Positions 1 through 53,996 of a stretch of DNA of 53,996 nucleotides are shown in pieces. The translations under genes and the position numbers were made by a program. The notes under the pieces are model-generated. The model ran no database searches, was not told where the DNA came from, and saw only the letters and a list, made by a program, of their open reading frames with translations. Source of the DNA: an uncultured Syntrophomonadaceae bacterium (GTDB lineage Bacteria; Bacillota; Ch66; Ch109). The stretch covers positions 3,313-57,308 of the forward strand of contig CAZKWP010000002.1 in the NCBI GenBank assembly GCA_964556555.1, in the 5' to 3' direction. Each line of letters starts with the position of its first letter. The stretch's first letter is position 1.

Positions 1-1
1 G

Positions 2-1249
2 GTTAATGGATTTAAACGTTGGCAGGACCGCGGCAACCTGGAAATCATTGCCAGTGCCGCCACGCACGGCTTTTTGCCGCTGATGTTTTTGAATCCGCAG
101 GCTGCCCGCGCCCAAATCGCGGTAGGGGTGGAAAACTACCGGCAGCATTTTGGCCGCAATCCGAAGGGATTTTGGCTGCCCGAATGCGCCTATACCCCGG
201 GTCTGGACGAACTGCTGAAGGAGTTCGGAATCCGCTATTTTCTGACCGATACCCACGGCGTTTTATATGCTTCTCGGCGGCCGAAGTACGGGATCTTTGC
301 CCCAATCTACTGTCCTTCGGGAGTGGCGGCCTTTGGCCGGGACGCCGAGTCTTCCAAACAAGTCTGGAGTTCCGAGGAAGGCTATCCCGGGGATTTTAAT
401 TACCGGGAATTCTACCGGGATATTGGTTTTGACTTGGATGAGGAATATATCGGCCCCTATATCCATCCCGACGGGATTCGGCTGCACACAGGGTTAAAGT
501 ACTACCGCATTACCGGTAAAAGCAACCACAAAGAGCCTTATGTCCCGGAATGGGCTATGGATAGGGCCGCGGCTCACGCGGGCAATTTTATGTTCAACCG
601 GGAAAAACAGGTGGAATGGTTGAGCGGCATTTTGGACCGGCAGCCGATAATCGTTTCGCCTTATGACGCGGAGCTGTTCGGCCACTGGTGGTTTGAAGGT
701 CCTCAGTTCCTAGGTTTTCTCTTTAAAAAGCTGCACTACGACCAAAGTATTGTAAAACCCATAACCCCCAGTGAATACCTGAAGCTTTATCCAATGAACC
801 AAGTGGCAACCCCGGCGCAGTCGAGCTGGGGCAATAAGGGATACAGCGAGGTCTGGCTGGAAAAGAGCAACGATTGGATTTATCGGCACCTGCACAAGGC
901 CGCGGATCGCATGGTCGAACTGGCGGATAGACATCCAGCGGCTGATGGTCTCACAGCCCGAGGCCTGAATCAGGCGGCCCGGGAATTGCTGCTGGCGCAA
1001 AGCAGCGACTGGGCATTTATCATGAAAACCGATACGGCCGTAGATTACGCGGTGCAGCGCACGAAAGCCCATTTGCTGAACTTTAACCGGCTCTACGCTG
1101 AAATAAACGACGGCGGGGTGGATGAAAGCTGGCTTAATTATTTGGAACAGAAAAACAACATCTTCCCAAATATAAACTATCGGGTTTATCGGAAAGATTA
1201 CCGCGGGTCCGGGCTTCTTCCTCCGCTGTCTCTGGCCGTGGGTATGTAG
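2..1249 (+). CDS. GH57-family alpha-glucan branching enzyme-like glycoside hydrolase (5' end cut by the window edge)
   Basis: Frame 2 is open from the first base (VNGFKRWQDRGNLEIIASAATHGFLPLM...). It has GH57-type motifs: WLPECAY and SPYDAELFGHWWFEGPQF. It also has the C-terminal helical DUF1957-like region (SSDWAFIM). Stop at 1247-1249. Confidence 0.8.
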   Translation, partial: VNGFKRWQDRGNLEIIASAATHGFLPLMFLNPQAARAQIAVGVENYRQHFGRNPKGFWLPECAYTPGLDELLKEFGIRYFLTDTHGVLYASRRPKYGIFAPIYCPSGVAAFGRDAESSKQVWSSEEGYPGDFNYREFYRDIGFDLDEEYIGPYIHPDGIRLHTGLKYYRITGKSNHKEPYVPEWAMDRAAAHAGNFMFNREKQVEWLSGILDRQPIIVSPYDAELFGHWWFEGPQFLGFLFKKLHYDQSIVKPITPSEYLKLYPMNQVATPAQSSWGNKGYSEVWLEKSNDWIYRHLHKAADRMVELADRHPAADGLTARGLNQAARELLLAQSSDWAFIMKTDTAVDYAVQRTKAHLLNFNRLYAEINDGGVDESWLNYLEQKNNIFPNINYRVYRKDYRGSGLLPPLSLAVGM

Positions 1250-1855
1250 CGAGAAAGTAGAGCAGGGGCGTTCAGATATGTAGGATTTTAGAATGAAGTC
1301 TTGCTGAGCGGTCATTAAACACATGGGTCGAAGGTATAAAGACAAATAAAAAGCGTGAAACGCTCCAGACGAGCCAATATTTACGTGCCAAAAACTCAGC
1401 TTCAGTAACGCATATAAAATTTACAACTGGAGATAATAAAATTGTAAGGGTTCATAGTAACCGAGCTAAATTAATGAGGTTCAAGTGAGCCTTATTAATC
1501 CGAGATCATTGGCATCCGATTATTTCATTTCTGTAATACTATTGGGCAGAAGCCCATTTAGCGATTGGCAGAAAGAAATCAGTTCATGATTGCCTAGGAT
1601 TGTGAACAACCGGATTCCAAGATCCGGCCAAGATCTCTAGCAGATGCTGGATCTGGCGCTCGTGGTTACTATGACCCTTACTTTTTTTATTTTTACGGAA
1701 ATTTAAGTTTGCCGGAACTTTACCCCCGTCAATTCTTGATCGCAAAGGAGCATGCAAGAAAAAACCCCGGAATCTTGCCCGAGGCGCTTATATTTTTTGA
1801 TCATATAAGGATTAAATTTTTATTTAGGCAAATTTTCGGTTAATAAAGTCATAAT

Positions 1856-4600
1856 TTAAGGTTTAAGATTTAGCTCTGGTTGGCCGATCTCCCGAATGCG
1901 GTCGGAGTACCAGTCGGTTAAAGACTCGGCGATTTCCTGCGAAAAACCTTCGCCATAAACGCGGCAAACCGCTTGCTCTCCGTCCGGAACAACTAAGACC
2001 CAGCCCTGCGGGTGGTGGATTTTAACCCCTTCCAACAGTTCTAGGGACTCGGGTTCCTGTTGCTTTTCTTCAATCAGGGTCCGGATTACCTTGCCTTTCG
2101 CTTCCCAGGGACAGTTAATGATTTGCTTGCTTAAGTAAAAATCGGGAATCTCGGCTAAAAGCTCGGAAAGGGTTATTTCCGCTTCCCCAAGGTGTGCCAA
2201 AAGCTGCGTCAAGGCCAATAACCCATCGGCGAAAAGCAGAAATTGGGAAACGGCAACTGTATTCAATTTATTTCCAATCAAATTGTTTCTAAAATTATCT
2301 TTGCTCTGGCTAATCATATTTAACCCGCTGCCCGTGACCGGATTTAATCCAATATCCGTAGCTGGGTTGTTTAATCCGCTTTCCGCATTAAACAATTGAT
2401 CCATAAACGATTGGGCGGATGATTTCGTCCGAATCACTTTTCCATCCAACTGCTCCGCCATCCGTTCAATTATGCTCGGCGCGGTAACCGGCACGGCCAC
2501 CACCTTGCCTGGCTGCAGCCGAAATAGCAGCAGCGAAAGGAGCACCGTATACAGTTCGTCGTTAATCAGCTGGCCGCGGTCGCTGATTAAAACCAGCCGT
2601 TCCAAATTGGCATCAAAAATAATCCCTAGGTCTGCTTCTTCTGCAAGTACCATTTGAGTCAGATGTTCGTAGTTCTGGTCGATACCTTGAGGCACTGCTG
2701 GGCGACCTTGCAGACGGTCTTTAGGGGCTTGTTGGCGTTGCGGATGGTCTTGAGGTATTGCCGCCTGGCCTTGAATTTTTGCCTTCGGTTCAGCCATCTT
2801 ATCTTCCCCGTCCATTTCTTCCGCCATCTTATCTTCCGCGATAATCGTTTCACACCCTAGTTCATTTAAAAACGGCTGCACCATTCCCGCTAGAGCCGGG
2901 TCCTGGAAGGCCAGGATTACTTTAAATTGCCCCGGCCGGATTGCCGCCGCGTTGACCCGCTCTGTTAAACCAGCCAAATAGGCCGGCACTGCATCGGTTA
3001 CCGCCGTGGATTGGCCTACCAAATGCACTTCCGCCTGCCGAAAGTTTTCCATGGCCAGCGTGTTTTCGATTTTCTTTTCATCCAGCCGCGAGATCTCCAC
3101 GCCCCGGGAATCATAAAAAACGAGACTAACCCGGGCCTCGCCCCGGGCTGGCATCTGGATTTGCACACTGCCCTTTAGGCCCAGCCGGCGCGTATTGAAA
3201 CGGTTAACTGGCGCGGCCACTGCGCCCAGGTCCTTTACCTCTACCCCGGTCGCCAAAAGACCGGCCGTAAGTGCGTGCTTGATCACCTGCACCATGGCCG
3301 AATCGTCGGTCCCGATCCCCACCGCCGCTCCCGGGCCCAGCCAGGTGCCGTAGGCGCTCCCTAGTTTTACGGCAAAGCCAGGGGTGATCTCAGTATTCGC
3401 TTCCCCGGTGATCCCCTGATTGCCGAACAAAGCCCGGGGACTGCAACTGCCCCAGATCAAACTGGCGTTGACCAGGGCGCCCGCTTCGATGCGCTTAAAA
3501 GGCCAGACCTTGGTGTTCGGCTTAATCCGGCTGTGCGGCCCCAGGATACAGGCATCGCCGACTACCGCTCCCTCAAAAATCGAAACATTGCTCTGCGCCT
3601 GCACCTGGTTAGCCAGAATCGCTCCCCTAAGCTGCGCCTTTTTGCCGATATGACAATTTTCCAAAATAATACTGCGCTTTAAGCTGGCCTGCTCTTCGAT
3701 GACCACATTGTCCCCGATGATGCAGTCGCTCCCGATCTGCACCCCCGGGCCAATATAGCAGTTATCGCCAACCACCACCCGTTCCTTGATCTCCGCGGTT
3801 TGGTCGACTTGCGTGTTCTGGCCCAGCCAGATCCCCTGTCCCGGTACTTGTCCTTGTCCCGGACCCCATAGAGCCCCCGGTATGTCAACACGCGCCCGGC
3901 CCGCTAAAACATCAAAATGTGCCTGCTGGTACTGCTCCAAATTACCGATGTCGCACCAGTAACCCTGCGCCACGTAGCCAAAGAGGGGCTGCCCGTCCGC
4001 CAACAGACGGGGAAACAGGTCTTTGCTGAAGTCAAAAATCTGCCCCGGTTCAAAGAAACTCAGCACCTGCGGTTCCAGGATGTAGATGCCGGTATTGACT
4101 TTATTGCTGAAGACCTCGCCCCAGCTTGGCTTCTCCAAAAACTTGGTGATGCGCCCCTGCTGGTCCGTAATCACCACGCCGTACTCCAAGGGAGAATCCA
4201 CTTCCATCAGAACCAGGGTTGCCGCCGCCTGCTTCTCCCGATGGAACTGGATGGCCGCGCTCAGGTCGATGTCGGTCAATCCATCGCCGCTGATCACCAA
4301 AAAGGTGTCGTCCAGAAACTCTTCGGCGTTTTTAACGCTGCCCGCAGTCCCGAGCGGCACTTCTTCCACGTAGTAGCGGAGGTTTACCCCCCATTCCGCA
4401 CCGTCGCCAAAGTAATTTTGGATGCAGTCAGGCAGGTACTGCAGGGTGACGCCAATCTCCTCTAAGTTATGGCTTTTTAAAAGCTTAATGATGTGTTCCA
4501 TCACCGGTCGGTTCATCACCGGCACCATAGGTTTCGGGCGTTCGCAGGTTAGCGGCCGCAATCTTGTACCTTCGCCACCAGCCATGATGATTGCTTTCAA
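1856..4600 (-). CDS. NDP-sugar pyrophosphorylase (NTP-transferase plus hexapeptide beta-helix) fused to a PGM/PMM-like domain
   Basis: The N-terminus [18 protein letters not shown]...PKPMVP is the sugar-1-P nucleotidyltransferase signature. Hexapeptide repeats follow, then a PGM/PMM-like C-terminal half. The start is TTG, preceded by AAGGGGG. 914 aa. Confidence 0.8.
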
Positions 4601-5885
4601 CTTCCGAGCCCCCTTTATCCGCGAACCGGTTCACTGACCGATCCGCTGCTGATCTATCCGCCGACCCGGCAGCTGACCACAATTTCCGCCGCTCGTTTTC
4701 GGCTTTTTCTTTCCGAACCTGTTTATACAGGGAAATAGTTTGACCCGCGATATTTTCCCAGGAAAAATGGTTTACCACCTTTCGATAAGCCTGCTGCCTC
4801 ATCTGCTCCGCCAGTTGTGGCTGCCCTAAGAGCTGAATGATTTGGTGGGCCAGCGATTCCGCGGAGCCGGTATTGAACTTTAAACCGTCAAAGCCCGAGT
4901 TGACCAGCTCCGAAATTCCGCCGGTATCCGGCACGATCACCGGAGCGCCCGCAGCCATTGCTTCCAGAGCCACGATGCCGAAGGGTTCGTACAGGCTGGG
5001 AAATACCGCGGCATCCGCACATTGGTACAGACAGTTGCGGGTGGAATCATCAATATAGCCGGTAAAATAGAACTGGCCCTGGGTCCCCATTTCCCCGGTT
5101 TTTTGTTTCAGATAGCCTTCATTTGGCCCCTGCCCGGCAATCACAAACTTGCACTTGGGATACGCCGCCAAAACCCAGGGCGCGGCCTCCAAAAGCAGCT
5201 GCACGCCTTTTTCGTGCACCAGCCGGCCCACGTAAAAGATGATTTTCTCGTCCGGGTGCGCGTACCGGCTGCGGAAGGCCGGCAACTGCGCTTTCTGCGC
5301 TTCATCCACCTGAAAATCCGACCGGTTTACGCCGTTGCGGATCACCTTGATTTTATCCACGGGCAGCTGCAAAACCCGCTGCAGTTCGTCCTGCATGTAG
5401 TAACTGCAGCAGATGACCTGCCAGGCTTCGTAAGTCAACCACCAGTCAACGCTGCCGATAAAACGCTGCACCTCATTATGCAGGCCATGATTGCGCCCGT
5501 GTTCCGTGGCGTGGATCGTGGCCATCAAAGGCAGCTGATAACTGTGTTTAAGCGCGCGGCCGGCGTATGCCACCAGCCAGTCGTGCGCGTGAATCAGGTC
5601 AAACCGGCGAACCGAGTTTAACAGCTCAATTGATTTTTCTAAAAGGGCTATATTCAGCTGCAGCACCCAGGAGACATAATCCGGGGTGGACAGCGGATAA
5701 GGCTGGACGCGGTGGACGTGAACCCCTTGCCGCTTTTCAAAGTCGTGGGCGTTATCCGTAGCCGGACAGACTACGTGCACTTCGACGCCTAAGCGTACCA
5801 GCGCCTTGGTCAGATCCGCCACGTGCTGGCCTAGACCGCCGATATTTCCCGGGGGGTATTCCCAGGAAAGCATTAAGACGCGCAT
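4485..5885 (-). CDS. GT4-family glycosyltransferase (glycogen/alpha-glucan synthase-like)
   Basis: [22 protein letters not shown] at the N-terminus and the [22 protein letters not shown] (E-x7-E) motif. Start ATG at 5885 follows GGAGGGGAAAGAAAT. The 3' tail overlaps the next gene by 116 nt. Confidence 0.8.
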
Positions 5886-6051
5886 ATTTCTTTCCCCTCC
5901 AAAATTACCTCTATTATATGGAAACAGCGGCAAAATTATTTAAGGCAAGTTCCAGATTTTAAGTTCTAAAACTAAAGCCTCAAACATAAAATAATAGTTC
6001 CCTACCCGATCAGGCTGGGAACTATTGGTTCACCCTAGGTTAGCTTTCGGA

Positions 6052-6357
6052 TTATTGGATCGGCACATACCAGTTATATTGATTGTTGTTGTCCCAATTA
6101 CTGGCGCTGTCTTTAAAACAAAAATTCAGGCTTTCCTTATTCTCCACAGCGATAGTCCTCTCCCAGCCGGAATTGATGCGCATCATCCGAATGAACTGGG
6201 AATCCCTCCAAGTGGGACCATACCCGGCATGCAGATAAACTTGATCCGCCCCCGAATTGGCCAGCAGACCCTTGTAACCGATCGTAACCAGATCTCCGCG
6301 CCCGGCTGGGTAAGGATATACCGTGACTCCACCCGGTTCAAACTTGGTTGTTACCAA
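6052..6357 (-). CDS. Small stand-alone carbohydrate-binding-module-like protein (CBM25/CBM53 starch-binding pattern)
   Basis: 100 aa with the pattern YLHAGYG..W......M......W......FCFKD....WDNNN..NW, typical of starch-binding modules. TTG start follows GAGGGGG. It lies in the alpha-glucan cluster. Confidence 0.5.
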   Translation of the reverse strand: MVTTKFEPGGVTVYPYPAGRGDLVTIGYKGLLANSGADQVYLHAGYGPTWRDSQFIRMMRINSGWERTIAVENKESLNFCFKDSASNWDNNNQYNWYVPIQ

Positions 6358-6489
6358 TCGTGTTCCCCCTCTTTGTGAATAGAATATGGACTTGCGGTTT
6401 AATTTAATTTAAATGGTGTCGCGGTCTTGCTGTGCTTGCTTGACATTCGCTACCGCTTCTATTCTTTTCTTTTCCGCTTTTTTTTATTC

Positions 6490-6712
6490 AAAAAGGAAGG
6501 GGGACAGTCCCCTGTCAAAAAAAGAGTAAAAAGGGGACTCAAAAAGGGACTGTCTCCTAAAAAAGATAAAGGGGTCCGTCCCCAGAACGAAAAAACGAGG
6601 CTCCCCATGCGGAGAACCTCGCCAGAAAAAAGAAACCGAAAAGGGATTGTCACCCAATATCGGAAAATCGAGAAAAGGGAAAGGGGACTGTTCCCCAAGG
6701 ACAGTCCCCAAA
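6490..6712 (-). repeat. Array of G4/C4-capped hairpins separated by A-runs (T-runs on the minus strand); probable multi-terminator downstream of the leuD-like gene
   Basis: Copies of a GGGGAC(N)GTCCCC-type palindrome: GGGGACAGTCCCC at 6500-6512, GGGACTGTCTCC at 6546-6557, GGGGTCCGTCCCC at 6571-6583, GAGGCTCC..GGAGAACCTC at 6598-6620, and GGGGACTGT/ACAGTCCCC at 6683-6709. On the minus strand each is followed by a T-rich run. Confidence 0.6.
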
Positions 6713-6744
6713 TCAAAACCCAAATCAAAACCGCTCAAGTTAGC

Positions 6745-7245
6745 CTAGTCAAAATTAAAAGTTCCATATTTTTGGAAGTGCGCGGCTAGGCCGCCTTCCT
6801 GCAAGATTTTCAGCATCACCTTGGGCAAAGGGGTAATCTGCAGTTCTTTACCGCTGGTGCGGTTGTACAGCACGCCGCCGGCCAGGTCCACTTCCAGTTC
6901 ATCCCCCGGGTTGATCTGATCGGTATCGCACTCGATCAGGGGCAAACCGCAGTTAATCGCGTTGCGGTAAAACAGCCGGGCAAACGACTTGGCGATTACC
7001 GCGCTGACCCCGGCGTAGATTACAGCCCAGGGAGCCTGTTCCCGGGATGAGCCGCAGCCAAAATTAGTCCCGGCCACGATGAAATCACCCTTCTCAACCT
7101 TGTCGTAAAAATCCGGATCCAGATCTTCCATTACGTGCTTGGCTAATTCTTTCATATCTAAAGTTTTAAATTTATACTTGCCCGAAATAACGTAATCGGT
7201 ATTCACGTCATTCCCGAACTTATGAGCCTTGCCAACAAAATTCAT
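6745..7245 (-). CDS. 3-isopropylmalate/(homo)aconitate hydratase small subunit (LeuD-type, short archaeal-like form)
   Basis: MNFVGKAHKFGNDVNTDYVI...GTNFGCGSSREQAP is the LeuD/aconitase swivel-domain signature. ATG at 7245 follows GGGGTGGAATAAAGGAA. 166 aa. Confidence 0.8.
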   Translation of the reverse strand: MNFVGKAHKFGNDVNTDYVISGKYKFKTLDMKELAKHVMEDLDPDFYDKVEKGDFIVAGTNFGCGSSREQAPWAVIYAGVSAVIAKSFARLFYRNAINCGLPLIECDTDQINPGDELEVDLAGGVLYNRTSGKELQITPLPKVMLKILQEGGLAAHFQKYGTFNFD

Positions 7246-7264
7246 TTCCTTTATTCCACCCCTT

Positions 7265-8521
7265 TTAGCGCAGAAACTCACGGGGATCTGCGATCTCTCC
7301 AACTAGCACGGAAGCGGCAACCGTCGCCGGTGAGGCTAAATAGATAAACGCCTTGCTGTTCCCCATCCGGCCTTTAAAATTGCGGTTGGCGGTTGACAGC
7401 ACGTTTTCGCCATCCGAAGGAACCCCGTTATGCGTGCCGACACAAGGTCCGCAGCCGGGGGTAACCACCGCCGCGCCTGCTTCAATCAGGGTCTGCAAAA
7501 CCCCTTCTTTAATGGCGTTTAACATGATTTGCCGCGAGGCCGGGGCCACAATAAATCTTACATTCGGGTTAATCTGGCGGCCTTCCAAAATCTTAGCGGC
7601 AATCCGCAGGTCTTCCAGGCGTCCGTTGGTACAGGTGCCTATCACCGCCTGCTGAATCGGGGTGCCCAGCACTTCCGTAACTGGAACCACGTTATCGACC
7701 GTATGCGGTTTGGCGATCTGCGGGGGCAGGTTCGACACGTCGAATTCGAGCACCTTGGCGTAAACCGCATCGGCATCCGAGGAGACCGGCTTCGGCTCGC
7801 GTTTACTGTGCGCCCGAACCCAGGCCAGGGTCTTTTCATCGGCTTCCATCAGACCCGCCTTGGCGCCCATTTCAATCGCCATGTTGGACATGGTCAGACG
7901 GCCCTCAACGCTTAAAGCCTGAATGGCTTCCCCGGTATATTCGGCCGCCATATAAGTCGCGCCATCCGCGGTCACCTGGCCAATCAGGTAGAGGATCAAA
8001 TCTTTGCCAAAAACCCCGGGCGGCAGCTGGCCGTTTAAGATAAACTTAAAGGTTTCCGGCACCTTAAACCACAGTTTCCCGGAGATCATGGCCGCGGCCA
8101 AATCGGTCGAGCCGACCCCGGTCGAAAAGGCGTTTAAAGCCCCGTATGAACAGGTATGCGAATCCGCGCCCACGATCAGGTCGCCGCAGACCACATTGCC
8201 TTTCTCGGGCATCAGTTGGTGGCAAACTCCTTCGCCAATATCGTAAAAAGTCATGCCTTGTGCTTTGGAAAACTCCCGCATGATGGTATGCAGGGCGGAT
8301 ACGCCCTCCAGCGGACTGGGCGCGCTGTGGTCAATGATCATCGCCACTTTTTTCGGGTCAAAAACTTTAATTCCGTTCATATCGCGAAAAGCCTGAATAG
8401 CAAGCGGCGAGGTGCCATCCTGACCCATCGCGAAATCCAAATCAGCCACCACGATATCATTGGCGGAAACGTCTTGATTACTATGAGCACCTAGAATTTT
8501 TTCGGCTATAGTTTTCCCCAA
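7265..8521 (-). CDS. 3-isopropylmalate/(homo)aconitate hydratase large subunit (LeuC-type)
   Basis: Fe-S ligand context typical of aconitase-family large subunits: GADSHTC, TCTNGR and GCGPCVG. 418 aa. TTG start lies 4 nt after the upstream stop. Confidence 0.8.
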   Translation of the reverse strand: MGKTIAEKILGAHSNQDVSANDIVVADLDFAMGQDGTSPLAIQAFRDMNGIKVFDPKKVAMIIDHSAPSPLEGVSALHTIMREFSKAQGMTFYDIGEGVCHQLMPEKGNVVCGDLIVGADSHTCSYGALNAFSTGVGSTDLAAAMISGKLWFKVPETFKFILNGQLPPGVFGKDLILYLIGQVTADGATYMAAEYTGEAIQALSVEGRLTMSNMAIEMGAKAGLMEADEKTLAWVRAHSKREPKPVSSDADAVYAKVLEFDVSNLPPQIAKPHTVDNVVPVTEVLGTPIQQAVIGTCTNGRLEDLRIAAKILEGRQINPNVRFIVAPASRQIMLNAIKEGVLQTLIEAGAAVVTPGCGPCVGTHNGVPSDGENVLSTANRNFKGRMGNSKAFIYLASPATVAASVLVGEIADPREFLR

Positions 8522-8525
8522 CCGT

Positions 8526-9662
8526 CTACTCTCCCCTCTCGCGACAAAAGTCTTCCCATAAATTAACCAGCTCTTTGTCGAACAGGGGACGCTTTAGATT
8601 AACCGTAACCGCGCGCACCCTAACCAACAAGTCGTTCGCTTCTTCATCCGTTAATTCTATATCGTATTCCCGAAACTTAGCTAAAAGCGAATGCGAGCCG
8701 GAGTGTTTGCCAATCACGATCTGTCTTTGCAGGCCGACTTCTTCGGGCGTAAACACCTCGTAAGTCAACGGATTCTTTAACACGCCGTCGCCGTGGATGC
8801 CGGATTCGTGGGCAAACATATTCGAACCGACAATCGGTTTCGAAGGATGCAAGATCCGCCCAGAGGCTTGGGCCACGTATTTGGCGACTTCCACAAACAT
8901 CTCGGTCTTGAAATTCAGGTCATCGCCATCGATATACTTAAGGGCCATGACCACTTCTTCCAGCGGAGCATTGCCGGCCCGTTCCCCCAAGCCGCCCACG
9001 GTTACGCCAACCCAGTTCGCCCCGGCCCGTACGCCCGCAAGAGCATTCGCCGTGGCCATCCCAAAATCATTGTGGGTGTGCATTTCTACCTCAATGCCGG
9101 TCGCATCGATTAGGGTCTTAATTTTTTCGTAGGTCGCAAACGGTTCCAAAACGCCCACCGTATCACAGTAGCGCAGCCGGTTGGCTCCCGCCTGTTTGGC
9201 ATTGCGGGCAAATTCGATCAGGTAGTTCATATCGCTGCGGGAAGCGTCTTCCGCGTTTACCGAAATATAAACGTTCTGTTTTTTGGCAAATTCGACCGCC
9301 TTGACCATCCGCTCCAGGACATCTTCGGGTGTGGTCTGCAGTTTATACTTGATGTGGATATCGGAAGTAGAAATGGAGATGGCTACCGCATCTACCCCGC
9401 AGTCGATGGATTCTTGAATATCCGCGACCACCGCCCGGTTCCAGCCCATAATACTCGACTTTAAGCCCAGTTTGCATATCGACCGAATCGCCTGTTTTTC
9501 GTCTCCACCCATAACCGGAACGCCAACCTCAATCTGGTCCACGCCAAGTTCATCCAGATATTTGGCGATCCGAATTTTTTCTTGATTCGCAAACACGACT
9601 CCTGCCGTTTGTTCGCCGTCACGCAAGGTGGTATCCACAATGTAGATTTTTTTACCCACCAC
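8526..9662 (-). CDS. Homocitrate synthase-family enzyme (NifV/AksA/Re-citrate-synthase-like; lacks the LeuA regulatory domain)
   Basis: Core motifs of the DRE-TIM HMGL-like family: DTTLRDGEQ, HTHNDFGMATANALAG and FAHESGIHGDG. It is only 378 aa, so the C-terminal LeuA dimer/regulatory domain is absent. GTG start follows GGAGGA. Confidence 0.75.
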   Translation of the reverse strand: MVGKKIYIVDTTLRDGEQTAGVVFANQEKIRIAKYLDELGVDQIEVGVPVMGGDEKQAIRSICKLGLKSSIMGWNRAVVADIQESIDCGVDAVAISISTSDIHIKYKLQTTPEDVLERMVKAVEFAKKQNVYISVNAEDASRSDMNYLIEFARNAKQAGANRLRYCDTVGVLEPFATYEKIKTLIDATGIEVEMHTHNDFGMATANALAGVRAGANWVGVTVGGLGERAGNAPLEEVVMALKYIDGDDLNFKTEMFVEVAKYVAQASGRILHPSKPIVGSNMFAHESGIHGDGVLKNPLTYEVFTPEEVGLQRQIVIGKHSGSHSLLAKFREYDIELTDEEANDLLVRVRAVTVNLKRPLFDKELVNLWEDFCRERGE

Positions 9663-9699
9663 CTAATCATCCTCCTCGCAAATACTGTCTTAAAAACTA

Positions 9700-9728
9700 A
9701 GCTTAAAAACTAAACTTAATTTTAAGCT
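9700..9728 (-). terminator. AT-rich hairpin followed by a T-run between gatB and the homocitrate-synthase-like gene
   Basis: Minus strand reads AGCTTAAAA-loop-TTTTAAGCT followed by TAGTTTTTAAG. It lies about 130 nt downstream of the gatB stop. Confidence 0.35.
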
Positions 9729-9854
9729 AAAAAAGTTATCTTCGCTAGATAAAACCTATTTTCCTGCTCCCTACATTAAGTATTTTGTATACAATCAGTT
9801 AAAATATTTGGGGCTACAACCAGTATATCCCACCAAAAACCCTCTTTATCAAGC

Positions 9855-11297
9855 CTAAAGCCGTTCTTTGAGCAAACGGTTAACCGCGTCGGGGTTAGCT
9901 TTGCCCCGCGTCTGTTTCATCACCTGGCCGACCAAAAAGCCAAGCGCTTTTTCTTTGCCGTTTTTAAAGTCTTCAACCACCTTGGGATTGGCCATGATTA
10001 CCTCATCCACCTGCCGGGTCAGCGCTGATTCATCGGTGATCTGCACCAGGCCTTTTTCCTTAACGATCAGTTCCGGGGCTTCACCGGTTTTAAACATTTC
10101 TTCCAAAACGGTTTTGGCGATTTTGCCGCTGATCGTACCCTTGTCTATCAGCATAAGCAGCTCCGCTAGAAGCGGGGCGGTGACCTTCGAATCATTCAGT
10201 TCCAGGCTTTCCGCGTTCAGTAAGCGCAGCAGTTCCCCCATTATCCAGTTACTGACCACTTTCGGGTTGGGGTACAACTTACAGCAATGGTCGTAGTAAT
10301 CCGCCAGGGCGCGGGAATTGGTCAGCACCTGGGCGTCGTAGGGCGGGATTCCGTAATCCCGGATGAACCGTTCCTGCCGGGCATCGGGCAGTTCTGGCTG
10401 CTGCTGCCGCAAATCCTCTACCCAGGCACGGTCGATCACCAGCGGCAGCAGATCCGGCTCCGGGAAATACCGGTAGTCGTGAGCCTGCTCTTTGCTGCGC
10501 ATCGACAGGGTAATTCCCTTCCCCTCGTCCCAGGTCCGCGTCTCCTGGACGATGGATTCGCCATCCTCCAGTGCTTCGATCTGACGCACAATCTCGTACT
10601 CCACCGCCCGCTGCAGGGAACGGAAGGAATTCATATTCTTGACTTCCGCCTTGGTGCCTAAGGTCAGGCTCCCTTTCGGCCGCACCGAGACATTGGCGTC
10701 GCACCGCAAAGAACCCTCTTCCATCTTGCAGTCGGAAACCTCCAGATACTCTAAGATCGCTTTGAGTTTTTCCATGTAAGCCCGGGCTTCTTCCCCTGAA
10801 CGCATATCCGGCTCGGACACGATTTCAATCAAAGGCACCCCGGTCCGGTTATAGTCGACCAGCGAGTATTCTGAACTGGAGATGGTTTCTCCCTGATGCA
10901 CCAGTTTGCCGGCATCCTCTTCCATATGCACCCGGGTGATCCCAATCTTTTTCGGCTGACCCTCCAGCTCGATCTCCAGATACCCCTCCTTACAAATCGG
11001 TAAGTCGTACTGGGACACCTGAAAGTTTTTGGGCAGGTCCGGATAGTAGTAATTCTTGCGGTCAAACTTGCTGAACTCGGCAATCTGGCAGTTTAATGCC
11101 AAACCAGTCTTAATGGCGTAGTCAACCACTTTGCGGTTTAAGACCGGCAAAACCCCGGGCAGGCCCAGGCAAACCGGGCAGACGTGGGTGTTGCTCTCCC
11201 CGCCGAATGCAGTCGGACAGGCACAAAATATTTTGGACTGGGTCTTCAGCTCGGCATGGACTTCCAGCCCAATTACGGCTTCGTACTCAGTGGTCAC
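9855..11297 (-). CDS. gatB: Asp-tRNA(Asn)/Glu-tRNA(Gln) amidotransferase subunit B
   Basis: [20 protein letters not shown] and [13 protein letters not shown] are canonical GatB. 480 aa. It follows gatC-gatA. Confidence 0.95.
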
Positions 11298-11366
11298 GTC
11301 AAATCACCTCAACAAACATCTATTTCTCGCGTTGCGCTCGCTAAGGCCTTTCGCCGGCGCGGCAGC

Positions 11367-12836
11367 TTAGCCCAAGTTGGGCTTTTGTTTATACCAGTCC
11401 GTGCTTTGCTCATATGCGTGGGCTGCCTGCAGCAGGGTCCCCTCGCCAAACGGACGGCCAATCAGCTGCAAGCCGACCGGCAGGTTTTGGGCAAAGCCGG
11501 CGGGAATCGAAATACCCGGCAGGCCCGCCAGATTAACCGGGATGGTGCAGACGTCGGTTAAATACATGGCTATCGGATCCTCCTTGTCCCCAAAACGAAA
11601 AGCCGTAATGGGGGCGGTGGGGGAAACCAGCAGGTCATATTTTTCAAAAGCCAGGTCAAACTCCCGTTTAATCAGGGTCCTGACCTTCAAGGCTTTCAGG
11701 TAGTAGGCATCGTAATAACCCGAACTCAGGGCGTAGGTGCCAAGCATTATGCGGCGCTTTACCTCGGAGCCAAACCCCTCGACCCGGGTATTCTGAAACA
11801 TGGAGATGATGTCTTCAGCCTGGCTGGATCGGTGTCCGTAACGCACCCCGTCGTAACGGGCCAAATTGGAACTGGCCTCGGCCGGGGCGATTAAATAATA
11901 GGCCGGCAAGGCATACTCGGTATGCGGCAGATTCGTTTCTTCACAAATGGCGCCCAGGTCTTCCAGTTTGGCCAAGGCCTTTTTAATTACAGAATCCACT
12001 TCTGAATCGAGCCCTGGACCAAAGTACTCCCGCGGTACCCCAATCTTTAACCCTTTCAGGTCCTTATTCAAAAAAGCTGTATAATCAGGCACTTCGACCG
12101 GGGCCGAAGTCGAGTCTTTCGGGTCATAACCGGCGATAGCGTTTAAGACCAAGGCGCAATCGGTTACATCCTTGGTCAGGGGACCGATCTGATCGAGTGA
12201 GGAGGCATAGGCCACCAAGCCGTAGCGGGAAACGCGTCCATAGGTGGGCTTTAGACCGACCACGCCGCAAAAAGCCGCAGGCAGCCGAATCGAGCCACCA
12301 GTATCGGAACCTAGAGCAAAAATGACTTCATCCGCAGCCACGGCAGCAGCGGAGCCGCCGCTGGAACCGCCGGGCACCCGGCCTAAATCCCAGGGATTAG
12401 CCGTGGCAAAAAAGCCGGAATTCTCCGTCGAAGAACCCATTGCAAATTCGTCCATATTAGCCTTGCCGACCAGGCTGGTCCCGGCCTGGATTAACCGTTC
12501 AGCCACCGTAGAGTCGTACGGCGGAATGAAATTTCCTAAAATCTTGGAAGCGCAGGTAGTGCGGATTCCGCGGGTACACATGTTGTCTTTTAAGGCCATG
12601 GGAATGCCGTTTAACGGATTGGCTATGACGGGAGTATGGCCGGCGGATGCGGGTGTGGTTTGGCCCACTGGAGCAGCCCCAGCTGCGTCTGCGGTCAAGG
12701 TGATAAAAGCCTTAACCTTCGGTTCCACCTGCTCAATCTGGTCGAGACAATCGTTTAATACTTCGCTGGCCTGAACCTCACCCGACTGCAGCAATTCCCG
12801 TAAGTTATGAATACACAATTGATTTAGATTTGCCAA
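11367..12836 (-). CDS. gatA: Glu-tRNA(Gln) amidotransferase subunit A (amidase signature family)
   Basis: Amidase signature [13 protein letters not shown] and [18 protein letters not shown]. The ORF opens at GTG 12845, but that codon abuts AAGGAG. The TTG at 12836 has 9-nt spacing, so I prefer it; the start remains uncertain. Confidence 0.9.
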
Positions 12837-12872
12837 GGGTTCCACTCCTTCAAGCCTGATTCATGGATTAAA

Positions 12873-13157
12873 CTAAACAATCCGGGGTACCTTGAAAAGC
12901 CCCTCAACCCGGTCCGGCGCATTTTGCAGCGCTAACTCTCGATCCAGACAAGCGCCCGCTTTATCTTCCCGAAACACATTATTTAAGGGCAGCACGTGCG
13001 CCATCGGTTCAACGTCCGAGGTGTCGAGTTTGTCCAAAATCCGGGCATGCTCCAGAATGGAATTCAACTGGGCGGTATACTGTTCCTGCTCCGTTTCGGT
13101 CAGTTTCAGCCGGCCTAACCGGGCCACGTACTCTACCTGTTCTCTGGTAATTAACAT
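12873..13157 (-). CDS. gatC: Glu-tRNA(Gln) amidotransferase subunit C
   Basis: 94 aa. MLITREQVEYVARLGRLKLTE...LDT..VEPM is typical GatC. It lies immediately upstream of gatA. Confidence 0.9.
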   Translation of the reverse strand: MLITREQVEYVARLGRLKLTETEQEQYTAQLNSILEHARILDKLDTSDVEPMAHVLPLNNVFREDKAGACLDRELALQNAPDRVEGLFKVPRIV

Positions 13158-13237
13158 AAAAAATGGACACCTGACGCCCGCTGGATGCTAGGGCAATCGG
13201 CATCCTTCCCCCTTCCGGAACTAGCGCTATCTTTCAA

Positions 13238-13266
13238 ATTATAGCAAACCCTTATCCCGGTAGCAA
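13238..13266 (-). promoter_or_regulatory. Candidate sigma-A promoter for gatCAB
   Basis: Minus strand reads TTGCTA, a 17-nt spacer, then TATAAT, with TGc immediately upstream of the -10 (extended -10). It sits about 80 nt upstream of the gatC ATG. Confidence 0.5.
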
Positions 13267-13349
13267 CGCAGGAAACGCGCAGTGTCGTCATCCTGCAGTT
13301 AAGAATACAAAATTCATTTCCTAATTATTATCATTCATTAAGAATAAGA

Positions 13350-14207
13350 TTATAAACTTTTGGAAAAAAGCCCTTTGGCTTTTAATTCGGTAATGGCTGT
13401 TCGCACAAAATCTTTGCGCACCATCAGGAAATCCACCAGCGCATCCTGCTCTTCCTCGTAAATCCCCCACTGCAGGGGGATGTCGCTAAACAAAGACTCA
13501 ATCTGCTCGCGCTGCAGACTTTCAATGCGGGCCAAGGGCTCGGAGAATACATCCCCCTCCATTAAATCAGCTAAAAAGCGATAAAAAAAGCCAAACAAAG
13601 GCTCAACCGGCAGGGCAGTGCTACGCAACACTTCCACGGTCCATTCCGGGCCTTGAAACGCGTGACCGTGGTCAATCAGCAGCAGACAATCGGGGTCATT
13701 CCGAATGTACAACACATTGTCCCCGTGATTCGCCCGGTCCCAGTTGTTGATCAGGTGATCGAAAACGATGATTAAACCAAACAGCTGCGGATTATTCAGT
13801 TTGGCCATCATTGATTTGGTAGGGTTGGCAAAGGCGTTTTCATAGAAGCGGCTGCCAAACTGCAGACCGCCGACAAACGGGTATCTAGCCATGTCGGGTT
13901 CGGCGTCAATGAAGGCCTGGGGAACCCGGACGATCTCAAACTCCACCACCGGCACCCCGAGTAAAACCGCCAAACGCGAGGCCACCAACTCATTGGCCAA
14001 TACGCGGGGACCTTGTTGATTCCCCTTAAACTTAACGACGTACTCGTGTCCATCGTCAAACAGGATCAGCTGCGCTTTAGAGCCGCTGCCTTCTAAACGC
14101 CGAAGGTGTCTGCGGGCTACCGGGACCGGTTCGTAATTAGGGAACGGCTGGTTGAGTTTACGGGCCCAGTTATTCGGCTGCACCGTTGGTTCGTTAACCA
14201 CTGACAT
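13350..14207 (-). CDS. HipA-like / PI3-PI4-kinase-fold protein kinase family protein
   Basis: FDHLINNWDRANHGDNVLY ... LLLIDHGHAF resembles the catalytic-loop and Mg-binding (DxG) arrangement of HipA-type kinases. 285 aa. No HipB-like HTH gene lies next to it. Confidence 0.5.
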   Translation of the reverse strand: MSVVNEPTVQPNNWARKLNQPFPNYEPVPVARRHLRRLEGSGSKAQLILFDDGHEYVVKFKGNQQGPRVLANELVASRLAVLLGVPVVEFEIVRVPQAFIDAEPDMARYPFVGGLQFGSRFYENAFANPTKSMMAKLNNPQLFGLIIVFDHLINNWDRANHGDNVLYIRNDPDCLLLIDHGHAFQGPEWTVEVLRSTALPVEPLFGFFYRFLADLMEGDVFSEPLARIESLQREQIESLFSDIPLQWGIYEEEQDALVDFLMVRKDFVRTAITELKAKGLFSKSL

Positions 14208-14346
14208 CCCGCTTCACCATCCCCTCCTGCCGTTGATCCCGCTTAAGCCTCGAGCCTAAATTTTCTATTTCGGTTCGGTTTAAACCTAGTTTAACTCGGT
14301 TTTAACTTAATTTAAACCCGGTTTTCCTTTTTAACTTTTGACCTTT

Positions 14347-14856
14347 TTAACTCGTGGCCGCCAAAAATTTGGGGGGCAGGGGCTGATAGCCCATAGCGGA
14401 TACCGCCTGGTCGATCGTCTGCAGCCCGGGGATGATCATCTGCTTCGACACGCCATGCGCCAGGTATTTGCCGTTTTCGTCAATCACGGCAGCCTCGGCA
14501 ATGCAAATATTGCGGCCGGCTTTGATCCGCTTGCCCTCAACAATCAAATGCCCGTCCTTAACCGGGGATAAATTATCTACTTTCAAATCGAGGGAAATTA
14601 AGCCGGCGTTTTCCACCACTTCGCAGTAAACCGCCCAATAAGCGGCCGTGTCGATAAGAGAAGAATAGACCCCGCCATGAATTCCGCCAAACGGATTAAG
14701 GTGTTTCGTATCCAGGTCGACTTCTACCCGGGAAAAACCCTTGCCCATTTCCCGCACTTCCATGGCGAGCAACCTAAAGTAAGGACCCTGATTGATTAAG
14801 TCCAGTACCGCTTTAATGTGCTCGGGATTCAGTTTACGCAACTTAAACACCTCCAA
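14347..14856 (-). CDS. PaaI/4HBT-family hotdog-fold thioesterase
   Basis: NPFGGIHGGVYSSLIDTAAYWAV is the PaaI-type motif. 169 aa. Confidence 0.75.
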   Translation of the reverse strand: MEVFKLRKLNPEHIKAVLDLINQGPYFRLLAMEVREMGKGFSRVEVDLDTKHLNPFGGIHGGVYSSLIDTAAYWAVYCEVVENAGLISLDLKVDNLSPVKDGHLIVEGKRIKAGRNICIAEAAVIDENGKYLAHGVSKQMIIPGLQTIDQAVSAMGYQPLPPKFLAATS

Positions 14857-14939
14857 ATAAAAAGAATATTTTGAATATAAATCAGAAATTAATAGTTAAT
14901 TATTAAACCAAATTATTAAAACCAAACTAATTTTAAAAC

Positions 14940-15551
14940 TCACCCTTTTTTGATTAAACCTTGGGCCACCGTCTCGTGGAAAGAAACGACCATCTCGATC
15001 ATCTCTTCCTTGGTTATGGCTTTTAAGACGATCCATTTGTACAGCATGAATTTTTCCATGGCCAGGATGGCGTGGGCCAGCGGCGGGACCGGGACCGGGT
15101 TAAAGGCCCCTTTGCGAATGCCGTATTCAATATTGCGGGTGGCGAAATCGATCAGTTTATCTTCAAATTGCTTCAAACAGAGGTCAATTGGTTCACTGGC
15201 CCCGGCGACGCGGCTGTAAATTTCCGAAAGTTTTTCGTTTTGGGCAAACACCTCCATCATCACCCGTTTGGTTTCAACAAATCGGGTATAGATATCGGTT
15301 TCCTGCGTGTAGTAATTATTAACCTTAAAAATGATTTCATCCGCGAACTCTTCCAGCAAGGCCTTTAAGATGTCTTCCTTGTCTACAAAATAATTGTAAA
15401 AAGTGCCGGTGCCAAAACCGGATTTAAGGATGATCTCCCGCACCGGGGTGTCGAAATACCCCTTTTCCGCAAAAAGATCGGTGGCGCACTCCAGCAGGCG
15501 CAGTCTTCTTTCTTTGTTCTGTTTCAGTTTGGAGATCGGCATGGTGGTCAT
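14940..15551 (-). CDS. TetR/AcrR-family transcriptional regulator
   Basis: N-terminal HTH LLECATDLFAEKGYFDTPVREIILKSGFGTGTFYNYF. 203 aa. Confidence 0.85.
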   Translation of the reverse strand: MTTMPISKLKQNKERRLRLLECATDLFAEKGYFDTPVREIILKSGFGTGTFYNYFVDKEDILKALLEEFADEIIFKVNNYYTQETDIYTRFVETKRVMMEVFAQNEKLSEIYSRVAGASEPIDLCLKQFEDKLIDFATRNIEYGIRKGAFNPVPVPPLAHAILAMEKFMLYKWIVLKAITKEEMIEMVVSFHETVAQGLIKKG

Positions 15552-15558
15552 CGCCCCC

Positions 15559-15576
15559 TGAATGTACGCACGTTCA
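15559..15576. promoter_or_regulatory. Imperfect 18-bp palindrome just upstream of the tetR start (candidate operator)
   Basis: TGAATGTACGCACGTTCA matches its own reverse complement at 14 of 18 positions. It overlaps the RBS region of the TetR gene. Confidence 0.35.
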
Positions 15577-15593
15577 CTTATATAATAAACCCA

Positions 15594-16217
15594 TTATACT
15601 GGAATGTCAAACAAAGGAATTCGACATGAACCTTGTTTTAACGCCTGGATCAGGTCGGCCAGATTTTTAATCTCCGGCTCGAAAATGGTGTAAGCCAGGC
15701 CGACCTCAACGGCCGTGTGCGCATCACTGCCCCCCACCATGGGCAGTCCCATGGATTTGGCTAAAGCCGCGGCTTCCTGCATTTCCTCAACCGTACACCG
15801 GGTATTCCAGGCCTCGACAGCTGTTAAACCCTTCAGTTTCGCCATCCTCCAGCCGCCCGAGTGCGCTTCGCCTTTGCGAAAAGGGTGCGCCGCGATTACC
15901 GCTCCGCCCAGGTCATTCACGTAATCGATCAGCTCCTGGGCATCAAGGCGGCCGGTCAGCACCAGACTGTTCCAGACATCGTCCTGCACCCCCAAAAGGG
16001 TGAAATGCCCCATACTTGTCGAAGCTTCCGCCCCCCGCAGCACTAACAAATCACGGCCGGCCGCCAGTTCCTCCAAAGGAGCGCTGCTTAAATAACTATG
16101 GTGGTCAGTTATGCAGATAGCATCCATACCGTGCCGCTCCCCCCACATAAACAGCTGTTCCGACTTAGCGGTGCAGTCGTATGAATACCGGGAATGTACG
16201 TGGAGATCAATTTTAAT
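15594..16217 (-). CDS. PHP-domain metal-dependent phosphoesterase
   Basis: The frame stays open upstream of the listed Met and encodes IDLHVHSRYSYDC (the PHP motif-I histidines), then ITDHH and GGSDAH. Between the upstream TAG and this motif there is no ATG, GTG or TTG. The best candidate start is ATT at 16217, after GGGAGGA. Confidence 0.7.
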   Translation of the reverse strand: MKIDLHVHSRYSYDCTAKSEQLFMWGERHGMDAICITDHHSYLSSAPLEELAAGRDLLVLRGAEASTSMGHFTLLGVQDDVWNSLVLTGRLDAQELIDYVNDLGGAVIAAHPFRKGEAHSGGWRMAKLKGLTAVEAWNTRCTVEEMQEAAALAKSMGLPMVGGSDAHTAVEVGLAYTIFEPEIKNLADLIQALKQGSCRIPLFDIPV

Positions 16218-16480
16218 GGTCCTCCCGCCCCTCTAAAAGCTAATGCTAAAAATTGATCCAATTCTTACTAATTTTATTCTGACACGCTGCTGTAATGAAT
16301 CGGATAAATGACCGGTAAAACAGCACAGCGAATATGGCTCCATAATTCAAATAAAAGCGGCTCCAATTTCAATTTGCAGATAAGGTTTGCCCCAATTATA
16401 CTAGCCAAGGCTATGAATTAAAAAGAATTTAACAAAACTTAACTTAACGCTTTTTAAATTCCCAATCAAATAGTCCTGCC

Positions 16481-18250
16481 TCACCGGCGACCAAACAGTT
16501 CGGACCAGCGTTCCGAGACCCGCTGGACTATTTCCGGATCAGGGATCAGTTCCCCGGGATACGCAGGCTTCATGCGGGCGTCAATCACGATCGGCCCCTG
16601 ATAACAGAGCTTATTCTGCTGCACCATTCGGTCGGCATAAAGGTCAAAAGCGGGATCGAACCGGGTAAAGACCGTCCAGAGAAATTCAGTTTGGTCAATG
16701 ATTTTATCCACATCGTCCAGCAGGATGACCAAAGGCCAATCTTTAATCAAAGCGCCGCCGTCTCGCACCAGGGTCCCCGCCAGTTCCGGATCCTCAGTGA
16801 AAGCAGCCCCGGAAACGAGCAAACACCCGCCGCAATACGGTTTTATCTTTTGAATTCCCGGCAACGTACCGCCCCGATACTCTCGCGGCAGTTGACGGAT
16901 GGCCTTTCCTAAGCCGGTCATAATGGCCTTGCTGCCTTTATTAAACTTGCGCCCGGTATAATCGAGCGTGTCCATGGAGGTATCGTTGATGATAAGCAGG
17001 TCCTGTTCCGGTTTAAACCGCTCTAAAACCCGCTCCAGGAGTTCCGTAAAATTGCTCAGGTCGCAAGGGACATCGGTAACGACTAAGAATTTGGTTAGGG
17101 ACAGCTGCCCCTCGCCCAAGATGCGGAAGGCATGGGCCAGGGCTTCCCGGTAGTAGCTCTCCCGCACCACGGCCGCGGCCAGGGAATGAAACCCGGTTTC
17201 CGCGTAAGTCCAAAGAGCCTTGACCCCTGGCATGAGCACGGGAAAGATGGGCGAGACCAGGCTTTGAAAGTATTCGCCGATATAATAATCTTCCTGCCGT
17301 GGCCGGCCTACCACCGTGGCCGGATAAATGGCATCCTGGCGATGATAAATGTTTTGCACGTTAAATACCGGGAAATCATGCACCACCGAGTAGTAGCCGT
17401 AGTGATCGCCAAACGGCCCTTCCGGCCGGCGCACTCCCGGGGGAACCTCCCCGACTAAGGCAAATTCCGCTTCCGCAATCAGGGCGTGAGCGTGGTTTTC
17501 CACTTCCGCGACCTTTAATTTTTCTCCCATTAAAAAGGAAGCAAAGAGCAGTTCCGGCACCATCTCCGGTAAAGCGGCAATCGCCGATAGGGTTAAGGCC
17601 GGCGGCCCGCCCAAAAAGACGGTTACCGGCAGGGAACGGCCCAGTTCTTCCGCCGCGTGGTGGTGAAAGCCGCCGCCCTTGTGGATCTGCCAATGCATGC
17701 CAGTCTGATTGGCGGAAAAAAACTGGACGCGGTACATTCCCAGGTTATGCTGCTTTGTTTCGGGGTGCTCAGTGTAAACGAGCGGAAGGGTAAGAAACCG
17801 ACCGCCGTCTTCCGGCCAGCTCTTCAGGGCTGGCAACTGCTGCAAATCCACCCGTCCCGTGCCCTGCTGCGCTTCCAAAACCGGAGCTTTGGAACGGGGC
17901 ACCGTTCTTATCCCGACTTTAGTCAGTTCTCGCAGCCAATCCCGCTCTGGCCACAGGGTGGCCAGCTTAGGAGGCAGCAATTGGTCCAGGGCTTTAATCG
18001 CCCGGTTGATAATCATTTCCGGTTTGGGCCCGATGGCCAAGTCGACCCGGCGCCTCGTCCCGAAGAGGTTGGTAGCCACGGGAAAAGCGCTGCCTTTAAC
18101 GTTAGTAAACAGTAAGGCCGGTCCCTGCTCAGCCACCACCCGCCGGTGAATTTCCGCTAATTCTAAAACCGGATCGACCGGCGCTGATACTTCGATGATC
18201 TCTTTTTCTTTTTCCAAGACCGACATGAAACTCCGCAGACTCTGGTGCAT
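16481..18250 (-). CDS. UbiD-family (prenylated-FMN-dependent) decarboxylase
   Basis: N-terminus LRSFMSVLEKEKEIIEVSAPVDP.LELAEI, and the overall UbiD pattern extends across 589 aa. The length suggests the long menaquinone-type subgroup, but this is unverified. Confidence 0.8.
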   Translation of the reverse strand: MHQSLRSFMSVLEKEKEIIEVSAPVDPVLELAEIHRRVVAEQGPALLFTNVKGSAFPVATNLFGTRRRVDLAIGPKPEMIINRAIKALDQLLPPKLATLWPERDWLRELTKVGIRTVPRSKAPVLEAQQGTGRVDLQQLPALKSWPEDGGRFLTLPLVYTEHPETKQHNLGMYRVQFFSANQTGMHWQIHKGGGFHHHAAEELGRSLPVTVFLGGPPALTLSAIAALPEMVPELLFASFLMGEKLKVAEVENHAHALIAEAEFALVGEVPPGVRRPEGPFGDHYGYYSVVHDFPVFNVQNIYHRQDAIYPATVVGRPRQEDYYIGEYFQSLVSPIFPVLMPGVKALWTYAETGFHSLAAAVVRESYYREALAHAFRILGEGQLSLTKFLVVTDVPCDLSNFTELLERVLERFKPEQDLLIINDTSMDTLDYTGRKFNKGSKAIMTGLGKAIRQLPREYRGGTLPGIQKIKPYCGGCLLVSGAAFTEDPELAGTLVRDGGALIKDWPLVILLDDVDKIIDQTEFLWTVFTRFDPAFDLYADRMVQQNKLCYQGPIVIDARMKPAYPGELIPDPEIVQRVSERWSELFGRR

Positions 18251-18437
18251 GGTTACCGCCCTTCCTGAAAACTAATCCCCTGTTTTACCCCACTTTGATA
18301 GTTCACCAATAAAACAATTATGAGTTATTAATATTAATCTGAATCAATTACCACCTATTTAATCATTACTGTATTTGTCGGATTAATTATCATCATATCA
18401 ATTATCCTTTAACAACCGGTGCCCAAGCGCTGTAATA

Positions 18438-18839
18438 TCAGCTGTCGGTTAATGAGTTGAGCAATTCTTTTACCGCGACTGTACAATTATTTAGGAGAGT
18501 TTGCAGTTCCCCGCCAGTCGCCTGCTCGATGTGAATGCCCGCTGTAACCACCGTTGTCTGACCGGTGGCGCGGCAAATCATTTCCGCGGCTGGGCGGGCC
18601 GCTTCCGCATCCTTATGACCAGGCACGGGCAGAATCCAGGAATCACAACCGATTCCCGCTCCGGTCAGACTGGCGCGCGGCACACTCAGAACTACCGCCC
18701 CTACATGGGGCTTTTCTCCCCCAGTAAGCAAAACTGAAATGCCCTCCCCGGTAAGAGTCGCGATGATTCCCACCCGATACCGGCCGGTGCCGGCCGTCGC
18801 GCAGACTGTTTTCAAGGCCAAAATTTTGCGCGTTTCCAT
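18438..18839 (-). CDS. Small UbiD-associated protein (possibly an LpdD-like accessory or prFMN chaperone)
   Basis: 133 aa, starting at the ATG after GAGGGGG. It has a Gly-rich GGEKPHVGAVV motif. It lies directly downstream of ubiD on the same strand. The family assignment is tentative. Confidence 0.35.
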   Translation of the reverse strand: METRKILALKTVCATAGTGRYRVGIIATLTGEGISVLLTGGEKPHVGAVVLSVPRASLTGAGIGCDSWILPVPGHKDAEAARPAAEMICRATGQTTVVTAGIHIEQATGGELQTLLNNCTVAVKELLNSLTDS

Positions 18840-18984
18840 GCTTAACCCCCTCACCCGGCAGCAAGCCGCTTTTCCTTTAAAGCAAAAATAAAAAATACTG
18901 ATATAAGAATACGGTAGTCCTTACTTTTTCGCAAGGGCAGGTACCATAACCAAAAATCAAATGATCAAAAGGATAGATTTATAC

Positions 18985-19018
18985 GAAGCGGACACCCCTT
19001 CGACAAAGTGTCCGCTTC
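18985..19018. terminator. 11-bp GC-rich hairpin downstream of the membrane-protein gene
   Basis: GAAGCGGACAC-12 nt-GTGTCCGCTTC. The flanking T-run is weak in both orientations. Confidence 0.4.
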
Positions 19019-19061
19019 TTCCCCTAATTTATATCATTTTTAGATTCTTCTTAACAAATGT

Positions 19062-19496
19062 TTACTTATTTTGATTTATTTTAAAGAACCAGCGGATAAA
19101 CTGGCGGCTTATATAAAAGGTAACAATGAGGGTTATCCAGGTATACGCTTCATTCCAGTGGATGTACTCAATCAAATCGGTGTAGCGTTCCAGGAGCGAC
19201 TCCGCCGCGGTTATGACCGTACAATACAGGATGTAGTAAAATGCCCGGACATAGGCGGGCTTATCCTCCGGGAAATGGGTGTTGAAAATGGCACAGATGG
19301 CCGGATAAAAGAAAAACTCGAACGTAAAGCTAGCCTTGGTGGTATTTGCCACATATAACCCCATCGGCCAGGTTAAAAACTCTTTAAAGAGAAAAGCTAC
19401 GATAGCTAAACGAATTTTATCTTTCGGGATCAGTAAGACTAGACTAATCGCGGTGGCTATCCAGGTAAAATAGAGAATCGCTTTTTCGACTGACAT
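19062..19496 (-). CDS. Small integral membrane protein of unknown function
   Basis: 144 aa with about 4 hydrophobic segments (ILYFTWIATAISLVLLI, LAIVAFLF..., FFFYPAICAIF, YTWITLIVTFYI). No recognisable catalytic motif. Confidence 0.5.
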   Translation of the reverse strand: MSVEKAILYFTWIATAISLVLLIPKDKIRLAIVAFLFKEFLTWPMGLYVANTTKASFTFEFFFYPAICAIFNTHFPEDKPAYVRAFYYILYCTVITAAESLLERYTDLIEYIHWNEAYTWITLIVTFYISRQFIRWFFKINQNK

Positions 19497-19649
19497 GATG
19501 TCATCATTCCCTTCTTGGGACTGACCTTATTTTACCCAATTAATGTCTTAATAATCCATATCCGCACTTAACCGTTTACTCCTCCCAATTTATTGGTTTG
19601 CGGTTACCATAGATTGTCCCAGCGCACGAAATTCGCCTGCTCCTGACGA

Positions 19650-23565
<3,916 letters not shown>

Positions 23566-23748
23566 TGTCGGTACCCTTTCGCTCCATTTCACAGATTCTC
23601 TGAACTGACGCTTAAAAGATTATCTTGGCTCAAAGTTTTTAATCCTCGAACTCGGGCTTTTACTTTTTTCGTTTCTGAGTTACAAGCTCTAGCTCAGAGC
23701 TTGTAAGCGTTTAGATATATATTACTTTCAATTAACACTTTAAAATCT

Positions 23749-26049
23749 TTACGCTTTTTTCAAGGGCGCGTAGCCCAGCAGCAATTGTTTGATGCCCATT
23801 TCCGGGAAGGCTACGGCTACTTGGCTGTCCTTGCCCGAGCCCTTGATCTGCACCACGACGCCTTGTCCCCATTTATCATGAATCACCCGGTCACCTACGG
23901 TTAATACCGGGATTACCTCGTTGATTGCTTTACCCGAACCGCGCACCGTCTTGCGGGAGCGGTTTAAGCTATCCGGGGACAGAGCGGAGGTTTCCGATTG
24001 TTTCTTACTGTCACGATTATCATTATTACTATTATGCCCATTTTCGCCGTTTGCCTGGTAGGCCGCCAAATCCACTTCCGTCTGATAAAACAACTCGGCC
24101 GGGATTTCACCCAAAAACCGGGAGACATGGTTGTTCCGCTGAAAACCGTAGAGGGTGCGGACTAAAGCGCGGGTCAGGTAGAGCTTTTCGCGCGCCCGGG
24201 TAATCCCCACGTAACAGAGGCGCCTTTCTTCTTCCAGCTGCTGCGGGTCTTGCATACTCATGGAATGCGGAAACACCCCTTCTTCCAGGCCGGTTAAAAA
24301 CACCACCGGGAACTCCAGGCCCTTGGCCCCGTGCAGGGTCATCAGCACCACCGAATCCTCTTCTTCCTGGTAAGTATCCAGATCCGTGACCAGCGCCAGT
24401 TTGGCCAGAAAACGGCTCAGCTTGCTCTGCTTCGGTTCGGCAACGCCCAAAACCGCTTCAATTTCCTCGTCCTCATCGTCCTCCAGGTGCCCGGCGTCCG
24501 CGTCGCTGGTAACCGATAAAAACTCCTGCAAATTTTCAATGCGGTTTTTGGCTTCCTGGGTATTTTCGGCGCGGAGTTCGTGGAGATAACCGCTTCGTTC
24601 CAGGGTCTGCTCCACCAGGTAAGTCAGCCCTTGTTCCTCATTAATCTGCCGCAAACCCTCGATCAAGTCCGCGAAAACCACCAGCGGCTGCGTATTCTTG
24701 CCCTTTTCCCGCAGCTGTTCGCTTATTGAGCGGAGAGCCTCATAATAAGTAAGGTTTTGGTCGGCCGCCAGCTCAATCACCCGTTTCCAGGTGGCTTCCC
24801 CGATGCCGCGGCGCGGGACATTAATGATCCGCTGCAGACTCACGTTATCCGCGGGATTGGCCAGCACCCGCAAATAGGCTAACAGGTCGCGGATTTCCTT
24901 GCGCTGATAAAACCGCAGCCCGCCGATAATGCGGTACGGAATCCGATACCGCACGAAATATTCTTCAATTACCCGGGACTGGGCATGCGTCCGGTAAAAC
25001 ACCGCAAAGTCCCGGTAATTCAGGTCTTCTTTATGCTTTTGGTAAAGAATGCTTTCCACCACATACCGGCCCTCTTCCTGCTCCGTTTCTCCCCGGAATA
25101 AGTGCAGGAGCTGCCCTTTTTGGTTGCTCGTCCATAGCTTTTTCTCGCGCCGGGACTGGTTGTGGCTCACCACATGGTTGGCCGCGTCTAAGATGGTCTG
25201 GGTGGAACGGTAGTTTTCCTCTAATTTAATGATGCGCGCGTCCGGGTAGTCCCGCTCAAAACTCAGGATGTTGTTCAGATCCGCCCCCCGCCAGCCGTAA
25301 ATCGACTGGTCCGGATCCCCGACCACGCACAGATTGCGGTGCTGCGCCGCCAAAAGCTTGACTAAGATGTATTGCGAATGGTTCGTATCCTGGTATTCGT
25401 CGACTAAGATATAACGAAATTTTTTCTGGTAGTAGTCCAAAATATCGGGATTCTCCCGCAGGAGCTGGACGGTCAGCATGATCAGGTCGTCAAAATCGAG
25501 CGCGTTTAAATCCTTCAGGCGTTTTTGGTACCAGGCGTAAAGCTCGGCTACTTTTTGGTCGATCAAGTCCGTGGCTTTGCGCGCGTTGGCCGCGGGGTCC
25601 AGCAGCTGATTTTTGGCCGCGCTGATCCGGTAGAGCACGTTGCGCGGCGGATATTTTTTATCGTCCAGGTTGAAAGCACGCAGACCCTCTTTAATCAAGG
25701 TCAGCTGGTCGCTGTCGTCGTAAATCGTAAAGTCGCGGGTGTAGCCCAGTACCGCGATTTCCCGGCGCAGGATACGGGCGCAAGCCGCGTGAAAGGTAGA
25801 GACCCAGGGGCTTTTAAAGTTATCCAGTATAACGTTCAGGCGGTTTTTCATCTCCTGTGCCGCCTTGTTGGTAAAGGTAATCGCTAAAATATTCGAGGGA
25901 TAAACCCCTTTGTTTTGGACCAAGTAAGCCACCCGATAGGTTAAAACGCGGGTTTTCCCGCTGCCGGCCCCGGCTAAGACTAAAACTGGGCCTTCGGTCT
26001 GCTGTACAGCAGCTTGTTGTTCCGGATTGAGTTTGTCTAAGATTTGCAC
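23749..26049 (-). CDS. pcrA: ATP-dependent DNA helicase PcrA/UvrD (SF1)
   Basis: LNPEQQAAV, Walker A AGAGSGKTRVL, DEYQDTN and the C-terminal GDRVIHDKWGQGVV tudor-like tail. GTG at 26049 lies 6 nt after GGAGGA. Confidence 0.9.
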   Translation of the reverse strand: MQILDKLNPEQQAAVQQTEGPVLVLAGAGSGKTRVLTYRVAYLVQNKGVYPSNILAITFTNKAAQEMKNRLNVILDNFKSPWVSTFHAACARILRREIAVLGYTRDFTIYDDSDQLTLIKEGLRAFNLDDKKYPPRNVLYRISAAKNQLLDPAANARKATDLIDQKVAELYAWYQKRLKDLNALDFDDLIMLTVQLLRENPDILDYYQKKFRYILVDEYQDTNHSQYILVKLLAAQHRNLCVVGDPDQSIYGWRGADLNNILSFERDYPDARIIKLEENYRSTQTILDAANHVVSHNQSRREKKLWTSNQKGQLLHLFRGETEQEEGRYVVESILYQKHKEDLNYRDFAVFYRTHAQSRVIEEYFVRYRIPYRIIGGLRFYQRKEIRDLLAYLRVLANPADNVSLQRIINVPRRGIGEATWKRVIELAADQNLTYYEALRSISEQLREKGKNTQPLVVFADLIEGLRQINEEQGLTYLVEQTLERSGYLHELRAENTQEAKNRIENLQEFLSVTSDADAGHLEDDEDEEIEAVLGVAEPKQSKLSRFLAKLALVTDLDTYQEEEDSVVLMTLHGAKGLEFPVVFLTGLEEGVFPHSMSMQDPQQLEEERRLCYVGITRAREKLYLTRALVRTLYGFQRNNHVSRFLGEIPAELFYQTEVDLAAYQANGENGHNSNNDNRDSKKQSETSALSPDSLNRSRKTVRGSGKAINEVIPVLTVGDRVIHDKWGQGVVVQIKGSGKDSQVAVAFPEMGIKQLLLGYAPLKKA

Positions 26050-26467
26050 AACATTTCCTCCAATTGATCCAAGGGAAAACTTCCGCCTTGGCGGCAATCT
26101 CCACATTCTTTATAATCTCTATAGCAGCTATGATCTTTAAAATTAAAATCATTAAAACAGGCTGATTATTTCTCTTCTATTGTATCATGTACCAGTTGAA
26201 AAAGCTTACCCCAGAGTATCCCGGCCTATCAACGGGAAACCCCTTAGATTAATCATCCTGATCATCAAGGGGCATAGGGGAAGCATATATTAGCAGTTAA
26301 TGCATAAATGAAGGAATTCTATAATAAAGAAACTCGTGGAGGAACCCATTTAAAAAGGAAGTCCTTAATGGGCGAAACTTTTTAGAAACCTCAGGGTAAA
26401 CGGCTGGGATTAAAAGTTTCAATTTAATACACCGATTAGCCTCCTAAATTACTCATGCCTTAACTTA

Positions 26468-26510
26468 CCTTATACTAAACTTATACTGCCCTTATACTAA
26501 ACTTATACTG
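26468..26510. repeat. Tandem direct repeat (two units of about 21 nt) immediately 3' of nadE
   Basis: CTTATACTAAACTTATACTG, then CC, then CTTATACTAAACTTATACTG. That gives four CTTATACT cores. Confidence 0.8.
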
Positions 26511-26518
26511 GTCAGGGT

Positions 26519-27283
26519 TTACGGTTTGCCTGGGCGGCTGGATCGCTCATAAACGGGAGGCAGGTACCGCTTATGTTCACTGATCCGGTGCAGATAATCG
26601 ATCCGCTCGAGCGCTTCCGGCGACACTGGCTTGCCTTCCAGAAAGTCGTCAATCTCCGCATAGGTTACGCCCATCTCCTTTTCGTCCGTCTGGCCGACCC
26701 AAAGGCCGGCCGAGGGGGCCTTGGCAATAATTTTGGCCGGGATACCTAAAACCCGGGCTAAGTCGCGAACCTCCCGTTTGGTAAACTGGCTGAGCGGCAG
26801 CAAGTCTACCCCGCCGTCGCCGTACTTGGTGAAGTAACCCGTGTAAACCTCCGCGGCATTGTCGGTGCCGACCACCAGGTACTGCAGAAAATTAGCCGCC
26901 GCATAGAGAGTACTCATCCGCAGCCGGGCCCTTAGGTTGGCATCGGTCAACCGGGCGTTCTGGTTCAAGGCGGCCGGGGCGCAAAGGCCGCCCAGTCCCT
27001 GGGTGGCTTCGCGCAGGATGCTTTGGTGCGGCTCATCCAGATTTAGCTCCAGCTTACGAATCCCGAGGGTGTCACAGACTAAATGGGCATCCGCCACATC
27101 TTCGCCGCTGCTGTGGCAGGGCAGGATCAGACCGAGAGACTCCTTGGGAAAAGCCCGTACCGCCAGGGCGGCGGCGACCGCGGAATCGATACCGCCGGAA
27201 ACCCCTAAGACCAAACCCTGGACTTTGGCTTCCCGCACCTTAAGTCTCAGCCATTCGATCATCTGGTTTATTTCGTTTACCAT
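26519..27283 (-). CDS. nadE: Ammonia-dependent NAD+ synthetase
   Basis: PP-loop LGVSGGIDSAV and TDNAAEVYTGYFTKYGDGG. ATG at 27283 follows GGGGG. Confidence 0.9.
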   Translation of the reverse strand: MVNEINQMIEWLRLKVREAKVQGLVLGVSGGIDSAVAAALAVRAFPKESLGLILPCHSSGEDVADAHLVCDTLGIRKLELNLDEPHQSILREATQGLGGLCAPAALNQNARLTDANLRARLRMSTLYAAANFLQYLVVGTDNAAEVYTGYFTKYGDGGVDLLPLSQFTKREVRDLARVLGIPAKIIAKAPSAGLWVGQTDEKEMGVTYAEIDDFLEGKPVSPEALERIDYLHRISEHKRYLPPVYERSSRPGKP

Positions 27284-27624
27284 CTTCAAACCCCCTATAA
27301 ATGTAAACAACTCGGGTCAAATCCGACCTGATTGTTAAAAACAGATTAGGCAAACCGCAGATCTAGTGTAATTATACAAGATATCCCTGCCCAAGTACTA
27401 ATCAAAGCATCACTGCATAGCATATATTAAATAAACGCTTAAATAAAAAATTATCAAATCAAAGACAACGGCGTCTTTGGCCTGATTTTAATTGGCTGAA
27501 TTCGTCGTTTTTATTTTTAGGAAAATTTATTCCCCAGAAAATTTGGTCCCCGAAAAATAAATCTTTGCTCTGAAATAATACAACTGTTGGAACAACTATA
27601 AGGAAGAAGGAAGGATGATATCTG

Positions 27625-29478
27625 ATGTGTGGAATTGCTGGCTGGATTGATCAGGAAATGGATCTTACCCAAAAACACCCTATCCTAAGTGCGATGGTCG
27701 AAACCATGTCCTGCCGCGGACCGGATGCCACCGGCACCTGGCTGTCATCGGGGGCGGCTTTGGGCCACCGTCGTTTGGTCGTAGTCGACCCGGAGGGCGG
27801 AGGCCAGCCCATGACCCGTAAGTTTGGAAACAACGCCTACGTGATCACTTACAACGGGGAACTTTACAATACCCCGGAACTACGTCAGGCGTTAGAAAAA
27901 CTCGGCCATACCTTCAAAGGTCATTCTGACACCGAAGTCCTGCTGGCTGCCTTTATCGAATGGGGCCCCGCTTGTCTGCAGCGTTTGAACGGCATTTTCG
28001 CCTTTGGGGTTTGGAATGAGGCAAAGCAGACCCTGTTTTTGACCCGGGACCGACTGGGTGTCAAACCCCTTTTTTACACCCAACGGGGAAGTTCCTTTCT
28101 CTTTGGTTCCGAGATCAAAGCGCTGCTGGCTCATCCGGCCGTTAGGCCCGAGATTGCCGGCGAGGGTCTGGCGGAAATTTTTGTACTGGGTCCGGCCCGT
28201 ACCCCGGGACAGGGAATTTTCAAAGGGATTAACGAAGTCTTGCCGGGTGAATATCTCATCTATAACCCCAATGGGCTTCAAAAACACCGTTACTGGTCCC
28301 TCGAAAGCCGACCCCACCCGGATAACCTGGATACAACGGCGGTAAAGGTACGGGAGCTTTTGCGGGATGCCGTAAGCAGACAGTTGGTTGCGGATGTGCC
28401 AGTTTGCACGCTGCTGTCCGGCGGTCTGGATTCCAGCGCGCTCACTGCCTTTGCCGCTGCCGAATATAAACAGGCCAACCGAGGGGCGATTGAAACCTAT
28501 TCTTTAGACTACGCTGATAACGAACAATTTTTTCGGCCTAATGAGTTTCAGCCCAACGCCGATGCCCCTTGGGTTCAGCTGGTCTCCAATTTTCTGGGTA
28601 CCCGCCATCATGAGGTGATCATTGATACGGAACAGTTAACCGGGGCCCTGGAAACGGCGATGCAGGCCCGAGATCTCCCGGGAATGGCGGATGTTGACAC
28701 GGCCCTGTATTTATTTTGTAAAGAAATCAAAAAAGAAGCTACCGTCGGCCTGTCAGGCGAATGCTCTGACGAAGTATTCGGGGGTTATCCCTGGTTTTTT
28801 CCGGCGAATAACTCCGCCGAAGTCGAAGCCGATACTTTCCCTTGGTCGAGAAATCTGCCTAAACGGATGCAGTTCCTCTCCCCGGACCTGATTCAGCGAA
28901 TCAGGCCCTGCGAATACATGACCGAACGTTATCAGCAAGCCCGGCAGGAAGTGCCCCGCTTACCCGGGGAAGCCCCGGATGACGCCCGAATACGGGAAAT
29001 GTTTTACCTCAACCTTACCAGGTGGATGCCGACCCTGCTGGATCGAAAGGACCGGATGAGCATGGCCACTGGTCTTGAGATTCGAGTCCCTTTCTGCGAT
29101 CACCATTTGGTGGAATACGTCTGGAATATCCCCTGGGCCATGAAAAACTGTAACCAGATGGAAAAAGGCATCTTACGCCGGGCGCTGGCCGGTATGCTGC
29201 CAAACGACGTGCTGACCAGACGTAAAAGTCCCTTCCCCAAGACCCATAACCCTGACTACTTAGCGGCGATGAGCGCTTGGATGCTGCGAATCCTGGAGGA
29301 CCCCAATTCCCCGCTGCTTCCTTTAATTGACCGCACCGCTCTTTCTGATTTTGTCCAGTCAGATCAAGTGAATGCCAGCCTGCCCTGGTTTGGCCAACTG
29401 ATGAATGTCCCTCAGCTCCTGGCCTATTTTATCCAGATTGATATTTGGCTGCGAAAATACCGGGTGATTATTACCTAA
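27625..29478 (+). CDS. asnB: Asparagine synthase (glutamine-hydrolysing)
   Basis: MCGIAG N-terminal nucleophile, and the PP-loop LLSGGLDSS in the synthetase domain. 617 aa. Confidence 0.9.
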   Translation: MCGIAGWIDQEMDLTQKHPILSAMVETMSCRGPDATGTWLSSGAALGHRRLVVVDPEGGGQPMTRKFGNNAYVITYNGELYNTPELRQALEKLGHTFKGHSDTEVLLAAFIEWGPACLQRLNGIFAFGVWNEAKQTLFLTRDRLGVKPLFYTQRGSSFLFGSEIKALLAHPAVRPEIAGEGLAEIFVLGPARTPGQGIFKGINEVLPGEYLIYNPNGLQKHRYWSLESRPHPDNLDTTAVKVRELLRDAVSRQLVADVPVCTLLSGGLDSSALTAFAAAEYKQANRGAIETYSLDYADNEQFFRPNEFQPNADAPWVQLVSNFLGTRHHEVIIDTEQLTGALETAMQARDLPGMADVDTALYLFCKEIKKEATVGLSGECSDEVFGGYPWFFPANNSAEVEADTFPWSRNLPKRMQFLSPDLIQRIRPCEYMTERYQQARQEVPRLPGEAPDDARIREMFYLNLTRWMPTLLDRKDRMSMATGLEIRVPFCDHHLVEYVWNIPWAMKNCNQMEKGILRRALAGMLPNDVLTRRKSPFPKTHNPDYLAAMSAWMLRILEDPNSPLLPLIDRTALSDFVQSDQVNASLPWFGQLMNVPQLLAYFIQIDIWLRKYRVIIT

Positions 29479-29630
29479 TGGATTGATGATTAAATCCGGA
29501 TAATTAAATCCAACGGCTGCGTTGATTATGTACACAAGATTCTTTTCCCGTTTGTATTGACGTGCCGACAGCCCCGTGCTACTCTTAGGTTAGAAATTTA
29601 AATGTACAGCGTTGTACGACGTAAGGCAAG

Positions 29631-29670
29631 GGCGCTATTAAGCAAAAAGCTTAAAAGCGCCTTTTTTATT
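29631..29670 (+). terminator. Strong intrinsic terminator located 24 nt upstream of the glnB start codon (leader attenuator and/or asnB terminator)
   Basis: GGCGCT-A-TTAAGC-AAAAA-GCTTAA-A-AGCGCC followed by TTTTTTATT. The stem is 12 bp with one A/A mismatch. Confidence 0.7.
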
Positions 29671-29693
29671 GGAAATTTAAGGGGGTTGATTGA

Positions 29694-30032
29694 ATGAAAA
29701 AAATCGAGGCAATTATCCGTCCGGAAAAAATGGAGGAGGTTAAACAGGCTTTAGGGCAAATCGGCATCCAGGGTTTAACCGTAACCAAGTCCGTCGGCTG
29801 CGGTAAACAGATAGGCCGCACCGGAATTTACCGGGGCACCGAGTATAACGTTAAGCTGATTCCGAAAATCAAATTAGAAATCGTAACCGATGACCCGGCA
29901 GTGGATAATATCCTGCAGACCATCGTCAATACGGCCCGAACCGGTGCGGTAGGAGATGGCAAGATATTTGTCTACCCGCTGGAGGAAGCGGTTAGAATCA
30001 GAACGGGTGAAACCGGGGTCCGGGCTTTATAG
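29694..30032 (+). CDS. glnB: P-II nitrogen regulatory protein
   Basis: 112 aa. MKKIEAIIRPEKMEEVKQAL, a T-loop with YRGTEY, and GDGKIFV. Confidence 0.9.
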   Translation: MKKIEAIIRPEKMEEVKQALGQIGIQGLTVTKSVGCGKQIGRTGIYRGTEYNVKLIPKIKLEIVTDDPAVDNILQTIVNTARTGAVGDGKIFVYPLEEAVRIRTGETGVRAL

Positions 30033-30141
30033 GCATAATGAGGAAAAGAAAACTGATAGCTGCAATGTATTAAGCAGCACCAATAGCAGCAACCTCGCGT
30101 ATTTAAACTGATAGGGTACGACGAAGTACCGCCAAATGGGC

Positions 30142-30181
30142 AGAGACGCCTTCCGAAAAAGGGCGTCTCTTTACTTATCTT
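30142..30181 (+). terminator. Hairpin terminator candidate between glnB and amtB
   Basis: AGAGACGCC-11 nt-GGCGTCTCT followed by TTACTTATCTT. The U-tract is imperfect. Confidence 0.5.
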
Positions 30182-30326
30182 GAGATGTTGTTTGCAAAGA
30201 GATGCTGTTCTTGCATAAAGATGTGTATGCAAACAAGGTTTTATCAAGTTTCTCGCAAAAGAAATCTGCTTTTACGTTATCCCTTGTTCAATGTTCATTT
30301 TTATTTATAAAGAAAGGATGATCGCC

Positions 30327-31682
30327 ATGAAAAAAATTGCGCTTTTGGTAATCCTGGTTCTGGGAAACATCTTACTGCCGGGAGCGGCCTGGGCTGCCGA
30401 TACTCCAATGATCGATACCGGCGATACGGCTTATATGATCATTTGTACGGCCCTGGTCATGCTCATGACGCCGGGTCTGGCTCTCTTCTACGGGGGCATC
30501 GTTCGAAAAAAAAATGTGCTGAATACGATGATGCAAAGCTTTATCACTATTGGAATCGTGTCCGTGCAATGGGTACTGATCGGCTACACCTTAGCCTTTG
30601 GCACTGACCACGGGGGACTGATCGGTTCCCTGGAATGGATTGGGCTTAGGGGAGTGGGAGCCGAGCCAAATCCCGTTTATGCGGCATCCATCCCGCATCT
30701 GGTTTTTGTCTTGTTTCAGTTGATGTTTGCCATCATTACGCCAGCCTTGATAACCGGCTCATTTGCCGAAAGGATGCGTTTCCCTGCATTTATCGCCTTT
30801 ACGCTGCTTTGGACCACCCTGATCTATGATCCGCTGGCGCACTGGGTGTGGGCGGATGGCGGATGGCTGAGAAATTTAGGGGCACTCGACTTTGCCGGCG
30901 GTACCGTAGTCCATATCAGTTCGGGGATTTCCGGATTAATGGTGGCATATCTGCTCGGCCACCGGAAGGGATTTGGCCACGAAGCCATATTGCCGCACCA
31001 AATCCCCATGACGATCCTGGGAGCGGGGCTGCTCTGGTTTGGCTGGTTTGGGTTCAACGCGGGAAGTGCCCTTACGGCTAATGGTTTGGCAGCCAGTGCC
31101 TTACTGACGACGAACTCTTCCGCCGCCGCCGCAGGACTTTCCTGGGTTGCCGCGGAATGGCTGCATCACGGCAAACCAACTGCTCTCGGAGCAGCGACTG
31201 GGGCTGTAGCCGGCTTAGTCGCGATTACCCCTGGAGCCGGTTTTGTGGGCCCCCTCTCCTCGATTATGATTGGTCTGACCGCGGGGATTATATGTTACCT
31301 GGCAGTGGCTATTCTTAAAAAGAAGTTGGGGTATGATGATTCCCTCGACGCCTTTGGGGTGCATGGAATCGGGGGGATTTTAGGGGCTCTGGCCACTGGA
31401 GTTTTTGCCTCAACCGCGGTCAATCCGGCCGGCAGTAATGGTCTGTTGTTTGGCGGCGCCTCCCTGTTTGGAACCCAAATAATCGCCATAATTGCCACCA
31501 TGGCTTATGCCGCGTTGGGAACTTATATCATCCTGAAGGTAATCGAAGTTTTCATGCCGCTTCGGGTAACCGCGGAAGAAGAGGAGTATGGTCTTGACCT
31601 TACCCAGCACGGCGAGGAGGCTTACTCAGAGTTATTCGCGGCCGCTTCCCTGATGCCATACGAGCCATTAATCAGTAAATAA
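30327..31682 (+). CDS. amtB: Ammonium transporter (Amt family)
   Basis: FAGGTVVHISSG and DDSLDAFGVHGIGGILG signatures, with about 11 TM segments. ATG at 30327 gives an MKKIALLVIL signal-like N-terminus. Confidence 0.9.
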   Translation: MKKIALLVILVLGNILLPGAAWAADTPMIDTGDTAYMIICTALVMLMTPGLALFYGGIVRKKNVLNTMMQSFITIGIVSVQWVLIGYTLAFGTDHGGLIGSLEWIGLRGVGAEPNPVYAASIPHLVFVLFQLMFAIITPALITGSFAERMRFPAFIAFTLLWTTLIYDPLAHWVWADGGWLRNLGALDFAGGTVVHISSGISGLMVAYLLGHRKGFGHEAILPHQIPMTILGAGLLWFGWFGFNAGSALTANGLAASALLTTNSSAAAAGLSWVAAEWLHHGKPTALGAATGAVAGLVAITPGAGFVGPLSSIMIGLTAGIICYLAVAILKKKLGYDDSLDAFGVHGIGGILGALATGVFASTAVNPAGSNGLLFGGASLFGTQIIAIIATMAYAALGTYIILKVIEVFMPLRVTAEEEEYGLDLTQHGEEAYSELFAAASLMPYEPLISK

Positions 31683-31702
31683 AGAAGAACTACTTTAACC
31701 CT

Positions 31703-31749
31703 AAAATTAATTCCCTCTGTCCACTGAGTGGACAGAGGGAATTAATTTT
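31703..31749 (+). terminator. 22-bp perfect inverted repeat terminator after amtB
   Basis: AAAATTAATTCCCTCTGTCCAC-TGA-GTGGACAGAGGGAATTAATTTT. A/T runs at both ends could act in either direction. Confidence 0.75.
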
Positions 31750-32107
31750 AGATACCTATTTTATTTTATCTTTCTCCCCTTTTCCAAGCGGTAGAATACT
31801 ATGGCAGTTGATTCATCATATGCATAAGGCATTTTATTTGTGCGGTTTTAAATACCCAGATTATTTTTCAATCTTTTGGATCGTAATCTGCACTCGCAGC
31901 ATCATTATCAGGTGGAGGTAATTATCTAATGACGATGATTATATAATGCGTGGGCTTAATGGTTTAATTACTTGAAACGCCCCTCACAAGACTCTTGCCT
32001 TTCTAAAACATTGTACTATCCAACAAAAATTTGCTATAATTTTTAGGATATTTATTTAGTTTATTATTGATTTAATCAAGTTCCTGCCCCCTTGAAAGGA
32101 GCGTAAC

Positions 32108-32944
32108 ATGGATTTTCTAAAGGTTCACGGCATTGGCAATGACTTTGTCTTAATGGATTACCTTAACGGAGCGCCGGATTTGGCTTGGCCGCAATTATCC
32201 CAAAAGATGTGCGACCGGCATTTCGGAGTTGGCGCCGACGGACTGGTTCTGTTGCTTCCGTCCGCTACGGCAGACCTCAAAATGCGGATTTTTAACCCAG
32301 ACGGCAGTGAAGCCGAAATGTGCGGCAACGCCATTCGCTGCGTAGCGCGTTACGTTTACCAAAGAAACCTCGTAACTGGACGTTCAATTAAAGTTGAAAC
32401 CTTGGCCGGTTTAAGAATCCCCGAAATCGTCACCAACGACCAAGGCGAATTTGCCGGAGTTAAAGTCGATATGGGCGAACCGATCCTGGATCCGGTCCAG
32501 ATCCCCATGTCTGTCATCAATGAAAACATTGTTAACTATCCCCTGCAGTTTTCGGGCGGGGAATTAATGATCACCGCGGTTTCCATGGGCAATCCGCACT
32601 GCATCACCTTTGTGTCCAAACTCGATAAGGTGCCCTTCTTCGATTGGGGCCCCAAACTCGAAATCCATCCGCTGTTCCCCAAAAAGACCAACGTTGAATT
32701 TGTGGAAGTCTTAAACCCCAACGAAGTAAGGATGCGGGTTTGGGAAAGAGGGGCCGCTGAAACCTTAGGCTGCGGAACCGGCGCCTGTGCCGTTGGCGTA
32801 GCTGGCTTTTTAAACCATTTGACCAATCGCCGGATTACGGTCCATCTGCCGGGCGGAGATCTGCAGATCGAGTGGGCGGATAACGGCCGCGTTTACATGA
32901 CCGGGCCGGCCGAGGAAGTATTCACCGGCACCTGGCTGGACTAA
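32108..32944 (+). CDS. dapF: Diaminopimelate epimerase
   Basis: FNPDGSEAEMCGNAIRC and GCGTGACA carry the two catalytic Cys motifs. 278 aa. Confidence 0.9.
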   Translation: MDFLKVHGIGNDFVLMDYLNGAPDLAWPQLSQKMCDRHFGVGADGLVLLLPSATADLKMRIFNPDGSEAEMCGNAIRCVARYVYQRNLVTGRSIKVETLAGLRIPEIVTNDQGEFAGVKVDMGEPILDPVQIPMSVINENIVNYPLQFSGGELMITAVSMGNPHCITFVSKLDKVPFFDWGPKLEIHPLFPKKTNVEFVEVLNPNEVRMRVWERGAAETLGCGTGACAVGVAGFLNHLTNRRITVHLPGGDLQIEWADNGRVYMTGPAEEVFTGTWLD

Positions 32945-33139
32945 ACGAGACCCAAAGAAATATAACATCTTAAACTGGGAGCCAAACAATAAACCAAAAA
33001 TAAAACAAATCAACTGAAAACCCAGAACAACACAAATACCGAACCTTTCATTACGAGCCTTTGATTAATAGATATCGAACCTTTAATTTAATAGGTAATA
33101 ACCTATAATTAATAGATAATAAGGAGGTTACATAAGAGA

Positions 33140-34312
33140 ATGGAAGCTGCCAGAACCATTCAGCAATTACCACCCTATTTATTTGCCCGAATTGAAAAAC
33201 TGATCGCGGAAGCGAAAGCGCAAGGTAAAGATGTCATCAGCTTAGGGATAGGTGATCCGGATCGTCCTACCCCTCCCCATATCATTGCCAAGCTGATTGA
33301 AGAATCGCAAAACCCGGCTAACCACCAATACCCTTCTTCCGTTGGGATGTTAGAATATCGCCAGGCCGTCGCCGACTGGTACCTAGGCCGCTTTGGGGTC
33401 AGTCTGGACCCTAAAACCGAAGTCGTCTCCTTATTAGGTTCCAAGGAAGGGATCGCTCACATCAGTTTCTGTTACCTGAATCCGGGCGACCTGTGCCTGG
33501 TGCCCGATCCCGGGTACCCGGTTTACTCGATCGGAGCCATGCTGGCGAACGCTAATTCCTATCCCATGCCGCTGCTTCCGGAAAACAACTATCTGCCGGA
33601 CCTGAAAGCCATTCCCGAGGAAATCGCCCGCGAAGCGAAAATGATGTTTATCAACTACCCGAATAATCCGGTAGGAGCCACCGCTACCCTGGAATTTTTC
33701 GAAGAAGTGGTAGCTTTTGCCCGCAAGTACGACATCTTAGTCTGTCACGACGCGGCTTATACCGAAGTTTACTTTGACGGCAAAGCCCCCCTAAGTTTCC
33801 TCCAGGCCGAAGGCGCCAAAGAGGTGGGAATCGAATTCCACTCAGTTTCCAAAACCTACAACATGACCGGCTGGCGGGTCGGCTGGGCTGTAGGAAATCC
33901 GGAAGTAATCGACGTACTCGGCCGCTTTAAATCGAATGTCGACTCGGGCGTGTTCCAGGCGGTGCAGTACGCAGCAATTACCGCTTTGACCGCTTCTCAG
34001 GATTGTGTCGAAGAAATGCGGCAGGTATATCAAGCCCGGCGCGACGCAGTAATCGCCGGCCTCCGCAAAATGGGCTGGAAAATAACTCCCCCGCCGGCCA
34101 CCATCTATGTATGGGCGCCCGTACCTAAAGGTTTTACTTCAACCACTTTTGCCGAATTAGTCTTAGATAAAGCGGGTGTGGTAATTACCCCCGGCTTGGG
34201 CTACGGTGAACGCTCGGACGGGTATTTCCGTATTGCCCTGACCCAGGAAGTGGAACGCATCCAAGAAGCCCTGCAGCGGATGGAAACCTCTTTGGGCAAA
34301 CTTGAATTTTAA
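33140..34312 (+). CDS. dapL: LL-diaminopimelate aminotransferase (class I PLP aminotransferase, DapL-type)
   Basis: [19 protein letters not shown] and [15 protein letters not shown] (PLP Lys). 390 aa. It is adjacent to dapF. Confidence 0.8.
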
Positions 34313-34574
34313 TGGCTGCTGTTTTATCACCTCCGGCTGCTCATTCTAGTTTATTGCTTCTGGTCTGACCAGTCGGGTCAGGAACTGAAAAATGGACCAC
34401 AAATGCTCCCGTTAAGCGCCGCTGAAAATGGCCGCTTGTCGAGAGCATTTAAATTTCTTTAAGGTATGTCAATTCTCTTGCTTTGACTAGAAAACTATTT
34501 ATATGGCCAAGATTATCCATTATACTGATAGCAGAATAACTGCTCGGCTAAATCTGAAAAAGGGAGGCATGTCT

Positions 34575-36941
34575 ATGTTCAAGAAACCAAAGGGATTCTC
34601 GCTTGTCTGCGTCGTCACCGTCCTTATTTTGTCCTTCATCACTCCCGTAGCTTTCGCCTTAAATCCCCAACCCGAACCGCCCGCTCCCATCACGGTAATG
34701 ATTGATCAGACCCTGCTGCAAACTGACGTCAGCCCCATCATCGAAAACGGGCGCACCTTGGTGCCCCTGCGAGCCATCTTTGAAGCCCTGGGCGCGGAGG
34801 TCATCTGGAATCCGGACGACCGTAGCATCGAGGCCAAGAAAGGCAGTCTCTCCATCCAGCTGCAGATCGGCAATGTTTCGGCCCTGAAAAACGGGGTTCC
34901 GGTAACCATCGATGTCCCGCCAAGCATTGTCGACAACCGCACCCTGGTGCCGGTACGCTTCGTGAGTGAAGCACTGGGATCTGAGGTGGGCTGGGATGAA
35001 ACCAAAAGGCAGGTAAGTATTCGAACCTCAGGCGGGACGCAGAGCCCAAATCCGTCTGTTTTGGTGCCGTCGGTTTCAACGCTGCCCACTGTCACCACCC
35101 CCAGTGTAAACCGGCTGCGCATACTGGAAACACCAAATTTTGACCCCAAAAAGCCCTCCCTCCTGCTGTCAAACAACAAAACGGTTCCCTTAATGCCAAT
35201 CGGACCGGAAATCATCAAGGCCCCAGTCAGTTTCAAACCGAACTATCCTACTCCCGCAGCTGTAGCGGAACGGCTGAAGATCGTACCCCCGAAAGCCACG
35301 GTAGACTGGCGCCAGCACCAGACCTCCATCAAAGATCAGGACGGCCGCAACACCTGTGTGACTTACGCTGTGCTGGCGGCCATGGAAGCTTATTACAAAC
35401 GCCTCGACCCGGTCAAATACCAAAACATCGACCTCTCGGAACAGTACGGCCACTATTTGCAGAAGCTGGTGTTTTTGCAGGATGCTCCCCGAGACTCCTC
35501 TTTTAAATACGAGAATGCCGTAGGCCGCTGGGGTTACAGCGGCACCCTTTATGCCATGACTTTGTTTTCCAGACTGTACGGGGTACCGGAAGAAAAACTC
35601 CTGCCTTACATCGGTGGCGGGAGCTATGAAGCGACCTGGGAAAAAGACGACGACCCCTACCTTGATCCAGCGGACGTCTGGCTTTCCCAGTATAAAGTAG
35701 GCAATACCAATTTCCAGGAGAGCGATTTCCCGCAGTCCGCCCTGAATGGAGCTACTTATGGCATCACCAGCTTTGCCTTCATCCCCTGGGAAAATCGTAA
35801 GAACCTCGATTATTATCGGTCGGTGCTGGCGGCCGGTTTCGAAATCGCCTTCTCCGCGGCAATCATGACTCCGGATCCCAGCCCGGACGACGCGATCTGG
35901 CACCCAGGCACCAAGGAAGTCGGCGGCCACGCCATGCTCATGGTCGGTTACGATGACGACCGGGAGTGCTTCATCGTCAAGAATTCCTGGGGCAATGACA
36001 ATCCGCTGGAAAACGGCTACACCCTCTTCAGTTACGACTGGGTCACCTCCGGTTATGTCTTTGAGGCGGGCTATATTACTGGCGTCATCCAAAATCCCAC
36101 CCAATATACCCGCCCGGAACAAAGATTCTTAGGGCGCTGGAATCTCGATTATGACGGCTGGAAAGGCATTCTGGACATCTACCACATCCCTGGATTCTTC
36201 CAGAACGACTGGCCGCGCGACAGTGCCTTCGGCAGCAGCGACCAGCGGATCGGCACATTTTATGACCAAGAGTTTAAATCGTACCGCGTCAATGGCAGCA
36301 TCAAAGGCAACCGCATCGAATTCTATATCGACTTTGACAAGCCCAACCTGAAATACCACGAGCTCAGCGGCAAACCATTCTATGGTTACCTATTCGGCTG
36401 GGAACCCACTTTAATGGCTGGAAGCATGGCCAGCGACGGACAGCCCTATGGGTTCTACGCCACTAAAAAAGACTGGCTGAACGGGACCGGGGCAGCGGAG
36501 AGCGGGATCAAACCCACGGATTACTCCGGCACCTGGCAAATGAACCACGACGGCTGGAAAGGCACGTTAACCATCTACAGTGTGGATTCGACCACCAACA
36601 AAATCAAAGCTTCCTACAAGACCAGCAATGGCAAGGTCCTGCCAGTCAACGGTTACGTCACCGAAGGCCGGCGTCTGATGATGGATATTGCTTTTGACGA
36701 GAACAAGCCGCAGAACTTCAGCGGTCTGATTTTCTCCTGGGAGAAAGGCCTAATGGCCGGCAGCACACCCCAGGGCGGCAGCACCTACGGCTGGCTCGCC
36801 GTTCGCACCGGTCCGCCGCCGGTAATGAAAATCACGAAACCGGAAGACTTACCGGTGCTGGATCCGCCCAGCCTCAAGGAATTGACTCCGCAGCTGCCCG
36901 TCACACCCATAATCAAGCTGCCGCAGACGATAGTCCGGTAG
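34575..36941 (+). CDS. Secreted papain-family (C1) cysteine peptidase with an N-terminal copper-amine-oxidase-N-like stalk domain and two C-terminal beta-rich repeats
   Basis: Signal peptide MFKKPKGFSLVCVVTVLILSFITPVAFA. Cu_amine_oxidN1-like pattern (NGRTLVPLRAIFEALGAEV / DNRTLVPVRFVSEALGSEV). C1 motifs Q..(6)..C(VTYA), GGHAMLMVGYD and VKNSWG. Two repeats of about 110 aa sharing DGWKG.L.IY...F.WE..LMAGS. The ATG at 34575 lies 7 nt after AGGGAGG. Confidence 0.7.
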   Translation: MFKKPKGFSLVCVVTVLILSFITPVAFALNPQPEPPAPITVMIDQTLLQTDVSPIIENGRTLVPLRAIFEALGAEVIWNPDDRSIEAKKGSLSIQLQIGNVSALKNGVPVTIDVPPSIVDNRTLVPVRFVSEALGSEVGWDETKRQVSIRTSGGTQSPNPSVLVPSVSTLPTVTTPSVNRLRILETPNFDPKKPSLLLSNNKTVPLMPIGPEIIKAPVSFKPNYPTPAAVAERLKIVPPKATVDWRQHQTSIKDQDGRNTCVTYAVLAAMEAYYKRLDPVKYQNIDLSEQYGHYLQKLVFLQDAPRDSSFKYENAVGRWGYSGTLYAMTLFSRLYGVPEEKLLPYIGGGSYEATWEKDDDPYLDPADVWLSQYKVGNTNFQESDFPQSALNGATYGITSFAFIPWENRKNLDYYRSVLAAGFEIAFSAAIMTPDPSPDDAIWHPGTKEVGGHAMLMVGYDDDRECFIVKNSWGNDNPLENGYTLFSYDWVTSGYVFEAGYITGVIQNPTQYTRPEQRFLGRWNLDYDGWKGILDIYHIPGFFQNDWPRDSAFGSSDQRIGTFYDQEFKSYRVNGSIKGNRIEFYIDFDKPNLKYHELSGKPFYGYLFGWEPTLMAGSMASDGQPYGFYATKKDWLNGTGAAESGIKPTDYSGTWQMNHDGWKGTLTIYSVDSTTNKIKASYKTSNGKVLPVNGYVTEGRRLMMDIAFDENKPQNFSGLIFSWEKGLMAGSTPQGGSTYGWLAVRTGPPPVMKITKPEDLPVLDPPSLKELTPQLPVTPIIKLPQTIVR

Positions 36942-37060
36942 CTTCTGCCACAACAAATCTTGGAGGATATGATTTAAACGGCATGGCCTGGAATGAATCG
37001 TTTAGTTGATCCTGACGGGTTGGTGAAAAATTCAGCTTATAAATAACCCAACAAAGTCAT

Positions 37061-37109
37061 AGCCAGACTGTTAAAGGCATTTGTCAAGCAACAGTCTGGC
37101 TTTGATTTT
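37061..37109. terminator. Terminator hairpin between the convergent peptidase and NTPase genes
   Basis: AGCCAGACTGTT-17 nt-AACAGTCTGGCT followed by TTGATTTTC. Confidence 0.6.
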
Positions 37110-37203
37110 CCATCAACAATCAATGAATTCGTTCAGTAATCTTTAACAATAATAAGACGGTAAACGAAAAATACTTTTCTCAGGCTGCCGGAATGTCTAA
37201 ATG

Positions 37204-37737
37204 TCAAATGCCAATGAGTCTCTGAGCCAGTTGCTGGGCTAATATTTGAGGCAGAAGATCCCGGTTTTCCGGGGTAACCGTGCGAAGCTCCACTTTTGGA
37301 TGATTTCTGATTCGATCAGTCCAACCTTTGCTGGCCAGTTTTACAACCCCTAAAACTGGTGTGCTGCCATTCAGCGTATCGATAACTTCCTGATGAAAAA
37401 CCAGGGCGTCCCGCTCCAGGCCGCCGCACTCATCCATCAAAATCAAGCCGGAACTGGTTCTGGCGGACCTGATCAGTTCAACACCGCAAATGTCAAACTT
37501 CTGCGTAAAGACCTGGGTTGGACGTCCTCCGGCAAAACGCGCAACCGCATTTTCTTCCCGGAAAATCTTTGGCTTGGCGAAAGAATTCATATACAGCATT
37601 CTATCGGGTGCGTCTCGGTCCGGGCCGAAGTAGGTTTTAAAGCCTCCGATGGTTATCTTCAACAGAGAAAGAGTTTTGGCAATTACCGTGCTTTTCCCAA
37701 CTTGTATTTCACCAGTTAGAAAAATATGCATCTGCAT
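37204..37737 (-). CDS. THEP1/NTPase-family P-loop nucleoside triphosphatase
   Basis: MQMHIFLTGEIQVGKST (Walker A) and LILMDECGGLE (Walker B-like). 177 aa. ATG follows AAAGGAGAT. Confidence 0.6.
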   Translation of the reverse strand: MQMHIFLTGEIQVGKSTVIAKTLSLLKITIGGFKTYFGPDRDAPDRMLYMNSFAKPKIFREENAVARFAGGRPTQVFTQKFDICGVELIRSARTSSGLILMDECGGLERDALVFHQEVIDTLNGSTPVLGVVKLASKGWTDRIRNHPKVELRTVTPENRDLLPQILAQQLAQRLIGI

Positions 37738-37909
37738 ACAGATCTCCTTTGATTTCGAATATTCCCGCTGTTTCATGTTTCATAGATTTATTGTCAACGT
37801 AAAACCGGGCACTTTACGTCATTTTAGGCAATATGGACCGGAAACTTCAACAGTTTTGTAAAGAAGGTGATCGTCATTCTATGTTCTTTCGAATTCTCAG
37901 TAAGGTCAA

Positions 37910-38638
37910 TCAAATAATGTACAGCCACAGCAGGCTTGCGCTGGCCAACACTACCCCGGTCTGCCAACAGTAATCTAGTTTCTTTAATCTTAATTTTCGC
38001 ATATAAGTTCTCTGCGGCAAGGCCCGAAAAGCCCGCGCTTCCATGGCTACAGCCATTTGTTCGGCCCGGTGGATTGCTCCGGAAATAATCGGCAGCATAA
38101 TAAGCGTATAGAGCTTCAGTTTTTGAACGACAGAAATTTTTTGCAGCTCGGTTCCCCGCATCTGCGCCGCATAATATACATTCAGGGCCTCTTCCCGTAA
38201 AAGAGGCAAAAAATGCAGGCCAACCATAACCATGAAAGCTATTTCATAAGGAATCCTCCATTGCACCAGGGCCAGCAAAAAATCCCGTTCCTGGCTGCTG
38301 AGCAGAACCATGGCTGAAATGATAATTATTATAACCCGCAACATTACCGCCAGCCCCATGTTCAATCCCACGTCGGTAATTATTTTGATCCCGTATACGG
38401 TCAGCAATGGCACTCCCGCTCTTGTAAATATACACTGCACCAAAAAAAGCACTGCCAGCAGGGGCAGTATTTTGCGCAGAGTCTGGCTGGCCCTTTTTAG
38501 GTCCGAGCCCACCAAATACAGCATCAGGATACTGAACAGAAGCAAAAACACCAGCCAGAGCGGCTTCTGATATACCACGGCCAGCGCAGAAATACAGATG
38601 ACCATCAGCAGTTTACTGCGGAGATCAAGGTCTCGCAC
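37910..38638 (-). CDS. ECF transporter transmembrane (T) component, EcfT/CbiQ family
   Basis: Multi-TM protein with the MAVAMEARAFR coupling-helix motif typical of EcfT. GTG at 38638 lies 6 nt after GGGGGAG. It overlaps the upstream ATPase gene by 34 nt. Confidence 0.75.
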   Translation of the reverse strand: MRDLDLRSKLLMVICISALAVVYQKPLWLVFLLLFSILMLYLVGSDLKRASQTLRKILPLLAVLFLVQCIFTRAGVPLLTVYGIKIITDVGLNMGLAVMLRVIIIIISAMVLLSSQERDFLLALVQWRIPYEIAFMVMVGLHFLPLLREEALNVYYAAQMRGTELQKISVVQKLKLYTLIMLPIISGAIHRAEQMAVAMEARAFRALPQRTYMRKLRLKKLDYCWQTGVVLASASLLWLYII

Positions 38639-39318
38639 CGCTTTCTCCCCCTTTGATCCTCGATTGCCCGGCCATCCTCCAGACGGATGACCCAATCTGC
38701 ATAGGTTTCAATAAATTTAGTCTGATGGCTTACGAAAATCACTCCGTACCCGTCTGCTTTAATCCTCAGCAGATAATCTCCCAAAAGCTCGCGCCGATAG
38801 GGATCTAAGCCGGCAGTAGGTTCATCCAAAATTACATAACGCGGGTGCGCAGCCAAAATTGCAGCAAGCATCAAGCGCTGTTTTTCTCCCTGGCTCAGGT
38901 TCTGGGGGAAATTTTTGCGATAGCCGGACAGTTCAAAGTAATCCAGGTAATAATTTATCCGACTCTCTATTTCTTCCTGGCTCAATCCCATATTGGTCAG
39001 TCCATACGCAACTTCATTCTCAACGCTCGTACAAAAAAGCTGCTGCGAAGGGTTTTGAAAAACATAGCCGATCTGGCGGCCAATTTCCGCCAGACTCATT
39101 TTACGGATATCGTTTCCGCCCAGGCAGACACACCCCGTGCTGGGCCTTAAGATGCCCACCAAAAGCTTAGTCAGGGTCGTCTTGCCGCAGCCATTGTCTC
39201 CAACTAGGGCGACGATTTCTCCGGGCTTAAAACATAGATTTATCTTCTGCATTACCGCTTGTCGGTTCCCCGGGTAGGTATAACCGAGATTTTCCGTCTC
39301 CAAGAACATATTTCCCAC
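38605..39318 (-). CDS. ECF transporter ATPase component (EcfA-type ABC ATPase)
   Basis: Walker A GDNGCGKTT, signature LSQGEKQR and Walker B YVILDEPTAGLD. The start is GTG 39318 or ATG 39309. Confidence 0.8.
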   Translation of the reverse strand: MGNMFLETENLGYTYPGNRQAVMQKINLCFKPGEIVALVGDNGCGKTTLTKLLVGILRPSTGCVCLGGNDIRKMSLAEIGRQIGYVFQNPSQQLFCTSVENEVAYGLTNMGLSQEEIESRINYYLDYFELSGYRKNFPQNLSQGEKQRLMLAAILAAHPRYVILDEPTAGLDPYRRELLGDYLLRIKADGYGVIFVSHQTKFIETYADWVIRLEDGRAIEDQRGRKRCETLISAVNC

Positions 39319-39367
39319 TTCTTCCCGGTTGATTAATTGGCGGCTGCCAGCATACCAGCATTGGGAC

Positions 39368-40831
39368 TTATTGACAAATTTGGCGGCTAGACATCGGTTT
39401 TTGCTCCTTTAAAATCGCGTAACGATCGATTTCCTTCACCAGTCCATCGCCTTCCCGGTCATAGGCGTATGCCTGGTACACAAGTCGATTCCCCTCAATT
39501 TTAATTCCGGCAAAAACCGGTTCATCGTTGTCGTCCGGCTCATAGACCGCTTCCGGATAAACCTGGACCGTACTGGATATTTTTCGCGACCCAAACTGGC
39601 TGCCGCTAACGTTGGGGATTATATAGGTCGTACCGGGCGGATTCACCGTAAAATCAATTTTTTCGCCCGCAAAATTCTCGATGCTGCGCTTAGGCTTTTC
39701 AGGCAGCGGGACTACCATCCCGGCTGCTGATTTTGCCAGCACCGCCGAACGCATGTAAACATGGTCATGGCCCTGTAAAACGAGATCAATGCCCAGATCG
39801 CTGATAAGCGGCGCTAACTGAGCGCGCAGGGCAATGATGTCTTCACTGTCCATATGTCGTCCAAAGCTGTAAATGCCTCGGTGCATCAGCAGTATTTTCC
39901 ATTCTATCCCCTGCCGGTCAGCCAGAGCCGCGGTGTTTTTCAACCATTCAACTTGCCGCCCGCTTATTTTTCCATCGCCATTCTGGTAGCCTTCATTCGT
40001 GTTCAACACGAGGAAACAGGTATTCCCGTAATTTACGGCATAATAAGCTCCCGTATCTGTATCGGCGCCGACTGGCGTCAGTTTGTCCAAGGCAAAATGG
40101 CTGCTAAAAACCTCCCGGGTCTGATCATGATTTCCCGCAACCGGTAGAATGGTGGTATTCATTAGTTCCGTTTGGGCAGCCGCAAAAAAATTCTGCCACT
40201 CCGCAAAATTCTCAAAGCTGCCTTCGCTGCTGTAGCTTTGGACAAAATCCCCCAGATAAATCAGGAAATCGGCCTCTGGTACGGTTTGCATTGCCATACG
40301 CAGCGTCTGCGCGCTCAGCCTATAATCCGGCTCATCTACTCCCTGGCTGTCCGCCAGAATAACAAAATCGAAGTCCGCCTCCGGGGGAGCGGTATGAAAG
40401 GTCCCCTTTGCGCTCCAGACCCCCCGTTCAGCATCGCCTACTTTATAGGCATAAGTGGTATCGGCCTTAAGATCCGCAAGGGTTAAACGATGTACGACAA
40501 CCTGCTTTACGAGCGGTTTTCTGCCGGTATACCGTTTTACCGCAGCGCTTTTTCCCTGATAAAGCCTGGCCTTGCTAATAACATTTGCCTCGTTTATATT
40601 TACCTCGATTATCTTATCTTCGGCTATGTCTTCTTCGGCCAGGAGCAGATCGCTGGCGCATTGCGCGTCCGTATACCAGGTAAAACCTCGGCTGCTTTGC
40701 CCATCACCGTTAAAAGTAACACTGATACAGTACGGGACAAAACGTCCACTGCCCGATCCATAAGCAGGGTTTAACGAAAATATAAAAACAATCATCAGGA
40801 TGATGGCAATGGTTTTTAAACCGCGAAACAT
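39368..40831 (-). CDS. Secreted calcineurin-like metallophosphoesterase with a purple-acid-phosphatase-type N-terminal domain
   Basis: Signal peptide MFRGLKTIAIILMIVFIFSLNPAYG. The N-terminal FN3-like part has FTWYTD...YAYKVGD...GTFHTAP. Metal motifs: ILADSQG, LGDFV, AGNHD, LMHRG and QGHDHVY. ATG at 40831 follows GGGAGGGTG. Confidence 0.75.
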   Translation of the reverse strand: MFRGLKTIAIILMIVFIFSLNPAYGSGSGRFVPYCISVTFNGDGQSSRGFTWYTDAQCASDLLLAEEDIAEDKIIEVNINEANVISKARLYQGKSAAVKRYTGRKPLVKQVVVHRLTLADLKADTTYAYKVGDAERGVWSAKGTFHTAPPEADFDFVILADSQGVDEPDYRLSAQTLRMAMQTVPEADFLIYLGDFVQSYSSEGSFENFAEWQNFFAAAQTELMNTTILPVAGNHDQTREVFSSHFALDKLTPVGADTDTGAYYAVNYGNTCFLVLNTNEGYQNGDGKISGRQVEWLKNTAALADRQGIEWKILLMHRGIYSFGRHMDSEDIIALRAQLAPLISDLGIDLVLQGHDHVYMRSAVLAKSAAGMVVPLPEKPKRSIENFAGEKIDFTVNPPGTTYIIPNVSGSQFGSRKISSTVQVYPEAVYEPDDNDEPVFAGIKIEGNRLVYQAYAYDREGDGLVKEIDRYAILKEQKPMSSRQICQ

Positions 40832-40951
40832 CTTACACCCTCCCACCTTACACTCTGGTACCCCGAATTGTTAATAAGGGAAAACGCCAGCTAATAGCCG
40901 GAGTTTCCTGACTTATCGATACTGTTGCCGGAGGCAGCGGCCACCTGCCAG

Positions 40952-41050
40952 GCGCGGCATTTATCCGCTGGCTCCTTGGGCATTAAAGCGTAAGCCATTC
41001 CAATCAGCTGACGGTCAACTGACAAGCGCGGTTTTTATCCGCTGGCTTCC
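40952..41050. repeat. Two copies of a ~25-nt hairpin-forming direct repeat in the intra-operon spacer
   Basis: GCGCGGCATTTATCCGCTGGCTCC at 40952-40975 and GCGCGGTTTTTATCCGCTGGCTTCC at 41026-41050. Each can fold on the minus strand (GCGG..CCGC core). Confidence 0.7.
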
Positions 41051-41057
41051 TAAAAAA

Positions 41058-41798
41058 TCAGCCAAGATACAATCGGTGCCGCTGCAAAAATTTCGTATCT
41101 GCCAGCACCGCCGCCGGACTGTCCAGGCGGATCATTTCACCCTTTTCCATAACCATAAATATGTCCGCAAAATCAACGTTCTCCACATCATGCTCAACGA
41201 TAATCAGCGTTTTCCCCTCTTTACGCAAAGAAAACAGGATCTCGCGCACGAGACGCCGTCCTTTTTCATCCAGCTGGGCCATCGGCTCATCCAAAACCAG
41301 GATCGAGGGCTTAAGGGCCAAAACTGCACCGAGTGACAGCAGCTTTTTTTGCCCCCCGGAAAGTACGGTTGGATTTTTAAAGCGCAAATGATTGAGGCCC
41401 AGCAGATTAAGAATCCCTTCGACGCTTTCCCTTATCTCCTGTGGCGGCCGGCAAAGATTTTCCGGGGCAAAGGCAATTTCATCCTCCACCGTAGTGGTCA
41501 CCAGCTGAACATCCGGATCCTGAAAAACCAGCCCTATTTCCCCGGCCAGTTGGGGCAGTTTGTACGCGGTCGTCTCCCGGCCCTGAATCAAAACCCGTCC
41601 CTTCATATTCCCGCCCAGCACATGCGGCGCGATCCCGCAGAGACACCGGCACAGTGTCGTTTTGCCACAGCCGCTGAGACCGATTATCCCCACAGTTTCA
41701 CCGGCCTCTATAGAAAAATTAATCCCTTTTAATGCGGGCAACGCGGGCTGACCGCCTGGATAGACGTAACCTAAGTCTTCTGCCTTCACCGCCAGCAT
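41058..41798 (-). CDS. ECF transporter ATPase component (EcfA-type ABC ATPase)
   Basis: Walker A GLSGCGKTT, signature LSGGQKK and Walker B ILVLDEPMAQLD. Its ATG overlaps the upstream stop codon (TAATG). Confidence 0.8.
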   Translation of the reverse strand: MLAVKAEDLGYVYPGGQPALPALKGINFSIEAGETVGIIGLSGCGKTTLCRCLCGIAPHVLGGNMKGRVLIQGRETTAYKLPQLAGEIGLVFQDPDVQLVTTTVEDEIAFAPENLCRPPQEIRESVEGILNLLGLNHLRFKNPTVLSGGQKKLLSLGAVLALKPSILVLDEPMAQLDEKGRRLVREILFSLRKEGKTLIIVEHDVENVDFADIFMVMEKGEMIRLDSPAAVLADTKFLQRHRLYLG

Positions 41799-42340
41799 TA
41801 CTTAATCTCCAGTTCGTTAAGATATTTAGTCATCCGGTTGCCAAAGGGATCTGCCGCCAGGATCAGTCTAAAGGGTCCCAGTCCGCCCTCGGCCTTGCTT
41901 TTCAATAATTCGCCGTTCCGCTCATAAGCAATCAGCACCGCATCGGAAGCGATGATTTCCTTTGGGGTCAAAGCCGAAGTAAATCCATCCTCCGCCCGCG
42001 CCAGCACCTGTTCCGCATTCTGCAGCAGCTTTGGATCAGCCAGATCCAGCACATCCCTCATCGACGCTCCTCCCCAGACCTCCGTAGATTTACCCTCACT
42101 GGCCGAATGGATGGTCACCTTTTTCTCCACTTTGGGCAGAGCCTGGATATCATGTAAGGTCAACACCGCGATAACCTCTCCCTGGCTTTTAATGCCGATC
42201 ATTCCCGATCTAATCGACTCCTGGGGACGATTCAGAAAAGCCAGAAACAGGATTCCGACTGCCAAAATTAAGAGAACAATTGCGATAACCCCATATATTT
42301 TTTTATTTTTATTCCTTTGTTGGCGAGCAATCTCACTCAT
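41798..42340 (-). CDS. Membrane-anchored extracytoplasmic protein with one Cys-less SUOX/YedY-like (molybdopterin-oxidoreductase-fold) domain
   Basis: One N-terminal TM segment (IYGVIAIVLLILAVGILFLAFL). The domain pattern is W.G.S.RDVLDL...V.A.AEDGF...LIAYERNGELL....GLGPFRLI....N...KYL..LEI. No candidate Mo-ligand Cys is present. Confidence 0.55.
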   Translation of the reverse strand: MSEIARQQRNKNKKIYGVIAIVLLILAVGILFLAFLNRPQESIRSGMIGIKSQGEVIAVLTLHDIQALPKVEKKVTIHSASEGKSTEVWGGASMRDVLDLADPKLLQNAEQVLARAEDGFTSALTPKEIIASDAVLIAYERNGELLKSKAEGGLGPFRLILAADPFGNRMTKYLNELEIK

Positions 42341-42399
42341 TGCCGGCTCACCCCCCCTTTACGCAGTCGTTTTCCTTCCAGAGCTCCTCCTCCCGGGCT

Positions 42400-43008
42400 C
42401 TACTTCCCGAACTCAACTTCCTGGTCCTGCTTCCCAGGCTGATTGCCGGAGTCAAAATTAACTCCAATTTTATACTTGCGTAAAGCCTGTAAAACCTGCC
42501 AGGCCAGAATGCCCCCCAGACCTCCTGAAAAAGCAGCCGCACAGACTGATAACAGCAAGGGAAGCACCGGCAGCTGGAAGAAAATCAGATTTACTGTCAA
42601 AGTACCGGCCACGTTGGCCAGCATCCCCCCGATAAAACAACAAATCAGGCAGCAGGCCTTATGTCTGCCGATTAAGAAAAGCCCGGCGTCAACCGCCACG
42701 CCCGGCAACGTATAGCTCAGCAGGGACATTAGTCCGTGTGAACCGATTACCCCGGTCCCAATAACCATCAAAGCCTGTACCAGACCAATCAGGATCGCCG
42801 CACCATATTTACGGACCAGACCTAACCCCACTACCAGCCAGAACATGTAAAAGCCCCCGGCCAGCGAACCCCCTGGGATAAACAGGGGGCCGGTAATCAG
42901 GTGGGCCAGCGGCACGATAATTGGTTTGGTGGCGACCCCCAGAGCAGCCATTACGGCAATCAGTACCAGGTCATACGTGGAAAAACGGCGCATCATTTTT
43001 TGCAGCAT
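42400..43008 (-). CDS. ECF transporter substrate-specific (S) component-like membrane protein, specificity unknown
   Basis: 202 aa with about 6 TM segments, small and Gly-rich. It opens with RRFSTYDLVLIAVMAALGV, as many S components do. It lies in a cluster with EcfA/A'/T. ATG follows GGAGGAGGG. Confidence 0.6.
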   Translation of the reverse strand: MLQKMMRRFSTYDLVLIAVMAALGVATKPIIVPLAHLITGPLFIPGGSLAGGFYMFWLVVGLGLVRKYGAAILIGLVQALMVIGTGVIGSHGLMSLLSYTLPGVAVDAGLFLIGRHKACCLICCFIGGMLANVAGTLTVNLIFFQLPVLPLLLSVCAAAFSGGLGGILAWQVLQALRKYKIGVNFDSGNQPGKQDQEVEFGK

Positions 43009-43047
43009 AGCTCGCCCTCCTCCGCTTATCGTCTTAAACCGGGTTGG

Positions 43048-43887
43048 CTATTCAACCACAATCCTTGAGATCAGGGATACCCATTTAAGCCGATTATACT
43101 CTCCGGCAAACTGTTGACCCATAACCAGGCGGAAGGGAGCTCCTTGGCTGGCTTCGTATTCCTGGCCGTCCTGGGACCAGGCGATGATCATGCGCAGCTT
43201 TTTGCTGCTGTCGGTTTCATCAAGATAGTCGGCCTTCAGGTCTTTAGGGCTAAAAACCTGAACATAACCGTCTTCAGCGATAACCCTTACCTGGCTGGCC
43301 GAATCCTTAAGACCCACCTTATCCGCCAACAACTCGTATAAAAGCACCCCGGTAAAATCATTGTGGCTGGCTTTGGCCCAGCCGGGCTTTTCTGCTCCGC
43401 GGGAAAAATACTTGGCTGTTACCGTGAGGTTTTTCATTTGCTTTAATTCATTAAGGGAATACTCCTGGCTGGTTTTAACCCCAGCCCCGGTGATTCTGAT
43501 TTTCGCCGGGTCCGCTTGTCGGTTTGCCGATGCAGCACCAGTCTTTCCTTTGGCTGCAGCATCCCCCGCACCAGCGCTGCCCGCTGAATTTTTATCCTCA
43601 CTGTCCTTAACCTCAGCTTTATCCTCATTAGTGTTAACCCCGGCCTTATCATCATTGGCCAAACCCTCATTAATCTTACCCCCGCCAATTACCTGATCAG
43701 CGCCAGCCGGCTTTTCTTCCGGCATGTTTGACACAGAATCTTCAGTCTCTGGAACTTCTCCCGGGACCTGAACCAGGCTGGTCTCAGGCCCTGATAGTTC
43801 GGTATTTTGGTCACCTGGCTTACTGCAGCCCCCGATGCTCAAAAGCATGATAAATAGCAAAAGCCATACTCCGGCTTTAAACCGCAC
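43048..43887 (-). CDS. Lipoprotein with a low-complexity linker and one C-terminal Cys-less SUOX/YedY-like domain
   Basis: GTG at 43887 lies 6 nt after GGGAGGG. Lipobox LLSIGGC. The linker is rich in D, K, A and G. The C-terminal domain reads FTGVLLYELL...VIAEDGY...GAPFRLVMGQQ...LKWVSLISRIVV. By eye it is about 40% identical to the C-terminal domain of the 1755-aa protein. Confidence 0.6.
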   Translation of the reverse strand: MRFKAGVWLLLFIMLLSIGGCSKPGDQNTELSGPETSLVQVPGEVPETEDSVSNMPEEKPAGADQVIGGGKINEGLANDDKAGVNTNEDKAEVKDSEDKNSAGSAGAGDAAAKGKTGAASANRQADPAKIRITGAGVKTSQEYSLNELKQMKNLTVTAKYFSRGAEKPGWAKASHNDFTGVLLYELLADKVGLKDSASQVRVIAEDGYVQVFSPKDLKADYLDETDSSKKLRMIIAWSQDGQEYEASQGAPFRLVMGQQFAGEYNRLKWVSLISRIVVE

Positions 43888-43973
43888 TGCATTCCCTCCC
43901 TTTTGCCCAAACATAAGCAGCCATTCTTCCAAAAACATGTCTGCCTATCCAGATTCGTCTGCGCGGCGTACGG

Positions 43974-46900
43974 CTAATCTACCACAATTTCCTGCACAGA
44001 GTTAACCCAGTTTTGCCGGTTGAAATCCCCTTCATATTTTTGCCCCATTACTAGCCGAAACGGCTGTTTTGACGTGTACTTATACTCCTGATTATTCTGC
44101 GCCCAGGCAATAATCATTTCCAGCTCAGCGCGCGGCTTCGTCTCGTCTATATATAAACCTGAAATTTCTTCCATAGTATAAACTTTGGTCATCCCGTCAC
44201 TGGCAACCACCTTTATTTGGTCAGGATAGTTTTTCAGACCTATTTCATCCAGCAGCAGCTTATAAAGTGACACCCCGGTAAACCGGTCATGCTGCTGTGC
44301 TGCCCAGCCGGCTTTGGCTTTACCTCGGGAATAATAGGATTCACTTACTTGAATGTCGGTCATAGCCTTCAAATCGTCCAGGGTATAGACCCGTTTTTGG
44401 GTCAGAGCAGAACCCTTGAAAACGATAGTCCCGTCTTCGCCCTCCTGGTCGTAGTTATTGCCGGGCGAGGATTTTTCAGCCGGTACGATTGCCGTATTCT
44501 CTTCCGCTGCCGCACTGCGCTCATCGAGAAAACCAGCGGTCCTCAGTAAGGCAGCCACCATGACCGCAGCTTCAGCCCGGCTGGTTTTATCCTGGGGTGC
44601 GAAACTCCCGTCAGCCCGGCCCTTTATGATACCGGCCTGCACCGCCGCGGCCACCGCTGGAGAAGCCCAGGCCGCGATCCCTGGCTGGTCGTTGAATCGG
44701 GATAGAATCTGGTCCCTTTCTGCCGCAGCCAGTTCGGTTTTTACCCCGGTCAACTGCAGGGCATTGACCAGCATTACTACGGCTTCCTGCCGGCTGATGT
44801 TTTGCTGCGGTTTAAAGGTGCCGTCTGCCATACCGTTAACGATTTTCCCCTGAGCCGCAGCGCCGACACTGCCCGCATACCACTCTTTTCCGCTGATGTC
44901 GCTAAAAAGAACTGCTGGCTCTGCTTGGTCTGTTAAACCTAACGCTCTGGTCAGCATGGCCGCAAATTCAGCTCTGGTTGTCGGGCCGTTCGGCTCAAAT
45001 TCGCTGCCGCTTTTTCCATTCAGCATCATTTTGGAGGCCAGCATCTCTACCTCCGTTTTCGCCCAATGGCTCTGCATATCCGCAAAAGCTTTGCCGCCGG
45101 AAACAACGGCGTAGACGCTGTTACTCAAGCTGTAGGCCCGGGCATAGGTCTGACCATTGCGTTCAATAAAAACGGCCGGCACGACCCGGGGGGTGTTGCC
45201 GTTCTCCTCCCAGCACAAGACCGTCCCCTGAGCCGGAATCAACTTGGCATTCAGCGGCAGGTCTCTAAATATATAGGACGAAAACTCACTGATCTTGATT
45301 TGTTTTTCCCCGGTCACGCAGAAAATTTCCGTACTCATTGGAACACTGTGCAAACTGTAATCATCCGTTAGGGAAGACATCAACTGATTCTTCTGCGCTT
45401 CTTCAAGCACCGTGCTCATTTTGAGCTGCAGCCGGAAATCAGTACTTCCGGCTTTTTCCGCCAGCCCCGTCAGATCCAGGGCCTCCGCCGGAATCACATA
45501 GGCCCCCTGGGCTATATTCAACTGCAGATACATCCCTTTTTCCTGCATCAGCGCCAGCAACTCACGGCTGATCTCCAGGACAGCGGCCGTCGCCTTTTCG
45601 GAAGCGCCAAACAGCAATACCGAACCATTTTCCGCTGCCAAAGCCGCTTGCTTAGCTTCCGGCTTTAGTTCAATCTTTTCTGTCCCGGCTCCATCTGTGG
45701 ATTTTTTAGCGTATAGCTCCATGTCTATACTCGGCTGATTTGGTAAAGCCGATAAATCCGCCGCGTTTTGGGTCGTCACCGCTGCGTCAGTCCTATAAAA
45801 TGGCCGTAACCCAAGTCCGCCGCCTCCACCGCCGCCAGATCCACCGGGAGCATCCGTTTTTTCCGTTACATCGTAAGCCAGAAAGTACTTCTCGTCCTGA
45901 TCCTTCAAGTCTCCCAAGCGAAGGGTCTTTTCCAGTTGGCCGCCGATAAGCAGCTCCGTTACATTTTCAAGCTTGCCGGCCACATAATAAAGCGTGACTC
46001 CACCCGCCGGGGCAGTAACAAAACTAACCGGATCGTTATCATCCAGGCCTTCGAAATCGTTTAGAAGACGGCCCAGGGATATCCCCTCCCCGGTATCCCC
46101 TTGCTGATTAAGCTTTTCCATTCCCTTCAACAGAAGGTCGGGGAGATTATAAGCCAATTTTTTAGCCAATCCACTTCCGGAAATACTGAATATGGGCGCA
46201 TTTTTATCGCCGATGACGATCTGCTGCACGTACTTATTGTTGTACTGGTTATTAAAATCCTCCCGGCTCGTCTGACCTAACATCAGGGTCGGCAAGGGGA
46301 ATTGCTCCACCTCAGTCAGTTCATCCGGGGTTGGCCGATGGGGGTTGCTGTCGTCTTCATTACTCTCCGCCCGATACAGGGCCAGGATGGGATCAATCGG
46401 ACCGCTTTCCCCATTATCACCCGGCAGCAGGTCAGCAAAGTAGTATCGCTGCGGTTCAAAACTTTTGCTGGATCCGTCGTAAGTAAGATCTACCCGGTTC
46501 GTGTCCGAACTGATTGTCTTAACCAGGCAGCGGTCGGTTCCAACTCCCGCCTGCTGCAGCAGCGCTCCCAGATCCAGGCCCTGGGCGCTGATCATGGTCT
46601 TAATCCCCCCTCGGGCTAAAACGGAATAAGTTCTGAATTCACGCTCAATCTTCGCCTGCTCACCGGCAGCAATACTTTCCAGTTCATCCACCGTAAAATA
46701 CATCAGCTTAGGAATACCGGTGCCGGAGATCACCAGTCCAACATCAATGATCCCAGTCGGTTCATCCTCTTTTTCATAGTATAGATTTATTACGTTATTT
46801 TCCGAGGCACCGGCGCTCAGACTAAGGCTGTCATTCTCCGCCCGGCTATATGCATAGCCGGCAACCTGGATTTCTTCATTGGCTGCCGCAATAATTTCCC

Positions 46901-49241
46901 CATCAATTCCCACACTGACTTTAGCCGCGGCTATCGCCTCTCCACTGGCCTGGTCCAAATAATTCACGGTATAGGCTGCCGGGTCCCCGTCGCCAACCAC
47001 AATCCCGGCAACATATTTGACACAGAGCGGTTTGGCGTTCTCCACGATCAGCCGCAGAGGGCCGTAACCGTTGTCCGCTTCCGCCGCGTAACCATCTGCC
47101 GGCTCAAGACTGTTCACCAAAGGATATCCATCCTTGGCATAGGCCAAAACTACTGGTTTGATCGCTCCGTTCTGCGTGGTGCTGCTGATCCCGGACCACA
47201 CATCGTCAACCGATAATTGTTTGGCAAATACGGATCCGTCAACATTAGGGCTGCATACCGTTATTTTGGCCGGCAGATCGTCGATTCCGGCTGCCTGCAA
47301 TAGATATTTAAGGTTTAGGCCCTCGTAATAGCCCATCACTTCTGAAGCCGCCAGATACTCTCGGACAATCCCGGCCTCCATCGCTTCTAACTTGCGCAGG
47401 GAATATACGGCTGGCTGTTTAAACGCACTGCCGCAGATTCGCAGAAAAGTTGTATCCAAATAAGAAGCGTACGGGGCTTCCCGGTCATGTTTCCAGCTCC
47501 TGGTCGCCTGAGCGGTTACCTTCACTTGGACAACCTGATCAAGACAACGCGCCGCGTCTCCATTTACCACCAGATACAGCGGCCCTCCGCTATTGGCAGA
47601 ACTCGCCGCGTAGCCTTGGTCCTGTTCCGAAGGCACCAATGGTTTACCATTCTTCCCATAAACCAGCATTACTTTCAGATCGCTGCTTTGCAGTTCGTCC
47701 AACGTAAAACTGACCGCGCTTCCATCCTGCGCAGAGACTTCGATCCGCTCCGTTTCCAGCTTCAGGCCTAATTTATCACTAGTCAGCAAACTGTAAAGAT
47801 TGATTCCACGGTAAACTGCCGTTTCCGTGCCAACTGTGTAACTATCCTCTTTTATCAGTTCCAGGAACTGTTCCAGATTTTCAACGGTAAAATCCTGGGT
47901 TACATTTAAGCCGTCACCGGTAAAGGTGATCTGATTGTTTTTCCATTGGGAAAAGGGTTCAGTCGTATGCTTACAGGTATCCGATACAATGTAAACATTT
48001 ATGCCGGTGCATTTCTGCACCAAACCCGATGACAAGTAGGTTTCATGCTGGGGCAGGGCAGCCAGCAGCGGACCATTTTCCTGCAGGGGTTCTCCATTTT
48101 GCGCATAAGCCAAAACCGGTTTTACCCAGCTAAGCTGCAGGCCCTCTTTGGTTGTATAGTAAGCTGAATAATCTTTACTGGGATTTAATATATAATCCAG
48201 ATTGAGGCGGCTCGATTCCTGCCCGTCAGCCTCTACAATACTGAACTCGCCTTCGTTGCCGGTTAACCCGAATTTCTCCGCCAGTAAATAATAAATATCA
48301 ATGCCTTCATAATAATTGGCAGCCGGATCGGGGTAATAATTGCGCGTCAGGGCGGCCTGCCTGGCATTGACCATTGCTTCAACTTCATTGACCGTATATG
48401 TTTCACTGTTCACCAATTCGGAAGTAGACGAATCTATCAGCTGGATCAACAGCTGATTTTCCGCATACTGGCTGTAGGGAGCACGGTCATGCTGAGTACT
48501 CTTAACATCATCGCCCACAACGATCTTGGTCAGCAATTTACTGTTGTACTGGGCATTGTTGCTACCGGGCGCAGTCTGACCAAACGTGATTTTTAGCGGG
48601 CCGCCGCCATTGGCATGTTCTTCAATCAATCCTGGAATACTGGTATCAAACCAGTCTTGAAAACCAATCGGCCCCACCAGGGGATAGCCGTTAGAGGCAA
48701 AAGCCACCATGACCGGCAGATTGTCCGCCTGGGATTCTCCCGCTTCATTATAGTAGTGGTATTGTTCGGTATGGCGAATAGCGCCCAGCGTATGCAGGGA
48801 ATTGTAGCCATCCTTGGCCATAATTTTAACTTCCGTGCTGTCTGGCAAGTCAGGATCCAGGCCTCCCTGCACCAGCAATTCGTAGAGACGCACTCCGCTC
48901 AAGGTATATGATTTATATTTCCCTTCACTGCCAGTAATGCTGTAGCTTACATCACAGCCAAACACTGGGTCCGCATAGAGGTTCTCCAGGTCTTTTACCG
49001 CATAAATCTTTTCTCCCTGTTGCATTCCTGAACCGCTTAGCGTAAGCGTGTCATACCGGTATTCCGGCTTGCCGTAATCTGAATCGGCGGGATAACTGCC
49101 ATGCCGGGGCTCATTATTCAGCGTCTGACTAATTTCTTGGCCGCTTGTCTCTCCAAAAAGCCCGTTCCCGGGTAAGGCCACCATGACCATGAGCAGACTA
49201 AGCAGCAAAAGCATTTTAAATACGTTATTTCTTCTCAGCAT
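43974..49241 (-). CDS. Giant secreted SLH-domain envelope protein with about 7 SUOX/YedY-like domains
   Basis: Signal peptide MLRRNNVFKMLLLLSLLMVMVAL. Repeated units of about 160-180 aa share the pattern [LY]..LL...G[LI]......[IV]...A.DG...NG.PL...GP[LF][RK]L. One MucBP-like segment is present (YTVNYLD...INLYYEKE), plus a G8 linker. Three SLH repeats (FADMQSHWAKTEVE..., FSDISGKEWYAGSV..., FNDQPGIAAWASPAV...) precede a final SUOX-like domain. ATG follows GGGGAGGGG. Confidence 0.7.
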   Translation of the reverse strand: MLRRNNVFKMLLLLSLLMVMVALPGNGLFGETSGQEISQTLNNEPRHGSYPADSDYGKPEYRYDTLTLSGSGMQQGEKIYAVKDLENLYADPVFGCDVSYSITGSEGKYKSYTLSGVRLYELLVQGGLDPDLPDSTEVKIMAKDGYNSLHTLGAIRHTEQYHYYNEAGESQADNLPVMVAFASNGYPLVGPIGFQDWFDTSIPGLIEEHANGGGPLKITFGQTAPGSNNAQYNSKLLTKIVVGDDVKSTQHDRAPYSQYAENQLLIQLIDSSTSELVNSETYTVNEVEAMVNARQAALTRNYYPDPAANYYEGIDIYYLLAEKFGLTGNEGEFSIVEADGQESSRLNLDYILNPSKDYSAYYTTKEGLQLSWVKPVLAYAQNGEPLQENGPLLAALPQHETYLSSGLVQKCTGINVYIVSDTCKHTTEPFSQWKNNQITFTGDGLNVTQDFTVENLEQFLELIKEDSYTVGTETAVYRGINLYSLLTSDKLGLKLETERIEVSAQDGSAVSFTLDELQSSDLKVMLVYGKNGKPLVPSEQDQGYAASSANSGGPLYLVVNGDAARCLDQVVQVKVTAQATRSWKHDREAPYASYLDTTFLRICGSAFKQPAVYSLRKLEAMEAGIVREYLAASEVMGYYEGLNLKYLLQAAGIDDLPAKITVCSPNVDGSVFAKQLSVDDVWSGISSTTQNGAIKPVVLAYAKDGYPLVNSLEPADGYAAEADNGYGPLRLIVENAKPLCVKYVAGIVVGDGDPAAYTVNYLDQASGEAIAAAKVSVGIDGEIIAAANEEIQVAGYAYSRAENDSLSLSAGASENNVINLYYEKEDEPTGIIDVGLVISGTGIPKLMYFTVDELESIAAGEQAKIEREFRTYSVLARGGIKTMISAQGLDLGALLQQAGVGTDRCLVKTISSDTNRVDLTYDGSSKSFEPQRYYFADLLPGDNGESGPIDPILALYRAESNEDDSNPHRPTPDELTEVEQFPLPTLMLGQTSREDFNNQYNNKYVQQIVIGDKNAPIFSISGSGLAKKLAYNLPDLLLKGMEKLNQQGDTGEGISLGRLLNDFEGLDDNDPVSFVTAPAGGVTLYYVAGKLENVTELLIGGQLEKTLRLGDLKDQDEKYFLAYDVTEKTDAPGGSGGGGGGGLGLRPFYRTDAAVTTQNAADLSALPNQPSIDMELYAKKSTDGAGTEKIELKPEAKQAALAAENGSVLLFGASEKATAAVLEISRELLALMQEKGMYLQLNIAQGAYVIPAEALDLTGLAEKAGSTDFRLQLKMSTVLEEAQKNQLMSSLTDDYSLHSVPMSTEIFCVTGEKQIKISEFSSYIFRDLPLNAKLIPAQGTVLCWEENGNTPRVVPAVFIERNGQTYARAYSLSNSVYAVVSGGKAFADMQSHWAKTEVEMLASKMMLNGKSGSEFEPNGPTTRAEFAAMLTRALGLTDQAEPAVLFSDISGKEWYAGSVGAAAQGKIVNGMADGTFKPQQNISRQEAVVMLVNALQLTGVKTELAAAERDQILSRFNDQPGIAAWASPAVAAAVQAGIIKGRADGSFAPQDKTSRAEAAVMVAALLRTAGFLDERSAAAEENTAIVPAEKSSPGNNYDQEGEDGTIVFKGSALTQKRVYTLDDLKAMTDIQVSESYYSRGKAKAGWAAQQHDRFTGVSLYKLLLDEIGLKNYPDQIKVVASDGMTKVYTMEEISGLYIDETKPRAELEMIIAWAQNNQEYKYTSKQPFRLVMGQKYEGDFNRQNWVNSVQEIVVD

Positions 49242-49295
49242 ATTGGCCCCTCCCCATGTTTCTTCGCTAAAACAAAATTAATTCCGCTTCTCAAA

Positions 49296-49330
49296 CGTCC
49301 TCCTGACCTTAAAAAAGGCCAGGAGGACGC
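49296..49330 (-). terminator. Hairpin between the two giant genes (terminator or attenuator)
   Basis: Minus strand reads GCGTCCTCCTGGCC-TTTTTTAA-GGTCAGGAGGACG followed by TTTGAG. It starts about 25 nt after the 1265-aa gene's stop. Confidence 0.55.
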
Positions 49331-49354
49331 AAGAAAACGGATTCTACCTTAATA

Positions 49355-52300
49355 CTATTGTTGTCCCAAAGCTCTGGCGATCACGGATACCGCTTCCGCT
49401 CTGGTCGCGTTCGCCTGGGGTCTGAAGGTCTGATCCGGATAACCCGACATCAGTTTAGCCGCAACGGCACTCGCTGCCGCATCCCGCGCCCAGGTTGCAA
49501 TGCTGCTGGTGTCGGTAAAATGCAATTCACCGGATTGGGCTGCTATTTTTTCTGCCCGCACGATCATCAAGGCCATTTGTTCCCGGGTAATCGGGTCATC
49601 CGGGCCAAACGCCGTGTCGCTGTATCCGGTTATAATGCCATTGGCAGCAGCGGTGGCAATCGCTTCCCTGGCCCAGTGGCTGCCCGTGTCCGCAAAAATC
49701 TTACCGTCCGTTGCGGTCAGTTTATAGGCTTTGACCAGTACCGTCGCAAATTCAGCTCTGGTAATCGTGTTGTCTGCTTTGAAGCTGCCATCTGGATAAC
49801 CGGTGATGGCTCCTGCGGCTACCAGGTTTTTAATGCTCGCCTCAGCCCAGTGACCCTTAATGTCGTTTAACTGACTCGGCTGAGTCGGTTGGGCTGGCTC
49901 GGTTGGTTCAGTTGGCTCGGCTGGCTCAGTCGGCTCAACGTCCTTATCCTTGCTGCTGCCGGAGCTGGACGAACCGCCACCTCCTCCGCCTCCCCCACCG
50001 GACGAGACTATTTCCAGACCTTCCGCTGCCGCCACTAAGACGTCAACGTCTTTGCCGGCCGGGGTATAGTCCGTGGCAGCAGACCCGGTTATATTTTCCC
50101 CGGTGCCGGGAATAATAATTTTGGCGTCGTTGTAGGTTACGGTCACCCGTTTACCTTCTGGTATATTGGTACTGGTCTTGGATTGGGTGTTATTGTAAGC
50201 GGCAAAATAATCAGCTATGTTTTTCGTTATATCTGTCTTGGTCCCATCGTTGGCTACCAGCTTAATCGTATATTTGCCGCTTAGGCCGCTGACCAAATCA
50301 CTTAGCCATACCCCGTTATATCGGTAGTACATCGGTCTTGAATAACCGTATGGAGGGGTATTAGCGTTGGCGTCAGGCACCTGTTCGCTCATGGCCATTA
50401 AATCAGTATAGGTGTAATTTGTCGTGGTTTTGCTTATGGCATTCTTTACATAAAAATAGGTGTCCTCGGTGTATTGGAAAGTTATGACCTGTTCTGCCGG
50501 CGCTCCGCTGCCCACGGTAATCAGTACCGGACTGGTCTGTCCGGCCGCTAAAGCGGCATTGGTGACTGCCGGTGCTTTGACCGCGTACTGCATGCCTGGA
50601 AGCAAACCTTTAAGGGTTAAGTCGTTTCTGACTTTTAAGGTTGGATTCTTGTCACTGACCGAGGTTACAACACAACCGTTTTTGCCGGATAACAGCGCAC
50701 CATCCGGGCTGATTACAACGCCCATCATATACTTCATAACTGCAGAATTGGCGCCGCCGGTATCTCTGTATACTCTTAAATAGCCGGAATTATTATCGGC
50801 ATCCTTAAATACCCCGGCCGGGTCGTTTACATTGTACGCATCAGGGTTTGCGTACTCTTCGTGAATTGCATACGTAACGATCGGACGCAGCGGATTTTTG
50901 GTGCTTCCGCTGCCGCCAATTGTTGATTTGGTTAAGCTTTCAATGGTGTCTTTATAATTTGAGTCAATGACGGCCGTTGCGGCGTCCGCATGATAACCGT
51001 CTTCCTCGGAATACTGGACTACCATATCCTCCGTAATCGACACGCCTTTTAAATCATTAAGCAAATCGGTTAATAAGGCTCCTTTACAGGTAACCGTTTT
51101 AATGACGCTGTGGTCATCATACGTGTAAGCCTCTTGGGTTTCGTAGGTCTCCAATTCCGCTTTCGTATAATAATAGTATTTTGTCTCGCCGGAAGCGTCC
51201 TTTAAGGCAATATAAAATACGGAATTATTGATATCTCCTCCTGGTTCCCGGTCACCCACGATACTTTCGGCTGTCCATTTTGCATAAAACTTAACATCAT
51301 CGACAATTGTGTACGGGAAGACAACTTGGTTGGTCAGTCCCGCATCGGTGTACCAGCCTTCAAGTTCAGAGCCTTCCTTGGTGGTCACTGGCGCTGTGTC
51401 TATCGTTGCGCCAGATACCCCAGTTATGCTGGCAACCGCAGTGCCGCCGTTTTCTTCAAAGCTTACCGTATAGGTCTGGCTTACCTCGTTAACTGAAGCA
51501 CCCACCACATTTTCAATTAATACCCTATCCTCGGTTTGCCCGGGGCAGTATATCCTTAAGGGGGTCAGACTGCCCGAAACCCGTTCGCTGCGCTCGCTGT
51601 CTGCAAAAGCGTCAAACGCCACAAAGCATCTGCTTATTTCGCTGGAACTGATGCTGCGGCTCGAAGCAACCGTTCCGCTGCCGTCATTAACCTTAATGAT
51701 CAAATCTTCATTGCTGGGAACCGTGACACCAAGTTCTGTCAATAAAACGCTCAACGGAACGCCGGTAACGCTCTGGGCAACCAGGGTGCCGCCGTTATTC
51801 CAGGAATACGAGGTTTCATAAATGCCGATCAGAGCGATATCCGACAAAGAGATAGATTTTGTATTGCTGTCCTGGGTAATTATAAAGGCGGGGTCAACCT
51901 TCCCAGCTCTGATTTTGTTCGTGTTTTTAACAAATTTGCAATTGGTTTCTTCGGTCGGTTCCGTTTGCCCATACGCAAATAAAGGATTGGCATCGGCTAT
52001 TGCTTCGGTTACGGTTGGAACTTCTAAACTGGAATCAGGGGTTGAGGTGGTTACTTTATCGTCATAAAAAATTAAAATCGGATCAACCACTGGGCCTACG
52101 GTCCCATCCGGAGCAATGTAATTGCGGCTCACGGTATGGCTGAAAGCATCACTGACTATAGCGGTGTAACCATCGGTTGCTGTCGCCTCAATCGCCACCG
52201 GTGCACTGTTCACATCTGCACCCAAGGCGGTCAGGACCGTCTTTAAATTGATTCCTTCCGCCAATCGATATACATATTCGGGCGTACCATGGTTATCATA

Positions 52301-53152
52301 GGATGAGTAAAGCATCGGGGTACTCGTCCACGAATCGCCCAAGCCCAGACCGTCTACGCTTTTATTCGCTTTGATCGAATCAACCTGATCCTGGCTGAGG
52401 TAAACAAAGCTGTTCCGCAATCCCGCTCCATTGGTTATTCCGGTTCCACCGATCACTAATCCGGTCTGATCAGGAACGAGCAGGTCTAACCCGGCGCCAT
52501 TATCAATAAGCTCCACCGCCGAACCGTCTGACTGGATTATCTGCAAGGAGCTGATCAAGCGCATATAGGTGGTATTGCCGAATCTGTCTATGGAAAAATC
52601 CCCGCCCCGGTTTCTCGCTATCCGACAATAAGTGGCCGGATAGGTCACCGACGGGTCAGTATCTTTGTATCCGACAGATGGTTCCGAGGTATCGTTTACT
52701 TTATGGGTCAACAGGTAATGATTGGCTGCGTAATCCTTCGCCTCAGCAACCGTAAAGGGAGCGTTGGTATAGGCATCACTGCAAACCGCTTTTATCTGAT
52801 AATCATCCGCTAAGGTTAGGTCGAGCGTGTCTTCTGCATCCGCTAAAAGGTCGGCCAATTTTATTCCGCAGCAGGTTTCGTGCAAGCCTTCATCATTTTC
52901 GGTATAAATATCAGATGTCGCCTGCCCCGCAAACTTATACCCCGTCGCTCCGGTAATATCCCCCCAGGTATACGGCAGGGTTTGCCCGCCTATCTCTACA
53001 TTTAACACCACGACATCGTTTGCTGGATCGGGTATCGGTGTCTGCAAAGTTTTGGCTTGTGCCGCCGGGGCTTGAACCAGCATAAAACTCAGCATAAACA
53101 TGATCAAAACTATACTGCTTATGTATTTTTTTAAGTTTCCGTTTCTAAGCAA
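49355..53152 (-). CDS. Giant secreted SLH-domain envelope protein with about 5 divergent SUOX/YedY-like domains and a Listeria-Bacteroides (Flg_new) repeat
   Basis: TTG start after GAGGAG. Signal peptide ...FMLVQAPAAQA. Divergent repeats have cores such as GINLKTVLTALG...ATDGY, GVPLSVLLTELG...NDGSG...PLRIY and GALLTDLLNDLKG...EEDGY. One YTVSFEENGGT...LEGWYTD...FYAKW repeat is present, plus a G9/S-rich and PTEP linker. Three C-terminal SLH repeats follow (IKGHWAEASIKNL..., TGSHWAREAIATA..., SSIATWARDAAAS...). Confidence 0.7.
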   Translation of the reverse strand: MLRNGNLKKYISSIVLIMFMLSFMLVQAPAAQAKTLQTPIPDPANDVVVLNVEIGGQTLPYTWGDITGATGYKFAGQATSDIYTENDEGLHETCCGIKLADLLADAEDTLDLTLADDYQIKAVCSDAYTNAPFTVAEAKDYAANHYLLTHKVNDTSEPSVGYKDTDPSVTYPATYCRIARNRGGDFSIDRFGNTTYMRLISSLQIIQSDGSAVELIDNGAGLDLLVPDQTGLVIGGTGITNGAGLRNSFVYLSQDQVDSIKANKSVDGLGLGDSWTSTPMLYSSYDNHGTPEYVYRLAEGINLKTVLTALGADVNSAPVAIEATATDGYTAIVSDAFSHTVSRNYIAPDGTVGPVVDPILIFYDDKVTTSTPDSSLEVPTVTEAIADANPLFAYGQTEPTEETNCKFVKNTNKIRAGKVDPAFIITQDSNTKSISLSDIALIGIYETSYSWNNGGTLVAQSVTGVPLSVLLTELGVTVPSNEDLIIKVNDGSGTVASSRSISSSEISRCFVAFDAFADSERSERVSGSLTPLRIYCPGQTEDRVLIENVVGASVNEVSQTYTVSFEENGGTAVASITGVSGATIDTAPVTTKEGSELEGWYTDAGLTNQVVFPYTIVDDVKFYAKWTAESIVGDREPGGDINNSVFYIALKDASGETKYYYYTKAELETYETQEAYTYDDHSVIKTVTCKGALLTDLLNDLKGVSITEDMVVQYSEEDGYHADAATAVIDSNYKDTIESLTKSTIGGSGSTKNPLRPIVTYAIHEEYANPDAYNVNDPAGVFKDADNNSGYLRVYRDTGGANSAVMKYMMGVVISPDGALLSGKNGCVVTSVSDKNPTLKVRNDLTLKGLLPGMQYAVKAPAVTNAALAAGQTSPVLITVGSGAPAEQVITFQYTEDTYFYVKNAISKTTTNYTYTDLMAMSEQVPDANANTPPYGYSRPMYYRYNGVWLSDLVSGLSGKYTIKLVANDGTKTDITKNIADYFAAYNNTQSKTSTNIPEGKRVTVTYNDAKIIIPGTGENITGSAATDYTPAGKDVDVLVAAAEGLEIVSSGGGGGGGGGSSSSGSSKDKDVEPTEPAEPTEPTEPAQPTQPSQLNDIKGHWAEASIKNLVAAGAITGYPDGSFKADNTITRAEFATVLVKAYKLTATDGKIFADTGSHWAREAIATAAANGIITGYSDTAFGPDDPITREQMALMIVRAEKIAAQSGELHFTDTSSIATWARDAAASAVAAKLMSGYPDQTFRPQANATRAEAVSVIARALGQQ

Positions 53153-53659
53153 AATTTTAATCCACTCCTCACTATTTTTATCAGGTGATTCATTAGTTAA
53201 ATTCCATTTTCCCCCCTCTCTCTTTATCCCTTGATCTCTTTCTCCGGGTTATTTCACAACGTCAGGCAGACGCTGAATTTTCTGACAGATAAAACTAAAA
53301 GGGTGCCAACTATTGCAACCGTAATTGCGGATATGCGGGCATCCCCTGATTAATGACGGCAAAACTTATATCCCTTCTCCCCAATTAACTTTGAATCAGT
53401 CTTATATGCTTACAAAACATAATCCAGTGAGCACAAAATTACATAAATCAGTTCTATCAGAAACATTTTTATTTTATTTGAACCAAAATTAACATAGCCA
53501 CTACAAACATTACATAAATCATCATAAAATAACACATAGTTGCAAAGTTTGAGCGAATTAATATACTAAACGATATATTACATGGCATAACGTAACTTAT
53601 ATATAATATAATTAATGCCGAACAATGTGTCAATGTATTCTAGATAAATTAATGCAAAA

Positions 53660-53773
53660 GGGATTTATCGCTTTTCCAACGGTTATTTCCTTATCGCCCT
53701 GGCCCAGGAAGTGACACGCATTCAAGAAGCCCTGAAGCGAATGGAAGCGGCCTTAGGCACTCTGGAAATTTAA
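53660..53773 (+). pseudogene. Orphan 3'-terminal fragment of a dapL-like aminotransferase gene
   Basis: It translates to GIYRFSNGYFLIALAQEVTRIQEALKRMEAALGTLEI*. The intact dapL ends ...[37 protein letters not shown]. My hand alignment gives 77 of 96 nt and 22 of 31 aa identical. An in-frame TAA lies just upstream, and there is no start codon or N-terminal part. Confidence 0.75.
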
Positions 53774-53996
53774 ACATCTAAAGCAAGTTTTAAATAGAAA
53801 GAATTTAAATATAAACATCCAAAAATTTATAATAAATTAGGCCGTTGTAATCAACGACCTAGTTTATTTCCGAATTCCAACTATACGCTTTAAACCTGGC
53901 TTCTCATGCGGAGACGCTAATTGGACCAAGGAACCGAGGCGACATGTTTGGCAAGAATGGCTAAATTGCGCTCGGTTAAAGGTATTACCATAATCC

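Follow-up and report, generated by a model that had tools for sequence, protein, structure and literature searches.

The question raised by this locus is why the parts of an ECF importer are encoded among surface proteins with a sulfite oxidase (SUOX)-type fold, and what such an array could take up. The window, meaning the whole stretch of DNA analysed, comprises 53,996 nucleotides from an uncultured Syntrophomonadaceae bacterium. The initial annotation described ten tightly packed, co-directional genes running from 53152 down to 37204, and all ten ORFs were recovered on the minus strand at these coordinates.

Gene Organisation

The features of the array, from 53605..53633 downwards, are as follows.

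53605..53633, minus strand: best sigma-70-like promoter upstream of the array (TTGACA-17-TATATT, 11/12)
49355..53152, minus strand: 1265-aa Sec-exported surface protein; SUOX-fold-like domains at ~aa 40-560, a Flg_new repeat at aa 561-625 (Pfam 2e-12) and three C-terminal SLH domains (Pfam 3e-43)
43974..49241, minus strand: 1755-aa Sec-exported surface protein; five SUOX-fold-like domains at aa 63-1011, three SLH domains at ~aa 1390-1570 (Pfam 1.5e-38) and Oxidored_molyb at aa 1603-1755 (Pfam 1e-13)
43048..43938, minus strand: 296-aa lipoprotein; lipobox IGGC, low-complexity linker and Cys-free Oxidored_molyb domain at aa 144-296 (Pfam 2.2e-13)
42400..43008, minus strand: 202-aa ECF S component (PF09819, Pfam 1.6e-13)
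41798..42340, minus strand: 180-aa type-II membrane protein; N-terminal TM helix and Cys-free SUOX-fold domain at aa 45-180 (Pfam Oxidored_molyb 7e-13) with an invariant D118-G-F/Y
41058..41798, minus strand: EcfA ATPase, 246 aa (TIGR04520 5e-60)
39368..40846, minus strand: 492-aa secreted metallophosphoesterase of the purple-acid-phosphatase type (Pfam Metallophos 2.5e-14, Pur_ac_phosph_N 2.3e-11)
38605..39318, minus strand: EcfA', the second EcfA ATPase, 237 aa (TIGR04520 1e-56)
37910..38638 (242 aa from GTG) or 37910..38695 (261 aa), minus strand: EcfT, CbiQ family (Pfam CbiQ 8e-27)
37204..37776, minus strand: cytoplasmic P-loop NTPase (NTPase_1, PF03266), 190 aa (Pfam 1.8e-29)

The position of the promoter implies an AT-rich leader of ~450 nt. 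The TAATG stop/start overlap reported between the 180-aa gene and EcfA is read directly at 41800-41796. The 34-nt overlap of EcfA' and EcfT holds provided that EcfT starts at GTG 38638, a codon that is preceded by GGGGGAG and agrees with the start of the CbiQ profile. The remaining genes of the window are housekeeping genes, none of them Mo-related.

A Cys-free SUOX-fold Domain

The initial annotation assigned one and the same domain to all four envelope proteins. This is borne out by the Pfam family Oxidored_molyb, PF00174, in three of the four and by a profile-profile test in the 1265-aa protein, in which the Pfam scan did not detect Oxidored_molyb. Pfam scans gave almost no matches to the internal repeats of either giant, and the domain calls there were made with an iterated family HMM and an independent hhalign test. 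Against the small-domain profile, hhalign gave residues 40-200 of the 1265-aa protein a probability of 96.6% and further segments 89.7% and 84.2%, with only 2% for a fourth segment. The iterated HMM found six copies in the 1755-aa protein (E 1e-12 to 3e-32), the C-terminal domain of which is 43% identical to that of the lipoprotein.

The proposed SUOX/YedY Moco-binding fold also stands, as profile and Foldseek searches gave no unrelated fold. An AlphaFold2 model was made for the 180-aa protein (pLDDT 93.6) and compared with the PDB by Foldseek; the 41 matches at E<1e-3 are all either SUOX Moco domains or pterin-binding proteins of the PruR group, including chicken sulfite oxidase (3e-8) and PruR 7KOS (1.2e-7). 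The TM scores of the model against PruR structures were 0.63-0.75, with 7KOM at 0.75. A search of PDB sequences with the family profile recovered SorA (8e-5) and PruR 7KOM (0.003).

The Mo-ligand Cys is absent, as had been claimed. The 180-aa protein contains no Cys and the lipoprotein contains only that of the lipobox. The site originally quoted for the loss was off by two residues, which is immaterial; Ser79 of the 180-aa protein, lying upstream of it, aligns with the Mo-ligand Cys of plant sulfite oxidase (LQCAGN motif). None of 313 domain instances has a Cys in the Mo-ligand region, and in its seven aligned columns Cys is never among the six commonest residues. A D-G-[YFW] motif is near-invariant in the same set (D in 289/313, the aromatic in 268/313). 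In the 180-aa protein this is D118-G-F/Y120, which aligns with the N-D-Y of PruR 7KOM, where N102 and Y104 are contacts to the pterin (PMC11194511).

The absence of Tat signals was likewise upheld, with no match to the Tat consensus in the four proteins, and the domain proteins are anchored through Sec signals, a lipobox or a TM helix. The RR pair in the N-terminus of the 1755-aa protein (MLRRNNVF) misfits S/T-R-R-x-F-L-K, and an RR-x-hydrophobic string occurs in only 8 of 261 ORFs, mostly at over-extended ORF starts. With neither a Cys ligand nor a Tat signal, the reading of these proteins as catalytic molybdoenzymes was rejected, and their current annotation as ‘molybdopterin-dependent oxidoreductase’ is probably wrong. 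The earlier preference for a non-catalytic, ligand-binding role over redox chemistry gains support from PruR, a solved case of a secreted SUOX-fold protein that lacks the Cys and binds pterin. That the SUOX-fold domains bind a ligand rather than catalyse is thus supported by sequence comparison, in the absence of binding data.

Similar to the domain of the window, PruR (7KOS, 7KOU, 7KOM, 7KP2, 7RKB; PMC11194511) is a small secreted SUOX fold without the Mo-ligand Cys, and its pterin-contact N/D-x-Y motif is kept as D-G-Y/F in the window-type domain. The two share only ~15-17% identity. PruR is proteobacterial, pairs with DcpA-type c-di-GMP (GGDEF/EAL) enzymes and has a role in signalling, not transport, and it carries Trp at the Cys position where the window-type domains carry Ser or Tyr. 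The window-type domain is instead anchored by membrane, lipid or SLH, forms arrays of up to six and has a transporter as its partner. The SUOX molybdoenzymes (sulfite oxidase, SorA, YedY/MsrP) have in common with it the Moco fold, a G-x-P-x-R motif and a K near the C-terminus. Unlike them, the window-type domain lacks the Mo-ligand Cys, the Tat signal and the dimerisation or haem domains, and it is ~135 aa in length against ~230 aa.

The ECF Transporter

The array was described as containing a complete ECF importer (S component, two EcfA and EcfT), and Pfam or TIGR04520 matches were obtained for every part. Both ATPases match ABC_tran (2e-32 and 5e-29), and their TIGR04520 E-values are below the equivalog cut-offs. 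The AlphaFold2 model of the S component (pLDDT 89) has six TM helices. Its best PDB match is 5EDL (YkoE) with a TM score of 0.71, followed by ThiT, RibU and BioY; identity to YkoE is only ~22%. On sequence grounds, the S component is classed as a distinct and tightly conserved PF09819 subfamily that is YkoE-like. The possibility that it belongs to a family of known specificity with unconserved neighbours can be set aside, since the subfamily is separate and its neighbours are conserved. An HxxCCxxC motif is invariant in the TM4-TM5 loop (residues 116-123). It is predicted to lie on the cytoplasmic face, and its unexplained role counts against the capture model set out below.

The importers of the YkoE type (5EDL, B. 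subtilis YkoEDC) share the six-TM PF09819 S component, with the same fold, and a dedicated EcfA/EcfA'/EcfT module within the same operon. The window-type system differs in that its relatives are under a Moco/Tuco riboswitch rather than a TPP riboswitch, in that it always occurs with extracytoplasmic SUOX-fold and phosphoesterase proteins, sometimes fused, and in the conserved HxxCCxxC of S. No TPP riboswitch was found in the window or in seven relative loci scanned with Rfam, and a Moco riboswitch was present in those loci. A thiamine/HMP (YkoE) reading of the transporter was therefore rejected, the riboswitch being of the wrong class.

Conservation and Gene Fusions in Relatives

Relatives of the S component were found in 525 species genomes. 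Among the 57 loci with 5 kb or more to either side of S, 56 have a gene with the SUOX-fold domain nearby; in 79/89 loci such a gene lies no further than 3 kb from S and shares its strand. The gene of the 180-aa type is always directly upstream of EcfA. The linkage is not confined to one genome: it recurs across Bacillota and some Actinomycetota and is reinforced by gene fusions. Fusions of S with Oxidored_molyb (P0207, P0208, P0218, P0260) and with Phosphodiest (P0202, P0206, P0217) were confirmed by Pfam, and EcfT is fused to Metallophos in loci L067, L081 and L082. Additional fusions join S to the SUOX domain in L082 and to a phosphodiesterase in L014 and L015. In the fused proteins the phosphoesterase sits on the outer face of S or EcfT. 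The extracytoplasmic SUOX-fold proteins are conserved partners of S, fused to it in some genomes, and they may deliver the substrate.

The 492-aa phosphoesterase has a Sec signal peptide and intact metal-binding motifs (GDxxQ, GNHD, GHDH). In other loci its slot is taken by a PF01663 phosphodiesterase lipoprotein, and, as judged from the sequences, the use of two unrelated phosphoesterase families in one operon slot is a non-orthologous replacement. The position of NTPase_1 is occupied in most relatives by MobB and an APH/RIO-like kinase; NTPase_1 is also present at the matching position in loci L010, L033 and L040. A MobB above the TIGR00176 cut-off lies inside the operon in 25 loci, L008 among them. 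Frequent neighbours in relatives are MobB, a small kinase and ABC transporters of the TupA/ModA type, the last behind a riboswitch of their own; MoeA is a neighbour too.

A further set of neighbours is flavin-related. An FMN_bind lipoprotein with the TGAT flavinylation motif stands beside the domain-bearing lipoprotein in 19 loci, and NapH-like (Fer4_5) and ApbE genes lie in or adjoin the operon in some loci. These neighbours point to extracytoplasmic redox chemistry, for which a simple capture model has no need. FMN_bind, ApbE and NapH genes are all absent from the operon of the window. A survey of flavinylation does not mention an association with the SUOX-fold domain (PMC8238504).

The Moco/Tuco Riboswitch

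The Moco riboswitch RF01055 was found directly upstream of the operon in 7/7 relative loci scanned with Rfam (59-88 bits). A covariance model (R1), built from these RF01055 copies, placed a riboswitch before the operon in 31/89 loci, often in tandem or triple. In three C. aceticum copies compared with Rfam the P3 element is absent; the remaining aptamers are of matching length. The class of Moco riboswitch lacking P3 has been tied to the tungsten cofactor (Regulski et al. 2008, PMC2408646), and the riboswitches of the orthologous operons are taken to be of this tungsten type. Mo/W transporters are frequent targets of Moco riboswitches, and the ‘sulfite oxidase’ genes of Syntrophomonas wolfei behind tungsten-type riboswitches were noted in 2008 as an exception (PMC2408646).

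Terminators lie downstream of the aptamers, and the 5' terminator arm is complementary to the 3' strand of P1 (GGAAAGGAG). From this base pairing, the riboswitches ahead of the orthologous operons are read as an OFF design. Under such control the operon would be on when the cofactor is scarce, as predicted for acquisition. Because riboswitches silence the same gene set in many relatives, the operon is probably a system for scavenging the cofactor or its pterin skeleton.

In the window itself, no Rfam family was found in the leader, and no Moco riboswitch reached the gathering threshold. The covariance model made for this analysis, run with filters off, gave a best hit of 11.5 bits (E 0.82), which is no riboswitch. 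The sampled loci of the closest Syntrophomonadaceae also gave none, but in these the first giant gene and what lies upstream of it are absent or incomplete; the 10-kb flanks stop within the giant genes, short of the operon leaders. The S component of the window is 55-60% identical to those of riboswitch-controlled orthologues and the small protein 25-35%; the link of the window operon to the cofactor rests on this orthology. A pterin-like cofactor, called ‘pure speculation’ in the initial annotation, is now the best-supported class of substrate because orthologous operons follow Moco/Tuco riboswitches.

Proposed Mechanism and Alternatives

The preferred reading, favoured by only a little over even chances and made without ligand, expression or transport data, is that the ten genes, as a putative operon, specify a system reaching across the envelope that scavenges a Mo/W pterin cofactor. 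Moco/Tuco and molybdopterin are candidate ligands, as are pterin products that have been dephosphorylated or derive from a dinucleotide. The multi-domain, SLH-anchored giants would bind the pterin at the cell-wall surface, from where it would be handed inward to the domain of the lipoprotein and on to the membrane-anchored 180-aa protein beside S. A secreted phosphoesterase may take off a nucleotide or phosphate, leaving a ligand that the binding domain or S can accommodate; this trimming enzyme would be the metallophosphoesterase in the window operon and the nucleotide-pyrophosphatase-type lipoprotein elsewhere. Uptake through EcfT would be driven by ATP hydrolysis by EcfA/A'. The imported pterin would be returned to cofactor assembly by cytoplasmic P-loop proteins, NTPase_1 in the window and, in its place elsewhere, MobB with a small-molecule-type kinase.

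Moco is very labile outside proteins, which counts against this reading. The nearest solved S component, YkoE, binds thiamine, which also speaks against the capture model. The pockets of the PruR type are described as truncated, with probably too little room for whole Moco (PMC13259868); as the window-type domain is of comparably small size, a smaller pterin is a possible ligand.

The direction of transport could be reversed, with the ECF module exporting Moco/Tuco or FAD and the SUOX-fold proteins, Sec-exported as apoproteins, being loaded outside. The loaded proteins would be surface reductases fed by FMN_bind, NapH-like and ApbE electron carriers, comparable to the RibU-FmnA export of FAD in Listeria, which supplies flavinylation of the ApbE type. 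The FMN_bind lipoproteins with TGAT and the NapH-like Fer4_5 and ApbE genes of a subset of loci suit this reading, as does the predicted cytoplasmic location of the Cys/His cluster of S, and ECF-dependent flavin export has a reported precedent (PMC9973259). Export is nevertheless unlikely, as no domain class has the Mo-ligand Cys, OFF-type riboswitches would shut the enzymes down just when their cofactor is available, it is hard to see what extracytoplasmic phosphoesterases fused to S or EcfT would contribute to export, and the window operon lacks the FMN_bind, ApbE and NapH genes altogether. Another reading is a new ECF uptake system for metals (tungstate, molybdate, or thiometalates in sulfidic habitats), in which the SUOX-fold domains would bind oxyanions or thiometalates and the Cys/His motif of S would be a metal site. 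The invariance of that motif, the adjoining TupA/ModA systems and the accessory components of the Cbi/Nik metal ECF systems are consistent with it. Moco riboswitches, too, often govern Mo/W transporters (PMC2408646). Against a metal substrate, the domain has the fold and the conserved D-G-Y motif of a pterin pocket, and two unrelated phosphoesterase families, conserved and fused to the transporter, would go unexplained. S resembles YkoE, which has an organic substrate, and not the 7-TM CbiM/NikM with their N-terminal metal site; with dedicated Tup/Mod transporters already there, this reading is given little weight.

Import may instead concern another phosphorylated or nucleotide-linked nutrient, such as a non-Mo pterin, a thiamine/HMP-related compound or a flavin, the Moco riboswitch reflecting indirect co-regulation. 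The thiamine bound by the nearest solved S component, the binding of monapterin/neopterin rather than Moco by PruR, the lack of a riboswitch in the window and the FMN/ApbE neighbours of some loci all leave room for this. It is rendered improbable by the gene context of MobB, MoeA and TupA, by the ~22% identity of S to YkoE, and by the riboswitches themselves, since no TPP, FMN or THF riboswitch was found beside S in the loci scanned with Rfam and the Moco riboswitch was. Chance co-location of an unrelated S-layer or adhesion module with the ECF operon is barely credible. SLH giants are common surface proteins, and most of the internal repeats are backed only by domain matches that are weak or undetected in Pfam, yet the adjacency in 79/89 loci spans distant taxa and the gene fusions effectively refute it.

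Relation to Known Systems

The proposed capture of the pterin cofactor by a surface relay has a parallel in the Isd/NEAT haem relay of Gram-positives, in which wall-anchored multi-domain receptors, a lipoprotein and a transporter share one binding domain. By analogy, a cofactor may be passed on step by step through a thick envelope, although no transfer has been demonstrated for the window system. The Isd/NEAT proteins differ in fold and ligand, are anchored by sortase where the window system uses SLH or lipid, and feed a type II ABC transporter with a binding protein where the window system has an ECF module. Accessory components outside the cytoplasm are not new among ECF systems; the Cbi/Nik metal importers have them. 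The initial claim of an undescribed ECF architecture with extracytoplasmic partners consequently stands for the kind of partner and falls for the existence of one.

Listeria RibU/FmnA with the ApbE-like FmnB (PMC9973259) similarly ties an ECF module to extracytoplasmic cofactor biology, and some relatives of the window system also encode ApbE and FMN_bind proteins. Its S component and cofactor are different, and the riboswitch logic and phosphoesterases favour uptake in the window type.

Moco is generally regarded as a cofactor that each cell has to produce for itself; its uptake as a nutrient is reported to be impossible in most organisms (PMC9026282), and a 2026 review knows of no pterin transporter (PMC13259868). 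No prior account was found in the papers searched of an ECF transporter in a Moco regulon, of bacterial uptake or salvage of Moco, or of PruR-like proteins in Gram-positives. Among bacteria, the operon is probably the first system that can be recognised as a scavenger of environmental Mo/W cofactor or of its pterin skeleton. A fuller claim is made only tentatively, and is rather more doubtful than not: the first bacterial salvage of Mo/W-pterin, with a PruR-like relay, a phosphoesterase, ECF import and re-activation by MobB/NTPase and a kinase, drawing on cofactor from other cells, and with it the first pterin transporter and the first ECF importer with dedicated capture proteins.

Significance

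Syntrophs, acetogens and sulfate reducers are strongly dependent on two groups of W/Mo enzymes, the formate dehydrogenases and the aldehyde oxidoreductases. If the scavenging reading is true, an importer under riboswitch control with pterin-binding surface proteins would be a candidate for cross-feeding of Mo/W cofactor in anaerobic communities, and it would account for the Syntrophomonas wolfei ‘sulfite oxidase’ genes that follow riboswitches of the tungsten type. The ECF paradigm would extend to modules for extracytoplasmic capture and processing, and the PruR-type fold would gain a role beyond signalling.

Operon layout

The initial annotation described ten co-directional genes, and the ORF listing bears this out: they follow one another on the minus strand, from 53152 down to 37204. 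Its ECF importer is complete, as the S component, EcfA, EcfA' and EcfT are all identified by Pfam and NCBIfam. The TAATG stop/start overlap and the 34-nt EcfA'/EcfT overlap that it mentioned can be seen directly in the sequence, with EcfT starting at a GTG (38638) behind GGGGGAG.

Features of the array and its upstream region (gene identities from Pfam/NCBIfam)
53633-53605, minus, best promoter-like site
42400-43008, minus, S component (PF09819)
41058-41798, minus, EcfA
39368-40846, minus, secreted purple-acid-type metallophosphoesterase
38605-39318, minus, EcfA'
37910-38638, minus, CbiQ/EcfT
37204-37776, minus, P-loop NTPase (PF03266)

The promoter-like site follows a terminator-like hairpin that belongs to the gene upstream, and no strong terminator was found within the ten-gene array. 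The AT-rich leader of ~450 nt between this site and the first gene (53153-53604) matches no Rfam family and no Moco riboswitch model. A non-coding gap of 212 nt (40847-41057) separates the EcfA and phosphoesterase genes; at this place, four loci carrying S relatives (L004-L006 and L013) contain an additional Cu_amine_oxidN1+Oxidored_molyb gene. The Cu_amine_oxidN1 domain, fused to Oxidored_molyb in relatives, is also N-terminal in a convergent 812-aa protein of the window (34503-36941, plus strand), which has a weak papain-like peptidase match.

The S component is highly conserved, with 55-90% identity among relatives (Syntrophomonas, Pelotomaculum, Desulfotomaculaceae, Clostridium aceticum, Alkaliphilus and others). 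The family is small in a 50%-clustered library, with 309 clusters at E<=1e-3 and 44 at E<=1e-30. The S component was modelled with six helices (pLDDT 89); its closest solved match is the S component YkoE (5EDL; TM 0.71, 22% identity). An HxxCCxxC motif is invariant in the helix 4-5 loop (residues 116-123, window 42640-42663). By standard S-component topology this Cys/His cluster presumably lies in the cytoplasmic TM4-TM5 loop, where handling of a metal or a dithiolene is one possible role.

The repeated SUOX-fold domain

According to Pfam and NCBIfam, Oxidored_molyb is present in three proteins: the TM-anchored one of 180 aa, the 296-aa lipoprotein and, at its C-terminus, the 1755-aa SLH protein. 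The SUOX-type fold proposed from sequence is shown by structure prediction. AlphaFold2, supplied with 64 homologues, models the 180-aa protein at a mean pLDDT of 93.6, and Foldseek against the PDB returns 41 matches at E<1e-3, all of them SUOX-family Moco domains or PruR, a secreted, Cys-less SUOX-fold protein (PMC11194511). They include chicken sulfite oxidase (3e-8) and PruR 7KOS (1.2e-7), with a TM of up to 0.75 on PruR 7KOM. Sequence profile matches agree: SorA at 8e-5, 7KOM at 0.003 and 7KOS at 0.016.

The pterin of PruR is sandwiched by Tyr104 and Trp160 and hydrogen-bonded via Asn102 (PMC11194511). In the profile alignment, the D118-G-F/Y120 motif of the 180-aa protein aligns with the N-D-Y of 7KOM. 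Across 313 domain instances from 90 loci, this motif has Asp in 289, Gly in 245 and an aromatic residue in 268. The Mo-ligand Cys had been read as missing and is indeed absent: Ser79 of the 180-aa protein occupies the column of the plant sulfite oxidase ligand, and in none of the seven columns around this position does Cys rank among the six commonest residues of the same 313 instances.

The domain had been assigned to all four envelope proteins; Pfam recognises it in three, and in the 1265-aa protein it rests on profile methods. With an iterated family HMM, six copies are recognised in the 1755-aa protein and another four, weaker, in the 1265-aa protein, copies that go undetected with Pfam alone. 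Of the four in the 1265-aa protein, three are backed by an independent hhalign test (96.6%, 89.7% and 84.2%). After its SLH repeats, the 1755-aa protein ends in a domain with 43% identity to that of the lipoprotein. Residues 106-173 of the 1755-aa protein (43974-49241) also match NF041762, the 'GEGP motif-containing diheme protein' (E 1.8e-18), as does a SUOX-fold-like domain of the Clostridium aceticum locus L008 (8858-9973). The haem motif is absent in both, and from these sequence matches the NF041762 family therefore appears to include this domain.

Recurrence and gene fusions

The linkage is not unique to this genome. S relatives occur in 525 genomes of a scan with one genome per GTDB species, the best 80 loci of which were retrieved. 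A SUOX-fold-domain gene lies within 3 kb of S on the same strand in 79/89 loci, and is present in 56 of the 57 with at least 5 kb of flank on both sides. The usual order, established with queries derived in this analysis, is [FMN_bind]-SUOX-fold lipoprotein (~370 aa)-S-phosphodiesterase-small SUOX-fold protein (~170 aa)-EcfA-EcfA'-EcfT-MobB-kinase. Variant loci include SLH proteins, ExbB/DUF2149, NapH-like/ApbE or TrmO-like/Se_S_carrier genes. The phosphoesterase slot holds a Metallophos/PAP enzyme, as in the window, or an unrelated PF01663 lipoprotein, both extracytoplasmic.

Coupling of the SUOX-fold and phosphoesterase proteins to the transporter is confirmed by gene fusions. S is fused to Phosphodiest (P0202, P0206, P0217; L014, L015) or Oxidored_molyb (P0207, P0208, P0218, P0260; L082), and EcfT to Metallophos (L067, L081, L082). 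In every fusion the added domain comes after an extra or terminal TM helix.

An ExbB/MotA-like gene and DUF2149 adjoin S, with SLH-domain proteins on the flanks, in Desulfofarcimen acetoxidans (L007 8965-9910) and 22 other loci. The pair is absent from the window, and may be a motor that runs on the proton-motive force and is linked, in a monoderm, to capture proteins anchored in the wall. Syntrophomonas and Pelotomaculum variants (L004 15308-18402; L009 8185-9830; L030, L032) encode, in-operon with the ECF genes, a cytoplasmic 245-aa protein without a Pfam match, TrmO/TsaA-like and Se_S_carrier proteins and a class V aminotransferase. These might act on the compound after its import, by re-sulfuration or modification.

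Association with the Moco riboswitch in related loci

In each of the seven loci scanned first, Rfam found the Moco/Tuco riboswitch RF01055 directly upstream of the operon (59-88 bits), and it also found it upstream of adjoining TupA/ModA-type ABC transporters. With a covariance model built from these matches, 31/89 loci have the riboswitch ahead of the operon that contains S, often in tandem or triple copies. Neither Rfam nor the Moco riboswitch model found a riboswitch in the window; the leaders of the nearest relatives lie outside the available sequence. Tandem or triple copies directly precede ApbE and S genes in L080 (8184-8660) and in L016, L022, L041, L047, L055, L056, L061 and L071, similar to the triple array known in S. 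wolfei (PMC2408646).

The P3 hairpin is deleted in riboswitch copies (Rfam alignments), and Regulski et al. tied the P3-lacking class to tungsten-cofactor metabolism (PMC2408646). They also noted, as an unexplained exception, two such RNAs before 'putative Moco-utilizing sulphite oxidase' genes of S. wolfei. A permissive detector finds a hairpin and U-run after most aptamers. The clearest examples show complementarity between the terminator's 5' arm and the 3' strand of P1, GGAAAGGAG, the classical OFF arrangement. In 25 loci the operon ends with MobB, above the TIGR00176 cut-off, and an APH/RIO-like kinase; MoeA is close by in two loci.

In L008, genes for a chelate-type ABC importer (Peripla_BP_2/FecCD) follow a P3-lacking Moco riboswitch (19017-19136), and this importer is another candidate route by which a Mo/W complex or cofactor could enter. 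The same locus (2743-7269) has a cobalamin riboswitch (128.9 bits) ahead of a Metallophos-like gene, a gene of unknown function (336 aa) and one for a DUF4901+SLH surface protein of 737 aa. This second riboswitch-controlled surface-protein/phosphoesterase cluster is possibly an analogous corrinoid capture system.

Proposed ligand and mechanism

Public annotation names the domain proteins 'molybdopterin-dependent oxidoreductase'. Literature searches found no description of an ECF transporter in a Moco regulon, of bacterial Moco or pterin import, or of an association of the SUOX-fold domain with ECF transporters. A TGAT flavinylation motif is present in 13/19 FMN_bind lipoproteins, and some loci contain NapH-like and ApbE genes. 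Judged by sequence, these neighbours point to extracytoplasmic redox chemistry, which might serve to reduce the captured pterin or reflect a genuine reductase. Whole Moco would probably not fit the pockets of PruR (PMC13259868), and the ligand may therefore be a smaller pterin.

The observation in the initial annotation is confirmed, and its reading is supported and sharpened. The array is rated as an ECF importer that has extracytoplasmic modules for capture and processing and is linked to the Mo/W cofactor. Under the inferred relay, pterin-binding domains at three envelope depths would capture Mo/W-pterin species and the surface phosphoesterase would trim nucleotide or phosphate. The ECF module would import the trimmed product, and the cytoplasmic P-loop and kinase proteins would feed it back into cofactor assembly. 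The fold, the lack of Cys, the conserved linkage, the fusions and the association with the riboswitch are shown; the ligand, order of steps, transport direction and role of the cytoplasmic proteins are all inferences. The data fit an acquisition system which is turned on under Mo/W cofactor scarcity.

Follow-up and report, generated by a model that had tools for sequence, protein, structure and literature searches.

Two giant SLH proteins head an ECF transporter operon

We analysed a 53,996-nucleotide window, the whole stretch of DNA under study, from the 94.7% complete genome of an uncultured bacterium of an anaerobic digester. Two adjoining giant genes, P0001 (43974-49241, 1755 aa) and P0002 (49355-53152, 1265 aa, with a TTG start and GAGGAG 13 nt upstream), lie on the minus strand, as do all features described below, and their ORF coordinates give 9179 bp for the pair, in agreement with the roughly 9 kb estimated in an earlier note on this DNA. 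Both products carry a Sec signal, as read by eye, and three tandem SLH motifs matched by Pfam.

From the ORF and its domains, P0001 was read as a Sec signal followed by the copies A1 (residues 57-245; 48507-49073), A2 (260-416; 47994-48464), A3 (429-579; 47505-47957) and A4 (591-752; 46986-47471), an Ig/MucBP-like spacer (753-826; 46764-46985), A5 (827-1013; 46203-46763), a truncated, degenerate copy A6w (1014-1128; 45858-46202), a Gly-rich linker at about 1132-1142, a region of about 240 aa of the SLH-associated type, the SLH triad (about 1385-1570; 44532-45089; Pfam SLH E 1.5e-38, three stretches), a 30-aa linker and a terminal copy, A7 (1597-1755; 43977-44453). In P0002, a signal peptide with a KK n-region precedes B1 (42-209; 52526-53029), B2 (227-419; 51896-52474), B3 (420-554; 51491-51895), a Flg_new (Listeria-Bacteroides repeat) spacer (561-625; 51278-51472; Pfam E 2.4e-12), B4 (639-817; 50702-51238), an Ig/MucBP-like beta-sandwich spacer (822-890; 50483-50689), B5 (891-1052; 49997-50482), a Gly9/Ser/PTEP linker evident from the sequence (1053-1094; 49871-49996) and the SLH triad (1095-1265; 49358-49870; Pfam SLH E 3.3e-43, three stretches). 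The SLH triads are thus placed as had been noted before, C-terminally behind the G9/S/PTEP linker in P0002 and internally, with one further domain behind them, in P0001.

Downstream of the giant genes we found a lipoprotein gene (43048-43938; lipobox LLSIGGC) encoding one copy of the unit at residues 138-296, an ECF S component of family PF09819 (42400-43008; Pfam E 1.6e-13, 51 bits), a gene for an N-terminally membrane-anchored protein with one copy (41798-42340; profile/Pfam match), EcfA (41058-41798; ECF-type ATPase match), a secreted purple-acid-phosphatase-like phosphoesterase identified by its domain match (39368-40846), EcfA' (38605-39318; ECF-type ATPase match) and EcfT (37910-38695; CbiQ match). 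The S component is encoded by the only PF09819 gene of the genome, and the operon also contains the dedicated EcfA, EcfA' and EcfT, which is the Group I ECF arrangement.

The repeated units share a SUOX/PruR-like fold

Pfam Oxidored_molyb was seen only in A7 (E 1.1e-13), the lipoprotein and the 180-aa membrane-anchored protein. A profile iterated from these three domains recovered all copies, and each copy was scored in a leave-one-out test against 100 shuffles; the shuffle maxima ranged from 1.8 to 7.3 bits. Every copy outscored its shuffles: A1-A5 and A7 reached 22-108 bits (48.8 for A1, 41.1 for A2, 53.0 for A3 and 21.9 for A5, with A4 also matched by its leave-one-out profile), B1-B5 reached 14-19 bits (B1 17.4 against a shuffle maximum of 3.0; B3 19.2 against 4.2), and A6w reached 10.6 bits against 5.5. 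By this test P0001 contains six clear units and one partial unit and P0002 contains five, matching earlier estimates of about seven and about five; the units of the giant proteins are 150-190 aa long.

When the 13-copy profile was searched against PDB sequences, the best match was PruR 7kom (E 1.7e-7, 113/138 residues), followed by SorA (E 1.5e-6). AlphaFold models of A1, A3, B4 and B5 matched PruR or SUOX Moco domains with Z 9.2-14.9: A1 matched sulfite oxidase (3hbg, Z 14.5) and PruR (Z 13.8, rmsd 2.7, 131 aa), A3 matched SoxC (2xts, Z 14.9, rmsd 1.9, 121 aa), the AF2 model of B4 (pLDDT 85.7) had PruR 7kp2 as its top structural match (Z 11.4, rmsd 2.8, 125 aa) with sulfite oxidase (1sox) at Z about 10, and B5 matched SorT (Z 9.2, rmsd 4.6, 114 aa). 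SUOX-family Moco domains (1sox, SorA 2blf, SoxC 2xts, YedY/MsrP 1xdq) show the same fold at Z 10-15, and the copies have in common with this family motifs around G-[VI]-x-L, D-G and G-P-[LF]-R-L. Ig-like domains do separate copies: the P0001 spacer matches the C-terminal domain of IgA peptidase and Amy12 (Z 6-7), and the P0002 spacer matches Amy12, SraP and MucBP domains (Z about 7). The leave-one-out test and the models support the view of the earlier note that the array units share one homologous fold, here SUOX/PruR-like, and are not generic Ig/FN3 spacers.

PruR proteins are periplasmic pterin-binding proteins (A. tumefaciens Atu3496; PDB 7kos, 7kou, 7kom, 7kp2 and 7rkb), whose Cys-less SUOX fold binds pterin experimentally (PMC11194511). 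The units resemble PruR as secreted, cut-down SUOX folds of about 150 aa without Cys or catalytic domains. PruR, however, is a single-domain proteobacterial signalling protein encoded beside a DcpA-type c-di-GMP enzyme, whereas the units here occur in many copies on SLH anchors in Clostridia-type MAGs; no DcpA-type GGDEF/EAL or histidine kinase partner is found in the operon, where ECF parts and a phosphoesterase take its place.

The copies lack the Mo-ligand cysteine

In the alignment of 14 copies, no Cys is conserved at or near the position of the Mo ligand, and A7, the lipoprotein copy, the membrane-anchored copy, A6w and B5 contain no Cys at all. The hairpin that bears this Cys in the enzymes ranges among the copies from PruR-short to intermediate length. 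Pfam detected no dimerisation or haem domain in the giant proteins, and the comparison with orthologues revealed no conserved Tat motif, since the RR in the signal peptide of P0001 is replaced there by RK or KR or is missing. In these respects, including Sec instead of Tat export and the lack of other catalytic partner domains, the proteins differ from SUOX-family enzymes. Surface-displayed, genuinely Moco-dependent oxidoreductases of the sulfite oxidase or MsrP type would explain the Oxidored_molyb matches and the weak NCBIfam matches to SorA and SoxC, and certain Moco riboswitches do govern Moco-dependent enzymes; yet the NCBIfam scores are far under the curated enzyme-family cut-offs, and with the missing Cys, Tat motif and partner domains we consider this explanation scarcely credible.

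The comparison with PruR gave a mixed picture of the putative pocket. The N-x-Y pterin-contact motif of PruR aligns with the invariant D-G, followed by Y/F in 6 of 13 copies, and the equivalent of the pterin-stacking Tyr is aromatic in 6/13. The PW motif is absent from the copies, in which Y and then S or T align at that place. Most copies have an aromatic residue after a conserved Lys near the C-terminus, whose mapping to PruR W160 is uncertain.

The arrays are old, while cassettes are shuffled in relatives

The copies are only 15-28% identical to A1. Each P0001 position groups with the same position of its orthologues in a clade of its own (support 99-100), and this orthology across relatives shows that the array is old. 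Among orthologues the array positions are 71-83% identical, above the spacers and linkers, with A4 the most conserved (82.5%); A6w, which keeps only the N-terminal half of the unit and has a weak match in the orthologue P0020, is 60% identical. Putative pocket residues vary from position to position. Together with the conservation of each position, this fits distinct modules under purifying selection, in line with the selection on many distinct binding modules for which the earlier note had argued. Its claim that A7 is the closest paralogue of the lipoprotein domain is likewise borne out: the two are 41% identical over 158 aa and fall in one clade with a Cu_amine_oxidN1-anchored paralogue of relatives (support 93/91).

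P0002 has a different history outside the window. Its cassette 217-559, of which B2 forms the first half, reappears in other proteins at about 70% identity, and cassette 633-1050, consisting of B4, the Ig spacer and B5, is about 80% identical in proteins with other anchors. As judged from these sequence matches, P0002 is built as a mosaic, its cassettes being found again on proteins with cohesin, dockerin, FIVAR or CFI-box-CTERM. In relatives, P0002-type cassettes have recently been duplicated and moved to other anchors, and up to 12 copies per protein occur there versus up to 7 here. The earlier interpretation is partly supported: it stands for the fold, the kinship of A7, the distinctness of the modules and the age of the repeats in both window proteins, and is corrected by the recent duplications in relatives. 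The relay geometry that the earlier note suggested, with one domain facing the membrane side, is a candidate arrangement.

The arrays are linked to a PF09819 transporter and a phosphoesterase

Orthologous contigs (45-86% identity) keep the same order of giant SLH arrays, lipoprotein, S component, TM-anchored copy, EcfA, phosphoesterase, EcfA' and EcfT, and the same gene set occurs at distant loci with 25-38% identity. Linkage of the arrays with a PF09819 S component and a phosphoesterase is kept across many Clostridia families, and in all five distant multi-copy genomes compared, no more than about 6 kb separates the sole PF09819 gene from the SUOX-like cluster. The phosphoesterase family is swapped among loci (PAP-like, plain Metallophos or ENPP-type Phosphodiest), and at a second locus of the genome studied here the phosphoesterase is fused to a SUOX-like domain; the swapping and the fusion argue for a phosphorylated or dinucleotide substrate.

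We also considered whether the giants, as S-layer-associated proteins, have an adhesive or structural role. The SUOX-like fold would then be a general-purpose module for binding or scaffolding, e.g. for partner cells or polymers, and the link to the transporter would be incidental. The cassettes on cohesin, dockerin, FIVAR and CFI-box-CTERM proteins point this way, as do the Ig/MucBP-like and Flg_new spacers, which are typical of adhesins. The linkage just described speaks against it, as do the single-domain paralogues adjoining the S component and the riboswitches that control even the giant genes in relatives (see below); together they make this explanation very improbable.

Relatives place these genes behind Moco/W-co riboswitches

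The strongest functional clue, missed by the earlier note, is the presence of Moco/W-co riboswitches (RF01055) ahead of these genes in relatives. RF01055 was found 95 nt ahead of a 2471-aa SLH array gene (L009), 46 nt ahead of a 2238-aa array gene (L026) and 130 nt ahead of a 1232-aa SLH/SUOX-like gene in a genome of the same family (L025). At another locus (L020) it lies directly upstream of the genes for the S component, the TM-anchored copy, the ECF proteins and MobB, with MobB downstream of the ECF genes. Overall, 15 of 19 other genomes have RF01055 within the cluster or next to it; among the loci with this riboswitch are L009, L020, L021, L025 and L026. In the window no RF01055 was found at the gathering threshold, in the operon leader none at E<=5, and none ahead of the closest (84%-identical) orthologous operon.

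With MoaC and two MoeA genes, the genome is no obvious Moco auxotroph. MoaE was not detected in it, nor in most genomes of the phylum sample; it was found in 10/55 carriers of the system versus 41/346 other genomes, so carriers are not depleted, and a same-genus genome has a weak match.

Another small molecule may be captured and imported instead, such as a non-Moco pterin or folate fragment, a flavin, thiamine/HMP, a 7-deazaguanine, or tungstate/molybdate. PF09819 includes the S component YkoE, and thiamine/HMP is the known substrate class of this family; the ligands of PruR are simple pterins and not Moco; vitamin salvage typically involves extracellular phosphoesterases; and genes for Mo/W uptake are also under Moco riboswitches, as for a riboswitch-controlled SBP-type ABC transporter with DUF364 that adjoins the system at one locus (L010). 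The riboswitches of relatives, however, are of the Moco type and not TPP, FMN, THF or preQ1, the genome has ThiC, RibH and FolP, MobB follows the ECF genes in L020, and oxyanion uptake has no use for a phosphoesterase. We therefore regard such cargo as rather unlikely.

A redox function was suggested by two distant loci, at which a SUOX-like domain is fused to FMN_bind with the flavinylation motif ITGATVT, a hint of redox chemistry. The domains would then hold a redox-active pterin or flavin cofactor, with the ECF module as an exporter, as EetB/FmnA for FAD in Listeria, and electrons or substrate reduction would extend across the wall and S-layer. Firmicutes do have ECF-type exporters that supply extracytosolic flavoproteins (PMC9973259), and pterins are redox-active, the reduced form being preferred by PruR (PMC11194511, PMC13259868). 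Against this, searches of this 94.7% complete genome turned up no ApbE and no FMN_bind, the operon encodes no module for the input of electrons at the membrane, the Mo-ligand Cys is missing from the copies, the partnership with secreted phosphoesterases is conserved, and the S component belongs to PF09819 and not to the EetB family PF07456 (PMC9973259). Taken together, we consider a redox system decidedly unlikely.

A proposed capture system for a molybdopterin-type cofactor

Given that the giants head an ECF operon and that genes of relatives lie behind Moco/W-co riboswitches, the giants are probably the outer capture layer of a cofactor-scavenging system. There is, in our view, about an even chance that they act as an antenna spanning the wall, which would capture a molybdopterin-type cofactor or precursor and feed it to the ECF importer. 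Both would be Sec-exported, SLH-anchored antennae carrying strings of non-catalytic, Cys-less small-molecule-binding domains of the SUOX/PruR type, held apart by Ig-like spacers. Cargo could pass from the S-layer arrays as the outermost tier, in relatives via the Cu_amine_oxidN1-anchored copy, to the lipoprotein copy, then to the membrane-anchored copy alongside the S component, and finally to the PF09819-type importer. The likeliest cargo would be a molybdopterin-type pterin (the Mo/W cofactor, its dinucleotide forms or a precursor) from lysing neighbours in the anoxic digester, possibly trimmed by the secreted phosphoesterase prior to import. Ligand binding and identity, hand-off between tiers, the import direction and the orientation of the post-SLH domain are what we infer in this scheme.

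More tentatively, and with somewhat less than an even chance, the giants may be the receiving outer end of a hand-off chain across the wall. This chain would take finished Mo/W pterin cofactor, or else its dinucleotides or precursors, from the environment and deliver it to the ECF importer, and the diverged positions would each suit a different form of the cofactor. Free Moco is chemically unstable, and we know of no extracytoplasmic binding proteins for ECF transporters; both facts count against a capture reading, as do the absent riboswitch and the MoaC/MoeA genes here, the absent PW motif, the aromatic residue in only 6/13 copies and the FMN_bind fusions. A further point against it is that, according to the authors of the PruR study (PMC11194511), the short cleft of PruR is too small for whole Moco. 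If the proposal is true, this would be a system by which bacteria take up Moco/W-co, and its transporter would be the first of the ECF type to be served by binding domains outside the cytoplasm; we found no published description of such an uptake system in the literature.

The proposed chain resembles by analogy the NEAT haem relays of Gram-positives, such as the Isd system and the SLH-anchored BslK and five-NEAT IsdX2 of B. anthracis (PMC7759979, PMC2515342), in that one small ligand-binding domain would be repeated on S-layer/wall, lipoprotein and membrane anchors, ending at an ATP-driven importer. The fold is unrelated, however, with no NEAT domain here by Pfam, the importer is of the ECF type and not a binding-protein-dependent ABC transporter, and hand-off is only proposed here. 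The operon also resembles the Group I ECF importers YkoEDC and CbiMNQO (with accessory CbiN) in its PF09819 S component with dedicated EcfA, EcfA' and EcfT and a small membrane-anchored accessory protein, but S-layer arrays are found here and not in known ECF systems. With phmmer, the S component matched no ECF S component among PDB sequences. The predicted complex of the S component with the membrane-anchored copy scored 0.54 against 0.00 for the best control, which lends weak support: the mark used was reached by 58/80 solved complexes and 2/110 mismatched pairs, but scores of 0.60 or lower among them comprised just seven of the 80 solved complexes and both passing mismatches. In the runs of this complex at least 57% of contacts agreed, and the partner pLDDT was at least 77.

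Two giant SLH proteins are arrays of one PruR-like fold

The two giant genes lie on the minus strand, at 49355-53152 (P0002, 1265 aa) and 43974-49241 (P0001, 1755 aa). Apart from the SLH triads and a single Flg_new repeat, the only Pfam match in their products was an Oxidored_molyb domain that closes P0001; Oxidored_molyb was also present in the downstream lipoprotein and in a 180-aa membrane-anchored protein. These three Pfam-visible Oxidored_molyb domains were used to seed a copy profile, and iteration of this profile recovered the remaining copies in P0001 and P0002. Because an iterated profile search may inflate itself, we rebuilt the profile with each copy left out in turn, scored the omitted copy and set the result beside those of 100 shuffles of that copy. 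All copies passed this leave-one-out test, with 22-108 bits for A1-A5 and A7 of P0001 and 14-19 bits for B1-B5 of P0002 (shuffle maxima 1.8-7.3), and a truncated seventh unit of P0001 (A6w, residues 1014-1128) reached 10.6 bits, its best shuffle scoring 5.5. The test bore out the copy numbers of an earlier note, about seven in the 1755-aa and about five in the 1265-aa protein. The layout described there was also found, with the SLH triad C-terminal in P0002 and internal in P0001 (Pfam), the G9/S/PTEP linker, and one extra domain after the triad of P0001; this domain, A7, shares 41% identity over 158 aa with the lipoprotein domain, for which the note had given ~40%. For P0001 residues 1130-1445, a Protein Atlas look-up gave SLH-protein clusters only.

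Two stretches were folded, P0002 633-1050 with 28 homologues and P0001 40-1140 with 11 orthologues. The P0002 model had a pLDDT of 85.7; B4 best matched PruR, a periplasmic pterin-binding protein (7kp2; Z 11.4, rmsd 2.8, 125/138 residues), followed by sulfite oxidase and SorA (Z about 10), B5 matched SorT (Z 9.2), and the 75 residues separating them fold into a sandwich of the Ig/MucBP-like type (Z about 7). In the P0001 model, with a pLDDT of 67 overall and 70-90 in the domain cores, A1 matched sulfite oxidase (Z 14.5) and PruR (Z 13.8, rmsd 2.7, 131 aa), A3 matched SoxC (Z 14.9, rmsd 1.9), and residues 753-826 were likewise an Ig-like spacer by structural match. A2, A4, A5 and B1-B3 were assigned by the profile test; the structural hit lists showed none of these six separately. 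Searched against PDB sequences, the 13-copy profile found PruR first (7kom, E 1.7e-7) and SorA next (E 1.5e-6). These model and profile matches argue for units of one fold, as had been proposed, rather than heterogeneous Ig/FN3 spacers. PruR is nearest to the copy domain both by fold and by sequence, but its PW motif and its signalling context are missing from the copies and the operon, and we therefore class the domain as PruR-like and not as a PruR member.

The copies lack the marks of SUOX enzymes and carry candidate pocket residues

A role of the copies as SUOX enzymes was considered and rejected, as the conserved cysteine at the Mo-ligating site is absent from every copy; five copies lack cysteine altogether. 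The RR of the P0001 signal peptide is not conserved among orthologues, and Pfam found no dimerisation or haem domain in P0001 or P0002. With these features missing, the reading that the arrays are true Moco enzymes is hardly credible. The residues invariant across the copies are a Gly that precedes the first helix and the Asp in a D-G motif, which aligns to the pterin-contacting N-x-Y of PruR; the residue after the motif is Tyr or Phe in 6 of the 13 copies and small in the others. That the giant proteins act instead as adhesins is, in our judgement, very unlikely.

The P0001 array is old and the P0002 cassettes are mobile among architectures

The copies share 15-28% identity with copy A1, and the P0001 orthologues are colinear (1743-1763 aa, 63-86% identity). 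In a maximum-likelihood tree of 55 domains, each P0001 position clustered with its counterparts in the orthologues (support 99-100), and A7 clustered with the lipoprotein domain and with a Cu_amine_oxidN1-anchored paralogue of the relatives (support 93/91). Among P0001 orthologues, conservation was higher at copy positions (71-83%) than in the Ig spacer (63%), A6w (60%) and the linkers. The position-wise clades and the higher conservation of the positions argue, at the sequence level, that the P0001 array is old and that each position has been maintained. The proposal that the repeats are not recent duplications therefore holds for P0001. The P0002-type cassettes show another pattern and are tandemly duplicated in some relatives, one protein (P0040) having identical copies.

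The P0002 cassettes 217-559 and 633-1050 recur at about 70-80% identity beside cohesin, dockerin, FIVAR or CFI-box-CTERM parts. Cohesin- or dockerin-domain carriers of the B4-Ig-B5 and B2-B3 cassettes (window 49997-51238 and 51491-52474) are the proteins P0046-P0051, P0056 and P0057, with identities of 54-80%. Given that the cassettes are found on such proteins, the SUOX-like modules of relatives may be displayed on cohesin-dockerin assemblies as well as on SLH anchors.

The arrays are linked to an ECF module and a phosphoesterase

After P0002 and P0001, the operon encodes a one-copy lipoprotein, a PF09819 ECF S component, a one-copy membrane-anchored protein, EcfA, a purple-acid-phosphatase-like phosphoesterase with a signal peptide, EcfA' and EcfT. 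The gene order is the same in orthologous contigs, with an extra Cu_amine_oxidN1-anchored copy, and the same gene set is retained in loci at just 25-38% identity, where a plain Metallophos or ENPP-type Phosphodiest protein provides the phosphoesterase. In five distant multi-copy genomes, the sole PF09819 gene adjoins the SUOX-like cluster. A phmmer search with the S component against PDB sequences recovered no ECF S component. Co-folding of the S component with the membrane-anchored copy scored 0.54 (best control 0.00), on a scale where 58 of 80 solved complexes attain the mark, as do 2 of 110 mismatches, and where scores of up to 0.60 belong to only 7 of the 80 solved complexes and to both passing mismatches; the runs shared at least 57% of contacts, with a partner pLDDT of at least 77. 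The model weakly suggests that the two proteins are in contact.

Fusions of the SUOX-like domain with FMN_bind carrying the flavinylation motif ITGATVT occur in membrane-proximal proteins of two loci from other genomes (L009, 24539-25573; L011, 7812-9425), which hints at a system for redox work or cofactor loading. The window's own genome (94.7% complete) yielded neither ApbE nor FMN_bind, and we regard this reading as improbable.

Several neighbouring arrangements were also seen. At a second locus of the own genome (contig C107), a 1587-aa fusion protein (35-4798) ends in a SUOX-like domain, to which a PAP-like phosphoesterase, two Shr-like HID domains and an NHL/beta-propeller are joined, and the adjoining protein of more than 480 aa (6222-7661) begins with a SUOX-like domain and continues with CHB_HEX_C, Fn3_assoc and Shr-like HID. 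An AbiEi/AbiEii toxin-antitoxin pair interrupts the SUOX-like/ECF cluster of L009, from a Clostridiales MAG (23185-24542). At another locus, L020, MobB (an MGD-synthesis GTPase) and an Fe-S gene follow EcfT behind a Moco riboswitch (5651-6430), and in the window a THEP1-type P-loop NTPase (37204-37776) stands in place of this MobB as the last gene.

Moco/W-co riboswitches accompany the clusters of relatives

We scanned the collected loci for the Moco/W-co riboswitch RF01055. In L009 it precedes the gene of the 2471-aa SLH array by 95 nt. In L020 it stands in front of the genes for the S component, the TM-anchored copy, the ECF proteins and MobB, at locus L021 in front of a set made up of one SUOX-like gene, an ENPP gene and another SUOX-like gene, and at locus L010 in front of the adjacent SBP-type ABC transporter. 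A same-family genome carries one riboswitch 130 nt ahead of a 1232-aa SLH/SUOX-like gene and another 126 nt ahead of the next SUOX-like gene, and in G116 the distance to the gene of a 2238-aa array protein is 46 nt. By coordinate comparison, a riboswitch lies at or inside the SUOX-like cluster in 15 of 19 other carrier genomes, where a rough estimate (~100 riboswitches, ~2.5-Mb genomes, ~20-kb clusters) gives fewer than one such adjacency by chance. The riboswitch-controlled genes of L010, convergent with the system (11743-15436), encode SBP_bac_1/11, BPD_transp_1, ABC_tran and DUF364 and look like a tungstate or molybdate uptake operon.

No riboswitch was detected in the window (Rfam, whole window) or in its leader at a permissive threshold, nor at the cluster of a same-genus relative or of the 84% orthologue. 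The ~170-nt leader block before the first giant gene (53201-53364) is ~80% identical to that of the orthologous operon, with diverging flanks; it had no Rfam match and folded no better than shuffles (z -0.31). Three Moco/W-co riboswitches lie elsewhere in the own genome (C77:5641-5758, divergent from a MoeA gene; C102:2965-3082; C23:3520-3669), indicating that the organism uses this regulator, though not at the P0002/P0001 operon.

A check for auxotrophies found FolP, MoaC, RibH, ThiC and two MoeA genes in the own genome. MoaE, the MPT synthase large subunit, was undetected there, in 16 of the 20 carrier genomes searched (nearly closed ones included) and in most of the phylum sample, with no clear difference in occurrence between carriers and non-carriers. 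Its absence reflects either a divergent MPT synthase or a missing step.

A putative tiered capture system for a Moco-related pterin

Our best reading of the observed architecture, fold, conservation and gene linkage, together with the regulon seen in relatives, is that a Moco-related pterin is captured in tiers, and we give this reading about an even chance. The S-layer arrays would bind and catch the ligand, the secreted phosphoesterase would trim its phosphate or dinucleotide forms, wall-bound, lipid-anchored and membrane-anchored single-domain copies would hand it inward, with A7 perhaps facing the membrane side, and the ECF module would import it. Moco as the ligand is opposed by the missing riboswitch in the window's lineage, by the encoded MoaC and MoeA, and by the PruR cleft, which is reportedly too short for whole Moco (PMC11194511). 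Capture of another small ligand or of Mo/W oxyanions instead is, in our view, rather unlikely.

Moco and its tungsten form are generally assumed to be made within each cell, and ECF transporters by definition work without extracytoplasmic binding proteins. If capture of a Moco-related pterin is true, both views would need revision in the light of a riboswitch-linked surface family that has up to a dozen PruR-like domains and is tied to its own ECF module across many uncultured anaerobic Clostridia; cofactor sharing in syntrophic, tungsten-dependent communities would also be suggested. The parts, small soluble domains and a five-gene importer, are amenable to testing. The functional layout would resemble the NEAT-domain haem relays of Gram-positives, including SLH-anchored BslK and five-NEAT IsdX2 (PMC7759979, PMC2515342). 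In the literature searched, we found no paper on SLH arrays of a SUOX/PruR-like domain or on ECF transporters with such partners, and no bacterial uptake route for Moco, W-co or any pterin; a 2026 review describes the membrane passage of pterins as unknown (PMC13259868).

Distribution of the domain

A search of 1.84 billion representative proteins gave the profile only 1610 hits at E<=1e-3 and 106 at E<=1e-30, and giants with up to 12 copies were numerous among the hits. Of 401 genomes sampled from the phylum, 55 carry the domain. The named relatives are MAGs throughout (Syntrophomonadaceae, Clostridia, Clostridiales and Firmicutes UBA5493), and a sequencing-run search, whose hits were DNA runs with no RNA run listed, placed the source DNA in bioreactor metagenomes.
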